From the IMG/VR virus record IMGVR_UViG_3300038463_000730, positions 310,001 through 374,000 of that record: 64,000 nucleotides of DNA. One strand, written 5' to 3'. How positions within the stretch are numbered: position 1 is the stretch's first letter; each line of letters begins with the position of its first letter. The notes beneath the pieces are model-generated. The model had not been told where the DNA came from. It searched no databases and saw only the letters and a program-made list of their open reading frames with translations. Positions 1 to 64,000 of this stretch are shown in pieces. Made by a program: the position numbers and the translations under genes.

Positions 1-512
1 GCCTGTTTCTGTTTCCCCTTGAACAAGTAGCGAAGAAAGTTTAGGTAGTTCTTGAACTTGATATCGTGCGGGATACACCGGGACGTTGTGTTGTGATCGA
101 CCAACCGAAGATTGAGATGTTCAATCGTCTCGTTTCTAATGAGACATTGAATATAGTAGGCCCAATATGTATCTGGAGTTGGTAGCATAACGGTCTCTTT
201 CAGAAACGTAATCTTGAATCGATGATCAACAACGGCTGCCGAACGAATCTCCCTGCGTAACAGGAAAATGTGCGACCCTTGTAATTCAGTAGCTTCAAGA
301 AATCCGGCATACTTCCCATAGTAAGCTGGATACTGATGCTCCGGCCAATACTTCGGGTCTGCCGTTACGTACGTTCCATTGCTCAACTCAACCATCTTGA
401 CCGGATTGACTAGATCAAGAATGAACTTTTTGGCTTCTGATGCCTTTCGTTCAGTCTGTCCGGCCCTTAGATCACTTGGGTCGTCACAATAGATGATTGA
501 ACAGTTGACCAT
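1..512 (-). CDS. hypothetical protein, truncated by window edge
   Basis: Open frame from ATG at 512 (MVNCSIIYCDDPSDLRAG...) to the window start with no stop; absent from the ORF track because it is incomplete. Confidence 0.7.
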   Translation of the reverse strand, partial: MVNCSIIYCDDPSDLRAGQTERKASEAKKFILDLVNPVKMVELSNGTYVTADPKYWPEHQYPAYYGKYAGFLEATELQGSHIFLLRREIRSAAVVDHRFKITFLKETVMLPTPDTYWAYYIQCLIRNETIEHLNLRLVDHNTTSRCIPHDIKFKNYLNFLRYLFKGKQKQ

Positions 513-533
513 TGTTAAACCAATTGTTAAACC

Positions 534-565
534 AAAAGCCACGCGATCAGGACCGCGTGGCTTTT
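534..565. terminator. intrinsic terminator, possibly bidirectional
   Basis: AAAAGCCACGCG-atcaggac-CGCGTGGCTTTT, 12-bp stem with A/T tracts, downstream of 596..1249. Confidence 0.75.
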
Positions 566-595
566 AATGCCACATTAGGTGGCGGGGGTTTGAGT

Positions 596-1249
596 TCAGG
601 CTTGCGCCGGAGCGCCTTGTTCGAGTGAAGGCGGAGGAGCCGGAGTTGTCGCGCCAGCTTCGGCAGTCGTTCCGGTTGCTCCGTTCGCTGCATCTGCCTC
701 CCCTTCCTTCTTCTTCTTCTTGCGAGGCCCGGTGGGTTTTGTACGAATGACTTGCTTGCAATGCTGGCATCGCTCACGGTCATCCGGTTTCTTCGCCGTA
801 ACGGCCCGGCCTCCCTTGTAAATGCCGCCGAAACGGCCCTTCTCTATCGTAATCCCTGGCCATGTCTTCGTGAGAAGACTGATGACCGGAGTAACGATTG
901 ATCCAACCAAACCGGTCTGGTCAAAAACCTTTTTGGATAGATCCTTCAAGGTGATCTTCTCACCTTCCTTCATGCCGTTCAGATGCGTCTCGACGATCGA
1001 CGCAACCTGATTCATCACGTCCGTTCCATGCGCTCCTGCTGTTGCAGTTGCGGTAGGAACGGCGGCTATCGGAGCCGGTGCCAAAGCCGGTACTGAGCCC
1101 GGAATCGGTGCGGCGAGGACCGGAGCAGGCGCCGGAGGCGCCGCAGCAACGGGCGGAGGCAACGCCAGGGGCTCCGGCGTTGTTGCAGCGGGAACCGTTT
1201 GCTCAGGTTTTGAGCTTTTCGGCTTTTTCGATTGTTTCTTCGGCGCCAT
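596..1249 (-). CDS. putative DNA-binding protein (Lys/Pro/Ala-rich, winged-helix-like core, CxxC)
   Basis: Basic N-terminus, Pro/Ala linker, core ending GITIEKGRFGGIYKG then RCQHCKQVIR; paralog of 1309..1839. Confidence 0.6.
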   Translation of the reverse strand: MAPKKQSKKPKSSKPEQTVPAATTPEPLALPPPVAAAPPAPAPVLAAPIPGSVPALAPAPIAAVPTATATAGAHGTDVMNQVASIVETHLNGMKEGEKITLKDLSKKVFDQTGLVGSIVTPVISLLTKTWPGITIEKGRFGGIYKGGRAVTAKKPDDRERCQHCKQVIRTKPTGPRKKKKKEGEADAANGATGTTAEAGATTPAPPPSLEQGAPAQA

Positions 1250-1308
1250 AACTCAGTCTCCTTTGGAACTCAGGCGTAAGACTTTACGGTTTCAGCGGAA
1301 CGAGCGAA

Positions 1309-1839
1309 TCAGGCCTCTTCCTCGTCCTCATCGTCGTGGTCATCGAGGGACTCATCCTCATTCTCAGCGAGAAAGTTCTCCAACTCGTCTTCGACGTCGG
1401 AATTGCTGTCCTTCTCGTTGACCTCGACCTCCTCCGCAGTCGTGGCATGAACCGTCTCGGATTCGGACGGTGTCGTTGTCGTGCGCTTTGCTCTTATCAC
1501 CTGTTTACAACTAGCACAACGCGGCCGAGTGTCTTCGGCTTTTTTCGTTACGACCACTCCTTTGATAATCCCTCCTTTGCGTCCGCGCAAGACAGTGACA
1601 CCGGAATACTGCTTCACCGCGAGATTGACGAGAGGTTTTACCACCTCCGCCTTCAATCCCAGGCTTTCGGAAACCTTCTCAATGAGGGACTTTTGCGTGA
1701 CACGCTCTTTGTCCGCCATTCCGTTGAAGATTTCGAAAGTTTTGTCCATGACGCGCTGCAAGGCCTGAAGATTGTCGCTCTGCATCACAGTGGCGACAGC
1801 CGGAATCGTTGACGGAGTAGTCGAGTTCATTTTAATCAT
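1309..1839 (-). CDS. paralog of 596..1249 with acidic tail
   Basis: Shares GVTVLRGRKGGIIKG and RCASCKQVIR motifs; Asp/Glu-rich C-terminus. Confidence 0.65.
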   Translation of the reverse strand: MIKMNSTTPSTIPAVATVMQSDNLQALQRVMDKTFEIFNGMADKERVTQKSLIEKVSESLGLKAEVVKPLVNLAVKQYSGVTVLRGRKGGIIKGVVVTKKAEDTRPRCASCKQVIRAKRTTTTPSESETVHATTAEEVEVNEKDSNSDVEDELENFLAENEDESLDDHDDEDEEEA

Positions 1840-1856
1840 CCTTTGAGTCTAAAAGA

Positions 1857-1903
1857 AAACGTTCGAACAATTCACGCTAATCCTGTGGATTGTTCGAACG
1901 TTT
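1857..1903 (-). terminator. intrinsic terminator after vWA gene
   Basis: 15-bp inverted repeat AAACGTTCGAACAAT/ATTGTTCGAACGTTT followed on the minus strand by TCTTTT. Confidence 0.7.
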
Positions 1904-1949
1904 CAATGTTTCTGAGTTTCCGAAAACTTACGTATCTGAAAAGAAACCG

Positions 1950-3605
1950 TTACTCGTTGCGAAGATCGTAGACTTTTCCGAAAGGCGGCTTGAAGTTGTG
2001 GCTTGCCGTTAGGATCCAGTAAACCGGAACTTTCGGCTTGGTGCGGGAGTAATCCATGTCACCAAGGTAGCCATCGGTGATCATGATGATGAAGTCACAC
2101 GGCCCAAGCTCCTTCTCATACTCATCGAAGAAGTGTTGGAACGATGTCCCGCCGCGACCAACAACTTTGACTTTGCTAATCTCTTCCCTGTTCGCCTTCT
2201 TGATTTGAACAGTCTCATCCCAATAGATTGTGCAATCTGCCGGGGTGATCGTTCCTTCACCGCGCTCGTCAATGGCCTGAAGCTGCGAAAGTCCCCATGC
2301 CATATCTTCCTGACTCATCGAGCCAGACGTATCGAGACAAACACGGAACCGAGCAAAGAAGTCCTTACGCTTCGGAACCATCAACCCAGCAAACATTTGC
2401 CGAGTGCGGAACCGGTTGTAATCGTTCCGACCATGACCCTGACGAGCCTTCTGGAGCTTGGAACGGATGACATCTTGCCACCGAAGTTTCGGAGCTAAGA
2501 GCTGCCCGATCTCATCTTCCATCCCGCCCGGAATCTTGCCCGCCATGCGCCGAGACAACTCGGCTGCATCCGCAAGACGCTTCGCTAGTTCATCCTGGGA
2601 AGCATCGGCATCCATGTGATCGTCAACCAACGATCCGTACGGACCTTCGCTGTTTCCATGATCGCAGCTATGTCCGCCACCCTGACCCTGGCCTTGACCT
2701 TGCCCATCCTGATCACCGTCACCATCTCCGTCGCCATCTCCGTCACCGTGGTCATGACCTTGGCCTTGACCGGGTTGCTGGCCTCCCTGACCCTGTCCGT
2801 TCTCATCTTCCTCTTCGCCCTGACCTTTGCCTTTGCCCTTCTGTTTCTGACCCTTCTGGTCTCCAGGCTGTTGGCCTCCGGCTTGCTGACCCTTCTGCTT
2901 GCCTTTCTGAGGCTTCTGCTGGCCAGGGACAGGCTTGCCACACTTGGGGCACTTCTGAATCTGCTGGTAGAGGAACTCGTAGATTGCTTCCGGGCGACGC
3001 ATATCATCCGGAATGTTCGGATCAGCGAAGAATACTTTCTTCTTCTCATCCGCTTTCGACATCGGCGTTTTGCCGGAAAGAACATCGGCATACTTCTTCA
3101 GTTCGATGAAATCGCCAAGATGATCCTTGAATAGCTTCGTCGGTTCGAAGCCGCGCGCCTTCAAGTCCGCCATGATGTTGTAGTTCACGATGTAGTCCAC
3201 CGCGATATTCCACAACCAAGGATGACGCCCGCCTCGACGCTGAGGGTGCATGTAGATCGCGTGAAATGCTTCGTGCGCAACGACGAAACGCAAACCCTGG
3301 CGAGACAAACTATTGATGAACTCAGCATTCCAATAGTAACGCTTGCCATCCGTTGCTGCGGTCGTGATCGGGCGGTCACCACCCGGTCCTGTACCGGGAC
3401 CACCAGCAGCGCCCTTCATGTCCCCGCAGAGAACTTGCTCGATCGGAAAGAAGAGCTGGAAGATGAACGGATCGCCACCCAAACCCGAACCAGGAGACTT
3501 GTTATCGTAGCTCAGCGATAGCTCGGTACAAACGGCAGACAACTTGTCTTCTGCCATCGTCTTTGCTTTCGGATCAACTTCGCCGTATACCTTTGTGAAT
3601 TTCAT
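1950..3605 (-). CDS. HExxH metallopeptidase-like domain + vWA domain protein (MoxR partner)
   Basis: VAHEAFHAIYMH zincin motif; MIDAS motif CLDTSGSMS, GRGGTSF, ITDGY; G/Q/D-rich linker; adjacent to AAA+ ATPase. Confidence 0.85.
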   Translation of the reverse strand: MKFTKVYGEVDPKAKTMAEDKLSAVCTELSLSYDNKSPGSGLGGDPFIFQLFFPIEQVLCGDMKGAAGGPGTGPGGDRPITTAATDGKRYYWNAEFINSLSRQGLRFVVAHEAFHAIYMHPQRRGGRHPWLWNIAVDYIVNYNIMADLKARGFEPTKLFKDHLGDFIELKKYADVLSGKTPMSKADEKKKVFFADPNIPDDMRRPEAIYEFLYQQIQKCPKCGKPVPGQQKPQKGKQKGQQAGGQQPGDQKGQKQKGKGKGQGEEEDENGQGQGGQQPGQGQGHDHGDGDGDGDGDGDQDGQGQGQGQGGGHSCDHGNSEGPYGSLVDDHMDADASQDELAKRLADAAELSRRMAGKIPGGMEDEIGQLLAPKLRWQDVIRSKLQKARQGHGRNDYNRFRTRQMFAGLMVPKRKDFFARFRVCLDTSGSMSQEDMAWGLSQLQAIDERGEGTITPADCTIYWDETVQIKKANREEISKVKVVGRGGTSFQHFFDEYEKELGPCDFIIMITDGYLGDMDYSRTKPKVPVYWILTASHNFKPPFGKVYDLRNE

Positions 3606-3704
3606 AGTTCCTCAATGTCTAAGCTATATATCGATAAGAAGAAGAATGGTGGAGCCGCTGCCCAGGCCGAGCCCCCACGGCTCCACCATTCTCACCAGAC
3701 ACCA

Positions 3705-4832
3705 TCACGCGATGCGGTCGTTGATCTTGTCGAGCAACTTGCTCCACCCCGGCTCCTCATCGAGCCCGTGGAGGATGAGGCGATCCAAGTTGATCTGGGA
3801 ACGCGCGGCGATCAGCGCGATTTCCGATTCGATGTTCAGAAGGAACTTCGCGATCATTCCGGCGACCTCGGGATACGTTCCCTCCTTGCAGTCGTCGATC
3901 TTGGCAGCGAGACGAGCGCAAGTGATCATGGCGCACACGATCTGCTTCGTGCGTTCCATTTTGTCGAAGTCCTTCACGGGCTGTCCCTTGAAGATCTTCT
4001 CGACCACCGGCAAGAGAACCTGATAGTGATCGTAGTAATGCTGGAACTGCATACCGATCTGCTTACCGATGCAGCCCGAAACTTTCGTCACGAGAACATT
4101 AACCGGCCAGTTCTTGTCTTCGCCAACTCGCAGAAGTTTGCTGGCGTTGTGCCAGCCGCGGGGGCTGGCCGAGGCATAAGCGTCGCCCTCATCCACGTCA
4201 CCGAAGAGATGCTCCGGGTGATCGTTGATGTATGCCGTAACGGACGGGTGAATCTCACGACTACGCCCGGCCCACTCCAACCACTGACGGTGATCGGACT
4301 CGATCAGATACTTCTCGGCGCGGTCTAGCAAGGGAAGGGAGGGACGTGACCCACCCTCCGCAGCCAAGTTCCCCGTCATGATGCATGACTTGAGGTTCTT
4401 CAGCGCACGACCGTTGCAGCTACGAAACTGCGTGATCTCCAGGAGAGGCGCCCAGAGTGACGGATCCGCCTTGTCAACCTCGTCGAGGAGAAGCGTGACC
4501 TTCCGATTGCCATCGATCAGCTTCTTGTAGAAGAAGGGCATGATGAATTCGAGGAACCGACGATCTGCATTCGGGTCACGAGCCGAAAGCATGTCGGGAT
4601 ACCCACCAAGATCGACGCGCTCCAAAACAGAGAGGTTTAGGTAAACCTCTTCCGTGTCCGAAGCCGCAATCGATTGCTTCGCAATGTGCGTCTTACCAAT
4701 CCCTCGACGTCCAAACAGAGCGGCATTGCCCTCTCCCTGAATCGTACAAATGAGATTCTCTTCCAACTCCCGGGGATTCAACTTCTTGAGGTTGAAGTCC
4801 GAGATTGCCGCAGCTGTTTCCTTCTTTGCCAT
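3705..4832 (-). CDS. MoxR-like AAA+ ATPase
   Basis: Walker A GRRGIGKT, Walker B LLLDEVDKA, sensor TGN, PLLDR arginine finger, SPRGW. Confidence 0.85.
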   Translation of the reverse strand: MAKKETAAAISDFNLKKLNPRELEENLICTIQGEGNAALFGRRGIGKTHIAKQSIAASDTEEVYLNLSVLERVDLGGYPDMLSARDPNADRRFLEFIMPFFYKKLIDGNRKVTLLLDEVDKADPSLWAPLLEITQFRSCNGRALKNLKSCIMTGNLAAEGGSRPSLPLLDRAEKYLIESDHRQWLEWAGRSREIHPSVTAYINDHPEHLFGDVDEGDAYASASPRGWHNASKLLRVGEDKNWPVNVLVTKVSGCIGKQIGMQFQHYYDHYQVLLPVVEKIFKGQPVKDFDKMERTKQIVCAMITCARLAAKIDDCKEGTYPEVAGMIAKFLLNIESEIALIAARSQINLDRLILHGLDEEPGWSKLLDKINDRIA

Positions 4833-4933
4833 AATCTAATCCTTTCCCAAGCTTAATTCAGAGAGTGTGTCGCGGAACATCGTGTCGTCTTCTGGAAAGG
4901 GTCGATCGGTTAGATGCGTGTATCCCAATGTCC

Positions 4934-4962
4934 AGAGTAACAACGTCAGTATCAAAAGTCAA
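4934..4962 (-). promoter_or_regulatory. sigma70-type promoter for AAA+/vWA operon
   Basis: TTGACT-17 bp-TACTCT on the minus strand ~100 nt upstream of 4832. Confidence 0.6.
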
Positions 4963-5023
4963 GCCCTAGAGGGCTGAATGTTTGTTTAGTGTTTAATTTA
5001 GTTGTCGGAGTTACAGTGACACT

Positions 5024-5194
5024 TTAATACGGAGGTCGTAAAGGCTTGTCGATTATCCCGGCTTGCCTGCGAAGCTCCATCCACCCCTCGCCGGTATCGC
5101 TGTACTTCTCGATACGAGCTGCCTTAGCTACCAATCGCCAGTCAGAGGTAGCGAACAACTTAATACTCGTCGTCTCTGTATTTACGTTGTTCAT
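5024..5194 (-). CDS. small hypothetical protein (56 aa)
   Basis: MNNVNTETTSIKLFATSDWRLVAKAARIEKY...PPY*, fills the gap; below ORF-track cutoff. Confidence 0.45.
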   Translation of the reverse strand: MNNVNTETTSIKLFATSDWRLVAKAARIEKYSDTGEGWMELRRQAGIIDKPLRPPY

Positions 5195-5277
5195 CTGTTG
5201 AACCGGCTCGCTCTGTTCGTCTATCTTTCATCGGCCCGCCTTGTTTTTTATGCATGGCCGCATGATGAAACGGGTCT

Positions 5278-5610
5278 CTATGTAACGGGAGTTTCTTTTT
5301 GCCCTTTTTCTTCTTTCGTTTCTTTGTCATTGAAAAAAGACCTAAAGCGATTACGAATCCCGTGTGGGAAAAGAGTTTGCCAGATAGTTATCTCGAACTC
5401 CCAATACTTCTCATCTTCGAGACGATTATCATTCTCCAATAAAGGAGCGAGAACTATTCCGACTAATGCCAATCCGACTGCTAACCAAAAGAACTGGTTA
5501 GCCAACTCATTCCGTCCAGTAATCAGAAGATACCCGGCGCTGATGAATGTAGTTATGATGAGCGCTACGTACTTAAAGACCTTGTCTGGTTTCGGAATGC
5601 GAACAATCAT
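5278..5610 (-). CDS. hypothetical membrane protein
   Basis: Two hydrophobic segments; coupled to the upstream ORF. Confidence 0.6.
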   Translation of the reverse strand: MIVRIPKPDKVFKYVALIITTFISAGYLLITGRNELANQFFWLAVGLALVGIVLAPLLENDNRLEDEKYWEFEITIWQTLFPHGIRNRFRSFFNDKETKEEKGQKETPVT

Positions 5611-5840
5611 CAGGAGGTGCCGATTCGTTGTAGAAGTTTGTTAGTCCGGATTATGTCCAGTCCACGGTTTACTGATTCGTCGATGATGTCGTACGCATCC
5701 TTCAGGTCTTGAAGGTGCTCGTTGATCGGATGCCCAGCTGCAAGCTCTCGCTCGCAGTCCTCCGTAATCTCTACGATTGAGATACAGAGTTTGGCCATGA
5801 GAGCTGCTGACTGTCGGAGCTGCCGCATTTGGCTACCCAT
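5610..5840 (-). CDS. hypothetical protein
   Basis: ORF in operon orientation, coupled to neighbour. Confidence 0.55.
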   Translation of the reverse strand: MGSQMRQLRQSAALMAKLCISIVEITEDCERELAAGHPINEHLQDLKDAYDIIDESVNRGLDIIRTNKLLQRIGTS

Positions 5841-5940
5841 CGCTACACCGTCCTTTCAGCTTCCCGTCTCGTCGTCACAGAGGATTGTTTCGGTTCTTTC
5901 ATGACGCTCGACACTAGAAAGACATGAATGCCTTGAGCGA

Positions 5941-6273
5941 TCAGACTGATATTGAAAGCACTACGACGTTGTACTCAGAGTTCATCGAAGGCAGTTCAAC
6001 TTCGTAATCGCGTAGACAATGAACCCACTCTGAAGGAACAGACTTCGGCGCCCACTCGTAATCCTGTTTGATAGCCGCTTTGATCCACCAAAGTTTGTCA
6101 TAGAGATCATCTCCATCTTGATCGACTAGAGATGCAGCGGCTTTGCCGTAGTATGCTCGCCCAGCAATTACGTATAGTTGATTACTGCGTTTAGTTCCGA
6201 ACTTTTCAGAATCGATAGCAAAATATCGGTTCTTCCCATGTTCGATCCAAATCAAAAGAGTACCCGGCACCAT
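5941..6273 (-). CDS. hypothetical protein
   Basis: ORF in operon orientation. Confidence 0.6.
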   Translation of the reverse strand: MVPGTLLIWIEHGKNRYFAIDSEKFGTKRSNQLYVIAGRAYYGKAAASLVDQDGDDLYDKLWWIKAAIKQDYEWAPKSVPSEWVHCLRDYEVELPSMNSEYNVVVLSISV

Positions 6274-6276
6274 GAC

Positions 6277-7026
6277 TCATCCCTTCAGGGCATGAAGAAC
6301 GTTGAGCCGTTTGGCGAGCTTTACCGGATCTGTGAAATCGAATTTCATATACGCCTCATCATCCGGTTCACGGAGAATGATTCCGCCGCGCTGTGAATCG
6401 AGGACATCGATCTTGTCAGCCTTCACGATCTGAAAGAAGACGTGACGCCGATTCTTTGTCCATTTCGAAGCGTAGTCGTGAATGGCGTAGACTTCGTCAG
6501 GCTTCTTGCCTGTCGGAACGTAATAGAACTCGTCCCACGATTCTCCAGCCGCCCACGTCTCCCCGTCATCGTCTATCGCTAGCAAAGAGATTCGCTTGTA
6601 GTGACCATCGCAAACTTGGACGTGATAGAACTCCTCCGACAATTTGTTGATGATTCGATAGATATGGATCAATCCGGCACCGCTCGCGGCAGCCCAATGA
6701 TCTTCTTTATCAACGAACTCCTGTTCGATCGGGAATCGTTCCACGAGCGAATTCTCGTCGGGATTGGTTCGCACTTTCAATTCGCCGGACTTCCGATCGA
6801 ACGAATAAGTTCCGGTAATCTCGACATCATTGACGGTGAACGAACGAGTGATGACCAACTTTTTCTTGTCCAACTTGAAGTCATTCGTTTTGACTTTGAA
6901 GTCGAACTCTTGAATGTCGGTGTATTTGCCGGTGGCAAAGTATCGAGTTAGAGGTTTCTTACACCGAGGGCAATTATCCTCGAAGGTAAGCTGGTCATTC
7001 AACGATTCGTAAATCACCCTGCTCAT
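6277..7026 (-). CDS. hypothetical protein (CxxC; shared C-terminal motif)
   Basis: 249 aa, CPRC, ends KRLNVLHALKG. Confidence 0.7.
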   Translation of the reverse strand: MSRVIYESLNDQLTFEDNCPRCKKPLTRYFATGKYTDIQEFDFKVKTNDFKLDKKKLVITRSFTVNDVEITGTYSFDRKSGELKVRTNPDENSLVERFPIEQEFVDKEDHWAAASGAGLIHIYRIINKLSEEFYHVQVCDGHYKRISLLAIDDDGETWAAGESWDEFYYVPTGKKPDEVYAIHDYASKWTKNRRHVFFQIVKADKIDVLDSQRGGIILREPDDEAYMKFDFTDPVKLAKRLNVLHALKG

Positions 7027-7038
7027 CGTTACTCTCCG

Positions 7039-7299
7039 TCAATTGAACTTGTCGTAAAAGTGGATATAACCCCAGATCGGATCATTCTCTGAGATATTCT
7101 TCTCGATGAGCTTTTCCCGAAGCTTTGATCTCGCATCCACGTGGATATGCCCGTCATTCAAGATGGCGCCCAAGAGAAAAGCGACTTCCATCCCGAGTTC
7201 GGACCAGTTCTCCGCGTGATCATGAAACCACCGATACCAATGCTGCATCAACTTTATCTTCGCATTGGGTTCGAGTTTTTTGCTCACCATTGTATTCAT
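7039..7299 (-). CDS. hypothetical protein
   Basis: ORF in operon orientation with RBS. Confidence 0.6.
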   Translation of the reverse strand: MNTMVSKKLEPNAKIKLMQHWYRWFHDHAENWSELGMEVAFLLGAILNDGHIHVDARSKLREKLIEKNISENDPIWGYIHFYDKFN

Positions 7300-7326
7300 C
7301 GAACTACAACTCCCCGCTTCAAAATC

Positions 7327-7359
7327 AAAAGGCCGAGTCGTTTGAACGATCCCGGCCTT
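7327..7359 (-). terminator. intrinsic terminator
   Basis: Minus strand AAGGCCGGGATCG-TTCAAA-CGACTCGGCCTTTT. Confidence 0.6.
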
Positions 7360-7384
7360 CTCGATGCTCAGCTTTCACTGAGCT

Positions 7385-7873
7385 TTACTTCTCGGGTTGA
7401 GTGCCCGGCTTTTCCGCCTGCTCCTGCCGAAGGCCAACCTTATAGGCCTTTTTCTCGATTGCGCGGCGAGCCCAGTTCGGAACAACCGAATGTTCCTCTC
7501 CAGTGAATTTGCCGGAGCGGTCGCGCAGTTTGACGATCGTGTTCGAGCCCTCGCGAAGAACGTCTTCGAGAAGGGACATGGATTCCTCGATCGTCACGAA
7601 TGTTCGGGCATTGTCCTGACTAGACAATGATCCGGTCACCCGCTTCGTGCGATCCTTCTCGAAACGATTCTTGGCCATGTTTCGAGCCAAATCCTTTACG
7701 AATTTGTCTTTTGGAGAACAAAAGGCCAGACCCGCTTGATAGCTGATCTTTCCGTTTTGCTTCTGCCATTCGAGATACACGCAGGCGTATCCCGTACCTT
7801 CGTTGGTTTCGAGCTGAAGGTAACGAAAGTTCTGGCCTGCGTTCCTTGGTTGCTTAGTCGTTGTGGCTGTCAT
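7385..7873 (-). CDS. hypothetical protein
   Basis: 162 aa with GGAG RBS. Confidence 0.7.
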   Translation of the reverse strand: MTATTTKQPRNAGQNFRYLQLETNEGTGYACVYLEWQKQNGKISYQAGLAFCSPKDKFVKDLARNMAKNRFEKDRTKRVTGSLSSQDNARTFVTIEESMSLLEDVLREGSNTIVKLRDRSGKFTGEEHSVVPNWARRAIEKKAYKVGLRQEQAEKPGTQPEK

Positions 7874-7938
7874 TGGTGTCTCCTGGAGACTTCTGTCTCT
7901 CTGCTAGTTCGTGTCGTCATCCGGATCGACATGATCGT

Positions 7939-8256
7939 CTACGGGTCCACACGGATAACTTTTCCGTATATTCCATTCGACGAAGTCCATCCATTCACAT
8001 GGTTCTTGTTGTTGCTGATTTGAAACTGCTGCTTGGGAAACTTGTTCTTTATCGCCGTGATTAGGTGAACGAAACATTTTCCGTTCACCTTACACAAAAC
8101 GATGTCGCCAACGCATAGCGTTTGAATATCTGCGATCGGAGCAACCGTTACGAGTTGACCTGACTCAATCCGACCTTGCATCGAATTACCGTGAGGCCTG
8201 AACGAAACTGTTTTCCCTTCTCTCAGATTCGCTATGTGTTGCGTTGCCCAATTCAT
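7939..8256 (-). CDS. S24/S26-family peptidase-like protein
   Basis: GNSMQG catalytic-Ser motif, VGDIVLC, FVHLI (His in the general-base position). Confidence 0.65.
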   Translation of the reverse strand: MNWATQHIANLREGKTVSFRPHGNSMQGRIESGQLVTVAPIADIQTLCVGDIVLCKVNGKCFVHLITAIKNKFPKQQFQISNNKNHVNGWTSSNGIYGKVIRVDP

Positions 8257-8263
8257 TCGTTGC

Positions 8264-8710
8264 TCAGTCGTCGGTTGTTCCGAGAAGCGCCTTGCCAGCC
8301 GCCGCCGCTCGCGCGGCCAACATCTGCCCGAGCATCTTCGGCCTCGTGATCATGGCCCTGGCAGCCTTAATCACGGTCGGGCTCGGCGTCGGAGCTATCC
8401 CGCGGCGCGAATCGGGATACTGATCGTCGATGTCGGACTGGGACAGATGATTCGGGTAGTAAAGCAGAGAGTTATCCATCGTCCCATCCTGGAGCCGAAC
8501 CTGGATGCTCGTGCGGCCATAGTTCGTCAGAGCGCCCGACTGGTACGCCGAACGAACCACGCTCCGAACATCACTATGGCGGCAGGGAAACGGTGGACGT
8601 GACGCGGAACCGCTCTTCACGGCGTTGCTGACGTCGAGCGCGGTGAAAAGCTCTTGCTTTCCGATGAGTTCACTCATGGTGTCGTGGACGACTGTTTCGA
8701 ACTGGTTCAT
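8264..8710 (-). CDS. hypothetical protein
   Basis: 148 aa, RBS GGAGAG. Confidence 0.7.
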   Translation of the reverse strand: MNQFETVVHDTMSELIGKQELFTALDVSNAVKSGSASRPPFPCRHSDVRSVVRSAYQSGALTNYGRTSIQVRLQDGTMDNSLLYYPNHLSQSDIDDQYPDSRRGIAPTPSPTVIKAARAMITRPKMLGQMLAARAAAAGKALLGTTDD

Positions 8711-8864
8711 TTTCTCTCTCCGGTAGAAGTAGCCCAGCTATGAAGCTTAGGCTGTCTCAGCGTAGAAAGCAATAGCCTCGTGACGGAAAAACAAATGGCT
8801 TCCGTCGCGAGGAAAAAGAATTCGATTGACCGGACCTACGAAAAGCACGTTGGCATGATTCTTG

Positions 8865-9263
8865 CTATCCAACAAACGTTTTGGCTTTGAAGAGACGCTC
8901 ACATTCCGAACGAATGGTTGGCGGAACTAACTGCTCATCCAAGATGTAACGACCAGCACCGGCATTATCGAGAGTATCTTCGTATAGCTCAGCATCTCTG
9001 TATTTGATCTTGCCATCTTTGAAAGAAACGTACCATGTCGGTAAATCTTTTCCATCAATTTCGCTGAATGATTTCAGCGTGACATGCAATGTCTCGGCAT
9101 CGATCAAATCTACTCGGTAGAACTCATGGTCGAAAGTATGCTTCGCGGCTCCTCGTGTTCTAACAGGTTTCATCGAGCTTTGACCAAAGAAGGACGACGC
9201 ACTACGTGATGCCTTCTTCGCTACTCTGGTCTTCCTCCAAATCAAAGCTTGATGATGTCGCAT
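8865..9263 (-). CDS. hypothetical protein (shared C-terminal motif)
   Basis: Start moved to ATG 9263 to avoid overlap; ends RLFKAKTFVG. Confidence 0.6.
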   Translation of the reverse strand: MRHHQALIWRKTRVAKKASRSASSFFGQSSMKPVRTRGAAKHTFDHEFYRVDLIDAETLHVTLKSFSEIDGKDLPTWYVSFKDGKIKYRDAELYEDTLDNAGAGRYILDEQLVPPTIRSECERLFKAKTFVG

Positions 9264-9265
9264 TT

Positions 9266-9694
9266 TTACTGCTGCCCCTGAATGTAAGCGGAGTTTGTTG
9301 TCGTGAACTGCTGTTTCCACTGCCACTCGTCCTGAACATACATCGCATATTCAGCGGATGTGATTTCGATCTCAGGCTCGGTGTGCATCTTCAACATACC
9401 GATCGCGCGCTCATAATCCTTCGTCTGGTTCATCGGCTGAGTAAGATGAATGTAATGCTCGACATGCTTACCTTGCTTGGCAGCTGACAGCATCTTCTCC
9501 AATGTATCGACCATCGCCTTGCGATAACCGACGCACGCCTTCTCGAAGGTTTCGATATGCGTCTTGCAGTTCTCTTCGAGCTTCGCCAACAGAACGTCAA
9601 CCTTAACTTTTACCATTCTCATGCTAATATCCTCTTCGTCGTAAGACAATCCATTTAGAAAATCTGGAATTTCAAACTGATTTGTGAAATTCAT
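9266..9694 (-). CDS. hypothetical helical protein
   Basis: 142 aa, coupled ORF. Confidence 0.7.
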   Translation of the reverse strand: MNFTNQFEIPDFLNGLSYDEEDISMRMVKVKVDVLLAKLEENCKTHIETFEKACVGYRKAMVDTLEKMLSAAKQGKHVEHYIHLTQPMNQTKDYERAIGMLKMHTEPEIEITSAEYAMYVQDEWQWKQQFTTTNSAYIQGQQ

Positions 9695-10026
9695 ACCATG
9701 ATCTCAAACTTGCTAGCACTGATAATTCGTATACTGTAACAGTTTCCGTGCTTATGAAACGTCCACTCGCCCCTAATATATCCCATCTTTATTGTTTGGG
9801 ACTTGACCATTCGAAAGAAGTCCCCGCGTGACATTGGATACTTTCTCTTTGTAGAGACAGAAGTGAAGATGACGTAATCTTGTTTCGCCTGGGTACAACG
9901 CAACGTGTCTTCGAACTTAAAGTTCTCTTTGAACGAGTACCCTGTTGCTGAAGTACGTGCTCGTCTCGGAACACTGCCCGAAAGATCGAACGGAATCATT
10001 ACAATTGGTTTAGTCTTTTTCGTCAA
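9691..10026 (-). CDS. hypothetical protein, tandem paralog 1
   Basis: MIPFDLSGSVPRRA...KENFKFEDTLR...GYIRGEWTF...IISASKFEIM. Confidence 0.75.
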   Translation of the reverse strand: MTKKTKPIVMIPFDLSGSVPRRARTSATGYSFKENFKFEDTLRCTQAKQDYVIFTSVSTKRKYPMSRGDFFRMVKSQTIKMGYIRGEWTFHKHGNCYSIRIISASKFEIMV

Positions 10027-10028
10027 CT

Positions 10029-10397
10029 CTATTCCATAACTTCGAGTTTACTCGCGCTGATGATCTTGATCCCGTAACAATTAGCCCGCTTCACGAATGT
10101 CCACGTGCCTCGAATGTAGCCCATGTTCATCTTTTGTTTCAAAAGAAGGGCGTCGAAGTTTAACATCGACATCGGGTACCGAGCTTTAGTAGTCCTGGAG
10201 ATGAACTCGACATAACACGAGCCACGTGTTATCTGGTAACTGTTGTACCGAAGGGTATCCTCGAATTTGAAGTTTTCCTTCATCGTATAGCCATGAGGCG
10301 GATTGCCTTGGTAACTATACGCTCGTCTCGGAACATTTCCAGAGGCATCGAACGGAATCATAAGAGGAGGCTTCGGCGCAGCAGGTTTTCTCGGCAT
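10029..10397 (-). CDS. hypothetical protein, tandem paralog 2
   Basis: MIPFDASGNVPRRA...KENFKFEDTLR...GYIRGTWTF...IISASKLEVME; start moved to ATG 10397. Confidence 0.75.
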   Translation of the reverse strand: MPRKPAAPKPPLMIPFDASGNVPRRAYSYQGNPPHGYTMKENFKFEDTLRYNSYQITRGSCYVEFISRTTKARYPMSMLNFDALLLKQKMNMGYIRGTWTFVKRANCYGIKIISASKLEVME

Positions 10398-10432
10398 ATT
10401 AACCGAATCGTTCGCCCGTTCCGATCTCGACT

Positions 10433-10720
10433 CTAGAGGAACGCCTTGAATTTGCCGCACATTATCATGGGTCGGTGCTCGGCCTGGTAGACGTCCCAAG
10501 TAGATAGATTGATTGACTTTTGATCAATAAAGCAGGAAACGAAATTGAAATTGATCGTCAAACGCATCGGCATTTTGCAACGGGCGCATTCAACTTCCCA
10601 TGTATGATAGATCTCCGGCGCTGCCGATGGATCTGGATACCGATGACCAAACTTTTTCCGAGCCATCGCAATGGCTTCGTAGATTGGAATTTCTTTCATT
10701 TCATCAAGAGCGTGTTTCAT
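10433..10720 (-). CDS. hypothetical protein (CxxC)
   Basis: Start moved to ATG 10720; CARC; ends KFKAFL. Confidence 0.55.
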   Translation of the reverse strand: MKHALDEMKEIPIYEAIAMARKKFGHRYPDPSAAPEIYHTWEVECARCKMPMRLTINFNFVSCFIDQKSINLSTWDVYQAEHRPMIMCGKFKAFL

Positions 10721-10944
10721 GCTCGACCCGGTCCCGTATGGAGCATCCGACAGCCGTAAGCAAATGTCGCCATGCAGATGAGAAGACCGAGCGCATTGGT
10801 TAAGCCAATCGATATCAATATCATTATGAAGCAATACAGTGGACCGAATGTCAGAGCGGCTATTATCGCGAGATAACCTCCGACCAGCATAGCCTCGGAC
10901 AAATCTGACAAACGCTTAAAACGAAACGACACCTTGAGAGGCAT
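10717..10944 (-). CDS. small membrane protein
   Basis: Two hydrophobic helices. Confidence 0.55.
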   Translation of the reverse strand: MPLKVSFRFKRLSDLSEAMLVGGYLAIIAALTFGPLYCFIMILISIGLTNALGLLICMATFAYGCRMLHTGPGRA

Positions 10945-10986
10945 CTACCTCCCAAAGTGTCGTTGAACCGGAACTCGACTAGAGGA

Positions 10987-12492
10987 CTATCGGGCGCCCG
11001 TCGAGAATTCCAGGATGTACTTAATCCGGTGCTGTTGCGACGGACCGGTCGCGTTGTAGACGATCAATTCGTCGTTGAGCAAAGCCTGACCCATCTTCGC
11101 CCAAACCGAATGGTCTCCTTTTAGATCACCCTTCCGAATGAACGTGGCATTGTGAACGATGCGCTGATTCCCGAACGCACAATCGGCGAGGAACAAAAAC
11201 GCCTTGTCTGCCTGCCCAGCTGCCCAATACGAGCCCCGGACGTCAGTGTAATTGATGCTCTTCGTCGAGTGCGCGGCCCAGTAGATACCGTCACCGAACA
11301 TCGAACCAGCATGCGGAACTCCAGAAGGCCGGATCAATAGTCCCTTCGTCGTGATCCCGACCATGTTGGCTCGCCGCGTTCCGTGCCAAACCGGGATGAC
11401 GTTGGCTCGCTCGTACGCCTTCTGCAATTCCTTCGGAACGTCGGGACGTTCCGGAACATGTCGCTTGAGAATGTCGGGAAGCTGTTGCTTGCCGCATTCC
11501 TTGGCAATCTGCTCGACGTTCGCCAAGAAGTGAGCTTCTTCCTTCTTTCGATTCACCGTGAACGCTCGGTGAAGCTGAAGTTTACCAAGTCCCGAGTGAT
11601 TCCCAGCGCGCGTCTCCAGGAGCATGCGCTGGAGCCATTTGTACGTCAGGGTGGTAGGATCGATGTACTCCAGGTCCGCGTTCAATGTCTCGTACTGAGC
11701 ATCGACCGGAGACTTCGTTGACATGACCTTCTCGGCATTCTTCGCATCTGCAAAGATGTCGAGAATGTCGAACCCCTTGTCGATCTTCGCATCATCATCG
11801 AACCGAAGTAGATCCGCATCGAGGCGCCCATACCCAAAGTTATGCGGGATGTTCGCGTAGTACTTCGACGTGATCCGATTCAACTCGCTCTCGTCGGGCT
11901 TGGATTGGTGAACAATCTTCCGGGCTTCATCGAGAAGGTCACGACCCTTGGCAAGCTGCGCAACGGAGAGCTGCCCGAGCGGACACTTCTTGGTATCGAG
12001 ATTGAGTTCGATGAACTGCGCCGTGGCTCCGAACCATGTTCCGACGAGAGACCGGACTTCTGCGTGAAGCTTGCTCGGTTCACCCTTGGTTTCGACGGTG
12101 TAACCGTTCTTCTTGAGCTGCTCTTCGGTCACGAGCTGTTTCGTAACGATGGCCTTGCCTACTTCGCTTCCCAGGTCGGACTTGACCAGCTCGACCTCTT
12201 CGTAACCCTTCTTCGTCTTCTCTTTGATGATTTGGGCAATCACGGCGTTCGCGTGTGCCTCATTATCGCAGGGACGATACTCTCGGGCCGGATTGTGAGC
12301 ACCGACGCGCCCATACTGGGTATACACACGAACTTTCTTCCCACCCGATGCGGACTGAAGCTCGATGTTGTAATACTTGTTATTGTTTTCGACGATGTCG
12401 GTGAAATTCAGGGTTTTCCTGACCGTAACATCGAAGCTAGCCGGAAACGAGGGTTCGGTACCGGCTTTGCATACTTTGACTTTGTCAACCAT
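10987..12492 (-). CDS. poly(ADP-ribose) polymerase, PARP1-like (WGR + regulatory HD + catalytic ART)
   Basis: WGR-like YTQYGRVG; HD motif PLGQLSVAQL...YYANIPHNFG; catalytic WHGT...GSMFGDGIYWA...KSINY and NDELIVY giving an intact H-Y-E triad. Confidence 0.92.
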   Translation of the reverse strand: MVDKVKVCKAGTEPSFPASFDVTVRKTLNFTDIVENNNKYYNIELQSASGGKKVRVYTQYGRVGAHNPAREYRPCDNEAHANAVIAQIIKEKTKKGYEEVELVKSDLGSEVGKAIVTKQLVTEEQLKKNGYTVETKGEPSKLHAEVRSLVGTWFGATAQFIELNLDTKKCPLGQLSVAQLAKGRDLLDEARKIVHQSKPDESELNRITSKYYANIPHNFGYGRLDADLLRFDDDAKIDKGFDILDIFADAKNAEKVMSTKSPVDAQYETLNADLEYIDPTTLTYKWLQRMLLETRAGNHSGLGKLQLHRAFTVNRKKEEAHFLANVEQIAKECGKQQLPDILKRHVPERPDVPKELQKAYERANVIPVWHGTRRANMVGITTKGLLIRPSGVPHAGSMFGDGIYWAAHSTKSINYTDVRGSYWAAGQADKAFLFLADCAFGNQRIVHNATFIRKGDLKGDHSVWAKMGQALLNDELIVYNATGPSQQHRIKYILEFSTGAR

Positions 12493-12517
12493 GATTCACT
12501 CCTCGGCGTAGGAGTAT

Positions 12518-12546
12518 AGCTTACACATCTATAGCTGAGATGTCAA
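12518..12546 (-). promoter_or_regulatory. sigma70-type promoter for PARP gene
   Basis: TTGACA-17 bp-TAAGCT, followed by a GAGGAG RBS. Confidence 0.7.
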
Positions 12547-13028
12547 GCGCTTTTATTCAGAAAACTAAGTGTCTCCCAACACGTGCCAAGAAGGTTATCA
12601 GATGTCGGAACCTTGTTCTTTTGGCAGCAATACTGCATATACCAGACATGCTCAGCATCGCCCGGAGCACCGAAGATCATTCGCCCAGAGTATAGATACA
12701 TTCCGAACTCTATGTTCGTAGTCAACCCTGGCATGTTCTGCATGTTCCGAGGAACCCAGAACATTACTGCGTCACATTCCTGTAGGTAGGCTTGTTCCCA
12801 ATCAATCTGACAATTGCGATGTTTCCAGATTCCATTCTGAGGTTCTGGAACGATCAGTGTTCCGTCGAACCCAATCGACTCGAAGATTTGGATTGCTTCC
12901 GGTCTCCAACTTTTTACTTCGGCTGACCGTGGAGTCGGTCCGGCCAAGAAAATATGCCGATCTGAAGTCAGATCATCTGAGTCTTCAGGTATCTTCGAAT
13001 CTTTGTCTGAGTAGATTACTTTAATCAT
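12543..13028 (-). CDS. nucleoside 2-deoxyribosyltransferase-like protein
   Basis: IFLAGPTPR...SWR...QIDWE...CDAVMFW...TTNIEFG motif pattern. Confidence 0.75.
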   Translation of the reverse strand: MIKVIYSDKDSKIPEDSDDLTSDRHIFLAGPTPRSAEVKSWRPEAIQIFESIGFDGTLIVPEPQNGIWKHRNCQIDWEQAYLQECDAVMFWVPRNMQNMPGLTTNIEFGMYLYSGRMIFGAPGDAEHVWYMQYCCQKNKVPTSDNLLGTCWETLSFLNKSA

Positions 13029-13294
13029 GGTTTATCGAACTTAAAGCGAAAGTAAATAGAAGTCTGATCATCACCCCAACCCAACGGTCCTGGTAAACCG
13101 GATCCAGGAGCACCACATACCATTTCGTTACGACTGAATCGGTAACAACAGAAGTTAGCGCAACATTGAAACCGGACAGAAGGATCACACCGTGATATCG
13201 GTACAAATACGTTCTGGCTCATGACCACTGCTTTGTATTGACTCGGTGAACAAGTCAGACAAAACAGGGCGAAGAAAATAGCAATCCATCTCAC
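13025..13294 (-). CDS. small Cys-rich secreted protein
   Basis: Signal-like N-terminus, multiple Cys. Confidence 0.5.
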   Translation of the reverse strand: MRWIAIFFALFCLTCSPSQYKAVVMSQNVFVPISRCDPSVRFQCCANFCCYRFSRNEMVCGAPGSGLPGPLGWGDDQTSIYFRFKFDKP

Positions 13295-13324
13295 ATAGAA
13301 ATGTGAGAATATTGCTTAACCAGT

Positions 13325-14470
13325 TTACTTCGTAACGAGCTTCAGATACTTCTTGAAATCATCGTCTAGTTCGAACTTAGTACCGTACGGTATCATCAAT
13401 GCTAGCTTACAGTCACCACTAAGCTGTGACATGGTATCATGGTCTTGTTCCGATATCTCCGCGCCAGTCGGATCTTCGTATTTGTAGTATCCGCGTCCGC
13501 CGCTCTTACGGGCCAAGGATGAAACCAACTGAGCCTTCTTCTTCGAAGCCATCGATGTGATAATCTTCGGTGGGATTATATCCGTTGTGCCGAGCTTCTT
13601 GATTAAGGTATGTGTCGTTGACACATCGCAATAGTATCCGTTCTTGATACCTTCCTTGATGTTCGTCTCAAAGTCTTTCGAACCGAAGCCTCCCCAAGTA
13701 TCTAGCCACAGCATTGCTTTCGGTATAGGTTTGTAGCTGAACGTATCTACAAAACCATAGCTGCCATAGCTATGACCTCTAGGGTCTTTCGTCTTGGAGG
13801 TATGAGTAAAGGTAGCCGTGCTGACCCAACCGCAGAATACTTTCTGCTTACCAGTCTTCCCCTCGAAGACATCTCCAACCTGAAATGTCGAAGCATCAAG
13901 CTTCTTGGAATTGTTCGCGGCTACAGCCGCCAACAAACCCTTGTGCAATTCCGAACCAACCCGAATGAGTTTCATCTGCGAGCCAACTCGTCCGAAGATG
14001 AACTTACCATTCAGAATGCCACCCGGGCTAATACCCTCTTTGATCATGGCATCGAGCATAACGTCTTCCCGCATGTCGAAGTAATACTTCTCAGCGGTCT
14101 TGACCTTGTAAGCCCGACCACCATTGCCACGGTGTTCGAGAGCAACTACCTGGATACCGGTCATGGGCTCATTCTTTCGAGCATCCTGAACAACCGGGTC
14201 AGACTTCTTCAGGTACTTCTTAGTCTCCGGGTCATACCATTGCCGATGTTGCTCGGCCCACTGAATGGCAGTCTTTAGTGTCTTCTTGTTCCCAGATTCG
14301 ATTGGGAACGCCGGGATGATCATCTCCCGTCTCTCATCAATCTTGACGGTTTCACCGTCGTCATCAACTTCATCTTGATCGAGACTTTCGCCCTCCCATT
14401 GCCGGTAGACGGGCTGCTCGACGCTAGATACGATTGTGATCTCTTCGGGTATTGTTCCAATAACTCTCAT
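13325..14470 (-). CDS. hypothetical protein (381 aa)
   Basis: Long ORF with protein-like composition; family not recognised. Confidence 0.75.
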   Translation of the reverse strand: MRVIGTIPEEITIVSSVEQPVYRQWEGESLDQDEVDDDGETVKIDERREMIIPAFPIESGNKKTLKTAIQWAEQHRQWYDPETKKYLKKSDPVVQDARKNEPMTGIQVVALEHRGNGGRAYKVKTAEKYYFDMREDVMLDAMIKEGISPGGILNGKFIFGRVGSQMKLIRVGSELHKGLLAAVAANNSKKLDASTFQVGDVFEGKTGKQKVFCGWVSTATFTHTSKTKDPRGHSYGSYGFVDTFSYKPIPKAMLWLDTWGGFGSKDFETNIKEGIKNGYYCDVSTTHTLIKKLGTTDIIPPKIITSMASKKKAQLVSSLARKSGGRGYYKYEDPTGAEISEQDHDTMSQLSGDCKLALMIPYGTKFELDDDFKKYLKLVTK

Positions 14471-14513
14471 AACGAGAGCTGATGTTCAGCGCCGAACGAC
14501 TCGACAAACGAAC

Positions 14514-15110
14514 CTACTTGAGGTTCATCAGTCGATCGATTTTTTGGATCAAATCGTCCCGAGTAGTAAACTGGAGGACGTTCGGTTTCGGATGAATCTT
14601 GCCGGAATGATCCGTATCCGAAATATCGGTACGCATCGTTACCCAATCGAGATGGACCCGGTACAATCTATTCTTCTCTTTGAAGCGAATATCCTCGCCG
14701 GTTAAAAGAAGTTCCCTGTACTTCATGGAGTACAGGTTGTACTGGTAACTATACTCTATGGCATGGTAGTGCCGTATGTTTTGGCAAACAACATGTTCGT
14801 TACGAACGACCCAGTGTTCTTTCTCCCGGCCACGAATACGAAGACCATTGTTCACCAAGCTCAGTGTCATATTGAGCTTCGATTCCACCGGAACGACCAT
14901 ACTGATTTTGCGAAGACGGTTACCAACCCGAGGCTGATCAACTCCCAAGGCGGGTGTTCCGAACACCGCGCCTTTCTTCTTTTTCGGTTCGATGTTGGCT
15001 TTTTTATCCCACTCAAAATCACCCTTGTTGCCCTTGGAGAACTTCTTCTCACAATAAATGCAACAGCCATCCCGACTATTGAGCATCGCTCCTAACGTTG
15101 TGAACTGCAT
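14514..15110 (-). CDS. hypothetical protein (CxxC; shared C-terminal motif)
   Basis: CCIYC; ends KIDRLMNLK. Confidence 0.7.
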   Translation of the reverse strand: MQFTTLGAMLNSRDGCCIYCEKKFSKGNKGDFEWDKKANIEPKKKKGAVFGTPALGVDQPRVGNRLRKISMVVPVESKLNMTLSLVNNGLRIRGREKEHWVVRNEHVVCQNIRHYHAIEYSYQYNLYSMKYRELLLTGEDIRFKEKNRLYRVHLDWVTMRTDISDTDHSGKIHPKPNVLQFTTRDDLIQKIDRLMNLK

Positions 15111-15137
15111 GACGACTCCCCATGTACGCCGTTACCG

Positions 15138-17015
15138 TTACCCAGCCATCTTCACGAAAGCATCTTCCGAAATGAGCTTCACATTGAACTTACGAGCCGC
15201 TTGCGCCTTCGAGCTGGTGCTGGCCGGGTCGTCGATTACAAGGTAGTCCAGAGACTTCCCTACGCTCTTCAACTGCCCACCCTTCGACTCGACCAACGTT
15301 TCCAACTCGGCGCGCTTACGCTTCATCGCTCCGGTGAAGCAGAAGGTTTTACCGGTCAGTGTCCCGAAGATCTTTGCCTTGATCTTTACGCCGTTCTTCT
15401 GGAGATCCTGGATCAATCCGGCGTTGCTTACCAGCCCGTCAAACAACGAACTAGCCTTCTCCGGCCCGAACCCTGGAACGTTCTTCAACTCGTTCTCCGT
15501 GATCTTCATGATCTTGGGGAGAGAGTCGTACCCCGCATCCATGACCATTCTGATCATACTCGCGCCAATCATCGGAATGTTTAGACCACCAAGGAAGTTA
15601 TCGAGCGTGACCTCGCTGTTGGCCCACAATGAGTCGTAAAGGTTCTGCGCCGATTTCTCGCCCATGCGGTCCAGCGCAGCCAACTCCTTCACAGTGAGCG
15701 TATATAGGTCAGCAATCGTCTTGACCTTCTTTGTCTCGTAGAGCTTCTCGACAACCGAGGTTCCCCATTCGAGAATATTGTGCTGAGCAATCCACGAATA
15801 AATGCGCCCCTTGACTTGGGCCGGGCAACCAACGACGTTTGTGCAGATGAGGAAGTCACCTTCGAACTTCGTATCACCCTTGCACTCCGGGCACTTCCTT
15901 GGATACTTCCTGATCGAACCGGTTGTCGTGATGCACTCGTAGACGCGAGGAATAACATCGTTCGAACGCCCGACCAGGATCTCGGCGCCAATGTCGATCG
16001 CAAGCTGACGAACGTACTTGTAATTGTAAAGGCTAGCCCGAGTTACCTTCGCACCAGTCAACGTGACTTCATCGAAGATGCACACCGGAGTAATGTTACC
16101 CGTGTTCCCTACTGAGTCCTCAACATCCCGACAGAACGTCCGGGCCTTCTCGGACTCGAACTTGTACGCCGTGGCACCGTGCGGCTTCAGGTCTTTGTCG
16201 CCCATAGCGATCTGTTCATGCATGTTGTTGACACGCACGACCAATCCATCGATGTCGTAGTCCAACCCGTCACGAGTACTGGCTTGGTAACGGTTCCAAA
16301 TCTTGTTGATCTCTTCGACCGTATCGACGACGCCCCAATTCGGAACCTGCGCGCCGATCTTCTCCAACCACTCAAACTGGTCTTTCTCTGTTTTGAAATC
16401 GACCGTTCCGAGAGACTGGTAGAGAAGGATATCGATATGCTCGACGTCTTTCCCATCGAGCCGCTTCGCCACACCACCAGCGCCGTTCCGAAGGTTCGAC
16501 ATGTCCTTGAAGTGCTTCGCATGGTTCGATCGGAACATGATGATCTCACCACGCAAGCTTCCGGTGAAGGTAGCCGGAACCTTCGTCGGGAGACCATGCA
16601 TCTTGCGCACGTTGACCGTGATATCCTCACCGGTCTTCCCGTCGCCTCTCGTGATACCTTGTACGAGCTTGCCCTTGTCGTAGATCATCTCGATCGAGAT
16701 GCCATCGAGCTTCTCTGTCCAGAAGAGCTTACCCTTGGCTGAGGATGGAAGATTCTTGACCCACTGAGTCATCTCGTCCGGCGTCTGAACCTTCTCCAAG
16801 CTCCCCATCGGGATCTCGTGTCGAGCCTTCTTCCAAGCGGAGTTGACCGGGGCACCGGTCATCGTAAGGGAGGGATGGTTCGGATCCTCGGCTCGCATCT
16901 CAGCGCAAAGCGTGTCGAATGCTGCATCCGACATGATCGGCTTGCTTGTGTTGTAGTACGCAAGCCGTGCCGCAATGATCCGATCGCCCAGCTTCTTGAT
17001 GTCTACCTTGTTCAT
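15138..17015 (-). CDS. ligA: NAD-dependent DNA ligase
   Basis: AYYN...MSDAAFD domain Ia; EKLDG adenylation motif; TRGDG, LRGEI, DGLVVRVN, AYKF; C4 zinc finger; HhH repeats; C-terminal BRCT. Confidence 0.96.
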   Translation of the reverse strand: MNKVDIKKLGDRIIAARLAYYNTSKPIMSDAAFDTLCAEMRAEDPNHPSLTMTGAPVNSAWKKARHEIPMGSLEKVQTPDEMTQWVKNLPSSAKGKLFWTEKLDGISIEMIYDKGKLVQGITRGDGKTGEDITVNVRKMHGLPTKVPATFTGSLRGEIIMFRSNHAKHFKDMSNLRNGAGGVAKRLDGKDVEHIDILLYQSLGTVDFKTEKDQFEWLEKIGAQVPNWGVVDTVEEINKIWNRYQASTRDGLDYDIDGLVVRVNNMHEQIAMGDKDLKPHGATAYKFESEKARTFCRDVEDSVGNTGNITPVCIFDEVTLTGAKVTRASLYNYKYVRQLAIDIGAEILVGRSNDVIPRVYECITTTGSIRKYPRKCPECKGDTKFEGDFLICTNVVGCPAQVKGRIYSWIAQHNILEWGTSVVEKLYETKKVKTIADLYTLTVKELAALDRMGEKSAQNLYDSLWANSEVTLDNFLGGLNIPMIGASMIRMVMDAGYDSLPKIMKITENELKNVPGFGPEKASSLFDGLVSNAGLIQDLQKNGVKIKAKIFGTLTGKTFCFTGAMKRKRAELETLVESKGGQLKSVGKSLDYLVIDDPASTSSKAQAARKFNVKLISEDAFVKMAG

Positions 17016-17066
17016 AGTTCCTTACCTTAGCTCCGGTGCCCCACTTAGTCAACGTACCGTTTCGTA

Positions 17067-17990
17067 TTACTGTTTCGGGCCTTCACATAGTAGCCGGTCA
17101 AGCTTGCAAAGATTGTCATACTCCTCGACAACCTTCTTATACTCCTCCGGGATACCGTCGAGACCGAAGTAGATTCCAGCCAACCCGCCCGCCATTGCAG
17201 CGATCGTATCGGCATCGCCGCCACCCTTCACGGCGTTGACGACTATGTTTCGGTATCCATAGTGGCGGCTGACGCAATAGAATGCCGCCGCGACACTTTC
17301 GACAACATATCCAGACGTACCGATTACTTCCATTGCAATGGTCGGAGCAATGTCTTTCTCGGCCAACCTGCTCGCAACCAGGAGATGTTGTTTGGTAGCT
17401 GAGTCGGGAAGATGTTCGACGACCTTCTTAATCAGATCCTTCGGCGTTGCTTCGGACCGAGCAAGCAATGCTGCCCCGACAGCAACCGCTACGCCGCCCA
17501 GAATGCACTCCTCGACTTGGTGTGTAATCGATGCATCGATTCGGATGTTGGCCTTGACCTGATCCAAGTCCCGACGAAAGTAGACTCCCATCGGGCAAGC
17601 TCGCATTGCCGTACCGTTTCCTCCAACCGGGATGCCAGTCGGGCCAAGGTGAACGCCGCTCTTATCGAACGGGACGCCTCTCTCCAGACTTTGCATGGCG
17701 GTTCGGGTTGTCCCACCCATTCCGCGGGCGCCGGTCTGGTACCATTCGAGGTAAGCCCGAGCCATGTCGGGACCATCGAACCCGTTCGAGCGAAGCAAAC
17801 TCTTGGTCATTGCCAAGCTCATTTGCGTATCGTCGGTGAACTGACCCGGTTCGAGCTTGTGATATGTCCCTTGAAGGAAATTCCCATCCCAATCTTTGAA
17901 CATCGGGTTCTGAGGAGCTTTCATTTCGAAAGGCATTCCCAAACTGTCACCGATTGCTGTTCCGACCAAACACGCACATTCGTTATTCAT
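17067..17990 (-). CDS. ADP-ribosylglycohydrolase (DraG/ARH family)
   Basis: GTAIGDSLG, FTDDTQM, GNGTAMR, GGDADTIAAMAG motifs. Confidence 0.92.
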   Translation of the reverse strand: MNNECACLVGTAIGDSLGMPFEMKAPQNPMFKDWDGNFLQGTYHKLEPGQFTDDTQMSLAMTKSLLRSNGFDGPDMARAYLEWYQTGARGMGGTTRTAMQSLERGVPFDKSGVHLGPTGIPVGGNGTAMRACPMGVYFRRDLDQVKANIRIDASITHQVEECILGGVAVAVGAALLARSEATPKDLIKKVVEHLPDSATKQHLLVASRLAEKDIAPTIAMEVIGTSGYVVESVAAAFYCVSRHYGYRNIVVNAVKGGGDADTIAAMAGGLAGIYFGLDGIPEEYKKVVEEYDNLCKLDRLLCEGPKQ

Positions 17991-18066
17991 CTGATCTCCT
18001 TAAAGTAAATCGCGCACCCTAAAGCTGCGGGATGCGCGATGAACGGCTATCGACACTTATTCAGTG

Positions 18067-18408
18067 TCACGAATCCAACTGTTTCCTCCCGAACGTTCGT
18101 TCCCAACTGTCGAGGTAGGCCCGACTGTTGACGAGTGCCGGTTTCCCACCGGACAAGTCGATCTTGCTTGCCTCCGTCACGATTGAAATCGGTGAGTTGG
18201 CAATGTGCTCGGCATGCATGAGCATCGCATGGCTCGGAAGCTTCGCCAAAGTCTCCATCGACACAGGAGTCATGACTCCATCGTGTGCTCTGCCTTCTGA
18301 ATCCACCACCTTGCAAAGGTGTTCTTTTTCGCTGATACGTGGTCCGTGGATGATCAATTCCGGCTCCGGAATTTTGGGTCGTTCGGTCATGGCGACCTCC
18401 TTGACCAA
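18067..18408 (-). CDS. hypothetical protein
   Basis: 113 aa with GGAGG RBS. Confidence 0.6.
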   Translation of the reverse strand: MVKEVAMTERPKIPEPELIIHGPRISEKEHLCKVVDSEGRAHDGVMTPVSMETLAKLPSHAMLMHAEHIANSPISIVTEASKIDLSGGKPALVNSRAYLDSWERTFGRKQLDS

Positions 18409-18446
18409 AAGATATGCGACTTTCTTTCAAAGGTCAAGAGCGAAAT

Positions 18447-19007
18447 TCACGTTACAGATCCAGCACTTACGTTGCCTTGATCGATCGGATCCTCAACCTC
18501 AAGTAGTTCTCTTTCCAAGTCTGGCGTGATTACTTTTTTGAATCCCTGCAAATTCGCCAAAGTCTTGACGCCGCAGAGTGTGGCGCTCTTCGCCATTTTT
18601 TCCGAGGCCAAAAGATACTCCGAACGTTCCAAAAGTTCATTCCAAGCCTGGACCAAATTCATCAGCGCTTCAATCGGAGCGACAACGTTCGGACGACGTT
18701 GAAAACGCCATTTCCAGCGGTGGCGTGAATCTCCAACTGATTTGATGAAATGAGGCCGAATCAAAAGTTTGTTCGCGCTCAAACGCTGTTCGATTGAACC
18801 GATCGAGTTCCAAGCTTTTTGCCTTTCGGCAAAAGTCTGAAAGCAATAGATTATACTCTCTACCTCAAAGTCCCAGAAGTCAATCTGAGCTAGGAAAATC
18901 AATTTCTTTTCGTCACCGCTGATATTCTTCTGGCCTTTCGCGAAGAAATTCAAAGCTTGGGTTAGACTTGCGGCCCGCTCGATCAAGTATACAGACGCTC
19001 GTTCCAT
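18447..19007 (-). CDS. hypothetical protein
   Basis: 186 aa ORF in operon orientation. Confidence 0.65.
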   Translation of the reverse strand: MERASVYLIERAASLTQALNFFAKGQKNISGDEKKLIFLAQIDFWDFEVESIIYCFQTFAERQKAWNSIGSIEQRLSANKLLIRPHFIKSVGDSRHRWKWRFQRRPNVVAPIEALMNLVQAWNELLERSEYLLASEKMAKSATLCGVKTLANLQGFKKVITPDLERELLEVEDPIDQGNVSAGSVT

Positions 19008-19041
19008 AATATGGAATGCGTTCTAGATTCAAGAACTCGAC

Positions 19042-19470
19042 TTACCGTTTCGCAGCTTGTTTAGCCATCGTCTCAAAGATATCGATAGCAGCGCTGAGTT
19101 TCCGGCTGTAGTAGTATTCGCTCATCGCTTTTTTGCATTCATCACAGCGACAACGATATTTCTTGTACATCCAAATCGTTCCATGTTCAGGTTTTGGAAC
19201 GCCCCAATCCCAGCTTTCTTTCGTTTTCTTGAGGTGACACTCAGGGCAAAGAAGCTGGCATTTCTTCACCTCGTTGAGAAGAACATCTTCTTTTGTATCA
19301 ATCGAGTGTGCAATGTCCAGCTCTTTCTCGTGCTTGTTGATATGATCGAACTGCAAATCTTTCGTCGAGCCACACTCGACGCACTTGCCGCCTAGCAACG
19401 CAACATATTTGGCCCGGCGTTCCTCACGTCGTTTCCTGCGAGCTACTGGGTCGAATGCTTCCTTCTCCAT
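19042..19470 (-). CDS. HNH endonuclease
   Basis: CVEC...LQFDHIN...KKCQLLCPECHLKKT. Confidence 0.8.
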   Translation of the reverse strand: MEKEAFDPVARRKRREERRAKYVALLGGKCVECGSTKDLQFDHINKHEKELDIAHSIDTKEDVLLNEVKKCQLLCPECHLKKTKESWDWGVPKPEHGTIWMYKKYRCRCDECKKAMSEYYYSRKLSAAIDIFETMAKQAAKR

Positions 19471-19493
19471 ACCCAGATGCGAGAAAAACCATA

Positions 19494-20303
19494 TTAAGAT
19501 TTTACTACATGGTAAAACAGTAAACGAACCTTCGAGAAGTTCTGGTCTAGCCGTTTCAAACCGTTGATATACGCAACGAATTCAGGCATGTATTCGGAAT
19601 CTGATCTTGCCCACCGTCTAAACGCCCAATAATCGAAACCGATATCTCGGCTGTCCGATTTCATCGTATCAAACCTTTTTGACATAGCATCGGAAGATAG
19701 TGCTCGAACAAACTGCTCCATTTGATTTTCAGTTAGAACCAGGAATGATCCGGTACCCATCGGTTTGTCAAGTGCAAACGTTGGATAGATTTTCTTCGTA
19801 TCCATCAAGATACATTGGTTGAGCGAAACGTATCCTTCAAACTTGTGTCGTTTAAATGTCCAGTCATGCTGGAGCAACTCTAGCAAACTGAACCACGATA
19901 TTCGCCCAGAGCGACTATGATACCGCGCCACCCGTTTGAACTCGTCAGAAGCGTTCTTCGGAACTCCACGGGTAGTCTTCTTACCAAAATGAACTCCATC
20001 CGTTGCAACGGACTTAAGCCGCGAGAACAATAGATTAGAAGTATAGAAACTGAGATTCAGTTTGCATTCTTCAACTAGTTCCCACGGATCGGTCTTTCTC
20101 GGGCCACGACGACGTTCAACCATAAGCTTAAGCTCCGGTTGCATTCCTTGAAATCCTCCGGACATATCAACTTTCCCTTTGCGATAAGAGCTTAAAAAGA
20201 AATCTCCCGACGACTCTGCGTAACTCAAACTATCCTCCAATGCATTTGGCAAGACATATTTGAATAGCCACCTCGGTCCATCGAGAGTATTCTTCGCCAC
20301 CAT
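19494..20303 (-). CDS. hypothetical protein
   Basis: 269 aa, AT-rich ORF. Confidence 0.65.
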   Translation of the reverse strand: MVAKNTLDGPRWLFKYVLPNALEDSLSYAESSGDFFLSSYRKGKVDMSGGFQGMQPELKLMVERRRGPRKTDPWELVEECKLNLSFYTSNLLFSRLKSVATDGVHFGKKTTRGVPKNASDEFKRVARYHSRSGRISWFSLLELLQHDWTFKRHKFEGYVSLNQCILMDTKKIYPTFALDKPMGTGSFLVLTENQMEQFVRALSSDAMSKRFDTMKSDSRDIGFDYWAFRRWARSDSEYMPEFVAYINGLKRLDQNFSKVRLLFYHVVKS

Positions 20304-20333
20304 TTCAGGCAGCGATCGAATGAAGTCCCGTTG

Positions 20334-20942
20334 TTAAACGAGCTTCACTGATACTGAAGCTTTGACTTCGAGCTGCGGAATACGAACGTGATTCGTAATC
20401 TTGTGTTTCTTCGCTTCTTCCGCGGTCAAATACCAGTCTGCTCGACCGAGCCCGTGAACGATATCAGTAATGTAACCTTTCGCCAATCCACAGTTTGTTT
20501 CCATCATCTCGTAGATCAACGTATTCAAACGGTCAGCCTCTTTCACGTCCTGCTTCATTTCCTTCACCTTACCGAAGGAGAACGATGACACATCGTGAAT
20601 CATCAGAGTCGCATGAGGAGCCATATACCGACGTCCCTCCGCGCCACACGTAAACAGGACCGCTCCGCACGACATACCCTTGCCAAGACAGATTGTCGAG
20701 ACCGGAACAGGTGATGTACGGATCGTGTCAACCATTGACATAAGCGAGTAAACGGCTCCTCCGTAGGAATCGATCAGGATCGGAATAATTGGTTGTCCAA
20801 CATCAACCGCTTTCTGAAAAGCTTCCTTGAAATCCTTCGCAGATTGTTCATCGAATTTATTAACCGTAATTACGTACGGCATGTGGATCAAATCTGTAGC
20901 ATTACGATTCTTGAAGTATTTGGAGATCTTTGTTTTAATCAT
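20334..20942 (-). CDS. clpP: ATP-dependent Clp protease proteolytic subunit-like protein
   Basis: IDSYGGAV, GKGMSCGAVL (Ser), LMIHDVS (His), WYLTAEEA. Confidence 0.88.
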   Translation of the reverse strand: MIKTKISKYFKNRNATDLIHMPYVITVNKFDEQSAKDFKEAFQKAVDVGQPIIPILIDSYGGAVYSLMSMVDTIRTSPVPVSTICLGKGMSCGAVLFTCGAEGRRYMAPHATLMIHDVSSFSFGKVKEMKQDVKEADRLNTLIYEMMETNCGLAKGYITDIVHGLGRADWYLTAEEAKKHKITNHVRIPQLEVKASVSVKLV

Positions 20943-21060
20943 CTAAGCGCTCTCGTGGTTGTAATGTTGATAGCCCGTTGGCAGCCCACCCATCTATATC
21001 AGATCATTACAACACTTCGATCGTGTCGTCATATCAAGCAATAATAAGTCATTTTTCTAT

Positions 21061-21588
21061 ATGACCTCTGCTCCAAAATCATTTCGAGATCTGTTGCCAA
21101 AACCAATAGGAATTCCGATACGCGCTAAATCGCATCCATCTCCACCTCCAATGGTGCAGGCACCGCCCGGCTATTATGAACAGAAGGCGATCCAAACTAA
21201 AGAGATGCTTCGCCTTGTTAATTCCCATCGTTGCCCATTATGCGGTGCGCAGCTCGACGGAGGAGTCTACTCCACGGTTGCCGATGTATTCTGTCGCGCC
21301 AATCCTGATGAATACTCTGCGAAGTACAAGCGCGGTACTTCGGTACCGGTCTCATCGGTACAACGAATTTACTACACCGAAACTCTATATGAAGTGGATA
21401 GTACGCATCTGTATGAAGATACATATCGAAACCTCATCTATACGGTCAACATGACAGTCAACGCCAGAGAAAGAATGAAAACGAAGAAGAAGATCGTTGA
21501 CCTGGAGTGCGCTCGAATTGTCTTGAGCAACAAACTCGACGAACCGAATCTACTCCGGAAGATCAAAGCCTACAGGCTATTCGGTTAG
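21061..21588 (+). CDS. hypothetical protein (CxxC; shared C-terminal motif)
   Basis: Plus-strand ORF filling the gap; CPLC; ends KIKAYRLFG. Confidence 0.65.
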   Translation: MTSAPKSFRDLLPKPIGIPIRAKSHPSPPPMVQAPPGYYEQKAIQTKEMLRLVNSHRCPLCGAQLDGGVYSTVADVFCRANPDEYSAKYKRGTSVPVSSVQRIYYTETLYEVDSTHLYEDTYRNLIYTVNMTVNARERMKTKKKIVDLECARIVLSNKLDEPNLLRKIKAYRLFG

Positions 21589-21603
21589 TGCCCATTTTAC
21601 AGC

Positions 21604-22047
21604 TCAGGTCGAATGCTTGAAATATTCAAATCCGCATGCAAAAACTATTTTCAACATATCAATAAAACTTAGTGACATGTTTTCTCTGGCATACTCTTTG
21701 GCTCGTGCTTGCCGTTCTTCAAACCATGTAAGAAACCTTTCCATTTCTTGACGACCTTCTTCGATATTCTCTCCGACATATCGGAGTCGGTCCCATGAAG
21801 CGTATTTTTCGAGACAAAGTTTCGGCTCGTCTGATTCGTAGAAGTCTTTCAACACCATTTCGAGCCAACGACCAGGCGCAGGAAAGTCAAGCCACGGATA
21901 AGGTAGACCCCAATCTTTATGACCTTCGCATGAAGCCTCAGTGGTAAAATGTAGCTCGTTAAAACGAACCACAATATCACGAATGTTCTCATCGATCGGC
22001 AGCCCTAAACCATCCGCCACCTTGTGAACGTTATCACGAGTAATCAT
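21604..22047 (-). CDS. hypothetical protein
   Basis: TEASCEGH...PWLDF motif, 147 aa. Confidence 0.65.
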   Translation of the reverse strand: MITRDNVHKVADGLGLPIDENIRDIVVRFNELHFTTEASCEGHKDWGLPYPWLDFPAPGRWLEMVLKDFYESDEPKLCLEKYASWDRLRYVGENIEEGRQEMERFLTWFEERQARAKEYARENMSLSFIDMLKIVFACGFEYFKHST

Positions 22048-22268
22048 ACTGGCTCTCTTTGGCTAAGCAGCTTCTTGTACCGATTGTGCATCCCGTAAAT
22101 TCCGTAGTACCAAACCAATCCTCCGATAAGAAAGAGCGGGCGCATCGAAGGAATGTTCGGATGGAGAAACATGATTGCCATCTGTCCTCCGAATGCAACA
22201 AACAGATACCAGAGATCATGCGCGATGAACGTAACGAACAAGTTTGTAATCTGTTTATTCAGTTTCAT
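22044..22268 (-). CDS. small membrane protein
   Basis: Two hydrophobic helices. Confidence 0.55.
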   Translation of the reverse strand: MKLNKQITNLFVTFIAHDLWYLFVAFGGQMAIMFLHPNIPSMRPLFLIGGLVWYYGIYGMHNRYKKLLSQREPV

Positions 22269-22270
22269 TT

Positions 22271-22597
22271 CTACACCATAATGATAAGACGTTCTGGAAT
22301 GAATGAGAAGCCAATATGAATTAAGATTGAGTCAGCCATTCTCATAGCACGGGTTCCTCGTTTTTCGTGTCCAGCGGCACCAGGATAAATGATCTCCCAG
22401 GTCCACGCAGCGCCTCCATATTTTCTTCTGACCTCGGCTACTAACTTTCCATCTCTAGTTTTTCTTTGGAAGACCGAAGAAAAGTTTTCTTTATAGTGAA
22501 AGCCAGGTGTCCACGGAAGTAACAGCCCTTCTAGACTATGACGTCCTAATTGAATACGATCGGCACTTATTTTGTTCACTTGCCATACCACGCCCAA
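22271..22597 (-). CDS. LxPW-family hypothetical protein
   Basis: LLLPW...RAMRMADSIL..IGFSFIPERLIIMV, matches the 59229-62212 family. Confidence 0.65.
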   Translation of the reverse strand: MGVVWQVNKISADRIQLGRHSLEGLLLPWTPGFHYKENFSSVFQRKTRDGKLVAEVRRKYGGAAWTWEIIYPGAAGHEKRGTRAMRMADSILIHIGFSFIPERLIIMV

Positions 22598-22971
22598 ATC
22601 GGTTGGACCGCCAAGATTCCGTAATGGGAACCGGCGACGTGGCCCCAGTCCTCATTGTAGATATGGAAGCCTTTACCGTCGCTACCGTCGTGGTCTATGT
22701 AATCCGTGTATCGTTCTTTAGGCTGCTCCTGGAGCCAACCCCAGGCCATATCGGAGCACTCCTTCCAAGCCATCTTGAATGGCAGGGCTAGCGCAGGTTT
22801 AGTAGACCCGCGGTCCATCAAATTATCTTCATGCCATAGTAGAACAAAACCTTTTACGATATGATCGTAGTAATGAGTAGCCCGACGAGTTGCACTTTCG
22901 AACATCAACTCGAAAGATAAGTCGAAATCTTTTCTACCGTGACTCTTGATTGATATGACTCGATTGTCCAT
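22576..22971 (-). CDS. hypothetical protein
   Basis: 131 aa, DHDGSDGKGF motif. Confidence 0.7.
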   Translation of the reverse strand: MDNRVISIKSHGRKDFDLSFELMFESATRRATHYYDHIVKGFVLLWHEDNLMDRGSTKPALALPFKMAWKECSDMAWGWLQEQPKERYTDYIDHDGSDGKGFHIYNEDWGHVAGSHYGILAVQPIWAWYGK

Positions 22972-23239
22972 TTGCTTCTTTCAAAAGTTTAAGCTTGTCG
23001 AGCTTTAAGTAAATCGTAGTTGTTTGACTATAGCCGCAGATATCATAGTCAGGATGTTCCATCGTATCGATTGTTTCGATCACAATGTCTTTGACTAGTT
23101 CGGCAGACTCTCTTTCGATTAGACCGGCGTCAAGCAAAACGCCCGCGACGCAACTTCCGCGTTCTTCAACGCGGCGATGAAGACGGATATGTTTATCGAT
23201 GAGCTTCTGAGTTTCGTTCCAAGTTAAGGGATTTTCCAT
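22934..23239 (-). CDS. hypothetical protein
   Basis: Start moved to ATG 23239. Confidence 0.55.
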   Translation of the reverse strand: MENPLTWNETQKLIDKHIRLHRRVEERGSCVAGVLLDAGLIERESAELVKDIVIETIDTMEHPDYDICGYSQTTTIYLKLDKLKLLKEANGQSSHINQESR

Positions 23240-23957
23240 TAGTATCCTTGAGGGTTGGCCCTCGGTTGTGCAAATGAGCAAAGAGCGCAAGATTATATTC
23301 TCCAAAAGAACCTTGAGTAAGAACGGAAGGTCGAACCCATGCCACGCAGCCTTCCTCGTCTGAGTGGATCTCGCCGGAATATCGTCCGGTGTAAGCCGTG
23401 CAAATGAATTCATGTTCCGTGCGAACGAAGATTTCCTCGGTCGGAATGAAATCCAGCCCGGTTTCTTCTTTCACTTCACGAACGATCGCCTGTTCCGGGG
23501 TTTCGCCCGGGTCTACTTTCCCACCAGGCAACCCGAAGTCGTTCCGGTTATTCTTCCGCGAAACCGCCAGGAACAACCCGTCAGGGCTGTTAATCACCGC
23601 TGTAACGGCTCGACGAAGCTTCGGAGCATCACATGTCGGGCAAGGCAAATCCTCGTGGAGATGGTTCGTGCAATAGTCACAACCTGAACGTGCCCGAGCT
23701 TCGTCTTCCAATTCGAGACGATACATCGTCTCTTCGGAGATGACCTCGTGATTGAACTTGTACTTTCGGTACGACTCGATAAATGTTTTCCAGAAGGCTT
23801 GTTGCGCTTCATTCAGCGCAGCAATTCGGCATCGAATCATTCGCCATGCGGCTTCTGACCCGTTACAGCCTTCAATTACGTGAAAGCGGAATTCTTCGAA
23901 CAATCCTCTGAGTTGGCCCATCCCTTCGGATGTAGGGCCGGGATCGGCACTCGACAA
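23193..23957 (-). CDS. Nudix hydrolase with N-terminal extension and CxxC pair
   Basis: Nudix box GLPGGKVDPGETPEQAIVREVKEETGL; CDYC...CPTC. Confidence 0.85.
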   Translation of the reverse strand: MSSADPGPTSEGMGQLRGLFEEFRFHVIEGCNGSEAAWRMIRCRIAALNEAQQAFWKTFIESYRKYKFNHEVISEETMYRLELEDEARARSGCDYCTNHLHEDLPCPTCDAPKLRRAVTAVINSPDGLFLAVSRKNNRNDFGLPGGKVDPGETPEQAIVREVKEETGLDFIPTEEIFVRTEHEFICTAYTGRYSGEIHSDEEGCVAWVRPSVLTQGSFGEYNLALFAHLHNRGPTLKDTNGKSLNLERNSEAHR

Positions 23958-23977
23958 AACTCAAAACGTTAAACGAC

Positions 23978-24008
23978 AAAAGGCCCGGGAGCTTAGCTCC
24001 CGAGCCTT
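23978..24008 (-). terminator. intrinsic terminator
   Basis: Minus strand AAGGCTCGGGAGC-TAA-GCTCCCGGGCCTTTT. Confidence 0.8.
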
Positions 24009-24028
24009 CTGCCGCCGTGGGCCGCTGA

Positions 24029-24535
24029 TCACTTCGCAGTGAACTGGCCGCGCCCCGTCTTCGTGAACAGCTCGCCGTTCTTCGAGAGACAGGTGAAGAT
24101 GCTCATGTAGGCGTTCTTCGAATTGGTCTTCCAATCCGTCTTCGCCCTCAGGAGCGCCTCGGCCTCCTTCGCGTTGACCGGCGACCCGTGCCCCTTGAGA
24201 ACCTCCGTGAGGTACTCGGCGAGCGGCTTCGAGTTCACCGCACGCGGACCACGCGAACCCGTGCCGCCACCCGACTTGCGCCGCTTGGCCAGCGTGCCGG
24301 TCAGATCGGCGAGCCGCTTCGCGAGCCCGTCACGGGTCTCGTCGAGCTTCTCGATCTGCGTCTTGATGCTCGTGACCTCCTGCTCACGTCGCGCCTCGAC
24401 CTGGGCCTGGAGGCTGTCGAACGACATTGCCGCGATGGCCTTGTCGATCTGCACAACCGGCTTCGGCGGGGGCGTGGGCTTCGCAGCCGGAGCCGGAGTC
24501 ACAGTCGCCGCAACCTTGTTCTTCTTGCTTGCCAT
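24029..24535 (-). CDS. putative nucleoid-associated/DNA-binding protein (coiled coil + winged helix)
   Basis: Start moved to ATG 24535 (GAGG RBS); coiled coil, basic linker KRRKSGGG, wHTH-like end FTKTGRGQF; very GC-rich codons. Confidence 0.65.
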   Translation of the reverse strand: MASKKNKVAATVTPAPAAKPTPPPKPVVQIDKAIAAMSFDSLQAQVEARREQEVTSIKTQIEKLDETRDGLAKRLADLTGTLAKRRKSGGGTGSRGPRAVNSKPLAEYLTEVLKGHGSPVNAKEAEALLRAKTDWKTNSKNAYMSIFTCLSKNGELFTKTGRGQFTAK

Positions 24536-24629
24536 GATGTTACCCTCTTCTCTTCTTGGTCCGGTTTTCTTTCCGGTTGCCGCCCTCCCGTGGTCACCGT
24601 GACCAAGTTGAGCGCGTCTCGTAAGCAAC

Positions 24630-24657
24630 ATCATAAGCCGGTCTACTAAGACGTCAA
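24630..24657 (-). promoter_or_regulatory. sigma70-type promoter
   Basis: TTGACG-16 bp-TATGAT upstream of 24535. Confidence 0.55.
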
Positions 24658-24915
24658 CATACTTTCCTCACTACTATTCTCTTTTCTATTTCGATGCGGT
24701 TCTCACGGTTCGGGAGATTCAGAAAAGTAGATCTTAGCTAAGCCGGTTTTATCAGTGATTACGCGGCTCTACGAGCTATTCCCGTCCGTAACCCTCTGCA
24801 CTGCAAGAGGCGCAATAGCAGAAGCCGAACGTTGGCAACCACGACCAAACAGGGCCCAGATCCTCAAGGAGGCGGCGCGCGAACCAGTAGATGTGGCCCA
24901 GCCTAACGCGGTGCA

Positions 24916-25206
24916 TCAGTCACTCTGCTCGTGAAGCTCGCCCGTGTCATCCCAGCGAAAGCCCAGCGCACCGTGGTATCCTCCAGTATGAGGAGCCATG
25001 ACGCACTTCAACTCGGTCGAATGGCGGCTTCCAAAGTGGTAGCGCAGCGACTTTTCGACCGAACTCTCTCGGGCAACCACGAGAACATGGCCACATATCA
25101 CACTCGACTGTCCAGTAAGGAGAGCTTCGGCATGTTTGGCGCGCTCTCTCCAATACTCAGCATCAGCGCAAAACTGGCGAGCGGATTCGTGCCAACCACC
25201 ACCCAT
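24916..25206 (-). CDS. hypothetical protein
   Basis: Start moved to ATG 25206; C/H residues. Confidence 0.45.
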   Translation of the reverse strand: MGGGWHESARQFCADAEYWRERAKHAEALLTGQSSVICGHVLVVARESSVEKSLRYHFGSRHSTELKCVMAPHTGGYHGALGFRWDDTGELHEQSD

Positions 25207-25268
25207 GATTGGTACTAATAGACGTTTCAAAAAGCTACTGAGTTTCATTGAACGAAAGTCGAGAAGTG

Positions 25269-25478
25269 TCAGTCGCATGGCTCAAGTTCTATCGTTTCGA
25301 GCACTTTCATCTTCGACTCGGAAATGAAATAACGAACGATACGGTCCGGATCTTGCTTCTTAAGCACGTAAACCGGAAACCGGACGCCATCGGTCAAATC
25401 TCTGACCAATATCAGCGCTCGGCATCCGGCTTCCCGTGCATGCGCAATCCAGTCTTCTCGCTCGATGTCCTTATCCAC
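25269..25478 (-). CDS. hypothetical protein
   Basis: 69 aa ORF. Confidence 0.55.
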   Translation of the reverse strand: MDKDIEREDWIAHAREAGCRALILVRDLTDGVRFPVYVLKKQDPDRIVRYFISESKMKVLETIELEPCD

Positions 25479-25616
25479 TAAGCGCCGTTATCAGTCCCAG
25501 AATAATACCTGTCGTCATCATTCCGAAACAAAGAATTCGGTTATTCTTTTCCTGGCTGTAAATTCCAAGTAATAGAAAAGCGAAACAACTCAAGCCAAGA
25601 TAGAGGTAATCAACCA

Positions 25617-25880
25617 TTAATCTTGTCCTTCATCCCACAATTTTGTGGCAGGGAAAAAGGCGCCTACCTTCGTAACGCATTCACAGACCTCGATATTCTC
25701 CGGGATTTTCGAGACCTTGTCGTATTTCATTCTGAGATGGTTCTTCAACGCGCCTTTTGAAGACCAAGTCTTTCCGTTTGACGACCAACGGGGGTAAGTA
25801 CCTCCACCACTAAAGAGGCCTGTCTTTGCGTCACGCAGTTTGTAGACGATTACGATTTCCGGTTGAATTGCTTTTGCCAT
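25617..25880 (-). CDS. hypothetical protein
   Basis: YKLRDAKTGLFSGGG..PRWSSNGKTW motif. Confidence 0.65.
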   Translation of the reverse strand: MAKAIQPEIVIVYKLRDAKTGLFSGGGTYPRWSSNGKTWSSKGALKNHLRMKYDKVSKIPENIEVCECVTKVGAFFPATKLWDEGQD

Positions 25881-26125
25881 TTCGGATCTTTCTGTGGATC
25901 ATAATCTGCCCGATACATTTCCGGGTGCTTCATCCGGCTCGGCAGATTTGTGATTATCTTCAAAGGAAGGATGTAAAGATAAGCGTATGTTTTCCAAGAA
26001 GCGGCGTTTCCATGATTGTATTCAGATTTGTAGAAAACGACGCAGCCAATAGCCCAGAAAAGTGTCCACAAAGAAAGCACCGACCCAAAGACAACTAAAA
26101 AGGCGTGCATTAAAGTCCCAGCCAT
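25850..26125 (-). CDS. small membrane protein
   Basis: Hydrophobic N-terminal helix. Confidence 0.55.
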   Translation of the reverse strand: MAGTLMHAFLVVFGSVLSLWTLFWAIGCVVFYKSEYNHGNAASWKTYAYLYILPLKIITNLPSRMKHPEMYRADYDPQKDPKWQKQFNRKS

Positions 26126-26364
26126 ACTTTCTGTTCAAAAGCAAACTCGTAAACTTCTTCGAGTAAGTTCTGTAAATCGCCCGGAGACTTAACCTCTGAA
26201 CGAAAACGCTTCGGAAACGGACTAGTACGAAAGACGCTGGAGTCTTCCAACTTTTCCGCAACCATCTCTCGAACCTTCGGTAGACTTTTCTTCAGTTCTT
26301 TTTCGTTCATCTTTTGAATGGATGAAACGAGAATCCGCATGTCTAGGCGGGATTTCCAGAACAT
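26110..26364 (-). CDS. hypothetical protein
   Basis: Ends LLEEVYEFAFEQKVWLGL. Confidence 0.6.
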   Translation of the reverse strand: MFWKSRLDMRILVSSIQKMNEKELKKSLPKVREMVAEKLEDSSVFRTSPFPKRFRSEVKSPGDLQNLLEEVYEFAFEQKVWLGL

Positions 26365-26371
26365 AGTTCCC

Positions 26372-26851
26372 TTATGACTTCACGTTCGGGACGGACGTCG
26401 GATCCGTTCCGGTCGGAGCCGGAACAGGGACGATGACGGGCTTGGGCTCGATCGCCTTCTCCAGCCGCTTGAACCAAGCCTCGGCGCGCTTGGCCTCGTA
26501 CGAGTCGATCATGCTGGCAGCCCAACCGAATGTGTAGCGATACATCGTATCGCAGAACTTGTAGATGAATCCGTTCTTCATGAACGGGCTCAGAAGAACC
26601 GGCTCTTCGGCCTTCAACGGCTTCGCTGTATCTTTCACGATGTCAACCTCCGTCGTATTGTTTGCAGGCATGTAACGAGTGATTATCGCTTGCTCTTCTG
26701 TCGAAGCAGGTTGTCCAGATAGATCCCAGGTGCCATCCCGATTCTGGTCAGCCAGAACCACCAAGCCGCCATCGTAGCGGATAACAACGCGCCCCGGCTT
26801 CGTTGTGTAGAGAACTTCATACGCCATGCCACCAATCGTAACTGTGTTCAT
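26372..26851 (-). CDS. hypothetical protein
   Basis: 159 aa with GGAAG RBS. Confidence 0.7.
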   Translation of the reverse strand: MNTVTIGGMAYEVLYTTKPGRVVIRYDGGLVVLADQNRDGTWDLSGQPASTEEQAIITRYMPANNTTEVDIVKDTAKPLKAEEPVLLSPFMKNGFIYKFCDTMYRYTFGWAASMIDSYEAKRAEAWFKRLEKAIEPKPVIVPVPAPTGTDPTSVPNVKS

Positions 26852-26863
26852 CTTACTCTTCCT

Positions 26864-27078
26864 TTACGTGCCGGTTAAATCTTTGACTGCTGAGACAAGT
26901 GCAAACTGCTTCTTAAGCCTATCAAGCTCTGATTCTAGTTCCTGAATGCGCAACGCTTTATGTGACGCGATCTCGACCGTCAAACGCAACGTATCGATTG
27001 CGGTTTGCTTCTCTTCTGGAGAAGGGCTGCCTGAAGCACGTCCAGGGCTTCTCGTGCCGCGGAGACGTGTATGGTCAT
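26864..27078 (-). pseudogene. coiled-coil ORF interrupted by a 1-nt frameshift (or sequencing error)
   Basis: MTIHVSAAREALDVLQAAL continues in another frame as SPEEKQTAIDTLRL...KDLTGT*; span is 215 nt, one short of 216. Confidence 0.5.
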
Positions 27079-27187
27079 TTTACCCGTATCTCGACGCTCT
27101 GATTTCGTGTCCATATTAGATATGTGTCCCTAATCGGTGGGACAGTTTGCTGAAGGTCGATCTCGACAGATCACAACATTGAAACGT

Positions 27188-27652
27188 TCATTTGCCCTTC
27201 GGTTTGTTTTTGCTTCCCTTCGGGCGACCACGCCGTTTCGTTACGACTGGTTGAAGATTTTTCTCCACCTTCTCACCACTGTTAGGTGCCACATTATTTT
27301 CCGGTATAGATACGTCAGCATTCTTTTCCACTGGCATCTTGCCATCAGGATTCAGGAGCCGATTCAGAAAGGCTACGACTTGCTCGTGACCTCCACGTTC
27401 GGCAAACTTATAGAGTGGGCCGAATTCATGCGGAACTTTTTCACGCAGCTCGACGAAAACTTGCTCTTTCAGAGCAGGCTCGCTAGCGCCGATCTTTTCG
27501 ACCGCTCCGATCAAATCGTAGCGAACGGCACCGGGATCATCCCAGCTGACGCTACGTCCCTCGTTATCTCTGGCGAACCAATTCGTAGTGAAAGACTTAG
27601 GATCTTTGATCAGATCATAGACTTTCGAAATGAATTCGTGTGTGTTTTTCAT
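27188..27652 (-). CDS. hypothetical protein with AT-hook-like tail
   Basis: Ends KRRGRPKGSKNKPKGK. Confidence 0.65.
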   Translation of the reverse strand: MKNTHEFISKVYDLIKDPKSFTTNWFARDNEGRSVSWDDPGAVRYDLIGAVEKIGASEPALKEQVFVELREKVPHEFGPLYKFAERGGHEQVVAFLNRLLNPDGKMPVEKNADVSIPENNVAPNSGEKVEKNLQPVVTKRRGRPKGSKNKPKGK

Positions 27653-27884
27653 GTTCCTAAATTAGTGGTGGTTACGGTCAGGAAGATCCAATCTTGGGTC
27701 TTTCCGTGTGCTCAACCTCGGTACCAAAGGAAGTGCTGGGTCAATTTTTAGCTAACGACAGGATAGCCATTTGCCGCCGAAGATTCCTGTTTCGCCGCAA
27801 CTTTTGCGACTAAAGAACCACCGCCCTCCTTCACAGTAATCCTGCACAGCTCTCGACAACCGAAAGCCTCGAAACATTTGCGAC

Positions 27885-28433
27885 CTAGTAAAAAGTATGC
27901 AGCCGATCGAGACGTTTGCAAAGTTGAATCAAATCGATCAGCTCATCGAATGTGAAATCTTTCACGACGTTCTGTTCAAACCTTCGTGCCCACTTCTTCA
28001 TGTTGAATCGTGAGTCGTCCGGAACATTCAACCAAACCTGAGAGTAATAGTTCTTCTCCGGGATAAACTCAACAATGTTAAGGCTCATTGTCTTGTAGGT
28101 CGTGATATCACCAAGAACATACTTGTCAAGCAACGGTCTCGTTTCAACAACGATAACAAATGGTCCGATAATGATGTCCTCGAACAGATGCGAGGTGCGC
28201 ATGTTCACACCTAGACTGGCAAGCGCCATAATAATCGAATCACGATTGCTGTTCGTGATGTTCGGAACTAGTTTGGTGCGGTAGCTGTCCGGATCATAAT
28301 CACCGTCATCATACCAGCCTTCGAAGCCCCAATCTTCGTCATAAGAAGACGAATCATAGCAAGAAGACGGATCACCCCAGAAAGGAATGCACTCCCTCGA
28401 CACACCAAAGTTTTCAGCCTTCTTGTTCCGCAT
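27885..28433 (-). CDS. hypothetical protein (shared C-terminal motif)
   Basis: Ends KRLDRLHTFY. Confidence 0.65.
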   Translation of the reverse strand: MRNKKAENFGVSRECIPFWGDPSSCYDSSSYDEDWGFEGWYDDGDYDPDSYRTKLVPNITNSNRDSIIMALASLGVNMRTSHLFEDIIIGPFVIVVETRPLLDKYVLGDITTYKTMSLNIVEFIPEKNYYSQVWLNVPDDSRFNMKKWARRFEQNVVKDFTFDELIDLIQLCKRLDRLHTFY

Positions 28434-28468
28434 GACAAAGTCCGATTTGTATATACGTAATTATTCAA

Positions 28469-28852
28469 CTACCAAACTTCGATGTCTATGACTCCGTACT
28501 CAAGGATCTCTGTGATACACCGGTTCGCTTCGCCTATATGGTACGGAGCATTGAACCCTTCTTGAGTCGTAAGGCAGCTATATAACGCCTTGTACAGGTT
28601 ACCAATAGCCATGTAGTAGTAATCTATGGTAGTTTGATATTGAGCGTTTTGAACGTTTCGATCGAGGTCGTGACCAACTTTCCATAGAGCATCTACATTG
28701 TTTTGCTTCCCGGCAAACGCTGCACTACGAAGAAAACGTTCCAAAGTCTTCGAGTCGATCAACTCACAATGTCGAGGCACCGGCAACGCCTGCCAGCGCT
28801 TGAACGCTCGACGGATCGACTCTAGGTGAGTTAACATGATAAAACCCATCAA
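28469..28852 (-). CDS. hypothetical protein
   Basis: 127 aa ORF. Confidence 0.55.
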   Translation of the reverse strand: MMGFIMLTHLESIRRAFKRWQALPVPRHCELIDSKTLERFLRSAAFAGKQNNVDALWKVGHDLDRNVQNAQYQTTIDYYYMAIGNLYKALYSCLTTQEGFNAPYHIGEANRCITEILEYGVIDIEVW

Positions 28853-28874
28853 ATAGAATTGATGGGCCTATCGT

Positions 28875-29399
28875 CTATTTTATGCGCCCCGTCCAGTCAC
28901 CAAAGGCACCAGCAAGCCTAGCTTGACGCATTCCAGGGGCAACCTTCAACCAAGCATCATATGGCATATCACGCCTGATATAATTACATCTAATGCATGC
29001 AGGAACAACATTGTCTTTAGTGTGTCCCCGGTTATTATCCACTCTGTCAAGAGTCATTCGTAAGGATGTTTCACCGCAGTATTCACAGCCTTGGCTAATT
29101 TTATCTGCGACCCAATCTTTGGTCAAATCAAAAACGTGACCATGTTTTTGATCGGCTTTTCTAGAATCAGTCATTATCCAACGCGCAACATCTATGTTGT
29201 TTTTGCGCATCAATTTAACTTTTTGCTGATATTTCTTATGCCTGTGTTTGTATCCTTCTGGATTTCGCAAACCTCTTTCGGTCCGTTTAATGCTCTCACA
29301 TTTTACACAACGGCTTCGCAGTTTGGAATCACTTCCAGCGCGAAATGGAAACGGCGTCTCATCAGAATTCTTCCCACATGATGAGCATATTTTCGACAT
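28875..29399 (-). CDS. HNH-type endonuclease
   Basis: CSSC..CVKC; CEYC...TLDRVDNNRGHTKDNVVPACIRCN; starts 5 nt after tRNA-Gly. Confidence 0.8.
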   Translation of the reverse strand: MSKICSSCGKNSDETPFPFRAGSDSKLRSRCVKCESIKRTERGLRNPEGYKHRHKKYQQKVKLMRKNNIDVARWIMTDSRKADQKHGHVFDLTKDWVADKISQGCEYCGETSLRMTLDRVDNNRGHTKDNVVPACIRCNYIRRDMPYDAWLKVAPGMRQARLAGAFGDWTGRIK

Positions 29400-29403
29400 T
29401 CAG

Positions 29404-29476
29404 AGCGAACAGCCGGGCTCGAACCGGCGACAGTCTGATTGGAAATCAGACACTCTACCAACTGAGTTATGTTCGC
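29404..29476 (-). tRNA. trnG: tRNA-Gly(TCC)
   Basis: Full cloverleaf, anticodon arm TCTGA-TT-TCC-AA-TCAGA. Confidence 0.93.
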
Positions 29477-29555
29477 GTACTATGAGCTGTATCGTTTTTC
29501 ATTGCTACCGCTCCTGACCACATTACATTCATTCGTTATCCTATAGTTTACTCTG

Positions 29556-29631
29556 CTCCGGATCCAGGACTTGAACCTGGAAAAGACCCTGATTCAGAAT
29601 CAGGCGGGTCTGCCAATTCCCCCAATCCGGA
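29556..29631 (-). tRNA. trnQ: tRNA-Gln(CTG)
   Basis: TCCGGAT/ATCCGGA acceptor; CCTGA-TT-CTG-AA-TCAGG. Confidence 0.88.
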
Positions 29632-29664
29632 ATGTGGTTAGTATATATCGTGATTTGCCCATGT

Positions 29665-29880
29665 TTAGCGCATGACTAAAGCCTTAGTTATTCTGGCGAA
29701 TAAGTTGGCCATTTGCGGCAGCACGTGAATCGGAATATCGATCGGTGATCCTAGCGATGTCCAAGTGTGAGGCACGAAACTCACATCACGCCAAATCTTC
29801 ACCCAATTGTCTTCTATCGAAAAACATAGCCGGAAAACAGAACTTGTTTTTGATTCTACATATTCAAGATAATAAGTCAT
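29665..29880 (-). CDS. hypothetical protein (shared C-terminal motif)
   Basis: Start at ATG 29880; ends RITKALVMR. Confidence 0.55.
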   Translation of the reverse strand: MTYYLEYVESKTSSVFRLCFSIEDNWVKIWRDVSFVPHTWTSLGSPIDIPIHVLPQMANLFARITKALVMR

Positions 29881-29919
29881 TGGCACCAAGTAATCAACCA
29901 CCTGCCCTGTAGGCTGGCG

Positions 29920-30042
29920 TCACATAGGGCTTGCGCCCGCTCCACTATCAGAAACGATAAAAACGATAGCTTCATTGCTTAGGTCGATTAGCTTGGCCTG
30001 ACAGGCGCTTTCGCACCTGTAGCGACTAAGCGCCGCTACACC
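29920..30042 (-). ncRNA. candidate small structured RNA
   Basis: Intergenic hairpins caggtgc-GAAA-gcgcctg, gggc-GCAA-gccc, TGTAGCGGC/GTCGCTACA, GCTATCG/TGATAGT. Confidence 0.4.
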
Positions 30043-30044
30043 GT

Positions 30045-30449
30045 TCAACTTCGTTGCCGCTGACCCGGAATAGCATTCCCGAACTTCTTCTGAAGTCGGA
30101 GATACTCTTCCATTTCAAAGTCCTCTTCCTCTTGTCTTTTTTTCTGCTCTTCTATCGCTTGCTTCTCTTTGTGTTTCCGTATCTTTGCTTCGGACCACGG
30201 TTTGATTCCCGTGACCTCTAGCTGACTGTATGGATCATCTCCGTACCCGCTCTGCTCGACAAGTTCAACAGTTACACTCTCAAGTCCCTTGACGAAATCC
30301 TCCATCTCCTTCAGCTGCCCGGTCAATCCAGACCTATACGCTTCCCAAGTAATCGGGTTGCAAGGACTAACGACGATCAAGTCAAACGTTTGTTTACAGC
30401 GATCGAAATACTCTGGAGCTTTCTGGAATGGTTTCTTCATAGCATGCAT
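30045..30449 (-). CDS. hypothetical protein
   Basis: 134 aa, charged C-terminal helix. Confidence 0.65.
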   Translation of the reverse strand: MHAMKKPFQKAPEYFDRCKQTFDLIVVSPCNPITWEAYRSGLTGQLKEMEDFVKGLESVTVELVEQSGYGDDPYSQLEVTGIKPWSEAKIRKHKEKQAIEEQKKRQEEEDFEMEEYLRLQKKFGNAIPGQRQRS

Positions 30450-30706
30450 TTTAGTTTTAACAGCTCGTTCAATTTGCGAACCGCCACTGCTTTATATCGG
30501 AACAAATGGAAGTTTTTAATATCACCATCTGACAAATAGAAAACGAGCGGTTTACCTACGGCGTGCAAATGGCGAGTTTGTCGCGGACAACCGAAATGAA
30601 TAGTCTTTGTCTTTATCTGACAAAGTTGAAACTGAAGCGAAGTCGAATGATTGATAAACTCTGTTGGCTTCAGGATCGCAAAACGATACCAACTAAGGTT
30701 GCGCAT
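30437..30706 (-). CDS. hypothetical protein (shared C-terminal motif)
   Basis: Start at ATG 30706; ends ELLKLKCML; stop overlaps next ATG (ATGA). Confidence 0.5.
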   Translation of the reverse strand: MRNLSWYRFAILKPTEFINHSTSLQFQLCQIKTKTIHFGCPRQTRHLHAVGKPLVFYLSDGDIKNFHLFRYKAVAVRKLNELLKLKCML

Positions 30707-30947
30707 CGACCCATGCTGTACCGGTAGCCGGAGGCGCAGGTTGGGGGCCAGCATCCCCAGGTGTTGCATCTCCTGACGTTGCATCGACAACGCTTACTGT
30801 TGCGTCATCTGGTCCGGCTTCATGTGAAATATGAAGGACCGGCGTATTTGGTTGCTGGGAAATACCCCAGAAACCAATCGACATGGCTCCGATCACGATC
30901 ACTGCAATCAGACCCTTAAGTCCCTTAGAAGAATTCGATGTAGTCAT
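30693..30947 (-). CDS. small membrane-anchored protein with DA(T/G) repeats
   Basis: TM helix then DDAT..DATSGDATPGDAGP. Confidence 0.55.
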   Translation of the reverse strand: MTTSNSSKGLKGLIAVIVIGAMSIGFWGISQQPNTPVLHISHEAGPDDATVSVVDATSGDATPGDAGPQPAPPATGTAWVDAQP

Positions 30948-30957
30948 TTTATCTTTC

Positions 30958-31755
30958 TCAAATGATAAGTGGTGCGTTCTTATTTCCGACGCCGTGAACT
31001 CCGACCCTGCACTCTATGTTCGCTGCAACTTTGATATTTGCTGAAGCATGAGTGTGACCGCTCAGCACGATCAAGTTACTTCTAACGTATCTCGACATCG
31101 TCTCTTCAATCATTTTTCCTAGTCCGATATTTGCGTTGTACGGTAGGAAGTAATGTTTGAAGAATGATTGCCGGTCTACCTCGGTAGACCATGGCGGAAC
31201 GTGTGTTACGAGGTAAACCGTTTTGTACCGTTCCAAAGCGTTGATAAGTTTTCCTTCCAGTTGTATGACAGATTGTTCAGCCAGACTGCGGAACCGATCA
31301 ATACATCGTGAAAAGGGCCACGTGCGAAGATCGTCGATAGCCATCCAATCCCCTGTGAGCACTGTAACATTCGGGTTCCCAATCGCGACATCATACCATC
31401 CGTCTGCGCCGATCAGACACGTATCATCCGTTATCTGTATTTGCTCATGATCCGTAAGCCAGCTAATGTGAGGATTTGCGTTACAAACTTCTCGTACGGT
31501 AGACTGCATCGTATCAAACGAATTGAACCAAGCATCATGATTGCCGCATACAATGTAAACCGGACAAAGTACATTATTAGCTAGATAGGTCAGATCGTTC
31601 AGAAGGTTCGAACCACTACTGATATCACCAGAAATTATGACTCCGGACGGAGCTTCTTTATGAATATGTTTGACTAAACGTTTCTTCGACCACGGCACAT
31701 AGTTAAGATGTGTATCAGTGAACCAGAGAAGACGCTTAGCAAAGTTCAAGTTCAT
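30958..31755 (-). CDS. calcineurin-like metallophosphoesterase
   Basis: DTH, GDIS, GNHD, THVPP, GHTH motifs. Confidence 0.9.
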   Translation of the reverse strand: MNLNFAKRLLWFTDTHLNYVPWSKKRLVKHIHKEAPSGVIISGDISSGSNLLNDLTYLANNVLCPVYIVCGNHDAWFNSFDTMQSTVREVCNANPHISWLTDHEQIQITDDTCLIGADGWYDVAIGNPNVTVLTGDWMAIDDLRTWPFSRCIDRFRSLAEQSVIQLEGKLINALERYKTVYLVTHVPPWSTEVDRQSFFKHYFLPYNANIGLGKMIEETMSRYVRSNLIVLSGHTHASANIKVAANIECRVGVHGVGNKNAPLII

Positions 31756-32252
31756 ACTTGAATAGATACAAGATTCTGCTTAGAAAGCCCGTGAATTTTG
31801 TCAAACAAATCTATGACGTTCCTCGGAACATGGACGTCCTGGGCTAACTTCAAGGCTTCGGCGTAAGTAACCCACTGGTGAGCATTGAACGATCCGTCTG
31901 TTTTCACGTCCCTCGAATCAGTCGTCGCCAAGAAACAGAAATTCATATGGACGCCTTTTATCCCGGTTTCGTGCTCTTCGTAACCTAGAAAGCCATCCGG
32001 CGTGCCCCGCGGCTCGAAAGCAATTTTCACGAACTCGCATTCCAAGCCGGTTTCCTCCATGACCTCTCGGCGACCGGCTTGCTGAGGCGTCTCACCATTC
32101 TCTAGTTCACCACCAACCGGAAGCCACAACCGAAGCTTCTTATGGTCAACTAAGAGGAATTTTCCGTCATTGTAAAGCATGACGGTTGACGAGAAAGCTC
32201 GTCGTTTGTTCTGGATAGCGTTGAAAAAGAAAGGTTCATGGCTCATGATCAA
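31752..32252 (-). CDS. Nudix hydrolase
   Basis: LPVGGELENGETPQQAGRREVMEETGL. Confidence 0.88.
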   Translation of the reverse strand: MIMSHEPFFFNAIQNKRRAFSSTVMLYNDGKFLLVDHKKLRLWLPVGGELENGETPQQAGRREVMEETGLECEFVKIAFEPRGTPDGFLGYEEHETGIKGVHMNFCFLATTDSRDVKTDGSFNAHQWVTYAEALKLAQDVHVPRNVIDLFDKIHGLSKQNLVSIQV

Positions 32253-32446
32253 CCTTGCTTTCCGACAACATTCCCGTCGTCGTCTAGGATTTCGACCTTG
32301 CCGTTCGGTCCCTTCCGCATTTTCGAGGCTTTCATAACCGTTTCCATTACTGGAACCTCCGTAACATACTGCACACCATTGTAATCGATGTATGTTGTAC
32401 GAACGAATCCTTCGACCAAATCTATTCTAACGACGTCAAGATGCAT
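32249..32446 (-). CDS. hypothetical protein
   Basis: 65 aa coupled ORF. Confidence 0.5.
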   Translation of the reverse strand: MHLDVVRIDLVEGFVRTTYIDYNGVQYVTEVPVMETVMKASKMRKGPNGKVEILDDDGNVVGKQG

Positions 32447-32504
32447 CGGTTTATCTCCTGCGGAGGCAAGAAGATTCCGAATGAATCGGTCGTCATCCGA
32501 TCCA

Positions 32505-32960
32505 TTAATTCAACAGCGCCTCTATATTATCCATGTATGAATAATAACCAAGTTGCTTTGCAGTCTTTTTACGATGACAATTTGCGCACAGCACTTGGCA
32601 TTTCTTCAATTCTTTCTGAATCGACAGCCATGTATGACAATATATTACGTCACTAATGTTGTACTTTTTGTTTCGCAAATGATCAAGCTCTAAAACTACT
32701 GGATTAGTCTCGCCGCACTTACAAGGATGATCACTTAAAAAGTTCCAAAGCAGTTTCATATTTTTGACTCGCAAAACCTTGCGGTACTGACGAGCTTTTA
32801 ATTTATATTGCTCGCGTTTCTTCTGATAACAATCACTTTGTTTCAAGTGCTGGCACGATTTGCAATCGGTCCTATACTTCTTACGAAGCTTGTCCTTCGT
32901 ATTAAATTCCTGTTCTAGTTCTTTATCTAGTTTGCAATTAGAACATTTACGTAATGGCAT
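32505..32960 (-). CDS. HNH endonuclease
   Basis: CSNC..CKSC; HPCKCGETNPVVLELDH...KCQVLCANCHRKKT. Confidence 0.82.
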   Translation of the reverse strand: MPLRKCSNCKLDKELEQEFNTKDKLRKKYRTDCKSCQHLKQSDCYQKKREQYKLKARQYRKVLRVKNMKLLWNFLSDHPCKCGETNPVVLELDHLRNKKYNISDVIYCHTWLSIQKELKKCQVLCANCHRKKTAKQLGYYSYMDNIEALLN

Positions 32961-33009
32961 ACAATGAATATACCAAGCGCGTTCAAATCGAAACGTTAGT
33001 TTGAACCTG

Positions 33010-33085
33010 TCGGGAAAATGAGATTTGAACTCATATTATGTACGCATCCGAAGCGTCTGCCATGGCCAGGTTAGGCGATTTCCCG
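33010..33085 (-). tRNA. trnP: tRNA-Pro(CGG)
   Basis: CGGGAAA/TTTCCCG acceptor; GACGC-TT-CGG-AT-GCGTA. Confidence 0.85.
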
Positions 33086-33192
33086 AAAATCAAATGTCAA
33101 GGCGAACCAATTATCCCCGAGGGGGTGGGTTCGAGCCGATGCGGCCTGGCGTGCTTGAAATTGTCGGGATAAGGGAATTCATTTTGGCTTTG

Positions 33193-33266
33193 TCGGTGAT
33201 AGAGGATTTGAACCTCTGGTCTTCTGCTCCCAAAGCAGACGCGATACCAGGCTTCGCTAATCACCG
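33193..33266 (-). tRNA. trnP: tRNA-Pro(TGG)
   Basis: CGGTGAT/ATCACCG acceptor; TCTGC-TT-TGG-GA-GCAGA. Confidence 0.93.
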
Positions 33267-33312
33267 GTAACAAAACCATATGTCAATATTCATATAACTC
33301 GTCAAGAATCGA

Positions 33313-33708
33313 TCAAGACATTACCCAAGCTTGGTCGATTCGCCGCAATCGAGCGAACAAAACAATCTCGTCGAACATTTTGTACAATTTACCTTTGCAG
33401 TAAATATACGTCTTTCGATTCTGAATATCATGCTTCACGCCAATAAAACGAAGCGAATACTCGGCAGTCAACAACGCGCCCCATCGATCTGATTTCAATG
33501 AATGATGGGTTCGTCCCGTCGATTCACAGAAGTACATCAAACCATCAAGCATCCCGCCGCCAAACTTACCGTCACCTTTGCGATCACGTGGACCGGCTGA
33601 CTTTACCGTCCTGTTATTGCAAACGGGACAAACTTTACCTGGTTCGTACCCAAGATGGACTGGTTGTTTTTTCGGCTGAACAACTCTAATAGGAGGCCAC
33701 GTTCTCAT
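33313..33708 (-). CDS. C3H-family hypothetical protein
   Basis: CPVC...C..HH; ends RIDQAWVMS. Confidence 0.6.
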   Translation of the reverse strand: MRTWPPIRVVQPKKQPVHLGYEPGKVCPVCNNRTVKSAGPRDRKGDGKFGGGMLDGLMYFCESTGRTHHSLKSDRWGALLTAEYSLRFIGVKHDIQNRKTYIYCKGKLYKMFDEIVLFARLRRIDQAWVMS

Positions 33709-33717
33709 ACATAAATG

Positions 33718-34059
33718 TCATTTCATTACCCAAATACGATCGAGTCTTCGAATCTCATCGTAATACATGATACGCTCGAACACTTTAACTGGCTCGTGAT
33801 AGTTTGTGTCCATCTCAGATTGCCCGTTGTCAAACACAGACGAGATCTTTTGACCATGAACGACGGTCACGGTAATGTGCTTCATGGCAAACTCTTCGAA
33901 CAACGCTCCCAGCCTGTTGTCCGTATAATAATGTGATTCGACACGTCCTCCGGCAGGACAGTACGCCGAAGTATCGTCGCCACGCACGATCAGACTTAGT
34001 TCGCAGATTGGACATATTCTAGGTAGCTTAGGTTGGAAAAGTTTCATCCCATTACCCAA
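33718..34059 (-). CDS. C3H-family hypothetical protein
   Basis: CPIC...C..SHY; ends RLDRIWVMK. Confidence 0.65.
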   Translation of the reverse strand: MGNGMKLFQPKLPRICPICELSLIVRGDDTSAYCPAGGRVESHYYTDNRLGALFEEFAMKHITVTVVHGQKISSVFDNGQSEMDTNYHEPVKVFERIMYYDEIRRLDRIWVMK

Positions 34060-34322
34060 TTACGATCCCATCGTAGGATCTCTTCGCCCGATACGATGCG
34101 TTTAATTGTTTTCAGTTTATGATTCTCTTTAACGGAATAAAACTTTGTCTCACACTTCTGGCGATCAACAACCACACGAACGTTGGACAGAATGTATTCT
34201 TCGCTCCAGTTATTTTTGGAGTAGTGAGTGTTGGCATAGGTAAATCCTGAACAGTATTCTACGCCACTCCACTTTTTTAGTTTCCATCCACATATCTTAC
34301 ACAGATTGAATAGTTCGTGCAT
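34044..34322 (-). CDS. C3H-family hypothetical protein
   Basis: CKIC...C..THY; ends RWDRNWVMG. Confidence 0.65.
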   Translation of the reverse strand: MHELFNLCKICGWKLKKWSGVEYCSGFTYANTHYSKNNWSEEYILSNVRVVVDRQKCETKFYSVKENHKLKTIKRIVSGEEILRWDRNWVMG

Positions 34323-34648
34323 TATTGCATTACCCAGGCTCGCTCGAATCGAAGTATCTCATCGTACGTCAGACATCGTTTTATATCCTTCAATGTCTTT
34401 TGTGCATCCTCATCTATGAATTCTGTTCTACTGTCATCATGTGACACAAGTACGGTAAAGTTACTTCCTAACCGGTAGAACTCACCTAACAACCTTCCAT
34501 TTTGCCACCACATATAGTAGTGAGCAGTAGTAGGCCCGGTATAGTTCGAACAGTACCGACGAAGGTCTGTCGAGGCTTCTCTCGAACGAATAAGCTTAAC
34601 TGTGCAAATCTTGCAGCGTTTCTGCATCTGGCTCATGCGAGGCTCCAC
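34322..34648 (-). CDS. C3H-family hypothetical protein
   Basis: CKIC...C..AHY; ends RFERAWVMQ. Confidence 0.65.
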   Translation of the reverse strand: MEPRMSQMQKRCKICTVKLIRSREASTDLRRYCSNYTGPTTAHYYMWWQNGRLLGEFYRLGSNFTVLVSHDDSRTEFIDEDAQKTLKDIKRCLTYDEILRFERAWVMQ

Positions 34649-34992
34649 GCATTGTCAAGACGACAGACCTCGTCACAAGTTAGAGCGTGAGTAAAAACCC
34701 GGAGCAATTCCTCTTTGCCACCATTAAGGTGGGAATAGATAGCTGTCCTGGTATTGTCGTCGTAGACGACCGCTCGAAAGTTTTTGAGTAGGTATTCCTC
34801 AACGACACAATCATCGTGAGAATCCCAGGTGAAAAAGTGGTAAAAACCGATTCTTTCGTCTGGACAGCGAAAGATTTGGTGAATCTGCGTGCCAAATAAA
34901 AGCCTCGTGTCTTCGACCAGGTCTTTCGAACAAATCGGGCATTTCAAACGTCCCATGAAAAGTGATGAAAGCTCCAGCGCAGAACTCGTCAA
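34633..34992 (-). CDS. C3H-family hypothetical protein
   Basis: CPIC...C..YHF; ends RLDNAWSLA. Confidence 0.6.
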   Translation of the reverse strand: MTSSALELSSLFMGRLKCPICSKDLVEDTRLLFGTQIHQIFRCPDERIGFYHFFTWDSHDDCVVEEYLLKNFRAVVYDDNTRTAIYSHLNGGKEELLRVFTHALTCDEVCRLDNAWSLA

Positions 34993-35060
34993 AACACCGA
35001 GAGATCATCGGTCCAGCTCGAAATCAGCCTTTTCCCACAGCCCTGTGGAGAAAAAAGTCT

Positions 35061-35089
35061 TTGACCAAAACAAAACGTAGGCGTAGGTT
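35061..35089 (+). promoter_or_regulatory. sigma70-type promoter
   Basis: TTGACC-17 bp-TAGGTT upstream of 35177. Confidence 0.5.
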
Positions 35090-35176
35090 CCGGCCCCTTC
35101 GCAGCACCGATGTTGCGAAACCGCCGCGACTTTGCGGCACGGCTGAAAAGCCACTACGTCAGAGGAGAAGGTCACC

Positions 35177-35755
35177 ATGGATCAAGCCGTGAAGAAGCAC
35201 GTCGAGTACGAGCGCACCATCGCCATGCTTCGCACCACCAAGAAGGCGGGCAAGCTGATCTCGATGCAGACCGCATTGAAGATCACCGGCACCACCAACG
35301 AGCCGGATCACCTCTATCACGCGGTTCGCCGCTCGATGGAGGAGGACAAGGCGGCGAATCGCCCGTTCATCGCGAGCTTCATCGTCGGGAACAACAACCA
35401 GCCCATTCCGCAATACTTCACAGTTGCGAAGGAGCTGGGTTACGACATCGGCAACACCAAGCAGTTCTGGCAGGAGCAGCTCCAGCAGCTCGGCGTCTCG
35501 AACGTCTCGAACATCATTCGGACGCTCAACTCGTCTGGCCGCAACCAGCCGCACCAGCAGCCGGGCCAGAACGGCAACGGCCACCGCCACGCCAACGACC
35601 CGTTCTCTTCGGAAACGAAGGGCTTCTACGGGAAGAACCTCACGTCGTCGGTGACGCCCGACAACTCCATCAGCCAGGACAACACCCGGACTCGTGGTCG
35701 TCGTGGCGGACGTGGGCGCTCGCGCTCGAACGGTCAGCAGCAGCCGGTCATCTGA
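35177..35755 (+). CDS. putative winged-helix-like nucleic-acid-binding protein with RGG-like tail
   Basis: GAGGAG RBS; very GC-rich codons; EEDKAANRPFIASFIV...YFTVAKELG...FWQEQ; tail RTRGRRGGRGRSR. Confidence 0.7.
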   Translation: MDQAVKKHVEYERTIAMLRTTKKAGKLISMQTALKITGTTNEPDHLYHAVRRSMEEDKAANRPFIASFIVGNNNQPIPQYFTVAKELGYDIGNTKQFWQEQLQQLGVSNVSNIIRTLNSSGRNQPHQQPGQNGNGHRHANDPFSSETKGFYGKNLTSSVTPDNSISQDNTRTRGRRGGRGRSRSNGQQQPVI

Positions 35756-35812
35756 GCGACGGGAAGGACTGACGCAGCCACGGACTTAGTCTAAGGCGCG
35801 AAGTTCGGCAAT

Positions 35813-35843
35813 AGGCCTGGGAGCGTAAGCTCCTGGGCTTTTT
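35813..35843 (+). terminator. intrinsic terminator
   Basis: AGGCCTGGGAGC-GTAA-GCTCCTGGGCTTTTT. Confidence 0.85.
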
Positions 35844-35854
35844 GCTTTTAACTC

Positions 35855-36178
35855 TCAGAGTAAGTTACGTAGCGACTTCCAATTACTACCAATGCGTCGA
35901 ACATCTTCGACCTTCATTCGAAACTGGTAGGTCATGCCATAGTTCTCTTCGCCGAACACGGTATAGAGTTTACCAAGTCGTACTCGAACATCAGGAAACA
36001 CAAACACTTCATAGATAGTCGTCTGCTCGCCAGAGCTGGACACGTTATGGTACGACTCATAGTCACCAGTCAAACATTGAAGCGCGACTACTCCGGTATT
36101 TGTTCCAACGGGAGGCTCGTTAAATACTTCCTTCAGTTTGGCATGGTGACAATTTGGACACGGTATATCTTCACTCAT
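35855..36178 (-). CDS. C3H-family hypothetical protein
   Basis: CPNC...C...YH. Confidence 0.55.
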   Translation of the reverse strand: MSEDIPCPNCHHAKLKEVFNEPPVGTNTGVVALQCLTGDYESYHNVSSSGEQTTIYEVFVFPDVRVRLGKLYTVFGEENYGMTYQFRMKVEDVRRIGSNWKSLRNLL

Positions 36179-36579
36179 TGCATCAACCTAATCGCTCGGG
36201 CTCGGCTTGAGGTTTCGTACCAAGCCTTACTCCAATGCGAGTAAATTGGTCTAATGATTGCCATGAACACTAGGAAGGCCAGTATAGCAAAAACTGCTAC
36301 CATCATAGTTATCAACACGGATTGACCCCAAGTACTCCATTTCAGATCATATCTGAATTGGAATGAGCGACTCGTGCAGATAGCTATGACGAGGGTCAGA
36401 AAGCTAAAGGCTCCGACTCCCGTCATTACAGCGGCAAGTATGCCAAGTACGGTCGCCAGCTCGCGTAATCCGGCCTTCGTAAACGAATCCCGGACTCCAA
36501 ACCAGGCGGATACGAAGAAGTAGAGAACGGCGCGCTTTAGGTGAATGAGAAAACGCCAGCACTTGAACAACCGGGCCAT
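36175..36579 (-). CDS. membrane protein
   Basis: Start moved to ATG 36579; 2-3 TM helices. Confidence 0.6.
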   Translation of the reverse strand: MARLFKCWRFLIHLKRAVLYFFVSAWFGVRDSFTKAGLRELATVLGILAAVMTGVGAFSFLTLVIAICTSRSFQFRYDLKWSTWGQSVLITMMVAVFAILAFLVFMAIIRPIYSHWSKAWYETSSRARAIRLMQ

Positions 36580-36624
36580 AAGGCTTGAGGGTGTTCTGTA
36601 CTGGCGTCTCGTCTTCTCGAATTG

Positions 36625-36710
36625 TGCCGAAGGTTGGACTCGAACCAACACAGACTTATTGTTTGCGGGGCATTTACAGTGCCTTGTACTCGCCAGTGTA
36701 CCGCCTCGGC
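36625..36710 (-). tRNA. trnY: tRNA-Tyr(GTA)
   Basis: GCCGAGG/CTTCGGC acceptor; CT-GTA-AA loop; long variable region. Confidence 0.88.
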
Positions 36711-36834
36711 ATTACGTAACCTTGAATATATCGTACTGAGAAGTAATTGTCCGGCGTCTCCCTGCTTCTTGGAATTCTTGTGTTCTGAAAGCTTCATCCC
36801 CGGAGAATCGTTTGATTCCCGGGGACTCGACACA

Positions 36835-36925
36835 GGAGATACAGTCGGAATTGAACCGCAGATAGTTCCTATCTCCTACCTTAGCCCAAGGTTAATACTC
36901 AGGCACCAGTGAGAACGCTGTAGTC
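36835..36925 (-). pseudogene. degenerate type-II tRNA-like sequence
   Basis: T-loop GG-TTCAATT-CC, variable hairpin AGATAG-GAA-CTATCT, ACCTT/AAGGT arm around GGGCT, partial acceptor TACAG/CTGTA. Confidence 0.4.
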
Positions 36926-36943
36926 ATCAGCTTCAATAAACCC

Positions 36944-37019
36944 TGGCGTCCCCAGCGAGATTTGAACTCGCGTTAGCGACGTGAAAAGCCGCGGTCCTAG
37001 GCCTCTAGACGATGGGGAC
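36944..37019 (-). tRNA. trnE: tRNA-Glu(TTC)
   Basis: GTCCCCA/TGGGGAC acceptor, TT-TTC-AC loop, encoded CCA. Confidence 0.95.
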
Positions 37020-37181
37020 GAATGATTCGGTTTCGATCAAATCCGAAACCTTTTCTTGGAGTCTTCGACGAATGCTGGGCTTTATGTGCCAGCTTCCTTT
37101 CGTTGAACTTTTTGCGACCTTTCGGTCCAAATCCGGGTGACACACGAGACAGTCACCATGCCCTGGGATTCGTTGACCCAT
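37005..37181 (-). CDS. small hypothetical protein (CxxC)
   Basis: MGQRIPGHGDCLVCHP...; overlaps tRNA-Glu 5' end by 15 nt. Confidence 0.4.
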   Translation of the reverse strand: MGQRIPGHGDCLVCHPDLDRKVAKSSTKGSWHIKPSIRRRLQEKVSDLIETESFVPIV

Positions 37182-37194
37182 TTGAATCTCCTGG

Positions 37195-37431
37195 TTAGAT
37201 GTCCATCGCGCATTCGTGTTTGCATTCACGACAGCAGTTGCATTGCCGATCGTTTCCGTTGATCTCAGAACTGAACGGGCACGAGTGTAGCACTGCTCCA
37301 GGTTCTCCGCACTTGCAATCGCCCAGATCATCGTCGTCAAGACAACGGACCTTCACGAGCGCCGGTAGCGTAAACTTCGGCGTCTTGGGTTTCGGTTTAT
37401 TGAAACGTGTACATTTGGGGCGGAGACTCAT
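37195..37431 (-). CDS. Cys-rich small protein
   Basis: CKCG...HSCPF...CNCCRECKHEC. Confidence 0.65.
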   Translation of the reverse strand: MSLRPKCTRFNKPKPKTPKFTLPALVKVRCLDDDDLGDCKCGEPGAVLHSCPFSSEINGNDRQCNCCRECKHECAMDI

Positions 37432-37664
37432 TTGAATACTCTGATTCGATTAAGTATTGGTAAGAACTGTGGAAAACTAATTTCGATTACAAGTCCCAAC
37501 TTACGGAAATGGTTGGGAGACCACTTGATCTGGTGGCAGATGTAATCACGTACTGCTTTCGGATCATCTTTACGACTAAAAATTTCTTCATAGTAACCTT
37601 CATAAGTTAAGTCCAGACCTCCCATGGCTTTCAAGTTGGTCTCGAAGAACTCTTCCAAGTTCAT
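37428..37664 (-). CDS. hypothetical protein
   Basis: 78 aa; ends LNRIRVFK. Confidence 0.55.
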   Translation of the reverse strand: MNLEEFFETNLKAMGGLDLTYEGYYEEIFSRKDDPKAVRDYICHQIKWSPNHFRKLGLVIEISFPQFLPILNRIRVFK

Positions 37665-37778
37665 TTCATTATTCTCGCGGCGCGATAAATCGGAAGATTG
37701 TAACAGAGCTGTAATATTTCGTCACTGTCCATGGATATGGACCACTTCCATTATTTCTCTTGATCGAAATATGCATTG

Positions 37779-37851
37779 CTCCGGGTGCAGGGATCGAACC
37801 TGCGACCTATCGGTTAACAGCCGATCGCTACTACCTCTGAGCTAACCCGGA
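37779..37851 (-). tRNA. trnN: tRNA-Asn(GTT)
   Basis: TCCGGGT/ACCCGGA acceptor; ATCGG-CT-GTT-AA-CCGAT. Confidence 0.93.
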
Positions 37852-38066
37852 ATGAAACTTTTACTAGACATGACCCAAGCCATTCCTGGAACATGCTGAA
37901 TATGAACTCCGAAAAACTTAAGGATCAAACAAAACACGAAAAGCATTACCAATACATTAATTGCCCAACGAATCTTTTCATCGATCCATCCGCAAAACTT
38001 ATTGAAGAAAGCTAACACGACACCAATTATCACGAGATAGAACAACAAACTCCAAATTGTAATCAT
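37842..38066 (-). CDS. small membrane protein
   Basis: Two TM helices; preceded by GATATAT motif. Confidence 0.6.
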   Translation of the reverse strand: MITIWSLLFYLVIIGVVLAFFNKFCGWIDEKIRWAINVLVMLFVFCLILKFFGVHIQHVPGMAWVMSSKSFIPG

Positions 38067-38088
38067 AATTTCTATATATCGTTACTAG

Positions 38089-38173
38089 CGGAATGTGAAG
38101 GATTCGAACCTCCGTGGGCTTTACGCCCGTCAGTTTAGCAAACTGATCCATTAAGCCACTCTGGCAACATTCC
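38089..38173 (-). tRNA. trnS: tRNA-Ser(GCT)
   Basis: GGAATGT/ACATTCC acceptor; TCAGT-TT-GCT-AA-ACTGA; long variable arm. Confidence 0.94.
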
Positions 38174-38242
38174 ATGGCGGGCCTCTCCCCTTCCGACCGA
38201 AGCCGGTTTCCGTCAAGCCTATGTGGTCGGTTTCACCCTCCT

Positions 38243-38698
38243 TTATGCTGGAGACGCAAGATCTAAATCAAAAGCACTATACCATCCAAGTTGTTTCACT
38301 GTCTTCCTGCGATGACAATTCGCGCACCTGACTTCGCATTTAGCAATTTCAGTTTGGATTCTTTCCAAAGAATGACCAATCATCATTCTGACTTCCATTA
38401 TCTTTTCACCACGAACATGATCAAACTCTAACACTATCAAATCTTTTTCACCACAATCAACACACGGGTGTTCTCTAAGATAATCGAATACGAAAGTATA
38501 GTTGTTTTGCTTAGCTTTAGCTGTTGAGATTTTGGCTTTAGCTACGTAATATTTAACGTTATTTGAGTAATGATTTTTATTGTACGCTCTGTGGCATGGT
38601 TTGCATGTCCACTGGAAGCCATTTCCTTTTTTAGCGAAATTATCTGAGTTCAACTCTAGGTCCTTCTTGCAGGACCCACCGCATATTCTTGTTGGCAT
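38243..38698 (-). CDS. HNH endonuclease (paralog of 32505..32960)
   Basis: HPCVDCGEKDLIVLEFDH...KCEVRCANCHRRKT. Confidence 0.82.
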   Translation of the reverse strand: MPTRICGGSCKKDLELNSDNFAKKGNGFQWTCKPCHRAYNKNHYSNNVKYYVAKAKISTAKAKQNNYTFVFDYLREHPCVDCGEKDLIVLEFDHVRGEKIMEVRMMIGHSLERIQTEIAKCEVRCANCHRRKTVKQLGWYSAFDLDLASPA

Positions 38699-38732
38699 GC
38701 CGAGCTATATATCGGCCGATCTGGATTCGAAC

Positions 38733-38812
38733 TGGTATGCCCGGCAGGATTCGAACCTGCGAAAACCTCTTCGTTCGTAGCGAAGCGCTCTGTCCAGCTG
38801 AGCTACGGGCAT
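38733..38812 (-). tRNA. trnR: tRNA-Arg(ACG)
   Basis: CTTCG-CT-ACG-AA-CGAAG; encoded CCA. Confidence 0.93.
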
Positions 38813-38854
38813 ATAACGTAACGTATTCAATTTTCAACGATCCATCTTAATCAG

Positions 38855-38927
38855 TAACAGAGATAGGATTTGAACCTATGACTCGGGGTTATGAGCCCCG
38901 CAAGCTGCCAGACTGCTCCACTCTGCT
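38855..38927 (-). tRNA. trnfM: tRNA-Met(CAT), initiator-like
   Basis: TG-GAGCAGTCTGGCAGCT D region and three G-C pairs (GGG/CCC) above CT-CAT-AA, as in bacterial initiator tRNA. Confidence 0.85.
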
Positions 38928-38936
38928 ATGTTTTCC

Positions 38937-39014
38937 TGGGGTGAGCGACGGGATTCGAACCCGCGTATACTGGTGCCACAGACCAGCGCCTTTGGCCGCT
39001 TGGCTACGCCCACC
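38937..39014 (-). tRNA. trnH: tRNA-His(GTG)
   Basis: G-1 with 8-bp acceptor, CTGGT-CT-GTG-GC-ACCAG, encoded CCA. Confidence 0.93.
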
Positions 39015-39232
39015 GTGATAAATCCTATTCCTGCATCGACTGTGATCCACTTATATTCTTCGGCATACTTATGTTAAGGTCGTTCTCCGGCTCTCATGCC
39101 GGTACTCTCATATGAGCTAAAACAGAAATTGAAAAATTTGGTTCTTGCATCCGTTAGACTGTTAATTTACGGTTCCTTCCATTCTAGAAGAACATTGCTA
39201 TATGCTAAAACAAAAACCGAAACTTTAGTCAG

Positions 39233-39303
39233 CGCAACCAACGAGATTCGAACTCGCGTAGGCTCCCGAGACAGGGGAGTGCCCTCCAGTGGACCATGAT
39301 TGC
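39233..39303 (-). tRNA. trnD: tRNA-Asp(GTC)
   Basis: CTCCC-CT-GTC-TC-GGGAG; G73; U at position 37 is atypical. Confidence 0.85.
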
Positions 39304-39352
39304 ATCACCTCTTGCGGAGGTAAATTAGATATCTGTCTATGCCCCAATATCG

Positions 39353-39664
39353 TCAAAGAAAATTGGCGTAACGTACTAATTCTTTGACGTGCGGAATTAC
39401 ATTAGGACGCGCCAGTAAAGCTTTCACCGTTGTTGGTTCAAGACGCCACTGTCCCTCAATACCATTGCAGCTGCAATGGCCACCATGGACCTCGAATAGC
39501 TCTTTAGTTATGTTCGAACGAACAAGAACAAATGCGCTACCGCTATAATCCTCATATGTATAACTGGCATACAATATCTCAAGGTCTTTGATCTCGTCTG
39601 CCGTGATCTCAAACTCGTGCAATAAATCTTCTACACTACTAAACAATCCATGAAAATAAGCCAT
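39353..39664 (-). CDS. hypothetical phage protein
   Basis: YTYEDYSGSA...FEVHGGHCSCNG motif. Confidence 0.7.
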   Translation of the reverse strand: MAYFHGLFSSVEDLLHEFEITADEIKDLEILYASYTYEDYSGSAFVLVRSNITKELFEVHGGHCSCNGIEGQWRLEPTTVKALLARPNVIPHVKELVRYANFL

Positions 39665-39674
39665 CGTTCCCCCG

Positions 39675-39980
39675 TTACAATAATACGAATCTGTTTCGCA
39701 GCATCTTTGAGTAAGCTGCGGCCTCTTCCAAAGTATTGAAAATTGTTATGTCGTTCAAGTGTGGAAAAATAGTGCGAGAGATAAATGGCTCGGCCAGACG
39801 CCTCGGTATCTCTATCCCGTCAACTATATCTAGTTGAATAGACGGGTAATCAAATCCTTCAATCGATACTATTCCGTACGCTCCGTAGATATACATTTGA
39901 CTTTTGTCAAACTTAAGAGCCCGCTCATTCGACCAAACTGCGAACTGCATATTTGCATTAAACCAATCTGCGTATTCCAT
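39675..39980 (-). CDS. hypothetical protein
   Basis: Ends FNTLEEAAAYSKMLRNRFVLL. Confidence 0.6.
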   Translation of the reverse strand: MEYADWFNANMQFAVWSNERALKFDKSQMYIYGAYGIVSIEGFDYPSIQLDIVDGIEIPRRLAEPFISRTIFPHLNDITIFNTLEEAAAYSKMLRNRFVLL

Positions 39981-40087
39981 ACGTCTTAAAGATCAAACCC
40001 GGGCAAATCCCGGGTTCACGTTGTACTAGGCGTGAAACGCCATCTTTCAATGACGCCAGCTAGTTATTTTGGGGACTTTCGTCCCGG

Positions 40088-40161
40088 TGGATACTGACGA
40101 GATTCGAACTCGCGACATCCTGCTTGCAAGGCAAGCGCTCTCCCAACTGAGCTACAGACCC
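40088..40161 (-). tRNA. trnA: tRNA-Ala(TGC)
   Basis: CT-TGC-AA loop; G3:U70 retained; 1-nt bulge in the acceptor 3' strand. Confidence 0.87.
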
Positions 40162-40189
40162 AAACGGCATACTTCATTATGCCCATAAA

Positions 40190-40609
40190 TCATGTCATAG
40201 TCTTCAACTTGTCATATCGACAAAACTTCCTAAGATCACTTACATCGATTACGACCGAGTTGGAATGCAGTCTGTTGGCTATGCCAAGCTCGTTCAACTT
40301 GACACGCAACAGCGGTATAACGTGGGTCGTGAAGACATCCGTTGTAATGTCACAGTCTGAAGCATTGATAAAAATCATTGCATTCTTGATTTCCATCGCT
40401 TGCCTTAATAGCTTCGGAATATTGCTCAAAGAGCAATCGACGTAATGATCAAGTTCGATCTTGGGAGGAGGCTGAGTTTTAATATCAGCTTCCTTGAATA
40501 ATACGATCAGTCCTTTTTGTAACTCGGCCTTTTGCTTCGTAACCGCAGCTATCACGACCGGATCAGTAGCTACAACAGCAACAGGCTTTTTCTTGGAAAA
40601 CAATCCCAT
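40190..40609 (-). CDS. hypothetical protein (shared C-terminal motif)
   Basis: Start moved to ATG 40609; ends RYDKLKTMT. Confidence 0.6.
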   Translation of the reverse strand: MGLFSKKKPVAVVATDPVVIAAVTKQKAELQKGLIVLFKEADIKTQPPPKIELDHYVDCSLSNIPKLLRQAMEIKNAMIFINASDCDITTDVFTTHVIPLLRVKLNELGIANRLHSNSVVIDVSDLRKFCRYDKLKTMT

Positions 40610-40616
40610 GATCAGC

Positions 40617-41165
40617 CTAGCTTTGCAAGATACCCAGTTTAACAAGAAGCTCATCAAGTTGAACATTTTCAGTCCCGCACTCCACAGCTTTTACTTTGAC
40701 GTCTTTCAGAAAGCGCGCCATATCCCCATCTAGCTCCCGAGCCTGCTCTTCAGTTTGGAAGCGACCAGCTGGATTATATTCCTTGGTGCGTTTGAGATTG
40801 ACATGATGATGTACGTGACCATCCTGGCTGGCCTGATGGTAGTAGGCCACCGTAGCAGCACGAACACCTTCCGAGACAAACAAGGGACAATAGACCTGCG
40901 CATAGTAAGCTGATAACCAAATTGGTGAATCGGTTACGATCAGATCAACCTTGCCGTACAACATGCTTTCCTTCCGGCTCTGTTTGCCGAGAAAATAAAG
41001 CTGATCGTAAGCATTGATATGTCGCTTCTCCCAAGCCCAGTCTTTCACGTATTCCCGAACTAGTTCGGCGTTCTTTCCAGCTTTCTTCAAAGCATAGAAA
41101 AGATAGGCGGCACTCGTAGATTTACCAGTGCCGGGGCCTCCATGAAGGTTGATCACGGTCGTCAT
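40617..41165 (-). CDS. P-loop kinase, NadR/AAA_28-like
   Basis: INLHGGPGTGKST, ELVREYVK, VTDSP, GRFQTEEQA. Confidence 0.75.
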   Translation of the reverse strand: MTTVINLHGGPGTGKSTSAAYLFYALKKAGKNAELVREYVKDWAWEKRHINAYDQLYFLGKQSRKESMLYGKVDLIVTDSPIWLSAYYAQVYCPLFVSEGVRAATVAYYHQASQDGHVHHHVNLKRTKEYNPAGRFQTEEQARELDGDMARFLKDVKVKAVECGTENVQLDELLVKLGILQS

Positions 41166-41396
41166 ATTGAATTACCTTTGCATTGGGCCACCAACTGTTG
41201 GGGACGCCAACTTTCTCTTTTAAACACTTATCGGCGCCAAAACGATCGAGAAAGACTTTCGCTTTCTATGGAAAGTTCGTTACATTTTTTCCACGAGCCA
41301 TGTAATACCGCGCACCATCTTTCGGTGCTCGCAGCTGAATTATCCATCCCATGTTTCATGGGGACCGAGTCGGAACTCGTATCGTCAAAGTAGTTG

Positions 41397-41468
41397 TGGC
41401 CGGAAACAGATTCGAACTGTTGACCCTCGGGTTTCAAGCGAGCGCTCTTCCACCTGAGCTATCCGGCC
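41397..41468 (-). tRNA. trnF: tRNA-Phe(GAA)
   Basis: GGCCGGA/TTCCGGCC acceptor region; TT-GAA-AC loop. Confidence 0.85.
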
Positions 41469-41507
41469 GTGGAATATTTATAAATGAATATGCCTAGAAC
41501 TGGTTAG

Positions 41508-41597
41508 AGGAAGAGGCAGGATTTGAACCTGCGTCCATCGAAGATGGGATTATCCCTAACGGGATAATGGCTTATGTCCAGGCTCGCCCACACTTCC
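41508..41597 (-). ncRNA. tRNA-Ser-like RNA with remodelled anticodon arm
   Basis: GGAAGTG acceptor, D arm, long variable arm and canonical T arm, but anticodon arm is TTATCCC-GTTA-GGGATAA (7 bp + 4-nt loop). Confidence 0.65.
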
Positions 41598-41604
41598 TAC
41601 CAAA

Positions 41605-42144
41605 TCAACCCTGATCACGACCCCATGCAAATGCCATAAGATACTTTCGGAGCTGAATCGTATGTGTCGGGAAGCACAACTCGACAGGTTCGTTTGTAAC
41701 TATTAACTCGCTGACTTCTTCATTTGTGTGGAAGCATTCGAGTTCCTTCGCATCGACGACGGGAGACGAGCAGAAGACAATCAGGTGGTTCTGATCATCG
41801 CTGAACGTTTCGACGTGCTGCATCTGAGCCGGATCGACCTCGATGCCGGTCTCCTCGAATAGCTCGCGTGCCGCCCCTTGCTGCCACGTCTCGCCGGTCA
41901 CGACGAAGCCACCCGGCAACGCAACCTCGCCGATATGCGGCGGGATCAGACGCCGTACGAGCAGGACTCCGACTTTCTCTTGGGCTCGAACGATCGGAAC
42001 CAGCACAACCGCTACCGGAAGTGGGTTTGACCAATGCATCTGTTTGCATTCCGGGTTTAAACAAACCCGAGGCCATGACATAGAAGAGTAAATTGTTCCA
42101 CAAAAGTGGCAGTGAGAAAACCTTTTCATCGCATTGCTATCCAT
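41605..42144 (-). CDS. Nudix hydrolase with N-terminal zinc ribbon
   Basis: CHFC...CLNPEC...NPLPVAV; ALPGGFVVTGETWQQGAARELFEETGI. Confidence 0.88.
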   Translation of the reverse strand: MDSNAMKRFSHCHFCGTIYSSMSWPRVCLNPECKQMHWSNPLPVAVVLVPIVRAQEKVGVLLVRRLIPPHIGEVALPGGFVVTGETWQQGAARELFEETGIEVDPAQMQHVETFSDDQNHLIVFCSSPVVDAKELECFHTNEEVSELIVTNEPVELCFPTHTIQLRKYLMAFAWGRDQG

Positions 42145-42488
42145 TTTGCACCAATCATCTTGAAGCCATGATGAGCAAGGATTTGCTCAACTTCATATTG
42201 CCCTTGTTCAAAAGAAGAAACCCTAATACTGCAATGATTGATTGGGTAAACAGAGTAAACCCAACTACAGTACGGGTTGAATGTAAGTTCCGTAACATTA
42301 GCTACCAGCGCACGCTTCACATCGTAAATCTCTTCTACGCAATTCTCGCCTAGATCGGCTTCTCCTTTTTCCCAGCCGAACAACTTCATTTCCCAATGCC
42401 AATATGGTTCATCAACTAGTTTGCCATAGTCGATAACCTCGAATTGCCTTCGAATTCTTTTCCTTGCTTTTTCTGCCTCTGAACTCAT
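42126..42488 (-). CDS. hypothetical protein
   Basis: 120 aa coupled ORF. Confidence 0.55.
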   Translation of the reverse strand: MSSEAEKARKRIRRQFEVIDYGKLVDEPYWHWEMKLFGWEKGEADLGENCVEEIYDVKRALVANVTELTFNPYCSWVYSVYPINHCSIRVSSFEQGQYEVEQILAHHGFKMIGAKWIAMR

Positions 42489-42533
42489 TGTTTGGGAATA
42501 TTTTAGGATATAGAACGAGGAACCGGAAAAACA

Positions 42534-43859
42534 ATGACCAAGCTAAATCCACAGATAGACGTATTTGAACGACTCGCCAAAGCAGCACAGTTACGCGCCG
42601 AGGGAGCCGGGCCATGGGATAAGAAACCAAATCCACGCCCTCCGATGCCAAATGCGCCGGATGCCCTCACCGGGAAGCTGCCTTCTCCAATTGTTCCTGA
42701 AAGAAAGAACACCCTTGAGGGAAAGCCGAAGCCAAAAGAATTGACCGAAAAAGAAAGAATGGAAGGCCTACTTGGCAAACCGAACAAGAAGAAGGATGTC
42801 GCTGAGAAGCCAAAAGCGAAAGAGCATATTCCAAGTATTCAGCGGACTCCTGGTGGACACATTAAAGACCCGTCTGACAAAGACCTCGAAGTTCTAGAGC
42901 GTCAGCGACAAGATTATTTCTCGCGTCAGAAACAAAAGCCAGAGATGGATGCGGCTCAACAGGCCGAGTCTGAGCGAATCAAGAACGAGTATGCTGAGTA
43001 CATTAAGAAGAACGACCCACAGGGTTTCATTGCTTACATGAAGAGCCAGGATCCAAACTACAATCCTGAACGCTATCTTAAGATGCTTCGCGAGAAGAAG
43101 AAGCAAGTTCGTGAAGAACAGGAAACAGCTCGTGAGCAAGGAAAGTTTAAACCAAACTATGAGTCCGAAACTTTACCTGAAGCTCCGGAGCCAGGCGCCC
43201 CACGTCCTACCGAGCCAGGTTTGGGACGATTCAAAGATGACGTTGAAATGCTTGGTTGGTTCCACGATGACATCAAGGGCTTCTATACTATGGAAGAGTT
43301 CATGCACCTGGCCGGACTAATGGATCTTGGAACACCAGAAGAACTATCGAATCTTCGTTCCGTTCTGAAGAAGAAGAACAAGAAGCCAATGTCAGCTGCT
43401 CCAGAGGGAGAGAAGGTAATCAACGAAACAGAACCAGTACGTAAATTCGTTGACACGGGAGTTGAAGAGGAAGCTAAAGAATGGGCGGCGGATCCTAAAG
43501 CAGCCGAGATGGTCGATGAGTTCGTACAAGAACTTACTGACAATGAGCTGGATATCTATGATCCAACTCAGTTCGCAAACTTGCTACAGAAGACTAAGAT
43601 GACTGCTACCGAGCTAAAGAATATGCTTGCTGAGCAAGGCAAGTACCTTATGACCGGAGCTGAGGCAGGCGTCGGTAAGAAGCAGGTTATCGTTCCACAA
43701 GAAATCATCGACCGTGCCGCTCAGATGCTCGACATGGAGGATAGCTCCAAGCTAATGAGGTTCCTCGCTGATCTCCCGCAAGAGAATCAGCCACGCAGCG
43801 TCAACGAGCTCGTTGAGATGTTCCTAGACCAAACTGGTTTCTATAACGAAGAAGTCTAA
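42534..43859 (+). CDS. large charged/Pro-rich hypothetical protein
   Basis: 441 aa plus-strand ORF with GAGG RBS; no recognisable domain. Confidence 0.8.
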   Translation: MTKLNPQIDVFERLAKAAQLRAEGAGPWDKKPNPRPPMPNAPDALTGKLPSPIVPERKNTLEGKPKPKELTEKERMEGLLGKPNKKKDVAEKPKAKEHIPSIQRTPGGHIKDPSDKDLEVLERQRQDYFSRQKQKPEMDAAQQAESERIKNEYAEYIKKNDPQGFIAYMKSQDPNYNPERYLKMLREKKKQVREEQETAREQGKFKPNYESETLPEAPEPGAPRPTEPGLGRFKDDVEMLGWFHDDIKGFYTMEEFMHLAGLMDLGTPEELSNLRSVLKKKNKKPMSAAPEGEKVINETEPVRKFVDTGVEEEAKEWAADPKAAEMVDEFVQELTDNELDIYDPTQFANLLQKTKMTATELKNMLAEQGKYLMTGAEAGVGKKQVIVPQEIIDRAAQMLDMEDSSKLMRFLADLPQENQPRSVNELVEMFLDQTGFYNEEV

Positions 43860-43860
43860 G

Positions 43861-44796
43861 TCACTTAAAAAACTCGGCCTGATCAACGTACGGCATTCCG
43901 ACGCGCTTCGCGAAGGTTTGATCCGTCGTCTGGTCTCCGACATAGATGCACGCTTTGCGATCTAGTTTGTGTCGATGCATCAAATCGACAAAGTTTCCAA
44001 CTTGCGGCTTCCGGCAATAGCAATTCGGAGGCGCAGCTTGGTGAGGACAAAACACAACCTCGATATCCAATCCGAGGAGCTTGTTGGTATGTTGGAAGAG
44101 CGCCTGCGCTTTATCTGCTGTGAGATCGCCTTTGTGTACACCGGACTGGTTACTAACACCGAGAAGCCGATACCCACGATCCTGGTAGTCCCGAAGAACA
44201 CGTTTTACATTTGCCTTTAGCTGGATATGTTTCTCTTCGGTCGGGAACATGCCGTTCCCTCCGACACACTCACGAAGCGTACCGTCATAGTCAACGATCA
44301 GTGCTTTGTTCGTGAAGGTCGGATCATCCTGACGAACGAAGTCGCGCTCCGTTACTGAAGCGAATCCCTCGGCAACAGTAGGAGCTTGGAACTCTTTCTT
44401 GTGTTTGAAGAAGACAGCCGGAGGGAAGATACTTGGCTTCTTCGATTTCTGGATCTCGTACGGTGTTAAGAGCCTGCCTTCCGAAATCAACATACGGTTC
44501 AGGAAGTTGAACATCGAGTTCTCGATCGATGTCTTCATCACTACGCAATGAATCGGCGTACCATGCTTTTTCGCAAGATCGATGAATGGCGCCCGAGAAG
44601 CACTCGTAGGAAAAAGGTTGTCCAAAACAACCGACTTGTTATCGCCAAGTAAAGAATCAAACTTGGGAAGCAAGCCAGCGATTGTTCCACCTTCGGTATC
44701 TCGATTGAGAGTTGCAAATCCTTTCCGCGCATACTCTTTCGCCACCGTGCTTTTGGTTGAGGCCGGGAATCCACAGATAATGACCGCTTCGCTCAT
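43861..44796 (-). CDS. polynucleotide kinase/3'-phosphatase-like (P-loop kinase + HAD phosphatase)
   Basis: CGFPASTKST P-loop and LNRDT; HAD DYDGTLR, VSNQSG, CYCRKP, YVGDQTTD. Confidence 0.85.
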   Translation of the reverse strand: MSEAVIICGFPASTKSTVAKEYARKGFATLNRDTEGGTIAGLLPKFDSLLGDNKSVVLDNLFPTSASRAPFIDLAKKHGTPIHCVVMKTSIENSMFNFLNRMLISEGRLLTPYEIQKSKKPSIFPPAVFFKHKKEFQAPTVAEGFASVTERDFVRQDDPTFTNKALIVDYDGTLRECVGGNGMFPTEEKHIQLKANVKRVLRDYQDRGYRLLGVSNQSGVHKGDLTADKAQALFQHTNKLLGLDIEVVFCPHQAAPPNCYCRKPQVGNFVDLMHRHKLDRKACIYVGDQTTDQTFAKRVGMPYVDQAEFFK

Positions 44797-44870
44797 GACG
44801 AGCGGAGGACGTTGTTATCGCGAACTCGACACCGGAAACTGATCTACGTGTATGATACACGTATTAAACC

Positions 44871-44910
44871 AAAAGGAAACCCTGGTCACGCTAGAGCGTG
44901 CCAGGGTTCC
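44871..44910 (-). terminator. intrinsic terminator closing the large ncRNA
   Basis: Minus strand GGAACCCTGG-CACGC-TCTA-GCGTG-ACCAGGGTTTCC-TTTT. Confidence 0.8.
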
Positions 44911-46505
44911 GCGGCTTTCGCCGGAGCTGCGTAGGACCCGAGGTTCGACCCGAAGGTCAGTCCGAAGGGGTATCGCGCTTGCGCTGGCCGAGACATTGTC
45001 TCGAAGATCAGCGCTATGGTTGGAGGCCCGAGGGGTCAGGCCATGACCGTAAGATCCAGAACCCGTAGGTGGGATCGTTGGTCGGGACCGTTAAGTCCGC
45101 CGATTACTTTCGCGCCGTTCGGCAGCGTAGTGCGCACCCGGTGGGTGTGCTAGTAATCGGTTCGTTCCCTAGATTCCGGCGAAGCCGGAGATGTCGGGAA
45201 ACTTTCACCTTAGTCCAGAGCGACCGGGATTGGTTGTCCAATCTCAATTCGATGAGACTAAAGTTGGTGTCGCCTTGGTTTTGGAGAATTCAGCTATGCT
45301 GAGCTTTCCGTTACCTATGTCTACGGTTCAGGCTTATCAGGCGCGGACCGATTCGACATCGAAGATGCGTTCGTTGATGGAAGCCTTTCGGCTCAGAGCA
45401 ACGCTGTCGTCCTTTAGGGGACGGAGCAGACCAACCATTTCAGGCTGAACATCTTCTCTTGTTGCGTCACCATTCGGTCGTGTTGGAGTTACCAATTCAC
45501 CTAGAACCTTCACCATCGGGACTAGTGTGAATATGTTGCTGACACTTTGCAGGCGTCGAGCGGGTAACGAATCGGACTCTCAACCTGTTTGATTGCCGAA
45601 CCTCACGTGCTCATTCGGGCAATGCCCGGGAAGAACTTCGTGACTTTGACTCCGTGCGGACTGGATTGTCTGGCGTGTTGACTAGCGTTCGCGACGAATC
45701 GCGTGGCAGGGTCAAGACCCCAGATGGATTAGTTCCGCTGAACTCTCTGAGAAGTACTAGGTGTCCCGAAGGTCACCCTGACGCTCATTGAGCAGAGTCG
45801 TTAGCGACCTCGGTTAGCACGTAGTGCGCCTTGGTTGCCCGCTACCGTTTCCAGTAGCGCAGTTCAGAGCGAGTCTGAATCCTTCACGATCAATTGTGCA
45901 TTCCTTTTTCTCTATCGTTCGACCTCGTAGATTGCGTTGGAAGCCCGAAGGCGTCCCGTGCATTGAAAAGGTTAGAGGCACAACTTCAGCTGGGACAAGT
46001 TGGTTTGCGCTAGAAGAACTTCCTGTTAGGGTAAGTTCCTACCGAGACCATTTCTGGTAACGATACATCTGTTTTACGTTCAACTCAGATACTTCAGCCG
46101 AAGCTGTATGTCCTGAGAAGGTACGGAATACATTTCTTAGTGCCGAAGCACTTGACTCAAGGTATCCGAGAATTGGCTTTTCGGGCCGCATCTCGTATCC
46201 ATTTGCTCCTTTGTAGGGAGTGGCTATGGACAGCCGTGGCATTCACTTACGCGATTTGCCTTCACCGTGGCCAGAAACGTAGACCAGTTGCTTGCTTGTC
46301 GAGTCCTTGCTTCCTTTCGAAAGCCCAACTTGGAACGGAACACTTGCTGACCGAAGCCAGAATCCTTCTAGCCGTTTCTGCATCCACCCGCAAGGGCTTT
46401 TTGCTTACTCTGCATCGAAGAGCAACAACCTCTCGGCTGCTGCTGTTTCGCTCGGTGTTTCGTCCCTGCTGACAAGGAGGACACTACGCCGGTCCCTCCG
46501 ACCGA
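44872..46505 (-). ncRNA. candidate very large (~1.6 kb) structured non-coding RNA of unknown class
   Basis: No credible ORF in ~1.7 kb; seven C-UUCG-G and at least six GNRA-capped hairpins on the minus strand, with no C-UUCG-G on the plus strand; ends in a terminator. The 5' boundary is approximate. Confidence 0.78.
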
Positions 46506-46573
46506 ACAACAAAAAAGAACACGCCCGATCACTTTTTTCTGCGCTTGAGCTTAAGTCCTTTTCGGAAGCTCGT

Positions 46574-46939
46574 TCAAAGCAAAACTTTAAGCGAAACCTT
46601 CTTCCAATGGGCACAATAAAAGGTTCGGTGCGTTTCCAATGCTCCCCAATCCGAACTGGTCAGACGCATAAGCTGAACTTTCGGCCTGTAGGTCTTATGC
46701 GGGACGAGATCCCCGAAGAACTCATCCTCCTTCTCTGCGACTCGGCAAAAGCCCCACTCCAGGTCCCCACTTCCCATCGGGGCGCTCGGTTTCTGAGGCT
46801 GCCAGAAAGAGGAGCCCTGCGCGGTCAGCACGTAGCCATCCATGACACCGACCCCTCCTATAGAGGGAGGCACCGGGGCGGTAGGCTGATGCCGGTCCCA
46901 ATGGATACAGCCAGCGCAACTTTTAGCATTCGAACTCAT
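46574..46939 (-). CDS. Cys-rich hypothetical protein, paralog 1
   Basis: CAGCIHW...WGFC...THRTFYC; start moved to ATG 46939 (ATGA coupling). Confidence 0.65.
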   Translation of the reverse strand: MSSNAKSCAGCIHWDRHQPTAPVPPSIGGVGVMDGYVLTAQGSSFWQPQKPSAPMGSGDLEWGFCRVAEKEDEFFGDLVPHKTYRPKVQLMRLTSSDWGALETHRTFYCAHWKKVSLKVLL

Positions 46940-47181
46940 CGCATAACCGCCAGCCTTCGGTTTTTGAATTGAACGCAACCGAATTCAGCGTGAGTGGATA
47001 AGATCGCGTCTTCCAACCCTTGTAGGTTGTAACACCAGGCATTTGTCGTTGCATCGGTAGCGTCACCAACTACCGATTTGGTTTTTTCACAAGCACCCCA
47101 TTCATTATCAATGTTTATCTTTTGGTCCTGACTCCAATACAAACAATCTTTGCATTTTTCCGGCCATCCGTTTCTTTTCAT
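46936..47181 (-). CDS. Cys-rich hypothetical protein, paralog 2
   Basis: CKDCLYW...WGAC...THAEFGC. Confidence 0.65.
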   Translation of the reverse strand: MKRNGWPEKCKDCLYWSQDQKINIDNEWGACEKTKSVVGDATDATTNAWCYNLQGLEDAILSTHAEFGCVQFKNRRLAVMR

Positions 47182-47184
47182 AGA

Positions 47185-47613
47185 TCAACCCATCAGAACA
47201 ATAGCTTTGCTAATGCTCTCCAAGCGCTTTAGAAAGAAAACCGTATCAGTTGGATTGAAAAGTTTGTTGAAACGTACCGGACTATACTTCCGAACAATCC
47301 CGCCCTTGTTCTTGGCGGAGATCTGGATGTATTTCTTTTCGCGACCGCCTGACCAATCGTATTCTCTACTGAGATAGATGTAGAGAGCGTGAATATCTAG
47401 ACGCTCTTTCGCCAAACGGTAGTAGGTACGCCGAGCGTATTTGTACCTTCTCGAACGACTCTCGTAGTGGTGGTCCGCGTCTTTACAAACAAAGTGATGA
47501 ATCCGCTGGTTATACGTTCCTGAAAATTCACATTGTTTCTTGCAGAAAGGACACGTGCTGCACTGTTTTTGCATCTCTTCAAGAGAGGAAAACTTATCAG
47601 ATGTCTCGAACAT
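47185..47613 (-). CDS. C3H-like hypothetical protein
   Basis: CPFC...C..HHY; ends SISKAIVLMG. Confidence 0.6.
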   Translation of the reverse strand: MFETSDKFSSLEEMQKQCSTCPFCKKQCEFSGTYNQRIHHFVCKDADHHYESRSRRYKYARRTYYRLAKERLDIHALYIYLSREYDWSGGREKKYIQISAKNKGGIVRKYSPVRFNKLFNPTDTVFFLKRLESISKAIVLMG

Positions 47614-47661
47614 ATCGAGTTCTGAGTGATCCGGATCCTGTATCGTCTAGGTAAAAACGGA

Positions 47662-47997
47662 CTAGTTTTGGCCCTTAGCTTGGGTCGAAGCTTGGCTCAG
47701 GGCTCCATAATCAACCTCAATCATCTCGACCACGTCCAGCTTCCGAAGAAAATCAACCTGTTCGTCAATCTTAGATTGGTCAAGCATCAATACAACGAAA
47801 GGTAATGGTGAATCATTCTTCACATGGACCATTTCTTTGGCTTTCAATTTGACCTCCAATTGTTTTAGAATGAGGGCCTTACTCTTTTCTCTTAGCTTAA
47901 GGATGGCAATGTTCTGAATCTCCTTCTTTTCCTTGGGTGCCGGGTCATAATCTTCGACTTTTAGATGGATGATATATTGCTTCATTTTAATATGCAT
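47662..47997 (-). CDS. hypothetical protein
   Basis: 111 aa ORF. Confidence 0.6.
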   Translation of the reverse strand: MHIKMKQYIIHLKVEDYDPAPKEKKEIQNIAILKLREKSKALILKQLEVKLKAKEMVHVKNDSPLPFVVLMLDQSKIDEQVDFLRKLDVVEMIEVDYGALSQASTQAKGQN

Positions 47998-48007
47998 AAG
48001 CCATTAT

Positions 48008-48742
48008 ATGTTTATGAATCTTCCTTATTCCACACAAAATGTTGTTACCTGGATTGATCCGGGTCAGAAGTTTGTCACGTACAATTACACCGCTGCACCG
48101 AATATTGCCTCTATATCGAATCGGATTGGCTTTCAGTCGGTAGCGCAGGCTGTTTCGGCTAACCAGCCAACCTACGCGCAGACTTCAGCGATGAACAATC
48201 ATCACACGATGAACTTTGTTCCAACACAGTATCTAGTTGGCTCGATCGCTGGTACTAGTTTGCTCAGTGGAACAAACTCAATCTCTGTTACTTTCGTTGC
48301 TTCTGCGACGACTAACATTGCAAACAACATGGTCTCGCTCTATAGCGCGGCTCAAGATGGTTACTTCTTCGAAGTCAAGCAGGCTGCTTCGACAGGTATC
48401 ACGGTAACACGCACTGATAGCTCCGGTGTTACTGATACGGTGACTCACACTGGCGTCTTCGCAGCTGCTACAGCTGCGGTTATCACGGCTTCGTGGGATA
48501 CATCGTTCATTACACTCCGTGTAAACGGCACTCAGGTTGCCCAGTCCGCAACGACTGGTGGAGCGATCACTCTCGACACACTTTGCATCGGTGCTGGCCC
48601 TGCCGGTACCGGAACAGGCTTTACCGGTGCCATCGGCGACGTCATTGTATGCTCGGGTGATGCCGGAGCTGCAACGATGGAGAACTATCTCTCCCTCAAG
48701 TTCAACGCGCCTCCTGGCGGACCAGTAGCGGGTTACCCATAA
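48008..48742 (+). CDS. LamG/ConA-like beta-sandwich protein, possibly virion-associated
   Basis: Ser/Thr/Ala/Gly-rich, beta-strand patterning, LRVNGTQV, FTGAIGDVIV, MENYLSLKF; start moved to ATG 48008. Confidence 0.6.
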   Translation: MFMNLPYSTQNVVTWIDPGQKFVTYNYTAAPNIASISNRIGFQSVAQAVSANQPTYAQTSAMNNHHTMNFVPTQYLVGSIAGTSLLSGTNSISVTFVASATTNIANNMVSLYSAAQDGYFFEVKQAASTGITVTRTDSSGVTDTVTHTGVFAAATAAVITASWDTSFITLRVNGTQVAQSATTGGAITLDTLCIGAGPAGTGTGFTGAIGDVIVCSGDAGAATMENYLSLKFNAPPGGPVAGYP

Positions 48743-48774
48743 TTAGCTCGGTGCCGCGCTAACGCTGATAAAAC

Positions 48775-48807
48775 AAACGGTCGCAATTCAACATTGCGAC
48801 CGTTTTT
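48775..48807. terminator. bidirectional terminator between convergent genes
   Basis: AAACGGTCGCAAT-tcaac-ATTGCGACCGTTTTT. Confidence 0.8.
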
Positions 48808-48813
48808 CGTTGT

Positions 48814-49134
48814 TTACAGCAGTATTTCTAGTCTTTTTGGGACTACTAAGCCGCCATACTCAGATATTTTGGCATCACAAAACGATTTTGTTTCATCAAG
48901 TGTATCGAATTCAGGCTCGTACAGATTGATAATGCGCCATTTATCGTTTAGACCTTGGCAAATCATATGAGAGACAAAGTCTCCTGGCGGAATGGTATTG
49001 ATATACCCGACTTCAAATCTGTAATGAATGGGATGGTTAACTAATAACCCAATTCGCCACGGCATAAACTTTCTGCCACATGTACGGGCGAAGTATTGTG
49101 CTTCGCTTGGGCGATGATCCGGGCGCCCGTTCAC
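48814..49134 (-). CDS. LxPW-family hypothetical protein
   Basis: KFMPW...TLDETKSFCDAKISEYGGLVVPKRLEILL. Confidence 0.6.
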   Translation of the reverse strand: MNGRPDHRPSEAQYFARTCGRKFMPWRIGLLVNHPIHYRFEVGYINTIPPGDFVSHMICQGLNDKWRIINLYEPEFDTLDETKSFCDAKISEYGGLVVPKRLEILL

Positions 49135-49616
49135 TTCTTTTTCGCCTTTAGCTTTTCGGCTTTCTCTTTCAATCGCTCCATTTCACGATTGGTTTGCTCG
49201 ATCTGACGCTGTCTTTCTGCTTCCTGACCTTCATTCCAAATAGCTAGATCCGATTCATACTCTTCCTGGATCTCTTTCGCGCTCATCTTGTGAACGTGAA
49301 TGACCTCAAGACAAAGGTAATCTTCAGAAAACGAAGCAGTAAAGAATACTTTCTTCGGGTCAAGCCCTTCTTTCGCAACCCGCTCGTTAATTTCGATCAA
49401 CGAGATTGACATTCGACTAGAACCAGAAGTTTCTTCCTCATCGTTCTGTTCATCGTCGTCATAGCATTCATCTTCAGCGTTACCATACCCAGGCCAGTGA
49501 TTTACTCTCTGACTAGTAGTGGCGACCGCTTCAATTCTGGATCGTTTTGCGCCAGGCTTCGGCTTCTTTGGCTCATTGTAGAAGTGACGTTCACGCAGGA
49601 GTGGTAACTTACTCAT
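49131..49616 (-). CDS. hypothetical protein
   Basis: Acidic, C-terminal coiled coil. Confidence 0.65.
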   Translation of the reverse strand: MSKLPLLRERHFYNEPKKPKPGAKRSRIEAVATTSQRVNHWPGYGNAEDECYDDDEQNDEEETSGSSRMSISLIEINERVAKEGLDPKKVFFTASFSEDYLCLEVIHVHKMSAKEIQEEYESDLAIWNEGQEAERQRQIEQTNREMERLKEKAEKLKAKKK

Positions 49617-49629
49617 ATTTCCCTATTGA

Positions 49630-49657
49630 TGGTTGGCCGAAGTGGATTCGAACCACC
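49630..49657 (-). pseudogene. 3' fragment of split tRNA-Ile (T arm + acceptor + CCA)
   Basis: GGTGG-TTCGAAT-CCACT-TCGGCCA-A-CCA; complementary to the 5' fragment at 50645-50676. Confidence 0.75.
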
Positions 49658-50137
49658 TCACACAAATGACCTCATTTTAGACAACCGAAAAAACGACTGA
49701 ATGATATCACGAAACAGATACCAATCTATTTTCGGTCGATACCCACCAACTTTATTGGACCACGGAAATATACTCAGCCTATGATCTTGAGTCGGATCAA
49801 TCTGTTTCTCGGTCTTTGAGTCTGAAAACTTGATGGTGAACTCACTTACATTCAAAAGATTTGTTACGACACTTGGCGTAGAATACTCTACATTTCCACC
49901 GCTAGTTCCAACAATAGTGGTGACATCTATATCTAGACTGTTGAAACGGATAACGTTGTAAAACGAAGTAGGCGTACCACACGACCATTCGCCTAACGGG
50001 AATCTTCCAACAAACCTCTTGCGGAACAAGAATATACTATTATCGAAACGAATATGCAACCCTTTGTTACGTTTACTCTGAATACGAGCATCTCGGATTG
50101 AACGAGATAGTTTTTTCTTAATGATTCTTGCTTTCAT
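49658..50137 (-). CDS. hypothetical protein inside the split tRNA
   Basis: 159 aa; stop codon abuts the tRNA 3' fragment; ends RLSKMRSFV. Confidence 0.6.
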   Translation of the reverse strand: MKARIIKKKLSRSIRDARIQSKRNKGLHIRFDNSIFLFRKRFVGRFPLGEWSCGTPTSFYNVIRFNSLDIDVTTIVGTSGGNVEYSTPSVVTNLLNVSEFTIKFSDSKTEKQIDPTQDHRLSIFPWSNKVGGYRPKIDWYLFRDIIQSFFRLSKMRSFV

Positions 50138-50139
50138 TG

Positions 50140-50214
50140 TGTGACGTGGTGGATTTGAACCACCGACCTTCTCTTTATCAGAGAGACTATCTTACCGGAC
50201 TGATATAACGTCAC
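50140..50214 (-). tRNA. trnI: tRNA-Ile(GAT)
   Basis: GTGACGT/ACGTCAC acceptor; TCTCT-CT-GAT-AA-AGAGA. Confidence 0.92.
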
Positions 50215-50632
50215 GTTTACCGGGCCAAGTCTTACGATTCTTGGCGCCGAAGTTTGGTGTCTGAGTATGACAGTTAGGACATAGCAATCGTAGATTGGTT
50301 CGTTCCTGATTCATATTGTCACCATCTATATGGTCAACCTGTAATGTTAACGATTTCCCGTTCCACATTGGAAGCTGACCACACTCTTCACATCTGTTTC
50401 CTCGTTCTGTAGCTAAGTATTCTCGAATACGCCATGATTTCTTGCGGCCTTTGACGAAGATTTCATCCGGTGTCTCGGCTCGACGTCCTTTATTCCAGGC
50501 TGAACGTTCACCAGTATAGAACTTGTAGTTAGGATCGAAGTTCTTTCCTGCTCCATGCATCCGCCAGAAATGTGACTTAAGACCATTGGTGGCATCACAT
50601 AGTTTACCGCAATCTGGACAGCTTACCTTCAC
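50192..50632 (-). CDS. HNH endonuclease with N-terminal C2H2 finger
   Basis: CPDC...HFWRMH; CEEC...LQVDHIDGDNMN...NLRLLCPNCH. Confidence 0.85.
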   Translation of the reverse strand: MKVSCPDCGKLCDATNGLKSHFWRMHGAGKNFDPNYKFYTGERSAWNKGRRAETPDEIFVKGRKKSWRIREYLATERGNRCEECGQLPMWNGKSLTLQVDHIDGDNMNQERTNLRLLCPNCHTQTPNFGAKNRKTWPGKRDVISVR

Positions 50633-50644
50633 GCATTAGATATA

Positions 50645-50676
50645 TCAAGCGCTCTAACCAACTGAGCTACCGGCCA
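50645..50676 (-). pseudogene. 5' fragment of split tRNA-Ile (acceptor + D arm)
   Basis: TGGCCGG-TA-GCTCAGTTGGTTAGAGC-G; broken in the anticodon arm. Confidence 0.75.
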
Positions 50677-50686
50677 TCATATTTCA

Positions 50687-50956
50687 TTATGCCATACAAC
50701 TGCAACGATCGTAACGATCACATATATCCTTTGCATCGTTAATATTGTCGAACAAAAACATATCAGCTTGATCTGCTATCCGATACGGATCAGTAAGCTT
50801 TAGATTTTTCAGGATCGTATGAGTCGTGTGATTGATGATCACATGCGCCTCAAAGCTTCCTGCCACCATTTGGACCATGTAAACATGGCGTTTCGACTCA
50901 CCATAGATCTTATCATCACCGTAACATCCGACAGGTTCCCACCGTAATCGACTCAT
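50687..50956 (-). CDS. hypothetical protein
   Basis: 89 aa coupled ORF. Confidence 0.55.
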   Translation of the reverse strand: MSRLRWEPVGCYGDDKIYGESKRHVYMVQMVAGSFEAHVIINHTTHTILKNLKLTDPYRIADQADMFLFDNINDAKDICDRYDRCSCMA

Positions 50957-51267
50957 TTCATCACCACCAGGCTTTTATTAGTCTCTCGAACGTAGTGATC
51001 TATTGCGATAGCTTTAGCTTCTTCTACAGTTTTGCAATCGCGACGTATACTAAAGCTCGTATTCGATCCTCGTGAGTCTTTTTCCTTGGATGAAGCGAAC
51101 AACGCAAAGCTCGGAGGCTCGAAATCCTTCGTATTGTTCATAATGATATACATCCAATCATCCTTCATGATGAAGGCTTCGACACCAAGTCGGTAACCAA
51201 GCAAAGCATCATTGTTCATGAATGAAGACCAGACCCAATCCTGCCTGGCAACGATGTCATTACTCAC
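50953..51267 (-). CDS. hypothetical protein
   Basis: Ends TVEEAKAIAIDHYVRETNKSLVVMK. Confidence 0.6.
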   Translation of the reverse strand: MSNDIVARQDWVWSSFMNNDALLGYRLGVEAFIMKDDWMYIIMNNTKDFEPPSFALFASSKEKDSRGSNTSFSIRRDCKTVEEAKAIAIDHYVRETNKSLVVMK

Positions 51268-51893
51268 TTTGGTGCCAGCTTTCGGAACCGGGTCATCTGT
51301 TCGTTGTAGTAAGCCTGGTAACGAACCTTGTACGGATCCCAGGTGTCCGTCTTATCGTGCTCGATGTCGCGCCATATCGCATTTGAGGAGGCGTAATTGA
51401 CTATCTTACCATGCTCGGCGATCTGAATACCGAAATCAATGATGCGCAGACAGTGAAACAGCGATTTCTTGGCAGTGTAGACGTTCCGATCTTGCACAAC
51501 CTCGAACTTCTTCTTCGCTTTCACCCAAGAGTTGGAGGCTTTTGCGGAGAAGTTCTCGCGTAGAAGCTTCTTATCCAGTTTGAACCTATAGCTTTCTTTA
51601 TTCGCAAGTACAATATGACTTGGAAGAAAAATAGACTCCAGGGCCGAGACTTGGTGATCATTAACCGCCGAAGCGAAGGTCTCCCTCTCGTAGAGCGATA
51701 TATTGAGGTTTTCAGTACCAGCTCTCTGAAGGTTCGCTTGTGGGTCACCATTTGTAACTACTATAAAATCATAATCAGATGAATATGATTGAGTCCCGTA
51801 GACCATGCTCCCGTAAGGAAAAATATTAAGAACATCACTATCCTGTAGACCCAGCGTTTGCAATACCAGTTCTTTGGTGACGTTCGTATACAT
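51264..51893 (-). CDS. Pol-beta-superfamily nucleotidyltransferase
   Basis: IFPYGSMVYG...SDYDFIVV (GS...DxD). Confidence 0.8.
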   Translation of the reverse strand: MYTNVTKELVLQTLGLQDSDVLNIFPYGSMVYGTQSYSSDYDFIVVTNGDPQANLQRAGTENLNISLYERETFASAVNDHQVSALESIFLPSHIVLANKESYRFKLDKKLLRENFSAKASNSWVKAKKKFEVVQDRNVYTAKKSLFHCLRIIDFGIQIAEHGKIVNYASSNAIWRDIEHDKTDTWDPYKVRYQAYYNEQMTRFRKLAPK

Positions 51894-52434
51894 TCCTAAT
51901 CCATTCCATGAATTCGCTGTAAGTTCGTTTTCGTTTGGCGTAATTACAATTAATACAGCATGTAACGATGTTGTCTGGACTATGGTTTTTCGAATTGTCT
52001 ACTCGGTCCAAACCATTGTATTTGAATGTTGCGTCTTTTGCCCATTCTCCAGTGTACGATTTTGACTTATGCAACTTTGCAACGTTTGCTGGTTCGACCC
52101 CGCAATAGTGACACTGTTGCTGTGACAGTTCCAAAAACAATACAAACGGACAACCATCTCGATACGCCTGTCGCCAGACCTGTGCAGCAGTAGCAATCCG
52201 TGGACTTGGATGCTTGCGAGCAAATGGGATAATGTATTTAGCGTTTTCTTTCCCAACCTCTACTCTTTTACACCCGCAGCTATCACTGTAACTTGATATT
52301 AAGTTTGTTTCATAAACCACTTTTTCAGTGCCACAGTCACATCGACATTTCCATGTGTTATGTTTCTTATTCTTCTTGCCTGCAAACTCAAGAACTGTCC
52401 AACGCCCATATTCTTTATTCCGTAAATCCTTCAC
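51838..52434 (-). CDS. HNH-type endonuclease
   Basis: GRWTV...WKCRCDCG...SCGC N-terminus; CHYC...NGLDRVDNSKNHSPDNIVTCCINCN. Confidence 0.82.
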   Translation of the reverse strand: MKDLRNKEYGRWTVLEFAGKKNKKHNTWKCRCDCGTEKVVYETNLISSYSDSCGCKRVEVGKENAKYIIPFARKHPSPRIATAAQVWRQAYRDGCPFVLFLELSQQQCHYCGVEPANVAKLHKSKSYTGEWAKDATFKYNGLDRVDNSKNHSPDNIVTCCINCNYAKRKRTYSEFMEWIRNVYERHQRTGIANAGSTG

Positions 52435-52488
52435 GTAGCCTCCTGTGATTACGAGTATACGGAATTATGTATCAATTAAACTTGAGCC

Positions 52489-52968
52489 TCACAGGAAGGC
52501 AACAACCTTCTTGCAAACGTTCTCGTTATCAACCGGCTTCTTCAAGAAAGCATCGACGCGATGGCGAGGCGCGTTCTTCTCGGACTCTTTATCGACTCCG
52601 AACCAGTAGAAAACATCGTAGTAGATCGTTTTCAACGTATCGAAATCGATCGTAATCTCCAAATTGACATCCGTCTTGCAGTTACGGCACTGCCCGAACG
52701 TCTTCCACACGTTCGTCTGCCACGTAATGGCATGGCCATGACGCTTTACATGCCGCTGGAGGCTTGCGAACGTCTCTTTACGATGCCGCATCCACCGTGC
52801 CAGGAAGAATCCGTACAACGGCATCCCGATACAGAGGATCACGGCAATGAAGAACGGATATTCCAACGCATTTGGGCTATCTGAATAGTCTTTGCGGTGA
52901 AAAGAATAGACTCCCGAGAGTCCAACGACAGCGCCAACAGCAATTAATGCGATCGGAATGATTCCCAT
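52489..52968 (-). CDS. membrane protein with CxxC
   Basis: Two TM helices, CRNC; ends KKVVAFL. Confidence 0.6.
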   Translation of the reverse strand: MGIIPIALIAVGAVVGLSGVYSFHRKDYSDSPNALEYPFFIAVILCIGMPLYGFFLARWMRHRKETFASLQRHVKRHGHAITWQTNVWKTFGQCRNCKTDVNLEITIDFDTLKTIYYDVFYWFGVDKESEKNAPRHRVDAFLKKPVDNENVCKKVVAFL

Positions 52969-52991
52969 GTTACTTACTCACCATGTTTAGG

Positions 52992-53225
52992 TTATTTCAT
53001 GTTCCAGAGTTTAGGATCTAGATTCTTTTTGATCGTCAGGTATACTTTTTCGAGGCATGAACGGCAGTAATAGGCTGTCACGGAGCCACCGGCACCGTAA
53101 ACACTGACTGCGGCGCATGTCGTGCCCTTGATGATTCGACCTTTATCGTTAACGAACTCAGAAGGTGTCCCACAGCCACCTCGACAAAAGGCTTTTCCTG
53201 ACGCTTTTTGTAGCTCGATATTCAT
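52992..53225 (-). CDS. small Cys-rich protein
   Basis: CRGGC...YYCRSC; GATATAT motif and GAGG RBS upstream. Confidence 0.6.
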   Translation of the reverse strand: MNIELQKASGKAFCRGGCGTPSEFVNDKGRIIKGTTCAAVSVYGAGGSVTAYYCRSCLEKVYLTIKKNLDPKLWNMK

Positions 53226-53238
53226 TTTACCTCGGACT

Positions 53239-53266
53239 GTATATATCCATACCGACCGATATATAC
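53239..53266. promoter_or_regulatory. back-to-back GATATAT promoter-like motifs driving divergent genes
   Basis: GGATATATAC on minus (53239-53248) and CGATATATAC on plus (53257-53266), each just upstream of a start codon. Confidence 0.65.
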
Positions 53267-53273
53267 CGGGTCG

Positions 53274-53675
53274 ATGAGAAAAGAATTCGATGACATGTTG
53301 TGTCGTACATTTCCCAATTTATACCGTGACCGGAATGGTCCTTCGAGCCATACCTGCATGTGCTGGGGTTTTCCAGGCGACGGTTGGTTCCTATTACTAT
53401 GGAATTTGTCAGCCAAACTAGAGGAAATGATTACAGACATGCCAGAAGACACGAAGACTAAATGCTGTGCTTCGCAAGTGAAAGAGAAATTCGGTACATT
53501 ACGGTTCTACATGTCTTGCGAGACAGATGAAATGAGCGAATTAATTGATCGGGCTGAGGAGCTGAGTGCTAAAATCTGCGAAACCTGTGGAGCACCGGGT
53601 GAATTACGCAATGACGGTTGGCTCCGAACGATGTGCGATGATTGTCACCGTCTGAAAACTGATCGAATGGCGTAA
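53274..53675 (+). CDS. conserved phage hypothetical protein (zinc-binding C-terminus)
   Basis: QVKEKFGTLRFY...AEELSAKICETCGAPG...GWLRTMCDDC. Confidence 0.8.
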   Translation: MRKEFDDMLCRTFPNLYRDRNGPSSHTCMCWGFPGDGWFLLLWNLSAKLEEMITDMPEDTKTKCCASQVKEKFGTLRFYMSCETDEMSELIDRAEELSAKICETCGAPGELRNDGWLRTMCDDCHRLKTDRMA

Positions 53676-53795
53676 ACCGGAATCATTAAGGCTGTCTTCA
53701 GTCCTACGTTCTTAATGAACGCACGGTACTTGTAATACGTAACGCCAACCGCGACCACTGCCAAGCTTCCAAACATCAATAGCGCTCTCATTGAT

Positions 53796-54005
53796 TTACT
53801 CCAGGTTCCTTAGTTTGGTGTCACGAATCAAAAACAGAATAAGATAGTCTTTACGAGTATCCGTTTGTAATATCTCCCATCCTTTTGAGAGGAACTCGTT
53901 TACCTGTGTTTCTATTTCGAGAGTTTCTTGATCAAATACATACTTGAAACCTTCAAGTGATAGATCAGGATGGAAAGCTACCTTTAGAATTTTGAACTGT
54001 TTCAT
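53796..54005 (-). CDS. small hypothetical protein, paralog 1
   Basis: VNEFLSKGWEI...RDTKLRNLE; start moved to ATG 54005. Confidence 0.6.
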   Translation of the reverse strand: MKQFKILKVAFHPDLSLEGFKYVFDQETLEIETQVNEFLSKGWEILQTDTRKDYLILFLIRDTKLRNLE

Positions 54006-54190
54006 TCTAACAGACGCAGCTTTACGTCTCGCATGAACATCAGCAGCACTTTGTACTTCGTGAAATGCGTTTTTCTCAGGGTCCAACCCTTAGATAACAT
54101 CGCATTGATCGCGTTCTGAAGCTCTTCAGTCTGATAGTTATACTGCGATTCAGAATTGTAATCTACAGTAAATATCTTGCACTCTTTCAT
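54002..54190 (-). CDS. small hypothetical protein, paralog 2
   Basis: INAMLSKGWTL...RDVKLRLLE. Confidence 0.6.
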   Translation of the reverse strand: MKECKIFTVDYNSESQYNYQTEELQNAINAMLSKGWTLRKTHFTKYKVLLMFMRDVKLRLLE

Positions 54191-54224
54191 TCCATGACCG
54201 CAACGAAGGCGATAGCGTACTCTT

Positions 54225-54518
54225 TCACTTTCTTCCTAATGCACAACCGGTATGCGGCATACACTCCAATCCATAGATTGTTTGGCCTACCGCTAGATCA
54301 CATTTGTCATAGCGATAGTTCCACTCTTGACAATGAATAGCGGTTGGTTCGAGCTTCATTTGGTTGGCCCATGTTTTCGCCGCATCTTCCGCCCAACCTG
54401 GATTTACCGGCGTCCCACGCGCAAAAGCGAAAACAAGTGCCACGAAAGCTATCATGATAAAAAAGATAGCCGTAGCCATCAAAAGAATGAATCTACCTCT
54501 ATCACGTTCAAGCAGCAT
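54225..54518 (-). CDS. membrane-anchored Cys-containing protein
   Basis: N-terminal TM helix, four Cys. Confidence 0.6.
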   Translation of the reverse strand: MLLERDRGRFILLMATAIFFIMIAFVALVFAFARGTPVNPGWAEDAAKTWANQMKLEPTAIHCQEWNYRYDKCDLAVGQTIYGLECMPHTGCALGRK

Positions 54519-55980
54519 TTGCTCTCGCCCTCACATCCTCGAACGTATCGTTGATGAAGATCTCGCCATCTTCATACACCGTGATCATTACAGAGTCCGG
54601 GTGAACACCCTGGCCTTCAGCGAGCTTGATCGTTGTCAAACGACCATTAACTCGGATCAAATCGAGACGACCACGCTTGCTCGACTTGTTTGTGTCGGTC
54701 TTCGGACGCTTATACACATCAACCTCTTTTCCATTCACCGTAATCGAGCTGCACTTCATCGCGAAAGACAACGTGTCCCGGTTAACTTGCTGAAGCAACG
54801 CGCCGCCCATGCCAAAGGCCACGTTCTCCGCAGCCCAGCCATGATTGAATAGATTCTCCAGAATCGCATTGATGCTCTTCCGATTGATTCCGTCGCCCTG
54901 GATAACCCGGACGCTAGGATGAAGTACCTTGAAACCCTTAGCGTTGACCGTGAAGCCGTATGCGTCACCGAGCCATTCGACGCAGTTCAATACTACGTCG
55001 GGTGGATTACCAGAATCGGGGCGCACGACCAATCTTGCGCCGGAGGCCAAAACTTCTGCTTTTAGTGTCGTTCCCCAATGCTGCTTGACAGCAACCTCCA
55101 AATCATAACTGTCCGACACACAAGCCACCAAAGTACCGGGTTTGGCAAATACGCGAAGGATATTACGATACGCCTCGACTTCATTTTCTTCGCCCCACGA
55201 TGTAATGCTGGAGTGCTCCGATGCCGGAATTGAGAATCCGGCCATTCCGGCGTGATAACAAAGGTTAGCCATCGCCACGCCAATGCAGGTATCCGAGCCC
55301 ATGAAATTGACGAGGTGAGCCGCAGCGCCGATGCTGACCGTCTCCTTGCTCGAACCGCCACGCGAACCGAAGTCGTGTAGCCGGAACAATAGCTCGGTTG
55401 CCGGATCACCACCGGTATCGATCAACCAACGACGAATATCCTGCTTGATGTAGTAAGAATTCGTGCAGACCGTAATCGGATACCAAACTCGCAGAAGCAT
55501 GGTTTCGAGGAACGAGACACACCAAAATGTGCTCGGCCCACCGGTTGACTCGACGCTCATCAGCATCTCATGAAGCGGAACGATCGTGCCTTCCGGAACT
55601 GCACGGATACGAAGCGGCCAGCGACCCTTGTATTTAGTCGCAATCTCCATGAACCCGTCATAGTTGAACGGTTCACCGTGTTCGGCATAGAAAGCCCTGG
55701 CTTGCTCGACCATCTCAACGGTGATCTTGATCGCAAGATACTTCGGCAGGATGTATTGCAGCGCGCCGAAGAAAACCAAGTTATGCATGTCCGCTTCTTG
55801 CGCAAGTCTGGCTTCGATGTAGCTAAACATCGAACTTGTTCCAGGTGGATATTGCAAGTAGTGGCTGACCTTATAGCTGTCAGCATCAATTAACGGGTTA
55901 TCAAGAATCGACCAGCTCAGTACATTGTACTGGTCTATGAATAGGTTTTGTAGCGTTTTCATTTTACTCTCCGTGTCCAA
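54508..55980 (-). CDS. nadV: nicotinamide phosphoribosyltransferase (NAMPT)
   Basis: DADSYKVSH, LHDFGSRG, SIPASEHS, VSDSYD, RPDSG, IQGDG, FGMGGALLQ, RDT..FAMK. Confidence 0.95.
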   Translation of the reverse strand: MDTESKMKTLQNLFIDQYNVLSWSILDNPLIDADSYKVSHYLQYPPGTSSMFSYIEARLAQEADMHNLVFFGALQYILPKYLAIKITVEMVEQARAFYAEHGEPFNYDGFMEIATKYKGRWPLRIRAVPEGTIVPLHEMLMSVESTGGPSTFWCVSFLETMLLRVWYPITVCTNSYYIKQDIRRWLIDTGGDPATELLFRLHDFGSRGGSSKETVSIGAAAHLVNFMGSDTCIGVAMANLCYHAGMAGFSIPASEHSSITSWGEENEVEAYRNILRVFAKPGTLVACVSDSYDLEVAVKQHWGTTLKAEVLASGARLVVRPDSGNPPDVVLNCVEWLGDAYGFTVNAKGFKVLHPSVRVIQGDGINRKSINAILENLFNHGWAAENVAFGMGGALLQQVNRDTLSFAMKCSSITVNGKEVDVYKRPKTDTNKSSKRGRLDLIRVNGRLTTIKLAEGQGVHPDSVMITVYEDGEIFINDTFEDVRARANAA

Positions 55981-55989
55981 TCATGCCTC

Positions 55990-56499
55990 TCACCGAGGAC
56001 TTTGTGTTACAATATGATGAATAGAAGCTATTCCAAGAGGTTTTCCTGAGCGACCAACTAACCCAATCGACTTAGCTTCAGATACTATCTTCCTGATAGT
56101 CATCTTAGTTGCACGCATTGAGCACAATTGATTAATGATTGCTTGTTCTTTCTCATCAAGCACAAGGGTCTTGCCATCTGCCCCAACGCGCATCCCAAAA
56201 GGGGGAGTGCCAATCACTTCGCCTTTAAGTCTCTTTTTGGTCAATCCCGCATTGATTAGCGCTACATGACCTTTTCTGTGTAAATTATGCACTTTGCCAT
56301 GACAAGTTTCACACAGTGGTATTACCCGTTTACCGCCTAATACCACCGGAACAACATGATGCATCTCTTCAACCAGACCGCCGCATTCAAAACAGCAATC
56401 ACTATCTATTATTGGATTGAAGACTGCTTCTCTCACGAGATCCTTATTTCGAACAACATGATTCGCGTGGAGTATGCACGACCGGTAACCCTCTTCCAA
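55990..56499 (-). CDS. HNH endonuclease fused to a serine-recombinase-type DNA-binding domain
   Basis: CFEC...EMHHVVP...LCETCHGKVH then GEVIGTPPFGMR...DEKEQAII. Confidence 0.65.
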   Translation of the reverse strand: MEEGYRSCILHANHVVRNKDLVREAVFNPIIDSDCCFECGGLVEEMHHVVPVVLGGKRVIPLCETCHGKVHNLHRKGHVALINAGLTKKRLKGEVIGTPPFGMRVGADGKTLVLDEKEQAIINQLCSMRATKMTIRKIVSEAKSIGLVGRSGKPLGIASIHHIVTQSPR

Positions 56500-57409
56500 T
56501 ACTAGGCCGAGCTAGCTCAGGATGTTCTTTCATCCATGATTGGACGAACCACAATTGTCCGCATCCACCCCCGACATCGTCTTGTCCGGCCGGATCGAAT
56601 ACCCGTGTACTGAAACCACGGTCACCGAGTAGCTTCCTAAATCGTACGGCAAGCTCGCGTTGACGTTCATTGGCAGCAGCAATACTCTCATCGCGTTCAC
56701 AAATGACTGAGATAGTCGCTTCCCAAACATCGGGATCAAGCAACTCACGAATCTGGTCTGCATTAAGAACAGACGAATTCTTCTCGTGCGCACAATAGTT
56801 GAAAAAGGGTTTTCTCCCGACTTCACGAAACCACCGCTCGCCTTCCTTTGCAATCTCGGCCAAAGACAACTTTGCTTTGAACGGAATCAAATTGTCTCGA
56901 ACATCATCCGTCGATTCATGAACCGAGAATTGAAGACCCACAGTCGGTATCTGTTGTGACAACTTGATCACATCGTCATAGTTGATACGTGGTCCGATCG
57001 TGCTGATCAACAATGCGAACTTCGGGTACAACCGATACATCTCGTGGAAAGCCGGAACCAAGTTCTTCAGGTTCAGTAGCGGCTCGCCCATGCTCATGAC
57101 CATGATCTGTCCACGCTCGACCTTGGCCGGATCGATCCCCTTGTCCTTGAATAGATGTCGTGGTTGCGCGACGATTTCTTCCGCGGTCAAACTGCGAACG
57201 AAGTTGTCACCCGCTCCACAGAACCGACAACCCACCGGGCAACCGCTTTGTGTACTAATACACATGACGGTTCGCTCTTCGTATGTCGGATACTTATACA
57301 GTACCGATTCGGCGACTGCCGTGTCTTTTGAGAAGACATACTTCAGAACGTTCTCGTCTTTGCTCACAACCGTCTTGATATCATTCCACTGCGTATTATT
57401 CTGATTCAT
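56444..57409 (-). CDS. RlmN/Cfr-like radical SAM RNA methyltransferase
   Basis: CISTQSGCPVGCRFCGAG (CxxxCxxC), MSMGEP, SVH, C-terminal GGCGQL. Confidence 0.85.
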   Translation of the reverse strand: MNQNNTQWNDIKTVVSKDENVLKYVFSKDTAVAESVLYKYPTYEERTVMCISTQSGCPVGCRFCGAGDNFVRSLTAEEIVAQPRHLFKDKGIDPAKVERGQIMVMSMGEPLLNLKNLVPAFHEMYRLYPKFALLISTIGPRINYDDVIKLSQQIPTVGLQFSVHESTDDVRDNLIPFKAKLSLAEIAKEGERWFREVGRKPFFNYCAHEKNSSVLNADQIRELLDPDVWEATISVICERDESIAAANERQRELAVRFRKLLGDRGFSTRVFDPAGQDDVGGGCGQLWFVQSWMKEHPELARPSIGRGLPVVHTPRESCCSK

Positions 57410-57415
57410 TGTATT

Positions 57416-57805
57416 TCACTTTCCAAGTAGTTCGGCGTCTGTTATTTTCTGGATTCGCTCTTTCTCTGTCCTGAGCCGCTCGATACTGGTGAGCAAATCC
57501 TTGTTCGGGCTTCCGCCGAGTTTCTTGATCGTTCCAACGCTATTCATTGCGGTCGTGATATCGCGTTCGAGCTTGCGAAGGTCTTCTTCCAACTCTTCTC
57601 GTTTGTGAGAGAGTAGTTCTCTTCGAGTTGCATCGACCCGGTCCCGAATCTCCTTCGGGAGACGATCTCGTTGTCCATTGGTCTCGATGAATAGAGCCAA
57701 CTTGTGAGCTAAGCTCTGCGCCTTGCAAGCTCGGGTATGTTCGTGTTCCGCATTCTTTTTTGGTTGGACCGGAGGGTCTTCCATGTAATCACATCGACAG
57801 GGCAT
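57416..57805 (-). CDS. hypothetical protein
   Basis: MPCRCDY start, coiled coil. Confidence 0.65.
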   Translation of the reverse strand: MPCRCDYMEDPPVQPKKNAEHEHTRACKAQSLAHKLALFIETNGQRDRLPKEIRDRVDATRRELLSHKREELEEDLRKLERDITTAMNSVGTIKKLGGSPNKDLLTSIERLRTEKERIQKITDAELLGK

Positions 57806-57820
57806 AGTAATTCTCCATTT

Positions 57821-58093
57821 CTAAGCCAAACATCTTACCTTATTCCAAAGTCTCAAGCCTTCTTGTACCGATTCAGCTTTCTGGATTATCTTCCATGCTC
57901 GTTCGGCATCATATTGGGCTGCGAAACCTATAACCGTAATGCTCGGTACCTTAGTGTATTTCCCATAATAGTTTCTAGTTGATCCTTGTTTGCTGTAGTC
58001 TATTAGAGGACAGACTAAAGTAATATCATTATCCTGATCAACTATCGTACATAAGGTACCGGCATTGTTTCCTTTAACGTATAGTCCGATCAT
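57821..58093 (-). CDS. hypothetical protein
   Basis: 90 aa coupled ORF. Confidence 0.5.
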   Translation of the reverse strand: MIGLYVKGNNAGTLCTIVDQDNDITLVCPLIDYSKQGSTRNYYGKYTKVPSITVIGFAAQYDAERAWKIIQKAESVQEGLRLWNKVRCLA

Positions 58094-59121
58094 CGCCTAT
58101 AGCTGCGGCCTCCCTGTGTGAAGAAGTTGACGACGTGAAAGTGATCCTCGAAGAATTCCTCTTCGCGAGTCTGAAACTCACTGAGCGGCATCCACCAAGC
58201 TTTGTCCGCATCATCGGCTCCCTTCACCATCGGAAGCAAACCGCTTCCAAGATCGAAGTAGAACCCATGAGTAATCGTACGACCTCGAAGGCTACGACCT
58301 GGAGCATCGAAGACGTGTTCACCCTCGATTGACTTCATCAAGTCAGCTGCATTGACCTTAATGCCCGTCTCCTCGCGCAGCTCCCGCACACAACCATCCA
58401 CAATGAACTCGTGTTGATTGAGGAAGCCTCCAGGCAGGGCGATCAGGCCTTTACCGAGTGCGCCCTTTCTACGAACAACCAGTACGTGCCCTGACTTGAT
58501 CACGATCGCATCGGTCGTAACGAATGTTGGGCTGAACGGAGCGCCGCGCCATTCTTCCTTGTATTGGTTGATATGATCAAACTCCGCCTTCAACCGCTCG
58601 AACTGAGCGGTCTTCTGGAACTCGACCATGAACTCCGCAGTCTTCGGATGGACGAACTTTTTGAAGCCCGCGTCCAGCGTGAAGTACAGGTTTCGGATGT
58701 CTGTAGCGTGTGTAGGGACATCCGTCTTGAAGTCAATAGGTTCGCCCCACTGCGGGAAGAGGTTCATGTAGTAGCTTGACCTATCGCTTTTGTGCCCTAT
58801 CAACTTAACGTTGTCAGAGTACTCAGTATAGTCAGCGACCTTCTGCTGAATCTCTACGATCCAGTTATTCTCCTGGTAGAGATAATCCCGAATCGGAATG
58901 AACTCTACGCGAGCGTTCTGCTCGGGAGTCAACGTGACGCGAATCATCTGTTCGCGTTCGTCAGATGTCCAAGGGTTCTTGCTGGTGGGCGCTTTCTTAT
59001 GGCTACCCAGCACGACAATTACCTTCTCCGCCAATGTCAGACCCTCTTGCAGGATCATGTTATGACCGAGGTGGAACGGTTCGAAACGACCAATAAATAC
59101 GACGTGGCTTAGCTTTTGCAT
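58090..59121 (-). CDS. nadM: bifunctional NMN adenylyltransferase / ADP-ribose pyrophosphatase (NadM-Nudix)
   Basis: FIGRFEPFHLGH (HxGH) cytidyltransferase-like domain; ALPGGFLNQHE...VRELREETG Nudix; SLRGRTITH. Confidence 0.94.
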   Translation of the reverse strand: MQKLSHVVFIGRFEPFHLGHNMILQEGLTLAEKVIVVLGSHKKAPTSKNPWTSDEREQMIRVTLTPEQNARVEFIPIRDYLYQENNWIVEIQQKVADYTEYSDNVKLIGHKSDRSSYYMNLFPQWGEPIDFKTDVPTHATDIRNLYFTLDAGFKKFVHPKTAEFMVEFQKTAQFERLKAEFDHINQYKEEWRGAPFSPTFVTTDAIVIKSGHVLVVRRKGALGKGLIALPGGFLNQHEFIVDGCVRELREETGIKVNAADLMKSIEGEHVFDAPGRSLRGRTITHGFYFDLGSGLLPMVKGADDADKAWWMPLSEFQTREEEFFEDHFHVVNFFTQGGRSYRR

Positions 59122-59228
59122 TTCACTCTCCGTGGTAACAACGAGTAACGCTCCCTCACTGGGAACTTCGTCGAGAACTTTTTAGGGTTCGCCTAATATG
59201 CGTCAAGTTGCCCAGAACTTGATCTCGA

Positions 59229-59522
59229 CTAAATAAACACTTCGAGCTTTTTCGGTAACATCAAAAACCTGTCGGATATCGCAGCAGCCTCAATTGCTGC
59301 CATGGCTTCTCCACGTGTGGGATAAGTTTTGCGCCATGCCGAACAAGAAGAGACAACCGGTCCACCGTAGTAATCGGCGCACCATACATAACTCTTTTGA
59401 TCGATATTCCAACCGTCACGGACTACCAATCCAAGTTGATATTCCAACCGTCCCATTGTTACGAGATAGCCTGCCAGTCCAGAATCATCAACAATCCATC
59501 GGCAGATAGTCATAGGAAACAC
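59229..59522 (-). CDS. LxPW-family hypothetical protein
   Basis: TRGEAMAAIEAAAISDRFLMLPKKLEVFI. Confidence 0.55.
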   Translation of the reverse strand: MFPMTICRWIVDDSGLAGYLVTMGRLEYQLGLVVRDGWNIDQKSYVWCADYYGGPVVSSCSAWRKTYPTRGEAMAAIEAAAISDRFLMLPKKLEVFI

Positions 59523-59773
59523 TTATGTTTCTCGGACAACATTGTGTACCCGTATTCTTTCGCCATCTTCTCAAGTCTAGTGTGACCTTCATCGAATGAA
59601 TCAACATAGACTCCAGAGTTGTATACAGCGCGATCTCTTTTCGGTTTGATTAGAACCTATATTCAATTGCAAAGTGTGAACGATAACTTGCCCAGTTTTA
59701 CAATCAACAACGTCCCACTCGACGCAATCTTCGCCTTCAATCTTAAGCGTTCGAGATTCCCAACGACAGTACT

Positions 59774-60055
59774 TCATAACATCACGATCAGCCGTTGTGG
59801 CGCGATGATGTACCCATGTTCGATAGCGTACTTGTCTGCCGTGTCCTTGGCATTTTCCAGGCTTTCATTGTTAATGAATCTCTTGGTCGGAAACCAGTGT
59901 TCGTAAACATACGATAAAAATTCTTCCGGATTGGAAGAGTATGTATCGAATGCCGTTAATCGCATCTGACCAAAACTATCATGACGTTCCCACAATCCAA
60001 CCGAGGTCCGTTGCCACGGACCGAGCACTATTTTCTTTAGCGTAACATGAGTCAT
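59774..60055 (-). CDS. LxPW-family hypothetical protein
   Basis: IVLGPW...SLENAKDTADKYAIEHGYIIAPQRLIVML; start moved to ATG 60055. Confidence 0.65.
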   Translation of the reverse strand: MTHVTLKKIVLGPWQRTSVGLWERHDSFGQMRLTAFDTYSSNPEEFLSYVYEHWFPTKRFINNESLENAKDTADKYAIEHGYIIAPQRLIVML

Positions 60056-60306
60056 AGCATGCATTGGTGCTTGTCGGACAGGAGAAGGTAACCTAGGTCT
60101 ACTAGTGCGGCTTCGGCTCGTGCTACGCATTGCTCGATCGTTTCACCAAATCCCTCGTCATAATGACTGGTTGCTGGATTCCATACACCGTAATCAAACT
60201 TGCCGTTCCGGTAGAAGATGATCGCGATCAATGCTCCGTTCGTAGCTGTTCTGGTAACATGGAACTGAGAGACCTCCCAAGGTTTCAGGATAATCTTCTG
60301 GCTCAT
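60052..60306 (-). CDS. LxPW-family hypothetical protein
   Basis: IILKPW...ARAEAALVDLGYLLLSDKHQCML. Confidence 0.65.
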   Translation of the reverse strand: MSQKIILKPWEVSQFHVTRTATNGALIAIIFYRNGKFDYGVWNPATSHYDEGFGETIEQCVARAEAALVDLGYLLLSDKHQCML

Positions 60307-60593
60307 AACATGCTTCTATACTTGTCTTTTAAACAGCGAAAGCCAATACCAGTTGCCATCTTGTCTGCAATCATCTTGGCTTCTTCAAGTGAAGACGGTC
60401 TTGCCGCACCTTCACTTATACAATGGTCTTTTGAGTTGTAGACAAAGATATTATAGGTATTCTCAATGGCATTGAATAGAACGATGCATTGAGAATGTTC
60501 GAACCGTTTATTCTTTCGAACATATACCTTGTTTCCAATTTCTACCCACGGTAGCAAGATAAATCGGTCATCTTTTGGTGATGTGCTGGCCAT
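60303..60593 (-). CDS. LxPW-family hypothetical protein
   Basis: ILLPW...SLEEAKMIADKMATGIGFRCLKDKYRSML. Confidence 0.65.
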   Translation of the reverse strand: MASTSPKDDRFILLPWVEIGNKVYVRKNKRFEHSQCIVLFNAIENTYNIFVYNSKDHCISEGAARPSSLEEAKMIADKMATGIGFRCLKDKYRSML

Positions 60594-60616
60594 GATGACG
60601 TAGTATCCTCCGCGAA

Positions 60617-60895
60617 CTAGAGCATGCATTTTAGTTTCTCGAACTCTTCTTCTGTCAAGAGTCTGTAGAATCGACGAGCAACGCAGTCCGCTCGATTCAT
60701 CGCCTCTCCAATCGTCGGACCGGAGCCTTGAAGTATCTCGCCGTTATCGTAAACGTACCAACCCCAAGGTTCTTTCCTCGAATCAACAAGAGTATTGTCC
60801 AATACTAGGTGAACTCGAACATATCCGTCCGTTCCTTTACGATGCCATGGGTAAAGTTGGTCGTCTGTAGAGACTTCCCAAGGCAAAAGAATCAT
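60617..60895 (-). CDS. LxPW-family hypothetical protein
   Basis: MILLPW...TIGEAMNRAD...EKLKCML. Confidence 0.65.
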   Translation of the reverse strand: MILLPWEVSTDDQLYPWHRKGTDGYVRVHLVLDNTLVDSRKEPWGWYVYDNGEILQGSGPTIGEAMNRADCVARRFYRLLTEEEFEKLKCML

Positions 60896-61230
60896 AAGAA
60901 CGCTCGATGCTTGACTTTTGTCAGCAGAAAACCAAATTCTCGAAGCTTTTTATCAGCGGCAAACTTCGCTTTACGTACAGAATCGATATTCTCCGAATAA
61001 CCGGAGTCCTCCGACCCTGGTAAGTGGTAAACAAGGTACTGCCAGATCTCATTGTTAGGATAAATCATCGCAACAATTGATCCGTTGACGTTTTTTCTAT
61101 AATAAGATGGTACGGTATGGTATTGGGAATAGGTCGTTACCCAAGGTAGAACCATACGATACCTAGCGATCGTGTCTGCCACGGCTTTTCCCTGTTTTTG
61201 CTCTGGATTGACGTATCCGTTTCGCCTCAT
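60892..61230 (-). CDS. LxPW-family hypothetical protein
   Basis: MVLPW...KAKFAADKKLREFGFLLTKVKHRAFL. Confidence 0.65.
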   Translation of the reverse strand: MRRNGYVNPEQKQGKAVADTIARYRMVLPWVTTYSQYHTVPSYYRKNVNGSIVAMIYPNNEIWQYLVYHLPGSEDSGYSENIDSVRKAKFAADKKLREFGFLLTKVKHRAFL

Positions 61231-61603
61231 CCGAGCCAGGAACGTGCGGACGCTTGTTTAGTTCGTACAATATGTCCTTTAATAGGATCGTAACCGATCT
61301 AAATGTCGCCGCATTCTTTTGATTTGAGCCCGTAATTGGAAGAGCCGGATCGAAACGAAGATTCGGTGTATGACCTGATTGATACCGGTATACCGCGTAG
61401 AGTGGTGGGGTAGTGTGCTCATCATAAACCACGCCATTCTCGTCCTCGATCAACCCATCCCCGAGGTTATGCGTACTACGCAAGTTGTTTTTGTAACATG
61501 AGTCACGCAATGTTAGAAGTTGGCGCGTCGGAATCTTCTCGACCTCCGATGGCGTAGCTTCTTCGTAATCAGGTTTACGAGGCATAGATTTTCTAGGCAT
61601 CAT
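61163..61603 (-). CDS. hypothetical protein
   Basis: IPTRQLLTLRD...LYELNKRPHVP...AKRIRQSRAK. Confidence 0.6.
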   Translation of the reverse strand: MMPRKSMPRKPDYEEATPSEVEKIPTRQLLTLRDSCYKNNLRSTHNLGDGLIEDENGVVYDEHTTPPLYAVYRYQSGHTPNLRFDPALPITGSNQKNAATFRSVTILLKDILYELNKRPHVPGSDEAKRIRQSRAKTGKSRGRHDR

Positions 61604-61896
61604 TGCTGTTGGCTTTCATAGTCGAAGATGAGTTGCTGAAGATAGTTTGCGCGAAGATTAATCCAACGCAATAACCCGAGCATCACTAGCATCGGTCCCA
61701 ACATACAAAGATCCTCCGGCCTCTTGAGAAAGAGGCCTTCGCAAAATATTGCGCTGATTACGGCCAGGATGATCGCTCCGATCACAGTTATGATCCGCCA
61801 CGCAACAAGCGCTTCCTCGGCTTTTTTGAACTCCGACTCCGAAATCCTGCGTTTACGTGGCTGTTTCAACGTGAATTCGTTTTCGCTGATGTCCAT
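61600..61896 (-). CDS. membrane protein
   Basis: Start moved to ATG 61896; two TM helices. Confidence 0.55.
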   Translation of the reverse strand: MDISENEFTLKQPRKRRISESEFKKAEEALVAWRIITVIGAIILAVISAIFCEGLFLKRPEDLCMLGPMLVMLGLLRWINLRANYLQQLIFDYESQQQ

Positions 61897-61954
61897 CACT
61901 AACTCAGGATCTTCGGACCGACCGCTCGACTTCCGAGCGCATTGAAAGATTTGA

Positions 61955-62212
61955 TCACTGAAAAATCGAAAACCGTTCGCCAAGCAAACGGTAGCCCAAT
62001 TCTTTAGCTTTTCGATCGACAATCTCCACGCCTTCGTCTTTCGTCTGGCAATGCCCCTGCAATATATGCCCGTCTTCTCTAATCAGCATCCAAAACCAGC
62101 TGTCTTCAAACGGATCTTTTATCACCTTGTGGATAAATCTACGATTCGTCCCAACTTCCTGACGCCAAAAGATTCTTTCGGAAAGAGTTTGCCAGGGACC
62201 GTGTATCCGCAT
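61955..62212 (-). CDS. LxPW-family hypothetical protein
   Basis: IHGPW...TKDEGVEIVDRKAKELGYRLLGERFSIFQ. Confidence 0.65.
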   Translation of the reverse strand: MRIHGPWQTLSERIFWRQEVGTNRRFIHKVIKDPFEDSWFWMLIREDGHILQGHCQTKDEGVEIVDRKAKELGYRLLGERFSIFQ

Positions 62213-62267
62213 CTTAAGCAGATATCGAAATATCCATACAGGCTTCCACTACGACTTCGTACGGCTT

Positions 62268-62304
62268 AAAGAGGAAAGGCGACCTAGCCTGGTCGCCTCT
62301 CCCG
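62268..62304 (-). terminator. intrinsic terminator after the permuted tRNA-like RNAs
   Basis: Minus strand GGGAGAGGCGACC-AGGCTA-GGTCGCCTTTCC-TCTTT. Confidence 0.65.
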
Positions 62305-62361
62305 TTCGTTTTACAAAAACAAAGTTTGTAATGGCCGTTTTTACGAAGTACTCATACGTTT

Positions 62362-62541
62362 AAAACAAGAAGTCACATTGAAGGTCGCTATTATCCTGCC
62401 ATTAGACGACTTCCCCGCTAAAGACACAAACCACCAGTCTTTAGTGTTGCTATTTTACAAGTCGTGCCTCAACGAGCTTGTATCCTTAGCGGGGAAGGTT
62501 AGAATTGAACTAACATATAGCTGAACCTAGCTTCTTATTTT
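62362..62541 (-). ncRNA. circularly permuted tRNA-like RNA B (Y-RNA/YrlA-like topology)
   Basis: T arm + acceptor 3' strand CTTCCCC (62491-62514) precede the acceptor 5' strand GGGGAAG + D arm (62393-62416); the ends pair as a long stem in place of the anticodon arm. Confidence 0.72.
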
Positions 62542-62572
62542 TCGACTAAGCACCTCATTGGCGATTTAACTT

Positions 62573-62758
62573 GGAATGATAGTCTAAAGTATCATGTGGT
62601 CTAAGCTTTTGCCTCTGCCATTCGGCTACCTCCTCAGATGGCCGGTCTAAACCGGTCGTTTTTATGCAACCGAAGTTGCGGCGAGGAGGGCAGGACTTGA
62701 ACCTGCAAATTTAAGCTGTCCGAAGTACTGAAGATTGATTCTAAGTTTGTGTCATTCC
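62573..62758 (-). ncRNA. circularly permuted tRNA-like RNA A (Y-RNA/YrlA-like topology)
   Basis: GCAGG-TTCAAGT-CCTGC + CCTCCTC (62683-62706) precede GAGGAGG + D arm (62611-62635); outer stem GGAATGA/TCATTCC. Confidence 0.72.
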
Positions 62759-62810
62759 TAACATCCGATTCGGCCGAAGCCGTTCCGGAATCCTTTGGTT
62801 CCCGCGAACG

Positions 62811-63557
62811 TTACTTCGCGAACAAGAAACCGAAAACCTTATTACCGACGTGCTGCTGGCTCACATCTGTGTTGTTGGCAGCCTCGCGAGCAAACTTCAC
62901 CGCGTTCTGCAACTTCTCGACCCGACGAAGCAACTCGGTTGCTCTGGCCTGCGGCAACGCGCCAGACGCCTTCACCGTGCTCCACGTTCCGACCAGGACG
63001 TCCTCGGAGAAGACATCAACTTGTGCCGGGTGTTTGTCCGTTGCGGGAGCCTTGACGTGGTTCCGCATGACCTTCTTTGTCTTCACCGTCTCGCTGGCCG
63101 GTGTGACGAAGTTATTCGTCGCGTTGCTAAACTCCCAATGCTCAGACGGATCCAGAACGGGAAGCTTCTTCACGAAGGTGTGAATATCAACCAGTTCCTT
63201 CTCCAAGAAGAGAAGATACGTGACCGGAACCTGGGCGAGCAATGTCACCCCATCCACCACGACATCTCCAACAGCCTTCGTGTTACCCCAGTCCTTTGTC
63301 GCCGTGACATCGAATTTCTTCGAAAGAATCTCGGTCGTCTTGTCGAGCATTTCCTCGACCGTCACCTGAACGCGAGTCTCCTCTGAGGGAAGCTTGTCGC
63401 CTTCCTCATCCTTCGGAGAGTACTTCCGCGCAATGCCCTGGAGCAGTGCGGGCTTCTGCAAAGCGTGATGCGCCTCGGTCAACTCAGAGTGTGACCGTGA
63501 CTTCGTGCCCTTCTCGATTGCGATGATCTGATTTAGTTTAACTGTGCTCATGTTCAT
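62811..63557 (-). CDS. conserved protein of unknown function (248 aa)
   Basis: KLNQIIAIEKG...TATKDWGN...VPVTYLLFLEK...KLPVLDP...HPAQV...SGALP; GC-rich codons; resembles a family I recall from diverse bacteria (not verified). Confidence 0.85.
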   Translation of the reverse strand: MNMSTVKLNQIIAIEKGTKSRSHSELTEAHHALQKPALLQGIARKYSPKDEEGDKLPSEETRVQVTVEEMLDKTTEILSKKFDVTATKDWGNTKAVGDVVVDGVTLLAQVPVTYLLFLEKELVDIHTFVKKLPVLDPSEHWEFSNATNNFVTPASETVKTKKVMRNHVKAPATDKHPAQVDVFSEDVLVGTWSTVKASGALPQARATELLRRVEKLQNAVKFAREAANNTDVSQQHVGNKVFGFLFAK

Positions 63558-63599
63558 TTCTCCGTATCTTAATTTCTCGTAAACGTCTTTCCCATTTAG

Positions 63600-63674
63600 A
63601 GCCCACAGCTGGATTCAAACCAACGACTCCGCAGCACGAAGGCCGCGTACTCTGATCAACTGAGTTATGTGGGC
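63600..63674 (-). tRNA. atypical tRNA (Thr-like body; CGT/TCG ambiguous)
   Basis: GCCCACA/TGTGGGC acceptor; anticodon arm CGCGG-CCTTCGTG-CTGCG (8-nt loop); T loop TTTGAAT. Confidence 0.55.
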
Positions 63675-63692
63675 AAAACTGTTACCGTAACT

Positions 63693-63768
63693 TGGAGCCC
63701 AGGGTTGGATTTGAACCAACGACCTTCCGATTAAAACCGGCTGCTCTAACAGACTGAGCTACCCGGGC
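63693..63768 (-). tRNA. tRNA-Lys(TTT)-like with shortened anticodon loop
   Basis: GCCCGGG/CCTGGGC acceptor, encoded CCA; anticodon arm GCCGG-TTTTAA-TCGGA (6-nt loop). Confidence 0.65.
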
Positions 63769-63867
63769 CAATAATGAAACTATGAATTGAAGGTCAACGA
63801 TCGACCTCCGCGTGAAGTCTGCACCTGGGTGCATCGTACCGATCGTAAGTAGGAAACCGTTAACCAG

Positions 63868-63945
63868 TGGGGAGTGCTGCTTTCGAGACAGCGACCACTC
63901 CGGGTCGAAACCTTTCGTTGCTCTACCATTCTGAGCTAACTCCCC
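63868..63945 (-). ncRNA. tRNA-like RNA without a canonical anticodon arm
   Basis: Perfect GGGGAGT/ACTCCCC acceptor and GCTC/GAGC D arm; anticodon region ACGAAAGGTTTCGACCCG; T loop CTCGAAA. Confidence 0.55.
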
Positions 63946-64000
63946 GTAAACTACAACTCGACAAACGTAACTTGTTCATATCTGAACAATGAATCGACCG

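What the first reader, a model, noticed from the sequence alone, without database searches (positions are those of the whole stretch)
10987..59121. Complete dispersed NAD+/ADP-ribose write-erase-recycle circuit
Seen: writer (PARP 10987), eraser (ARH/DraG 17067), four Nudix domains (23193, 31752, 41605, NadM C-terminus), NAMPT (54508), NMNAT (58090), a NadR-like kinase (40617), an N-glycosidase/deoxyribosyltransferase-like gene directly upstream of PARP (12543) and an NAD+-consuming ligase (15138). Established: PARP releases nicotinamide, which NAMPT and NMNAT recycle to NAD+; Nudix converts ADP-ribose to AMP and ribose-5-P. Inference: the phage runs a reversible ADP-ribosylation signalling cycle with its own NAD+ supply, which goes beyond simple NAD+ reconstitution.
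Basis: partly seen in the sequence, partly recalled or inferred. Interest (0 to 1): 0.7.

Follow-up and report, generated by a model that had tools for sequence, protein, structure and literature searches.

The report
Jumbo-phage NAD+ salvage plus PARP–ligase–ARH module
A 435-kb peat phage carries a known NAD+-rebuilding gene pair and a eukaryote-like PARP enzyme clustered with a DNA ligase and an ADP-ribose-removing hydrolase; all the genes are real, but a single dispersed "circuit" is only partly supported and the general idea is already published.

Summary
The genome is a complete 434.7-kb jumbo myovirus from peat metagenomes.

Two modules are well supported:
- **NAD+ salvage.** A NARP2-type pair, NadV/NAMPT plus NadM-Nudix, both scoring above NCBIfam cut-offs.
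- **PARP cluster.** A PARP2-like enzyme (WGR, helical and catalytic domains, H-Y-E triad invariant in 20 homologues) in a tight co-directional array: ARH, LigA, three small or unknown ORFs, NDT-like, PARP, then a strong terminator.

Comparative genomics supports a writer-eraser pair tied to DNA nick repair:
- The ARH-LigA-PARP cluster is conserved in the closest relatives.
- All five near-complete PARP-bearing genomes (this one and four relatives) carry at least one ARH. One PARP-less relative has no ARH and no NAMPT.
- Distant phage PARPs sit beside other ADP-ribose-processing domains (Macro, NADAR, SLOG) and beside ATP-dependent ligase, Ku or helicases.

The rest of the proposed circuit is not supported. 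The three free Nudix genes have no assignable substrate, and two of them, with the "NadR-like" kinase, lie inside a tRNA and end-repair region. The NDT-like protein shows no NAD+ link. No Macro, PARG or PRPP synthetase is present.

NAD+ synthesis plus use in jumbo phages is published. Verdict: a new member of a known kind, moderate interest.

The parts
10987..12492 (-). PARP2-like poly(ADP-ribose) polymerase (WGR + helical regulatory domain + catalytic domain, 501 aa), the only recognised ADP-ribosyl writer in the genome
   Evidence: Pfam. Best solved relative is human PARP2 WGR-HD-CAT, E 2e-31. H370/Y404/E475 invariant in 20 homologues. 664 homologues at E<=1e-10, many on 340-500 kb contigs. 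Searches with the ADPrib_exo_Tox (PF03496) and SIR2 families found nothing.
10925..10964 (-). Strong terminator-like hairpin (18-bp stem, T-rich tail) 23 nt after the PARP stop; likely end of the ARH-to-PARP transcription unit
   Evidence: No comparable hairpin lies between ARH and PARP. Consensus scan only.
12543..13028 (-). Stand-alone nucleoside deoxyribosyltransferase / N-glycosidase-like (DrHyd superfamily) protein, 161 aa
   Evidence: PF15891, 41 bits. AF2 model pLDDT 90. Fold matches 4MCJ (TM 0.70), YtoQ, the retron-Ec86 effector and MilB CMP N-glycosidase. In relatives it is the N-terminal domain of a roughly 400-aa NDT+Nudix fusion located elsewhere. It lies next to PARP only here and in L168.
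13025..13294 (-). Small conserved ORF (89 aa) overlapping the NDT-like gene start by 4 nt
   Evidence: 70% identical orthologue in the same position in L168.
13325..14470 (-). Conserved 381-aa protein of unknown function that travels with the NAD+/PARP genes
   Evidence: No Pfam family. Only function-unknown PHROGs. Orthologues lie between LigA and PARP in L168 and L169 and beside NadM/NAMPT in G001 and G002. The single-sequence AF2 model failed, pLDDT 31.
14514..15110 (-). 198-aa ORF of unknown function between LigA and the 381-aa ORF
   Evidence: Weak orthologue in L169.
15138..17015 (-). NAD+-dependent DNA ligase LigA (625 aa)
   Evidence: TIGR00575, 452 bits, above cut-off. Full domain set. 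Found upstream of PARP in 26 of 30 IMG/VR relatives and in L168 and L169.
17067..17990 (-). ADP-ribosylglycohydrolase (ARH, 307 aa), 51 nt upstream of LigA; the only ARH in the genome; belongs to the clade's paralogue group B
   Evidence: PF03747, 239 bits. Metal-site motifs intact. Below the DraG and Tri1 equivalog cut-offs. Groups with the 'far' paralogues at 100/99 support, on a long branch. 84% identical orthologue in the same position in L168.
23193..23957 (-). Nudix hydrolase, weakly MutT-like, with a CxxC...CxxC element before the Nudix fold
   Evidence: Orthologues of 29-35% identity in G002, G003, G004 and G007. Substrate not assignable.
30958..31755 (-). Calcineurin-like metallophosphoesterase, start overlapping the stop of the Nudix at 31752; in relatives its orthologue lies between LigA and PARP
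   Evidence: Pfam. phrog_1649. Position in relatives. No solved homologue by sequence.
31752..32252 (-). Nudix hydrolase (166 aa), translationally coupled to the metallophosphoesterase
   Evidence: Intact Nudix box with Pro at +15, a rule for ADP-ribose pyrophosphatases recalled from memory and only a hint.
40617..41165 (-). P-loop kinase of the AAA_28 family (182 aa); the NadR-like assignment is unproven
   Evidence: PF13521, 32 bits. No NadR NCBIfam hit. Best PHROG is thymidylate kinase, 46.7 bits. No PDB hit. Orthologues in G002, G003, G006 and G007, absent from G001, G004 and G015.
41605..42144 (-). Nudix hydrolase with an N-terminal zinc ribbon (NudC-like architecture, lacking the NADH-pyrophosphatase motif)
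   Evidence: Flanked by tRNA-Phe. Orthologues of 37-43% identity in G003, G004 and G007.
54508..55980 (-). Nicotinamide phosphoribosyltransferase (NadV/NAMPT), first enzyme of NARP2
   Evidence: NAMPT_N + NAPRTase. NF006629, 578 bits against a cut-off of 405. Present in 10 of 14 related records. No PRPP-synthetase/Adps-like gene in the genome.
58090..59121 (-). Bifunctional NMN adenylyltransferase / Nudix (NadM-Nudix), second enzyme of NARP2
   Evidence: NF003791, 418.5 bits against a cut-off of 409. Orthologues of 47-60% identity directly upstream of NAMPT in 8 relatives.
29403..50214 (-). Context: 15 tRNA genes, plus a polynucleotide kinase-phosphatase at 43861-44796, fill most of the 36.5 kb that separates NAMPT from ARH in this phage
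   Evidence: ARAGORN. Pnkp Pfam. In relatives, NAMPT and an ARH copy are only 1-6 kb apart.

Best explanation
The window holds two functional modules of the jumbo-phage NAD+/ADP-ribose toolkit. They share a metabolite, but nothing shows them to be one designed circuit.

**Module 1: NARP2.** NadV/NAMPT converts nicotinamide and host PRPP to NMN. NadM adenylates NMN to NAD+, and its Nudix domain splits ADP-ribose to AMP and ribose-5-phosphate. This keeps NAD+ available during infection and counters NAD+-depleting host defences.

**Module 2: PARP cluster.** It is an operon-like array: ARH, LigA, three small or unknown ORFs, NDT-like, PARP, then a terminator. The PARP has the PARP2 architecture.

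**Inferred mechanism for module 2.** The WGR domain recognises nicks or breaks in replicating or attacked phage DNA. That releases the helical autoinhibitory domain, and the H-Y-E catalytic site ADP-ribosylates itself or nearby targets using NAD+. LigA, also NAD+-dependent, seals the nick. ARH trims the ADP-ribose and resets the system.

**Link between the modules.** Module 1 supplies the NAD+ that PARP and LigA consume, and can recycle the nicotinamide and ADP-ribose they release.

**Peripheral genes.** The three free Nudix proteins, the AAA_28 kinase and the NDT-like N-glycosidase are accessory nucleotide or RNA enzymes. Their membership in the cycle is unproven.

**Shown versus inferred.** Shown: domain identities, intact motifs, synteny and phyletic patterns. 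Inferred: DNA-break activation, targets, ARH substrate, and flux between the modules.
For: **Identities and motifs**
-.

**Operon-like array**
- Gaps of 51 nt or less from ARH to PARP.
- A strong hairpin directly after PARP.

**Synteny**
- L168 (PARP 81% identical) is fully collinear, including ARH (84%), LigA (78%), NDT (66%) and PARP.
- L169 (PARP 73%) keeps ARH, LigA and PARP.
- LigA lies upstream of PARP in 26 of 30 IMG/VR relatives.
- NadM, NAMPT, ARH-A, LigA, metallophosphoesterase and PARP are collinear within about 25 kb in G002, G003, G007 and G013.

**Phyletic pattern**
- ARH occurs in 12 of 14 PARP-bearing records, including all four that are at least 90% complete.
- The TerL-selected relative G015 (97% complete) lacks PARP, ARH and NAMPT but keeps LigA.

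**Independent lineages**
- LR756511: metallophosphoesterase, WGR-PARP, ATP-dependent ligase, ARH.
- P0132 contig: metallophosphoesterase, ATP ligase, Ku, PARP.
- L020: UvrD, Macro, PARP.
- NADAR 3-4 kb downstream of PARP in clade relatives and on the P0122 contig.
- YpsA/SLOG beside PARP.
- SNF2 helicase beside PARP.

**Established function**
- NARP2 was shown experimentally for the KVP40 genes (10.1101/2024.02.11.579819).
Against: - No expression or biochemical data exist. Only DNA runs from peat hold this sequence.
- From general knowledge, an ARH3-type enzyme degrades PAR chains and serine-linked ADP-ribose but not the Glu/Asp ester that a PARP makes without HPF1. That step needs a Macro domain, which is missing here (19 bits, below cut-off).
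- The ARH substrate is unassigned. It falls below the DraG and Tri1 cut-offs and is about equally distant from ARH3, DraG and Tri1.
- In the 55-62%-identity relatives, no ARH lies within 10 kb of PARP, and one ARH paralogue sits beside NAMPT instead.
- NAMPT/NadM are dispensable in PARP-bearing relatives: G004 lacks both and G001 lacks NadM.
- The phyletic counts are few and the genomes are not phylogenetically independent.
- The metallophosphoesterases of the different lineages share only the superfamily.
Confidence: 0.55

Rival explanations
1. All ten genes form one integrated write-erase-recycle circuit. PARP writes and ARH erases. Four Nudix domains degrade the ADP-ribose. NAMPT, NMNAT and a NadR-like kinase rebuild NAD+. 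The NDT-like glycosidase feeds or regulates the cycle.
For: - All ten genes lie in 48 kb (93 of 647 ORFs) on one strand.
- All the genome's Nudix, ARH and PARP genes are in this window.
- In relatives the core genes are collinear within about 25 kb.
- NadM, AAA_28 and NDT share one presence/absence pattern among the six near-complete genomes.
- Nudix31 has Pro at +15 and is coupled to a metallophosphoesterase whose orthologue lies between LigA and PARP in relatives.
Against: - The three free Nudix proteins match no ADP-ribose pyrophosphatase equivalog. The best hits are MutT, NudC or generic.
- Nudix41 and AAA_28 sit among tRNA genes beside Pnkp.
- The best PHROG for AAA_28 is thymidylate kinase.
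- The NDT-like fold matches nucleotide N-glycosidases. It adjoins PARP only in the nearest subclade.
- The shared phyletic pattern may simply mark a subclade.
- NAMPT/NadM are absent from some PARP+ARH genomes.
Confidence: 0.2
2. The genes are functionally unrelated counter-defence and takeover tools that merely share an accessory-gene region. NARP2 only defeats NAD+-depleting defences. ARH removes ADP-ribose placed on phage or host molecules by host ART-type defences or toxins. PARP modifies host proteins for takeover, as T4 Alt and Mod enzymes do. The Nudix enzymes sanitise nucleotides or decap RNA.
For: - NARP2 is an experimentally shown anti-defence pathway (10.1101/2024.02.11.579819).
- Iyer et al. 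argue that phage ARG domains act on macromolecular adducts and could counter host ADP-ribosylation, and that phage PARPs may act like ARTs on host proteins (PMC9503650, PMC7824862).
- Relatives carry a second ARH paralogue next to NAMPT rather than PARP.
- ARH occurs in many jumbo phages that gave no PARP hit in my searches.
- Accessory genes cluster in jumbo phages anyway.
Against: - It does not explain the recurrent PARP-ligase linkage with non-orthologous ligases.
- It does not explain the repeated placement of different ADP-ribose-processing domains beside PARP in distant lineages.
- It does not explain the joint absence of PARP, ARH and NAMPT in G015.
- WGR plus the helical domain is the DNA-break-sensing architecture, not that of a host-protein ART.
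Confidence: 0.2
3. The PARP ADP-ribosylates nucleic-acid ends, as reported for PARP2 and PARP3 on phosphorylated DNA termini. This would mark or protect phage DNA ends or nicks. ARH here, and NADAR or Macro in relatives, would remove the mark before ligation.
For: - Closest solved relative is PARP2.
- Persistent linkage to ligases, Ku and a metallophosphoesterase.
- NADAR, known from DarT-type DNA ADP-ribosylation systems (PMC9503650), lies 3-4 kb downstream of PARP in relatives.
- Non-canonical DNA ADP-ribosylation is reviewed in PMC8883491, which I listed but did not read in detail.
Against: - This is purely inferential.
- This phage lacks NADAR.
- Nothing in the sequence separates protein targets from DNA targets.
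Confidence: 0.1

Closest known systems
NARP2 / Vibrio phage KVP40 NadV + NatV NAD+ salvage (10.1101/2024.02.11.579819; Lee et al. 2017, as cited there)
   Same: - A NAMPT-family enzyme plus a bifunctional NMNAT-Nudix, both scoring above NCBIfam equivalog cut-offs.
- Encoded 2.1 kb apart on one strand.
- No Adps/Prs-like partner in the genome.
- Directly adjacent in relatives.
   Different: - Here four unrelated ORFs (HNH-like, radical SAM, Nmad5-like, and a small ORF) separate the two genes.
- In clade relatives an ARH paralogue and a nucleotidyltransferase ride with the pair.
- Activity and anti-defence effect are untested.
Eukaryotic DNA-dependent PARPs (PARP2/PARP3) with ARH3 and the PARP-ligase single-strand-break repair logic
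   Same: - WGR + helical regulatory + catalytic domains with the H-Y-E triad.
- Best solved match is human PARP2.
- An ARH-family hydrolase with all metal-site motifs.
- Physical linkage to a DNA ligase.
   Different: - About 30% identity only, and YGR instead of WGR in the signature.
- No HPF1, PARG, XRCC1 or Macro eraser was recognised, although PARG, HPF1 and XRCC1 were not searched.
- The ligase is bacterial-type LigA.
- Targets are unknown, and a bacterial host has no chromatin.
The NAD+-ADP-ribose network of jumbo phages (Iyer et al. 2021, PMC7824862; 2022, PMC9503650) and 'NAD-jumbo phages' (PMC11662467)
   Same: - The same building blocks have been catalogued: NadV, NadM, Nudix, LigA, PARP/PART and ARG.
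- The idea that jumbo phages both make NAD+ and spend it on LigA and PARP is stated in PMC11662467.
- 'NAD-salvage islands' are described in PMC13573597.
   Different: - ARG domains are reported in only about 5% of jumbo phages (PMC9503650).
- I found no description in those papers of a WGR-PARP / ligase / ARH cluster, or of its recurrence with non-orthologous ligases and erasers.
Bacterial PARP with PARG/ARH3-like erasers (Perina et al. 2014, PMC4245714)
   Same: - A horizontally mobile PARP with a conserved triad, accompanied by a candidate eraser.
- That survey already noted PARP homologues in phages (Aeh1, Cellulophaga phi4:1) and ARH3-like proteins in dsDNA viruses.
   Different: - Those phage PARPs match only the catalytic domain of this protein, at 25-33% coverage.
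- This clade has the full WGR-HD-CAT architecture and uses ARH rather than PARG.

Membership tests
DNA-dependent PARP (PARP1-3-like clade) | WGR domain, helical regulatory (PARP_reg) domain and PARP catalytic domain in that order | tested here: met
   PF05406 59 bits, PF02877 69 bits and PF00644 76 bits, all above cut-off. The alignment to human PARP2 covers all three.
DNA-dependent PARP (PARP1-3-like clade) | H-Y-E catalytic triad | tested here: met
   H370, Y404 and E475 are invariant in 20 homologues. H and Y align with the PARP2 motifs. E475 lies in NDELITY, outside the printed alignment.
DNA-dependent PARP (PARP1-3-like clade) | Activation by DNA breaks and synthesis of ADP-ribose chains | not testable with these tools
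   Needs enzyme assays.
NARP2 (phage NAD+ reconstitution pathway 2) | NAMPT-type nicotinamide phosphoribosyltransferase | tested here: met
   NAMPT_N + NAPRTase. NF006629, 578 bits against a cut-off of 405.
NARP2 (phage NAD+ reconstitution pathway 2) | NMN adenylyltransferase encoded in the same phage | tested here: met
   NadM-Nudix, NF003791, 418.5 bits against 409. It lies 2.1 kb from NAMPT on the same strand.
NARP2 (phage NAD+ reconstitution pathway 2) | No Adps (PRPS-like) partner, which would indicate NARP1 instead | tested here: met
   No Pribosyltran_N match in G000, while the control genomes all matched.
NARP2 (phage NAD+ reconstitution pathway 2) | Restores NAD+ and overcomes NAD+-depleting defence | not testable with these tools
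   Needs infection assays and metabolomics.
ADP-ribosylglycohydrolase (ARH/DraG family) | Full-length ADP_ribosyl_GH fold with binuclear-metal motifs | tested here: met
   PF03747, 239 bits over 1-287 of 287. GDSLGMPFE, FTDDT and GGDADT are present.
ADP-ribosylglycohydrolase (ARH/DraG family) | Membership of a characterised subfamily (DraG, Tri1) | tested here: not met
   TIGR02662, 105 bits against a cut-off of 337. NF041672, 111 bits against 490. About equally distant from ARH3, Tri1 and DraG chains.
ADP-ribose pyrophosphatase type Nudix (for the three free Nudix genes) | Nudix box GX5EX7REUXEEXGU | tested here: met
   Present in all four Nudix domains.
ADP-ribose pyrophosphatase type Nudix (for the three free Nudix genes) | Specific similarity to characterised ADP-ribose pyrophosphatases | tested here: inconclusive
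   No equivalog cut-off was reached. Best hits are MutT (Nudix23), YtkD or generic (Nudix31), and NudC or NadM-Nudix at 30 bits (Nudix41). Only Nudix31 has Pro at +15, a rule recalled from memory.
NadR ribosylnicotinamide kinase | Similarity to the NadR kinase domain | tested here: inconclusive
   AAA_28, 32 bits against 27. No NadR NCBIfam match. No PDB match. Best PHROG is thymidylate kinase, 46.7 bits.
Nucleoside 2-deoxyribosyltransferase / DrHyd N-glycosidase superfamily | Fold and family profile | tested here: met
   PF15891, 41 bits. Model pLDDT 90. 4MCJ at TM 0.70; NDT and MilB at TM 0.5-0.6.
Nucleoside 2-deoxyribosyltransferase / DrHyd N-glycosidase superfamily | Acts on NAD+ or ADP-ribose derivatives | not testable with these tools
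   Context only. It is fused to Nudix in relatives.
NAD+-dependent DNA ligase LigA | Adenylation, OB, HhH and BRCT domains with an equivalog-level score | tested here: met
   TIGR00575, 452 bits against 444; NF005932, 417 bits against 369. Domains. The Nlig-Ia domain is just below cut-off (26 against 27).

The most novel reading that the evidence does not exclude
A large clade of roughly 450-kb phages from peat and other metagenomes, together with unrelated huge phages, carries a minimal PARP-dependent DNA-nick response. It consists of a PARP2-like break sensor, a DNA ligase (NAD+- or ATP-dependent, sometimes with Ku and a phosphoesterase) and an interchangeable ADP-ribose eraser (ARH, Macro, NADAR or SLOG), backed by phage-made NAD+. 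That would be a prokaryotic-virus counterpart, and possibly a forerunner, of eukaryotic PARP-ligase single-strand-break repair.
Probability: 0.3. Interest if true: 0.75.

Novelty: new member of a known kind. Interest (0 to 1): 0.45.

Why it matters
If the PARP-ligase-eraser module works as inferred, DNA-break signalling by poly(ADP-ribose) would operate inside bacteria during phage infection. That process is usually regarded as eukaryotic. It would give a tractable two- or three-protein system for studying its origin.

It would also explain why some jumbo phages pay the metabolic cost of NARP2. They must feed two NAD+-consuming DNA enzymes, PARP and LigA, while hosts try to destroy NAD+.

As it stands, the finding is mainly a well-populated example of the published jumbo-phage NAD+/ADP-ribose toolkit.

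Tried and rejected
- **Close relatives in GenBank.** Megablast of the NAMPT-NadM region against GenBank phages found nothing. TerL has only about 25% identity to any GenBank phage, so no named relative exists.
- **Unbiased relative set.** TerL-based recruitment from IMG/VR gave mostly fragments. Only one new near-complete genome (G015) was usable.
- **The conserved 381-aa ORF (13325-14470).** The single-sequence AF2 model was unusable at pLDDT 31. The ESM Atlas gave no usable hit. Its function stays unknown.
- **PDB sequence searches.** Nothing useful for the metallophosphoesterase, the AAA_28 kinase or the NDT-like protein.
- **Metallophosphoesterases across lineages.** The enzymes of this phage and LR756511 show no pairwise similarity. 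The recurrence of a metallophosphoesterase near PARP holds only at superfamily level.
- **Expression data.** Public runs holding this DNA are peat DNA metagenomes only, with no RNA run (the first attempt found the tool busy).
- **Promoters.** Promoter-like sites were fewer than expected from shuffles, so no promoter is claimed.
- **Complex prediction.** I considered complex prediction for PARP with ARH and rejected it. No direct binding is claimed, since an eraser need not bind its writer.
- **An earlier provisional conclusion.** I first concluded that ARH is never near PARP in relatives. The closest relatives showed this holds only for the 55-62%-identity relatives.
- **NARP1.** Rejected for this phage, since it has no Adps/Prs-like gene.

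Full report
**What the window is.** The window is bases 310,001-374,000 of a single 434,688-bp IMG/VR virus record rated 100% complete by CheckV. The genome encodes a terminase, portal, tail sheath, family-B DNA polymerase and ribonucleotide reductase. About 93% of it is coding, and most genes are on the minus strand. It is therefore a jumbo myovirus. It has no close GenBank relative: megablast finds nothing, and TerL is about 25% identical to the nearest phage. Near-identical DNA occurs in several peat metagenomes.

**Checking the observation.** Pfam and NCBIfam give the following.

| Window coordinates | Assignment | Score |
|---|---|---|
| 10987-12492 | WGR + PARP_reg + PARP catalytic | above cut-offs |
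| 12543-13028 | Nuc_deoxyri_tr2 | 41 bits |
| 15138-17015 | LigA | above equivalog cut-off |
| 17067-17990 | Full-length ADP-ribosylglycohydrolase | 239 bits |
| 23193-23957, 31752-32252, 41605-42144 | Nudix | 56-66 bits |
| 40617-41165 | AAA_28 | 32 bits |
| 54508-55980 | NAMPT_N + NAPRTase (NF006629) | 578 bits, cut-off 405 |
| 58090-59121 | NMNAT + Nudix (NF003791) | 418.5 bits, cut-off 409 |

The four Nudix domains and the ARH are the only ones in the whole genome. Searches with the ADPrib_exo_Tox ART family and SIR2 found nothing, so PARP is the only recognised ADP-ribosyl writer.

Catalytic motifs are intact:
- PARP H370, Y404 and E475 are invariant in 20 homologues.
- The ARH metal-site motifs are present.
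- The Nudix box is present four times.

The ten genes occupy 93 of 647 ORFs. Counted conservatively as four independent units, the chance of such clustering is about 0.01.

Two labels are too strong:
- The "NadR-like kinase" has no NadR-specific hit, and its best PHROG is thymidylate kinase.
- "Complete" ignores the lack of a Macro domain (19 bits, below cut-off), NADAR or PRPP synthetase in this genome. PARG was not searched.

**The PARP end of the region.** ARH, LigA, a 198-aa ORF, a 381-aa ORF, an 89-aa ORF, the NDT-like gene and PARP follow one another with gaps of 51 nt or less, or with overlaps. An 18-bp-stem hairpin with a T-rich tail lies 23 nt after the PARP stop, and nothing comparable lies inside the array. 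This looks like one transcription unit, though that rests on a consensus scan only. The PARP's best solved relative is human PARP2 across WGR, helical domain and catalytic domain (E 2e-31).

**Relatives.** PARP has 664 homologues at E<=1e-10. Many are 55-62% identical and lie on 340-500 kb contigs, so this is a populous clade of huge phages. I examined three sets.

- *Closest relatives.* A 21.5-kb contig with PARP 81% identical is collinear with the window from about 5 to 23 kb. It includes ClpP, ARH (84%), LigA (78%), the 381-aa ORF (63%), NDT (66%) and PARP. A 114-kb contig with PARP 73% identical keeps ARH, LigA, the 381-aa ORF and PARP, but not NDT.
- *Thirty IMG/VR loci at 55-62% identity.* LigA lies 4-8 kb upstream of PARP in 26. 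An orthologue of the window's metallophosphoesterase (30958-31755) often lies between them. Neither ARH nor NDT is within 10 kb.
- *Whole-record searches of 14 of those records.* ARH is present in 12, including all four that are at least 90% complete, and often in two copies. NAMPT is present in 10, and NadM-Nudix in 8.

In G002, G003, G007 and G013 the order is NadM, NAMPT, ARH, about 10 kb, LigA, (phosphoesterase), PARP, all within about 25 kb on one strand. The window has the same order. Here, however, 36.5 kb containing 15 tRNA genes and a Pnkp-type enzyme separates NAMPT from ARH.

The clade has two ARH paralogue groups. One lies beside NAMPT and one lies about 30 kb further upstream. The window's ARH groups with the second at 100/99 support, on a long branch. 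This phage has therefore lost the NAMPT-adjacent copy.

**Presence and absence in near-complete genomes**.

| Genome | PARP | LigA | ARH | NAMPT | NadM | Extra Nudix |
|---|---|---|---|---|---|---|
| G000 (this phage) | + | + | B | + | + | 3 |
| G001 | + | + | A, plus a split B | + | - | 0 |
| G002 | + | + | A | + | + | 1 |
| G003 | + | + | A and B | + | + | 3 |
| G004 | + | + | B | - | - | 2 |
| G015 (chosen by TerL; 61% identical, 97% complete) | - | + | - | - | not tested | not tested |

Every PARP-bearing genome thus has an ARH, and the one PARP-less genome has none. The salvage pair is dispensable. The sample is small and the genomes are not phylogenetically independent.

**Independent lineages.** More distant WGR-PARPs show the following neighbours.

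| Contig (PARP identity to the window) | Neighbourhood |
|---|---|
| LR756511, 595 kb (29%) | ClpX, metallophosphoesterase, WGR-PARP, ATP-dependent DNA ligase, ARH |
| P0132 contig (41%) | Metallophosphoesterase, ATP-dependent ligase, methyltransferase, Ku, then PARP 2-5 kb on |
| IMG/VR contig L020 (34%) | Macro-domain protein directly upstream of PARP, after a UvrD helicase |
| P0122 contig (45%) | NADAR 3 kb downstream; clade relatives have it 3-4 kb downstream |
| P0143 contig (32%) | YpsA/SLOG 0.7 kb upstream |
| P0127 contig (39%) | SNF2 helicase adjacent, DUF4326 upstream |
| P0129 contig and the cellular P0140 contig | Nothing telling |

Across lineages, PARP therefore recurs with (a) a DNA ligase or other DNA-repair enzyme, including non-orthologous ligases, and (b) one of several unrelated ADP-ribose-processing domains. 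This is the strongest evidence that PARP has an eraser partner and works on DNA nicks or breaks. The phosphoesterases of the different lineages share only the superfamily.

**The peripheral genes.**
- *Free Nudix proteins.* None reaches any equivalog cut-off. Nudix23 is weakly MutT-like. Nudix41 has a zinc ribbon plus Nudix, like NudC, but lacks the NADH-pyrophosphatase motif. Nudix31 has a proline 15 residues after the box and is translationally coupled to the phosphoesterase. The proline rule for ADP-ribose pyrophosphatases is recalled from memory and is only a hint.
- *Genomic setting.* Nudix41 and the kinase sit among tRNA genes beside Pnkp, which is equally compatible with RNA-end or nucleotide metabolism.
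- *NDT-like protein.* It models confidently (pLDDT 90). It matches a putative nucleoside deoxyribosyltransferase (4MCJ, TM 0.70), YtoQ, the retron-Ec86 effector, true NDTs and the CMP N-glycosidase MilB. In G002, G003, G006 and G007 its orthologue is the N-terminal half of a roughly 400-aa NDT+Nudix fusion located elsewhere. It is a nucleotide N-glycosidase of unknown substrate.
- *Shared pattern.* NadM, AAA_28 and NDT share one presence/absence pattern among the six near-complete genomes. This may simply mark a subclade.

**Explanation.** The best-supported reading is two modules.
1. NARP2, whose function was shown experimentally for the KVP40 genes: nicotinamide plus PRPP gives NMN, then NAD+ (10.1101/2024.02.11.579819).
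2. A PARP2-like nick or break sensor co-transcribed with LigA and an ARH eraser.

Both PARP and LigA consume NAD+, so a phage NAD+ supply is a plausible support, especially against NADase defences. That coupling is metabolic inference. Some PARP+ARH genomes lack the salvage genes.

One biochemical caveat comes from general knowledge. ARH3-type enzymes do not remove Glu/Asp-linked ADP-ribose, and no Macro domain is present. Erasure may therefore be incomplete, or the targets may differ from those of eukaryotic PARPs.

Rivals are the single ten-gene circuit, fully independent counter-defence functions, and DNA-end ADP-ribosylation. They are set out in the Rival explanations section, with tests.

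**Comparison with what is known.**
- Iyer et al. catalogued NadV, NadM, Nudix, LigA, PARP/PART and ARG domains in jumbo phages. They noted that ARG occurs in only about 5% of them and that every NadM-bearing phage has NadV (PMC7824862, PMC9503650).
- A 2024 study states that "NAD-jumbo phages" both synthesise NAD+ and encode NAD+-dependent LigA and PARP1-like proteins for replication and repair (PMC11662467).
- "NAD-salvage islands" were described in 2026 (PMC13573597).
- Perina et al. listed phage PARPs and viral ARH3-like proteins in 2014 (PMC4245714).

I did not find in the searchable literature the conserved WGR-PARP / ligase / eraser linkage with non-orthologous displacement. Nor did I find a description of this large clade carrying full-length PARP2-like enzymes.

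**Verdict.** This is a new member of a known kind, with interest 0.45. The most novel reading still open is a phage PARP-dependent nick-repair module, with probability about 0.3.

Noticed in passing
window 29403-50214 (and 63599-63768): Fifteen tRNA genes on the minus strand are interspersed with Nudix31, the AAA_28 kinase, Nudix41 and a Pnkp-type enzyme. Two further ARAGORN calls at 63599-63768 have abnormal two-base anticodons.
   Followed up: partly
window 43861-44796 (-): Polynucleotide kinase-phosphatase-like protein (AAA_33 kinase + PNK3P/HAD phosphatase). It is an end-healing enzyme that suggests tRNA or DNA repair next to the tRNA cluster.
   Followed up: no
window 55990-57805 (-): An HNH-like ORF, a radical SAM protein (321 aa) and a weak Nmad5 (nucleotide-modification-associated) ORF separate NAMPT from NadM. 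In G009 and G013 a 67-69% identical radical SAM gene lies 1-2.5 kb downstream of PARP instead. This may be a nucleotide- or DNA-modification function.
   Followed up: partly
window 13325-14470 (-): A 381-aa protein with no Pfam family is conserved between LigA and PARP in the closest relatives and beside NadM/NAMPT in G001 and G002. It may be an unrecognised component of the NAD+/PARP toolkit. Structure prediction failed.
   Followed up: partly
window 51264-51893 (-): A Pol-beta-type nucleotidyltransferase whose orthologues (51% identical) lie between NAMPT and the NAMPT-adjacent ARH in G001 and G002.
   Followed up: no
L152-L155 (G003:34251-35222, G007:31981-32913, G006:22722-23828, G002:97010-97348): Relatives encode a roughly 400-aa fusion of the NDT-like domain with a divergent Nudix domain. 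This phage has only the stand-alone NDT-like half, moved next to PARP.
   Followed up: partly
G002:174583, G003:115023, G007:117349, G004:20748; L161:8540-8971: NADAR-domain genes lie 3-4 kb downstream of PARP in G002, G003 and G007 and on the P0122 contig, and about 8.5 kb downstream in G004. G007 has a second copy beside the NAMPT-adjacent ARH. This phage has no NADAR.
   Followed up: partly
G001:405624-406446; G005:28645-28975: The second ARH paralogue of G001 is split into two ORFs. The AAA_28 orthologue of G005 is interrupted by a TAA stop. Both look like decaying accessory genes.
   Followed up: no
P0132 contig (ENA ERZ1426817; no DNA held): Metallophosphoesterase, ATP-dependent DNA ligase, methyltransferase, Ku and then a WGR-PARP within 6 kb. 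This is an NHEJ-like set next to a PARP on a phage-like or plasmid-like contig.
   Followed up: partly
window 20334-20942 (-); L160:4981-6339: ClpP lies 2.3 kb upstream of ARH here and in L168. A ClpX-like ATPase lies 5 kb upstream of PARP in LR756511. This may be coincidence.
   Followed up: no
window 1950-4832 (-): DUF2201 metallopeptidase/VWA-like protein (551 aa) next to a weak AAA ATPase (375 aa, 81% identical in L169). It resembles a MoxR/VWA-type pair.
   Followed up: no
L169:6321-6848 and 12103-12345; L164:9064-10152: Relatives carry translation genes near PARP: IF3 and ribosomal protein L12 in L169, and a class-I release factor in L164. From general knowledge, huge phages often carry translation genes.
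   Followed up: no
G001:22451-22828; G004:349787-350161: PRPP-synthetase-like genes occur only in the two complete relatives that lack NadM. Whether they are Prs or NARP1-type Adps was not examined.
   Followed up: no
whole record G000: IMG/VR labels the record's ends 'provirus'. The identical PARP is also on record on a 502,994-bp contig, so about 68 kb was trimmed. Whether that flank is host DNA or phage DNA was not checked.
   Followed up: no
L020:6084-8807: The UvrD-like helicase upstream of the Macro-PARP pair carries an intein with a LAGLIDADG endonuclease.
   Followed up: no

Follow-up and report, generated by a model that had tools for sequence, protein, structure and literature searches.

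Genomic location and coding potential

A stretch of about 1.7 kb on a phage genome otherwise packed with genes raises the question of what is encoded where no protein-like open reading frame can be found. The locus lies within a window of 64,000 nt (positions 310,001 to 374,000 of IMG/VR record IMGVR_UViG_3300038463_000730), part of a 435-503 kb viral contig, and is located between complete genes upstream of a gene encoding PNKP, an RNA-repair enzyme that heals 5′-OH and 2′,3′-cyclic phosphate ends. The original prediction proposed a free-standing, highly structured RNA gene of about 1.6 kb and no recognised class on the minus strand, based partly on an excess of tetraloop motifs. This core claim is supported: the minus strand encodes one non-coding RNA of about 1,559 nt (Table 1).

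All seven predicted plus-strand CCGAAG sites (44950, 44962, 45766, 45945, 46098, 46143 and 46351), corresponding to C-UUCG-G tetraloops on the minus strand, are present, and the region contains no CTTCGG. The chance expectation of 0.4 given originally was too low, as the background of the window is about 0.9-1.1 per 1,634 nt per strand, however seven sites remain improbable (Poisson P = 5e-5 to 1e-4), and CUUCG is the most over-represented 5-mer of the RNA (11 against 2.3 in dinucleotide shuffles). Every frame holds 15-28 stops of all three kinds, indicating neither a gene nor a recoded gene, and public gene callers placed only a spurious 59-aa ORF inside the region. ARAGORN identified 17 tRNA genes in the window, all on the same strand and forming a dispersed island around the locus, with the nearest at 41.4 kb and 50.1 kb, but no tRNA or tmRNA element in 44797-46573.

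Table 1. Features of the giant RNA locus, in window coordinates.
Feature	Coordinates	Strand	Description	Supporting evidence
Giant non-coding RNA, inferred mature form	44903..46461	-	About 1,559 nt; 5′ end G46461; 3′ end at 44900-44903, or possibly the terminator U-tract at about 44871	5′ ends of 10 independent RNA-only contigs at 46457-46464; contig L071 carries an adapter remnant joined directly to GAAACACC; 3′ ends at 44900-44903; contig L067 joins ...GGAACCCT directly to Illumina adapter
5′ leader (minimum extent)	46462..46496	-	Transcribed; inferred to be removed from the mature RNA; contains a conserved block, 46462-46490, that occurs once in the window	Contig L070 extends 31 nt upstream of the common 5′ end and carries the same block as the window and the L030 ortholog
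Candidate promoter	46548..46577	-	-35 TTGAAC (46577..46572), 18-nt spacer, -10 TAAGCT (46553..46548); overlaps the stop codon of the upstream 89-aa ORF	Conserved in L030 as TTGATT-N18-TAAGCT
Intrinsic terminator	44869..44910	-	Bulged stem 44910..44896 / 44891..44875, loop UCUA, then a U-tract	-28 kcal/mol, z = -5.3, 0 of 200 shuffles as stable; L030 ortholog -32.5 kcal/mol, z = -6.2; compensatory U-A to C-G change between window and L030
Domain 1	45996..46453	-	Most conserved domain; closed by helices 46453..46444/46342..46333 and 46332..46325/46003..45996; UUCG loops at 46351, 46143 and 46098; GNRA loops at 46426, 46243 and 46048	128 pairs, 27 compensatory; 8-bp closing helix unbroken in all sequences
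Invariant block in domain 1	46291..46318	-	28 nt, mostly unpaired, purine-rich (AAGCAAG - GACUCGAC - AAGCAAG); palindrome UCGA at 46302..46299	Identical in all six variants
Domain 2	45892..45985	-	UUCG hairpin (45945); invariant hairpin 45930..45912 whose loop holds GUCGA, complementary to UCGAC of the domain 1 block	Helices 45985..45978/45899..45892 and 45971..45965/45910..45903
Domain 3	45476..45891	-	Long-range helices enclosing a variable insert (about 45840-45610, large indels between variants) and a conserved 3′ sub-domain (45612..45474)	Sub-domain: 38 pairs, 10 compensatory, 94.7% of cells paired; slid partners give 0-1
Domain 4	45207..45472	-	GAAA hairpin at 45381, which is UUCG in variant L047	Helices 45472..45464/45273..45265, 45456..45450/45367..45361 and 45264..45253/45217..45207
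Variable 3′ tail	44903..45206	-	Poorly conserved; lineage-specific hairpins (UUCG at 44950 and 44962, GAAA at 44912)	Only the hairpin at 45127..45111 is shared

Homologs and distribution

Five further sequence variants, from 64 or 65% to 89% identical, were recovered from public assemblies. BLASTN against 50,697 GenBank phages found no match, exact-block scans of IMG/VR returned only the window's own contig and five chance 17-mer hits, and a scan of 185,579 species genomes gave four chance hits only. An exhaustive search of representative proteins with the antisense pseudo-ORF returned two irrelevant repetitive proteins, exact look-ups of pseudo-ORFs from two of the variants (L044 and L045) found nothing, and the upstream 89-aa ORF has no homologs beyond itself. 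Genomic context is known for only two megaphages, both of which place the RNA upstream of PNKP. Twenty-seven IMG/VR loci around PNKP relatives at about 60% identity show no nucleotide or profile similarity to the RNA and carry AAA ATPase, thioredoxin and SPFH genes instead. The RNA is therefore dispensable for the wider phage group, and a functional link to the adjacent PNKP is unproven, since the adjacency is seen in only two genomes and more than 1,000 PNKP relatives lack the RNA.

Conserved secondary structure

Across the six sequences, a fold of four consecutive closed domains followed by a variable tail is conserved. The consensus energy is -552 against -270 +/- 10 for column-shuffled alignments, and of 350 consensus pairs, 92 have double (compensatory) changes against 35 +/- 5 in the shuffled alignments, with 51 clean against 14. 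A five-sequence run and a PNKP coding control agree, and in domain-level tests of domain 1 and the domain 3 sub-domain 0 of 500 shuffles reached the observed values. Only six distinct sequences in two subgroups underlie these counts, which include inherited changes and were not assessed with an R-scape-type statistic. Five of the seven predicted UUCG loops and five of the six predicted GNRA stems cap helices of the consensus structure, whereas the UUCG loops at 44950 and 44962 and the GAAA stem at 44912 lie in the strain-specific 3′ tail. Pairing statistics alone do not decide the strand (90.4% against 85.6% for the mirrored structure), however UUCG and GNRA caps swap at homologous hairpins, which, together with the terminator and contig orientation, fixes it as the minus strand.

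Of particular interest are two invariant loops, the most conserved elements of the RNA, which contain UCGAC (domain 1) and GUCGA (domain 2) and are the best candidates for a tertiary or intermolecular kissing contact. This pairing is an inference: both loops are invariant and so offer no covariation support, and although the UCGA of the domain 1 block is one of only two conserved unpaired palindromes, such palindromes are not enriched. A scan for conserved complementary unpaired 5-mers, as expected of pseudoknots, found none under strict criteria.

Transcript boundaries

Nineteen short contigs from more than 15 samples contain only this RNA (JGI samples 3300019258, 3300019270, 3300016728, 3300016700, 3300019260, 3300016750, 3300052344, 3300050613, 3300051535, 3300037849 and 3300031043; SRA runs SRR6057752, SRR6943126, SRR6943229, SRR6943233, SRR30280387 and SRR35944367), including 18 contigs of one variant from at least 10 samples. 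All are under 2 kb and never reach flanking genes, their ends cluster within a few nucleotides with one sequencing-adapter junction at each end, and 16 of 19 are in sense orientation (P = 0.002). These contigs argue for a minus-strand transcript and are read as a discrete, abundant, 5′-processed molecule in environmental RNA, an inference from contig ends that presupposes RNA libraries, as sample types could not be confirmed. The 3′ end could also reflect random primers failing inside the terminator hairpin rather than processing. The boundaries require a small correction from the predicted 44872-46505, and the suggestion of two tandem RNAs is not supported, because single contigs span the RNA and there is no internal repeat.

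The predicted terminator at 44871-44910 is real, and the transcript, which carries a leader, stops at or just before it. The predicted TTGAAC-N18-TAAGCT promoter exists and is conserved in L030, but it fails the sigma-70 consensus scan, no canonical promoter was found, and it remains a candidate only. A second possible promoter, TTGTTC-N17-TAGTGT at about 46505-46478, is excluded by contig L070, which shows that this block is transcribed. A stem pairing the 5′ leader with the 3′ trailer, of the kind cleaved by RNase III in rRNA precursors, was inspected by eye, however only about 5 bp can form and it is not convincing.

Comparison with known large RNAs

None of the 4,227 Rfam 15 families is hit above noise by the window region (at gathering thresholds or E <= 10) or by four homologs (E <= 5), and the weak hits differ between homologs. 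This includes GOLLD, ROOL, OLE, HEARO, raiA, SSU and LSU rRNA, RNase P, tmRNA, group I and group II introns (with no group II domain V hit) and self-cleaving ribozymes. The element also has its own terminator and lies between complete genes. Literature searches found no description of such an RNA.

GOLLD is likewise a very large, elaborately structured ncRNA of unknown function encoded by phages or prophages near tRNA genes, with one well-conserved and one variable part, and is expressed during infection (PMC12286853), as is only inferred for the present RNA. GOLLD is roughly 800 nt against about 1,560 nt here, and its 3′ region is conserved, whereas in the megaphage RNA of this ~0.5 Mb genome the 5′ three-quarters is conserved and the 3′ tail is variable. 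ROOL (Rumen-Originating, Ornate, Large) is also a phage or prophage RNA found near tRNA islands, and is reported to be as abundant as 16S rRNA yet non-essential; here abundance is implied by the RNA-only contigs and dispensability by absence from close relatives. The present RNA is about 2.7 times longer than ROOL and has a different domain organisation. With 16S rRNA it shares a length of about 1.5 kb, several consecutively closed domains, many UUCG and GNRA tetraloops that interchange between lineages, excision (inferred here) from a longer precursor, and assembly as stand-alone contigs of about 1.5 kb in environmental data, however it lacks universal rRNA motifs, is present in only one narrow phage lineage, and no evidence links it to ribosomes. 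OLE is another large, ornate, well-conserved ncRNA with unknown biochemistry that acts as a ribonucleoprotein scaffold, but it is bacterial (Bacillota), about 600 nt and membrane-associated with dedicated protein partners, and no partner genes were recognised among the neighbours of the present RNA.

Possible roles

The identification of a single, highly structured non-coding RNA belonging to no described family is made with high confidence, and we regard it as a new RNA class among the giant ornate phage RNAs, with which it agrees in being longer than 500 nt, non-coding, supported by covariation and encoded by a phage near tRNA genes. Its function is not addressed by these results. By analogy with GOLLD and ROOL, the likeliest role, proposed only tentatively, is that of a stable structural RNA. 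It would be made in quantity during infection, fold into a rigid multi-domain body, and act as a scaffold, either by self-assembly through loop-loop and A-minor contacts or as the core of a ribonucleoprotein, probably connected with the tRNA and translation functions of the phage.

A less likely alternative is a decoy or sponge RNA that sequesters a host factor during infection, such as an RNA-binding regulator, a ribonuclease, a ribosomal protein or an RNA-sensing defence protein, with the invariant purine-rich block as the binding site. The symmetric AAGCAAG...AAGCAAG arrangement of this block, the implied abundance, the precedent of OLE binding ribosomal protein bS21 and the neighbouring RNA-repair enzyme are consistent with this reading. 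However, GGA motifs typical of CsrA or RsmA sponges are not enriched (27 against 29 expected), there are no repeated binding modules, and a 1.56 kb four-domain fold conserved by covariation is far more than a sponge needs.

It is also possible, though somewhat more doubtful, that the RNA is a large ribozyme or the catalytic core of a ribonucleoprotein, as its size, multi-domain architecture and invariant segments, which lie in loops and junctions rather than in helices, resemble rRNA, RNase P and group II introns more than regulatory RNAs. Tetraloop classes swap as in rRNAs, and the defined 5′ end could come from cleavage, next to an enzyme that heals 5′-OH and 2′,3′-cyclic phosphate ends. No known ribozyme or self-cleaving motif matches even permissively, no chemistry can be inferred, and the 5′ end can equally be made by a host RNase. 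A more far-reaching reading, only slightly less likely than the scaffold role, is that this is the first of a categorically new class of RNA machine, either a 16S-rRNA-sized ribozyme or ribonucleoprotein core or an RNA-only super-structure larger than the GOLLD cage, with a role in taking over host translation or tRNA metabolism or in countering RNA-targeting defence.

It is improbable that the stand-alone contigs are DNA assembly artefacts, produced when a conserved core is split off at strain-variable flanks as happens with 16S genes, although sample, library and assembler types are unknown. Conservation continues upstream of the common 5′ break in the window, L030 and L070, so the break is not at a conserved/variable boundary, adapter assembled onto both termini needs many fragments ending at the same base, and the contigs are biased to the sense orientation. 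Even if this were true, the covariation evidence for a structured RNA would stand. A very diverged member of a known large family (rRNA-like, group II intron, GOLLD, ROOL or OLE) is suggested only by size and by the phage and tRNA-island context, and is already largely refuted by the permissive covariance-model searches. Decayed or recoded protein-coding DNA, or an mRNA for small peptides, suggested by the protein genes upstream of PNKP in RNA-less relatives and by the 59-aa ORF, is refuted, as tblastn of the relatives' proteins finds no remnant in the region, substitutions lack codon periodicity (0.36-0.38, against 0.51-0.66 for PNKP), only 17 of 76 indels are multiples of three, neither the 59-aa ORF nor an SD-like AAGGAG...AUG is conserved as an ORF, and structure conservation far exceeds the PNKP coding control.

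Such RNAs are hidden in public data as "hypothetical protein" calls on stand-alone contigs of about 1.5 kb, and can be retrieved through those spurious ORFs. Apart from rRNAs, the largest structured RNAs known in bacteria and phages are GOLLD (about 800 nt), ROOL and OLE (about 600 nt), whose recent cryo-EM structures showed unexpected RNA-only cages and dimers. With its covariation-supported four-domain fold, its ends that appear defined and processed, and its apparent high abundance in environmental RNA, this RNA is an obvious target for finding out what giant phage RNAs do, and, being unrelated and twice that size, it would be the largest non-ribosomal structured RNA of the prokaryotic and viral world.

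Gene content and sequence features of the region

The 1.78 kb between the stop of a small ORF and the start of PNKP contains 15-28 stop codons of all three kinds in every frame. PNKP is confirmed as a kinase plus 3′-phosphatase. The seven CCGAAG sites (CUUCGG on the minus strand) claimed in the original prediction are present at the positions assigned to them, and the region has no CTTCGG. The true background of the window is about 1 site per 1.6 kb per strand, higher than the 0.4 originally expected, however the excess remains significant (Poisson P of about 5e-5 to 1e-4), and CUUCG is the most over-represented 5-mer of the RNA (11 against 2.3). Sliding-window folding gives z-scores down to -4.7 inside the region and about 0 in the flanking genes. 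The coordinates of the features described here are collected below.

Coordinates of the RNA, its domains and neighboring or related features
Feature	Sequence	Coordinates
Stop of the upstream small ORF	Window	46574
Start of PNKP	Window	44796
Leader segment containing GUGUCCUCCUUGU	Window	46474-46487
5′ ends of ten contigs of four variants	Window-equivalent	46457-46464
5′ end placed by the L071 adapter remnant	Window	G46461
Domain 1	Window	46453-45996
Invariant, largely unpaired purine-rich block	Window	46318-46291
Domain 2	Window	45985-45892
Invariant hairpin	Window	45930-45912
Domain 3	Window	45891-45476
Domain 4	Window	45472-45207
3′ end cluster	Window	44900-44903
U-tract of the terminator	Window	near 44871
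Perfect 8+1+8 palindrome	Window	44846-44862
Spurious hypothetical proteins (59 aa, 45 aa, and 136 aa on the antisense strand)	Window; L061; L069	45337-45516; 992-1129; 464-874
All 17 tRNA genes (minus strand)	Window	29403-50214 and 63599-63768
Two adjacent tRNA-like genes (minus strand)	Window	63599-63674 and 63693-63768
Paralog of the AAA-type ATPase (minus strand)	Window	3708-4793
Split PNKP reading frame	L027 and L028	5001-5935
Extra 122-aa ORF	L034	237-605
Segment unrelated to the window	L066	1-112

Comparison with known RNA families

No Rfam 15 family reaches its gathering score anywhere in the region, and a permissive scan gives only three unrelated noise hits. Four homologs scanned in the same manner give different noise hits. 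BLASTN against GenBank phages finds nothing. ARAGORN identifies 17 tRNA genes in the window but none in the region; these genes, interspersed with small ORFs of unknown function, form a dispersed tRNA island that surrounds the RNA gene. Interestingly, the two adjacent tRNA-like genes score well in Rfam (43.7 and 54.8 bits), but ARAGORN gives them no identity and a two-base "anticodon". Their anticodon loops appear to be 6 or 8 nt long instead of 7, and one loop reads UUUUAA(U), which could be a UUA ochre-suppressor-like anticodon.

Distribution among related megaphages

The source record, IMGVR_UViG_3300038463_000730, is 435 kb in IMG/VR and 503 kb as the JGI contig. Its PNKP has more than 1,000 homologs at about 60% identity, many on contigs of 400-510 kb. 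The 27 such loci retrieved carry protein genes (AAA ATPase, thioredoxin, SPFH) upstream of PNKP, share no similarity with the RNA, and encode proteins that leave no tblastn trace in the corresponding region of the window. Two blocks that are invariant in all RNA variants occur only once in IMG/VR, in this contig. The RNA is therefore single-copy here and absent from the related megaphages held in IMG/VR. One closer relative, L030, has a PNKP that is 89% identical and a homologous ORF-free gap in the same place, between a small ORF and PNKP.

The PNKP neighborhood has been rearranged in this phage, as a paralog (32% identical) of the AAA-type ATPase that sits next to PNKP in the RNA-less relatives lies about 40 kb from PNKP. 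In two related megaphage contigs, L027 and L028, the PNKP reading frame is split into two ORFs (140 aa and 146 aa) with a gap of about 70 nt, which could be a frameshift, a pseudogene or a small insertion. One otherwise identical strain copy of the window's phage (L034, compared with L031 and L033) has an extra 122-aa ORF with a faint HNH hit upstream of the region, which looks like a strain-level gain or loss of a homing-endonuclease-like gene.

Recovery of homologs and absence of coding signal

An invariant 18-mer recovered three homologs, L045, L047 and L044, from the metagenome collection, a subset that did not return several JGI contigs later found by other routes. Public gene catalogues carry spurious "hypothetical proteins" called inside this RNA, and these pseudo-proteins proved an effective handle for retrieving further RNA homologs from the protein and contig collection by exact-protein look-up. 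The 59-aa sense ORF gave contigs L061 and L062, a variant 88.6% identical to the window, and L064-L068, which are identical to the window, while the 136-aa antisense ORF of L047 gave 18 contigs from at least 10 samples. Together there are six distinct variants at 64-89% identity to the window, forming two subgroups. Substitutions are spread evenly over the three phases (maximum fraction 0.36-0.38), whereas PNKP shows 0.51-0.66. Only 17 of 76 indels are multiples of three and no ORF is conserved, indicating that the region is not protein-coding.

Conserved structure

RNAalifold was applied to the six sequences and to column-shuffled alignments put through the same pipeline.

RNAalifold results for the six-sequence alignment and column-shuffled alignments
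Measure	Six sequences	Column-shuffled
Consensus energy	-552	-270 +/- 10
Consensus pairs	350	about 258
Pairs with changes on both sides	92	35 +/- 5
Such pairs with no broken cell	51	14 +/- 4

Although these counts come from only six distinct sequences and without R-scape statistics, a five-sequence analysis agrees, and a PNKP coding alignment put through the same pipeline scores far lower. Sliding the 3′ partners drops pairing from 90% to 30-38% of cells. The fold consists of four consecutive closed domains plus a variable 3′ tail. Domain 1 has 128 pairs, 27 of them compensatory, with an unbroken 8-bp closing helix. Domain 3 holds a variable insert and a 3′ sub-domain of 38 pairs, 10 of them compensatory, with 94.7% of cells paired; none of 500 shuffles reaches the observed values, and slid controls give 0-1.

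Pairing alone barely separates the strands, however the hairpin caps do. They are UUCG or GNRA on the minus strand and swap class at homologous positions, for example CUUCGG in four variants against UGAAAG in L047, and CGAAAG against CUUCGG. The orientation of the terminator agrees, as does that of the RNA-only contigs (16 sense, 3 antisense, P = 0.002).

RNA-only contigs and inferred transcript ends

Nineteen contigs (L044, L045, L047, L061, L062, L064-L068 and L070-L078) contain only RNA sequence, and all 18 contigs of the L047 type are under 2 kb, at 1,209-1,541 nt. The 5′ ends of ten contigs of four variants cluster within a few nucleotides, and L071 carries an adapter remnant joined directly to GAAACACC. 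L070 reaches 31 nt further upstream and carries a block that is also conserved in the window and L030, suggesting that a leader is transcribed and removed. This leader contains GUGUCCUCCUUGU, present in the window, L030 and L070, which resembles the anti-Shine-Dalgarno 3′ end of 16S rRNA (CCUCCU). The first 112 nt of L066 are unrelated to the window, so this contig is probably a chimeric assembly join, and the first 40 nt of L047 are likewise artefactual.

The 3′ ends cluster at GGAACCCU(GGC), and L067 is joined to adapter after ...ACCCT. This position lies in the 5′ arm of a strong, conserved terminator hairpin (-28 kcal/mol, z = -5.3); the true 3′ end may therefore be the U-tract, with the hairpin refractory to priming. 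These contigs suggest a discrete molecule with defined ends, a reading made without read-level data or confirmation that the samples are RNA libraries. The alternative of a break in DNA assembly fits poorly, as conservation continues upstream of the break and adapter sequence can be assembled onto a contig end only if many fragments stop at the same base.

The promoter candidate of the original prediction, TTGAAC-N18-TAAGCT, is conserved in L030 but fails the consensus scan; it is compatible with the leader but remains unproven. Between the terminator and the PNKP start lies a perfect 8+1+8 palindrome (ACGTGTAT-N-ATACACGT) that occurs once in the window (0.12 expected) and is nearly identical in L030. 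It may be an operator or promoter element for PNKP.

Possible functions and novelty

Neighboring proteins other than PNKP and a NUDIX hydrolase have no family match, and the adjacency to PNKP is seen in only two genomes, the only two variants with genomic context. Of particular interest are the two most conserved elements, an invariant, largely unpaired 28-nt purine-rich block and an invariant hairpin. Their loops contain the only two conserved unpaired palindromes, both UCGA, and are complementary over 5 nt (UCGAC and GUCGA), a candidate tertiary or intermolecular kissing contact that is inference only. The context resembles that of GOLLD and ROOL, both phage RNAs near tRNA islands that form RNA-only cages and have unknown function; ROOL is reported to be as abundant as 16S rRNA yet non-essential (PMC12286853). 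On that basis, and without functional measurements, a structural or scaffold role is tentatively considered the likeliest of the possibilities. A decoy or sponge role is considered less likely, and GGA motifs are not enriched, which argues against a CsrB-type sponge. A ribozyme or ribonucleoprotein core is rated slightly lower again.

Rfam 15 has no such family, full-text searches found no description of it, and the large IMG/VR survey of structured RNAs reported only motifs of 29-151 nt (PMC10690425). The RNA is therefore a new class, placed here within the known kind of giant ornate phage RNAs. It is about twice as long as GOLLD, comparable to 16S rRNA, has an unrelated fold, and comes from a megaphage.

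Follow-up and report, generated by a model that had tools for sequence, protein, structure and literature searches.

In a 435-kb peat jumbo phage, an apparently mobile gene pair, consisting of a predicted free-standing HNH homing endonuclease gene and a tRNA-Ile gene, has landed inside a small tRNA-shaped gene and cut it in two. We consider it most likely, with a probability of about 0.55, that the interrupted gene belongs to a so far undescribed family of phage tRNA look-alikes that have no anticodon arm. The window analysed here is a stretch of 64,000 nt, positions 310,001 to 374,000 of IMG/VR record IMGVR_UViG_3300038463_000730, and all features described lie on its minus strand.

An earlier note, made from the sequence alone, had described a tRNA-Ile split by an HNH cassette, and this observation was confirmed. 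The 5′ piece, at 50676-50650, consists of the acceptor strand TGGCCGG, then TA and a D arm, GCTC-AGTTGGTTA-GAGC, followed by G; with the subsequent linker, GC-TTGAT-A, the piece spans 50676-50643. The 3′ piece, at 49657-49630, consists of a T arm (GGTGG-TTCGAAT-CCACT), the acceptor strand TCGGCCA, the discriminator A and an encoded CCA. The acceptor strands pair 7/7, including two G-U pairs. Between the pieces lie an HNH ORF (50632-50192), an intact tRNA-Ile(GAT) (50214-50139) that overlaps the HNH 3′ end by 23 nt, and a 159-aa ORF (ORF159; 50137-49658) whose TGA stop directly abuts the T stem. The Ile-type character of the pieces was confirmed by a canonical tRNA-Ile(GAU) of another peat organism, which matches the D arm 19/19 and the T arm plus acceptor 3′ strand 21/22. 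However, there is no anticodon stem on either side of the insert.

To determine whether such an arrangement could arise by chance, we searched the 434.7-kb genome for each half. A loose D-arm motif was no more frequent than in shuffled sequence (128 against about 107), and we therefore used a strict 5′-half signature, which occurs 8 times, all on the tRNA strand, against 0.25 expected; only 2 of these lie outside called tRNAs. Orphan T-arm motifs number 12, against 0-2 in shuffles. Although chance 7/7 complements within 4 kb are common (0-15 per orphan), only one of the 12 orphan T arms, the one described here, has a distant 7/7 partner followed by a D arm, and pairing in the fixed register has P = 4e-4. 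The locus is not an assembly artefact, since four independent assemblies, the JGI contig, two Logan runs and one ENA assembly, are 100% identical over 2.4 kb. The whole unit is bracketed by a 14-nt direct repeat. The upstream copy (ATAATGAAATATGA; 50690-50677) abuts the first base of the 5′ piece, and the downstream copy (ATAGGGAAATATGA; 49626-49613) contains the ATG of the next gene, a 161-aa ORF (ORF161; 49616-49131). ATANNGAAATATGA occurs only at these two places in the genome, whereas GAAATATGA occurs 6 times against 3 expected. Flanking direct repeats are not a family-wide feature of the armless elements described below: only the window (9 nt exact) and, weakly, one other member (7 nt; in phage G002, see below) have them.

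We next examined the contents of the insert, which measures 985 bp (50642-49658) if the insertion was clean. The HNH gene encodes 146 aa from a GTG start, with an N-terminal CxxC...HxxxxH zinc finger and an HNH core (Pfam PF01844, E = 4e-5, above the cut-off; phrog_10822, E = 1e-25); the D-H...N...H/CxxC core is visible in an alignment of five homologues. The intact tRNA-Ile(GAU) was called by ARAGORN and scored 65.1 bits against the Rfam tRNA model. It has no encoded CCA, an AT-rich D stem (TATC/GATA) and the lowest GC content (0.46) of the genome's 24 tRNAs, and its first 23 nt encode the HNH C-terminus and stop codon. ORF159 is an ORFan that is probably coding, since its annotated frame scores best of three, and has a low GC3 (0.39). 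It had no Pfam hit, no meaningful PHROG hit and no relatives in the phage and protein collections searched; its Atlas score was below 0.8, and a single-sequence AF2 model had a pLDDT of only 31. The cassette is compositionally foreign: its GC content is 0.42 against 0.48 for the genome, and codon scores are 0.10 for the HNH gene and 0.08 for ORF159, against 0.27 +/- 0.07 for core genes. By contrast, the flanking ORF161 (0.28) and ORF104 (0.24) look native. The earlier note also proposed a GATATAT promoter motif. These letters are present, but no sigma-70-like site lies on that strand and TTGATATATCTAA is unique in the window, so calling it a promoter is unsupported.

To determine whether the tRNA-Ile was assembled for this site, we searched for relatives of the HNH protein. 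There were 434 homologues at E<=1e-8, of which we examined the genomic context of a subset. In 11 of 11 family members examined, including the window, the HNH 3′ end abuts or overlaps a tRNA gene. The four closest homologues, in phage contigs designated L254-L257, are 52-63% identical to the HNH and all precede a tRNA-Ile(GAU); the partner is tRNA-Leu(UAG) in contigs L258, L259 and L261 and tRNA-Ser(GCU) in L260, and phages GodonK and mistaenkt also have the arrangement. We conclude that HNH followed by tRNA is a conserved module, and that the tRNA-Ile is the usual travelling partner of the endonuclease rather than a made-to-order replacement. The linked tRNA-Ile of the window has a compensatorily changed D stem, TATC/GATA instead of GCTC/GAGC, which fits the idea of an immune allele but does not prove it. 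The HNH gene is absent from two relatives of the phage, G001 and G002, although these are distant and without synteny at this locus.

We reasoned that a contiguous relative might reveal the original form of the split gene. The distantly related jumbo phage G002 carries a contiguous 62-nt element with the same plan (72.9 bits): acceptor strand GAAGGGA, TA, D arm ACTC-AGTTGGTTA-GAGT, linker TT-TTGAT-C, T arm GGGGG-TTCGATT-CCCTC, acceptor strand TCCCTTC and ACCA. In the window, TTGAT lies in the same register of the 8-nt linker, and the pieces of 34 and 28 nt also add up to 62 nt. The differences between the two in the acceptor stem and in D-stem pair 10-25 are compensatory. Searched separately, the 5′ piece matches positions 1-36 of a model of armless elements built in this work (R1; 24.8 bits, E = 6e-9), and the 3′ piece matches positions 26-63 (18.1 bits, E = 1.5e-6). 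Scanning each piece alone against all of Rfam gave nothing at E<=1, although this is uninformative because E-values are scaled over 4,227 families. G002 is 41% identical to this phage in one anchor protein and the flanks of its element show no detectable synteny with the window, so the two elements cannot be taken as orthologous on present evidence.

About 20 such anticodon-armless elements occur in phage tRNA clusters, where members lie 3-5 nt from tRNAs. They comprise a 7-bp acceptor stem, TA, a D arm, an 8-13-nt linker, a T arm and the acceptor 3′ strand, 58-64 nt in all, sometimes with an encoded CCA. Two disjoint alignments, A1 and A2, have 93.3% and 95.6% paired cells, respectively; in both, all 7 acceptor pairs covary, and 0/500 shuffles reach the observed values. 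Consistent with this, an unbiased tally gave 7/9 viral candidates with at least 6/7 acceptor pairs, against 0/9 at a control register. Rfam has no dedicated family and sees the elements only as generic tRNA at 30-46 bits, ARAGORN does not call them, and literature searches found no description of gene-encoded armless tRNA-likes in phage.

A comparison with related phages lacking the insert had been set out beforehand as a test, but no close relative with an uninterrupted site was found. Near and distant BLAST searches of the region against phage records returned only HNH-core hits, and exact scans of IMG/VR for either piece, or for the D arm of the intact tRNA-Ile, gave 0 matches. Anchor proteins gave only relatives at 39-43% identity, and ORF159 and ORF161 matched only themselves in a word search of 5.8 billion proteins. 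Contigs of four peat runs showed no empty-site variant, since the apparent joints were canonical tRNA-Ile genes of other organisms, and no RNA data were found.

The data described above are most consistent with a horizontally acquired cassette of about 1 kb inserted cleanly at the linker/T-stem boundary of an Ile-type armless tRNA-like gene, which was most likely never a decoding tRNA, in which case nothing needed replacing. In this view, the HNH family would recognise DNA at the 5′ side of tRNA genes and normally live immediately upstream of one; here, the Ile-specific member would have cut an Ile-like sequence and been copied in together with its tRNA-Ile and a passenger ORF, destroying the site and so giving self-immunity. 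The overlap of the HNH stop codon with the tRNA means that tRNA 5′ processing would clip the HNH mRNA, which should keep endonuclease levels low, as proposed for T4 segB. The anatomy of the locus, the conserved HNH-then-tRNA module, the foreign composition of the cassette, and the existence and covariation of the armless family are established by our analysis, whereas the cleavage activity and target specificity of the HNH, the order of events, the immunity, and any expression or function of the armless RNAs are inferences. For site-specific cleavage with resistance of the own locus, the only hints are indirect: the insertion within an Ile-type sequence and the recoded D stem of the linked tRNA. 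The boundaries of the insert are likewise inferred, from the comparison with G002. A short TTG is found at both junctions, and the 9 bases before the T stem (TTTGTGTGA) resemble the linker TTGTGTC of other armless family members, which makes the exact insertion point ambiguous; they can also be read as remnants of a canonical ...GTG-AGGT... region. Moreover, in all other members of the HNH family the gene sits 5′ of a tRNA, not inside one.

The interpretation in the earlier note, that the cassette destroyed a canonical tRNA-Ile and supplies a recoded, immune substitute, was only partly supported: a mobile HNH cassette carrying a tRNA-Ile(GAU) does interrupt an Ile-type tRNA-shaped gene, and the HNH belongs to a lineage tightly tied to tRNA genes, but a replacement role remains no more than possible. 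In that model, the HNH cut a canonical tRNA-Ile(GAU), resection removed the anticodon arm and variable loop (about 22 nt), and the HNH, a cleavage-resistant tRNA-Ile allele and a passenger ORF were copied in. Deletions at double-strand breaks are common in illegitimate repair, the pieces are Ile-type, the genome has no other tRNA-Ile(GAU), the HNH subclade is specifically linked to this isotype, and GTGAGGT before the T stem resembles the canonical ...GTG AGGTC. In addition, 4 of 5 HNH-linked tRNA-Ile genes have compensatory AT-rich D stems, against about 1-2 of 17 other phage tRNA-Ile(GAU) genes, although this rests on few and partly non-independent genes, and the L254 gene keeps GCTC/GAGC. 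However, G26 is followed after only two bases by TTGATA, with no 5-nt anticodon-stem strand; nothing complementary to CTTGA precedes the T arm; and both the odd register and the summed piece length are those of the contiguous G002 element.

Other explanations appear unlikely. The split might be functional at the RNA level, with the roughly 1.06-kb transcript folding so that the acceptor strands, D arm and T arm form a tRNA-like top half and the coding insert is looped out where the anticodon arm would be, as in tmRNA or a natural tRNA scaffold; after excision of the internal tRNA-Ile, the halves might stay paired and protect or regulate the HNH and ORF159 mRNAs. Both the MFE and the centroid fold of the contiguous 1,055-nt RNA pair the 5′ and 3′ ends and form the T-arm hairpin, the insert sits exactly where a tRNA tolerates an extension, both pieces are intact down to the encoded CCA, and the sequence is identical in samples from several studies. 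Nevertheless, folding predictions over 1 kb are unreliable, the D arm is not formed in the MFE structure, a 7-bp stem is weak in trans, and no comparable split member was seen elsewhere. We found no evidence for rejoining of the halves after transcription, the alternative raised in the earlier note: no group I intron was detected, and ARAGORN called no tmRNA and did not join the pieces even with introns of up to 1,300 nt allowed, offering only a 96-nt tRNA-Lys with a 262-nt intron that starts inside ORF159, with 6/7 acceptor pairs and no proper D arm, which we judged spurious. Integrase-mediated insertion into a tRNA gene is also not supported, since there is no integrase among the cassette ORFs, and one 5′ and one 3′ piece are present rather than duplicated 3′ ends. 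It is least likely that the pieces are unrelated debris from two tRNA genes or chance matches, even though the genome is rich in orphan T-arm motifs and has several unconventional tRNA-like genes, given the 7/7 pairing at the exact canonical register next to a perfect D arm, the absence of another such pair in the genome, the match of piece lengths and linker register to a contiguous homologue, and the bracketing repeat.

A more speculative possibility, which we regard as tentative, is that the armless tRNA-like RNAs are a functional class of phage-encoded small RNAs, transcribed and processed within tRNA clusters, that present an acceptor end and a tRNA elbow without a cleavable anticodon loop. 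They might act as decoys or sponges for tRNA-targeting host defences, or as substrates for acceptor-end enzymes. Because they keep isotype-like D and T arms, they would also serve as landing sites for tRNA-specific HNH-then-tRNA homing modules, and the window would be the first example of such a hit. Homing endonucleases in phage tRNA clusters are known to move tRNA genes and, according to a 2026 study, help phages escape tRNA-cleaving immunity (PMC13096335). To this, the locus adds an HNH lineage with a fixed, overlapping HNH-then-tRNA architecture and subclade-specific partner tRNAs, which makes endonuclease plus tRNA a definable mobile unit with testable target rules; a case in which such a unit has split a tRNA-shaped gene, which gives a candidate recognition sequence; and a family of about 60-nt armless tRNA look-alikes that standard tRNA finders miss. 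If expressed, these would be a new kind of phage small RNA at the interface with the translation and defence machinery.

The closest known systems are T4 SegB and other free-standing homing endonucleases in phage tRNA clusters, such as T5 F-TflI/II/IV, in which an endonuclease gene is likewise embedded among tRNA genes. SegB recognises the T-psi-C-coding motif GGTTCRANTCC and is inherited together with neighbouring tRNA genes, and control of its expression through tRNA processing has been proposed (PMC2330249); the segB-tRNA association is widespread, and SegB can amplify anti-defence tRNA genes (PMC13096335). However, SegB is a GIY-YIG enzyme, whereas the protein described here is an HNH with an N-terminal zinc finger, its family shows a fixed head-to-tail architecture with overlapping ends and a partner isotype specific to each subclade, and the cassette in the window lies inside a tRNA-shaped gene rather than between genes. 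Gene splitting by a free-standing HNH endonuclease is reported for mobE in nrdA of Aeromonas phage Aeh1 (Gibb and Edgell 2007, cited in PMC2330249), where insertion within a gene likewise leaves two separately encoded pieces. In that case a protein gene is split and its two products reassemble, whereas here a 62-nt structured-RNA gene is split and the cassette also carries a tRNA and an ORFan. As in tRNA genes with endonuclease-carrying group I introns and in archaeal split tRNAs, a tRNA-type gene is interrupted by about 1 kb that encodes an endonuclease, and the halves have complementary acceptor strands. However, Rfam gave no Intron_gpI match at E<=10 over 49300-51000, about 98% of the insert is ORF or tRNA, the insertion is not in an anticodon loop, there is no anticodon stem from which a bulge-helix-bulge motif could form, and no complementary leader sequences lie next to the break. 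Lastly, the tRNA-like domain of tmRNA and other tRNA mimics, such as YrlA Y RNAs and viral tRNA-like structures, also have an acceptor stem and T arm but no anticodon arm, the missing arm being replaced in tmRNA by a long insert. Rfam gave no tmRNA match at the locus, and the armless elements differ from these RNAs in keeping a fully canonical Ile-type D arm, in being only 58-64 nt long and in lying in phage tRNA clusters.

The 434,688-bp IMG/VR viral record, of which the window covers bases 310001-374000, was cut from a 503-kb JGI contig and is seen in peat metagenomes of five studies. ARAGORN called 24 tRNAs in this genome, all on the minus strand, including a suppressor tRNA(CUA) and three genes with abnormal anticodon loops. 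These three genes (in the stretch covering window 63599-63674 and 63693-63768 (-), and genome 374601-374678 and 374731-374804, just beyond the window) have 6-nt anticodon loops, as in GCCCGGG...GCCGG-UUUUAA-UCGGA, are labelled 'tRNA-???' with 2-nt anticodons by ARAGORN, and sit next to the suppressor tRNA(CUA). The relative G001 has a similar pair (locus L003), and such genes also occur in three contigs that carry homologues of the HNH gene described below (L255, L257 and L260). Close by, at window 63862-63945 (-), is an uncalled 84-nt tRNA-like gene with a 7/7 acceptor (GGGGAGT/ACTCCCC), a canonical D arm (GCTC-AGAATGGTA-GAGC), an aberrant middle part and a T-like arm (GCTGT-CTCGAAA-GCAGC).

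The split locus lies on the minus strand. A copy of a direct repeat, ATAATGAAATATGA, at 50690-50677, is followed by the 5′ piece TGGCCGG TA GCTC AGTTGGTTA GAGC G at 50676-50650, which continues C TTGAT A to 50643. Next come the HNH ORF (50632-50192), a tRNA-Ile(GAT) (50214-50139) and ORF159 (50137-49658), and then the 3′ piece GGTGG TTCGAAT CCACT TCGGCCA A CCA at 49657-49630. A second copy of the repeat, ATAGGGAAATATGA, at 49626-49613, holds the ATG of the next gene. The acceptor strands of the two pieces pair 7/7. The observation made in the earlier note, that two pieces with complementary acceptor strands and Ile-type D and T arms flank an HNH gene and an intact tRNA-Ile, holds. However, the promoter that the earlier note placed at a GATATAT motif in the insert has no support.

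To determine whether this arrangement could arise by chance, we compared the signatures of each piece with expectation. The strict 5′-half signature occurs 8 times, against 0.25 expected, and the fixed-register pairing has P = 4e-4. There are 12 orphan T-arm motifs outside called tRNAs genome-wide, all on the tRNA strand, against 0-2 in shuffles; examples are at genome 21202-21218, 351516-351532 (window 41516), 372690-372706 (window 62690) and 420707-420723. The motif at 21202 looks like an acceptor plus T-arm minihelix (AGCGCGC...GCGCGCT), and the motif at 420707 lies beside an HNH paralogue (38% identity) and tRNA-Thr. Among the orphan T arms, only that of the split locus has a distant partner that carries a D arm. 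We conclude that the arrangement is well beyond chance. Four independent assemblies are identical over the region. The pieces are Ile-type in sequence: a canonical tRNA-Ile(GAU) of another peat organism matches the D arm 19/19 and the T arm plus acceptor 21/22, with a normal A-CACGG-CTGATAA-CCGTG-AGGTC between them.

The HNH is a bona fide HNH protein with an N-terminal zinc finger. Its four closest homologues (in phage contigs L254-L257; 52-63% identity, from four different samples) are each followed within 26 nt, or overlapped by 10 nt, by a tRNA-Ile(GAU), and these pairs sit at the 5′ edge of large tRNA clusters. Four more distant homologues overlap a tRNA-Leu(UAG) or a tRNA-Ser(GCU), and the isolated phages GodonK and mistaenkt show the same arrangement, such that 11 of 11 members have the HNH-then-tRNA architecture. 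In L255 and L257, the HNH stop codon is the U8-A9-R10 of the tRNA. Phage contigs carrying the closest HNH-then-tRNA-Ile modules also encode tRNAs with anticodon UUA (L254 4869-4944; L256 998-1069), which ARAGORN labels 'tRNA-Stop', i.e. ochre-suppressor-like. The genome under study holds at least 13 HNH genes, and its three isolated tRNA genes (Arg-TCT, Ile-GAT and Thr-TGT) each have an HNH within about 400 nt. Directly upstream of the split locus are a second HNH/endonuclease VII-like gene (window 51838-52434 (-); 198 aa; phrog_374, E 4e-19) and a Pol-beta-type nucleotidyltransferase (window 51264-51893 (-); 209 aa).

HNH and ORF159 share low GC3 (0.40 and 0.39) and low codon scores (0.10 and 0.08, against 0.27 +/- 0.07 for core genes), whereas the flanking genes look native. 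The HNH is absent from the relatives G001 and G002. ORF159 is an ORFan without a usable model. The linked tRNA-Ile has the lowest GC of the genome's tRNAs and a compensatorily altered D stem. Three of the four comparator modules show the same feature, but only about 1-2 of 17 other phage tRNA-Ile(GAU) genes do; this is suggestive only, since the sample is small and partly non-independent.

We reasoned that a canonical tRNA cut by a clean insertion should retain both strands of the anticodon stem. None is present here: TTGATA comes two bases after the D stem, and nothing complementary precedes the T arm. In contrast, G002, a 366-kb phage sharing a 41%-identical nucleotidyltransferase, carries a contiguous 62-nt element at locus L047:1744-1805, GAAGGGA TA ACTC AGTTGGTTA GAGT TT-TTGAT-C GGGGG TTCGATT CCCTC TCCCTTC ACCA, that lacks an anticodon arm. 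The GAGC GC-TTGAT-A of the window has the same register, the two pieces (34 + 28 nt) make 62 nt, and the differences from G002 in the acceptor stem and in pair 10-25 are compensatory. Consistent with this, each window piece, searched separately, matches the model of the armless elements, with 24.8 bits for the 5′ piece and 18.1 bits for the 3′ piece.

A motif scan found further contiguous armless members in IMG/VR, metagenomes and a few genomes. Two disjoint alignments of these elements (A1 and A2) give 93% and 96% pairing, with all seven acceptor pairs covarying. Given that members had been chosen by acceptor pairing, we also made an unbiased tally, in which 7/9 viral and 10/26 metagenomic candidates pair at least 6/7 at the canonical register, against none at a control register. 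Members lie 3-5 nt from tRNAs in phage clusters. ARAGORN ignores them, Rfam scores them only as generic tRNA at 30-46 bits, and we found no description of them in the searchable literature. Many linkers in A1 and A2 read U-U-NNN-(U)-C, like an anticodon loop without its stem: the NNN is GAU in G002 and in the 5′ piece of the window, GUG in members L025, L032, L033, L034 and L134, and CAU in members L028 and L204, of which L028 abuts a tRNA(CAU) gene. Even smaller tRNA-like units occur in viral contigs (L020, with four tandem copies; L018/L031; L023/L045), and consist of a 7-bp acceptor stem, AATGGTTAGAGC and a 3-bp T arm, with no D stem and no anticodon arm. A large and distinct chromosomal class is found in bacterial genomes (loci L062-L133), mostly Bacteroidota (Chitinophagaceae, Flavobacterium and Pedobacter), with the form ...GGGA TA GCTC AGTGGTTA GAGC AACAGA... 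GCAGG TTCGAAT CCTGC TCC.... This class has a D arm, a short linker and a T arm, but only a 3-5-bp acceptor, and Rfam scores it as weak tRNA (loci L149, L163 and L118).

The data described above favour a reading in which the cassette was cleanly inserted into an armless tRNA-like gene, to which we assign a probability of about 0.55. However, other readings are also possible. The sequence before the T stem, TTTGTGTGA, resembles the TTGTGTC linker of other armless members, but it can also be read as a remnant of ...GTG-AGGT...; the exact junction is therefore not settled by sequence, and a canonical ancestry is not excluded. Moreover, no empty-site relative was found in any of our searches, and G002 is not syntenic with the window. 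The proposal of the earlier note, that a canonical tRNA-Ile was destroyed by the cassette and replaced by the tRNA-Ile that the cassette carries, hence remains a tentative alternative, and we regard that interpretation as only partly supported. A split gene that is functional as RNA is unlikely; this idea rests only on end-pairing in a 1-kb fold. It is more unlikely still that the two pieces are unrelated debris.

The 14-nt direct repeat (window 50677-50690 and 49613-49626 (-); 12/14 identical, 9 nt exact) is unique in the genome, brackets the whole 1,064-bp unit, and duplicates the start region of the downstream gene, including the start codon of the 161-aa ORF (ORF161). The G002 element has a weaker 7-nt equivalent (AAAAATG). 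This suggests that the tRNA-like gene, with or without the cassette, was itself inserted between ORF89 and ORF161.

The closest known system is T4 SegB, a GIY-YIG enzyme that recognises GGTTCRANTCC in tRNA genes and spreads with neighbouring tRNA genes, and whose expression has been proposed to be limited by tRNA processing (PMC2330249). SegB homologues are widely associated with tRNAs and can amplify anti-defence tRNA genes (PMC13096335). The locus described here differs from SegB in the enzyme family, in the fixed overlapping architecture with subclade-specific partner tRNAs, in the position inside a tRNA-shaped gene, and in the nature of that gene.
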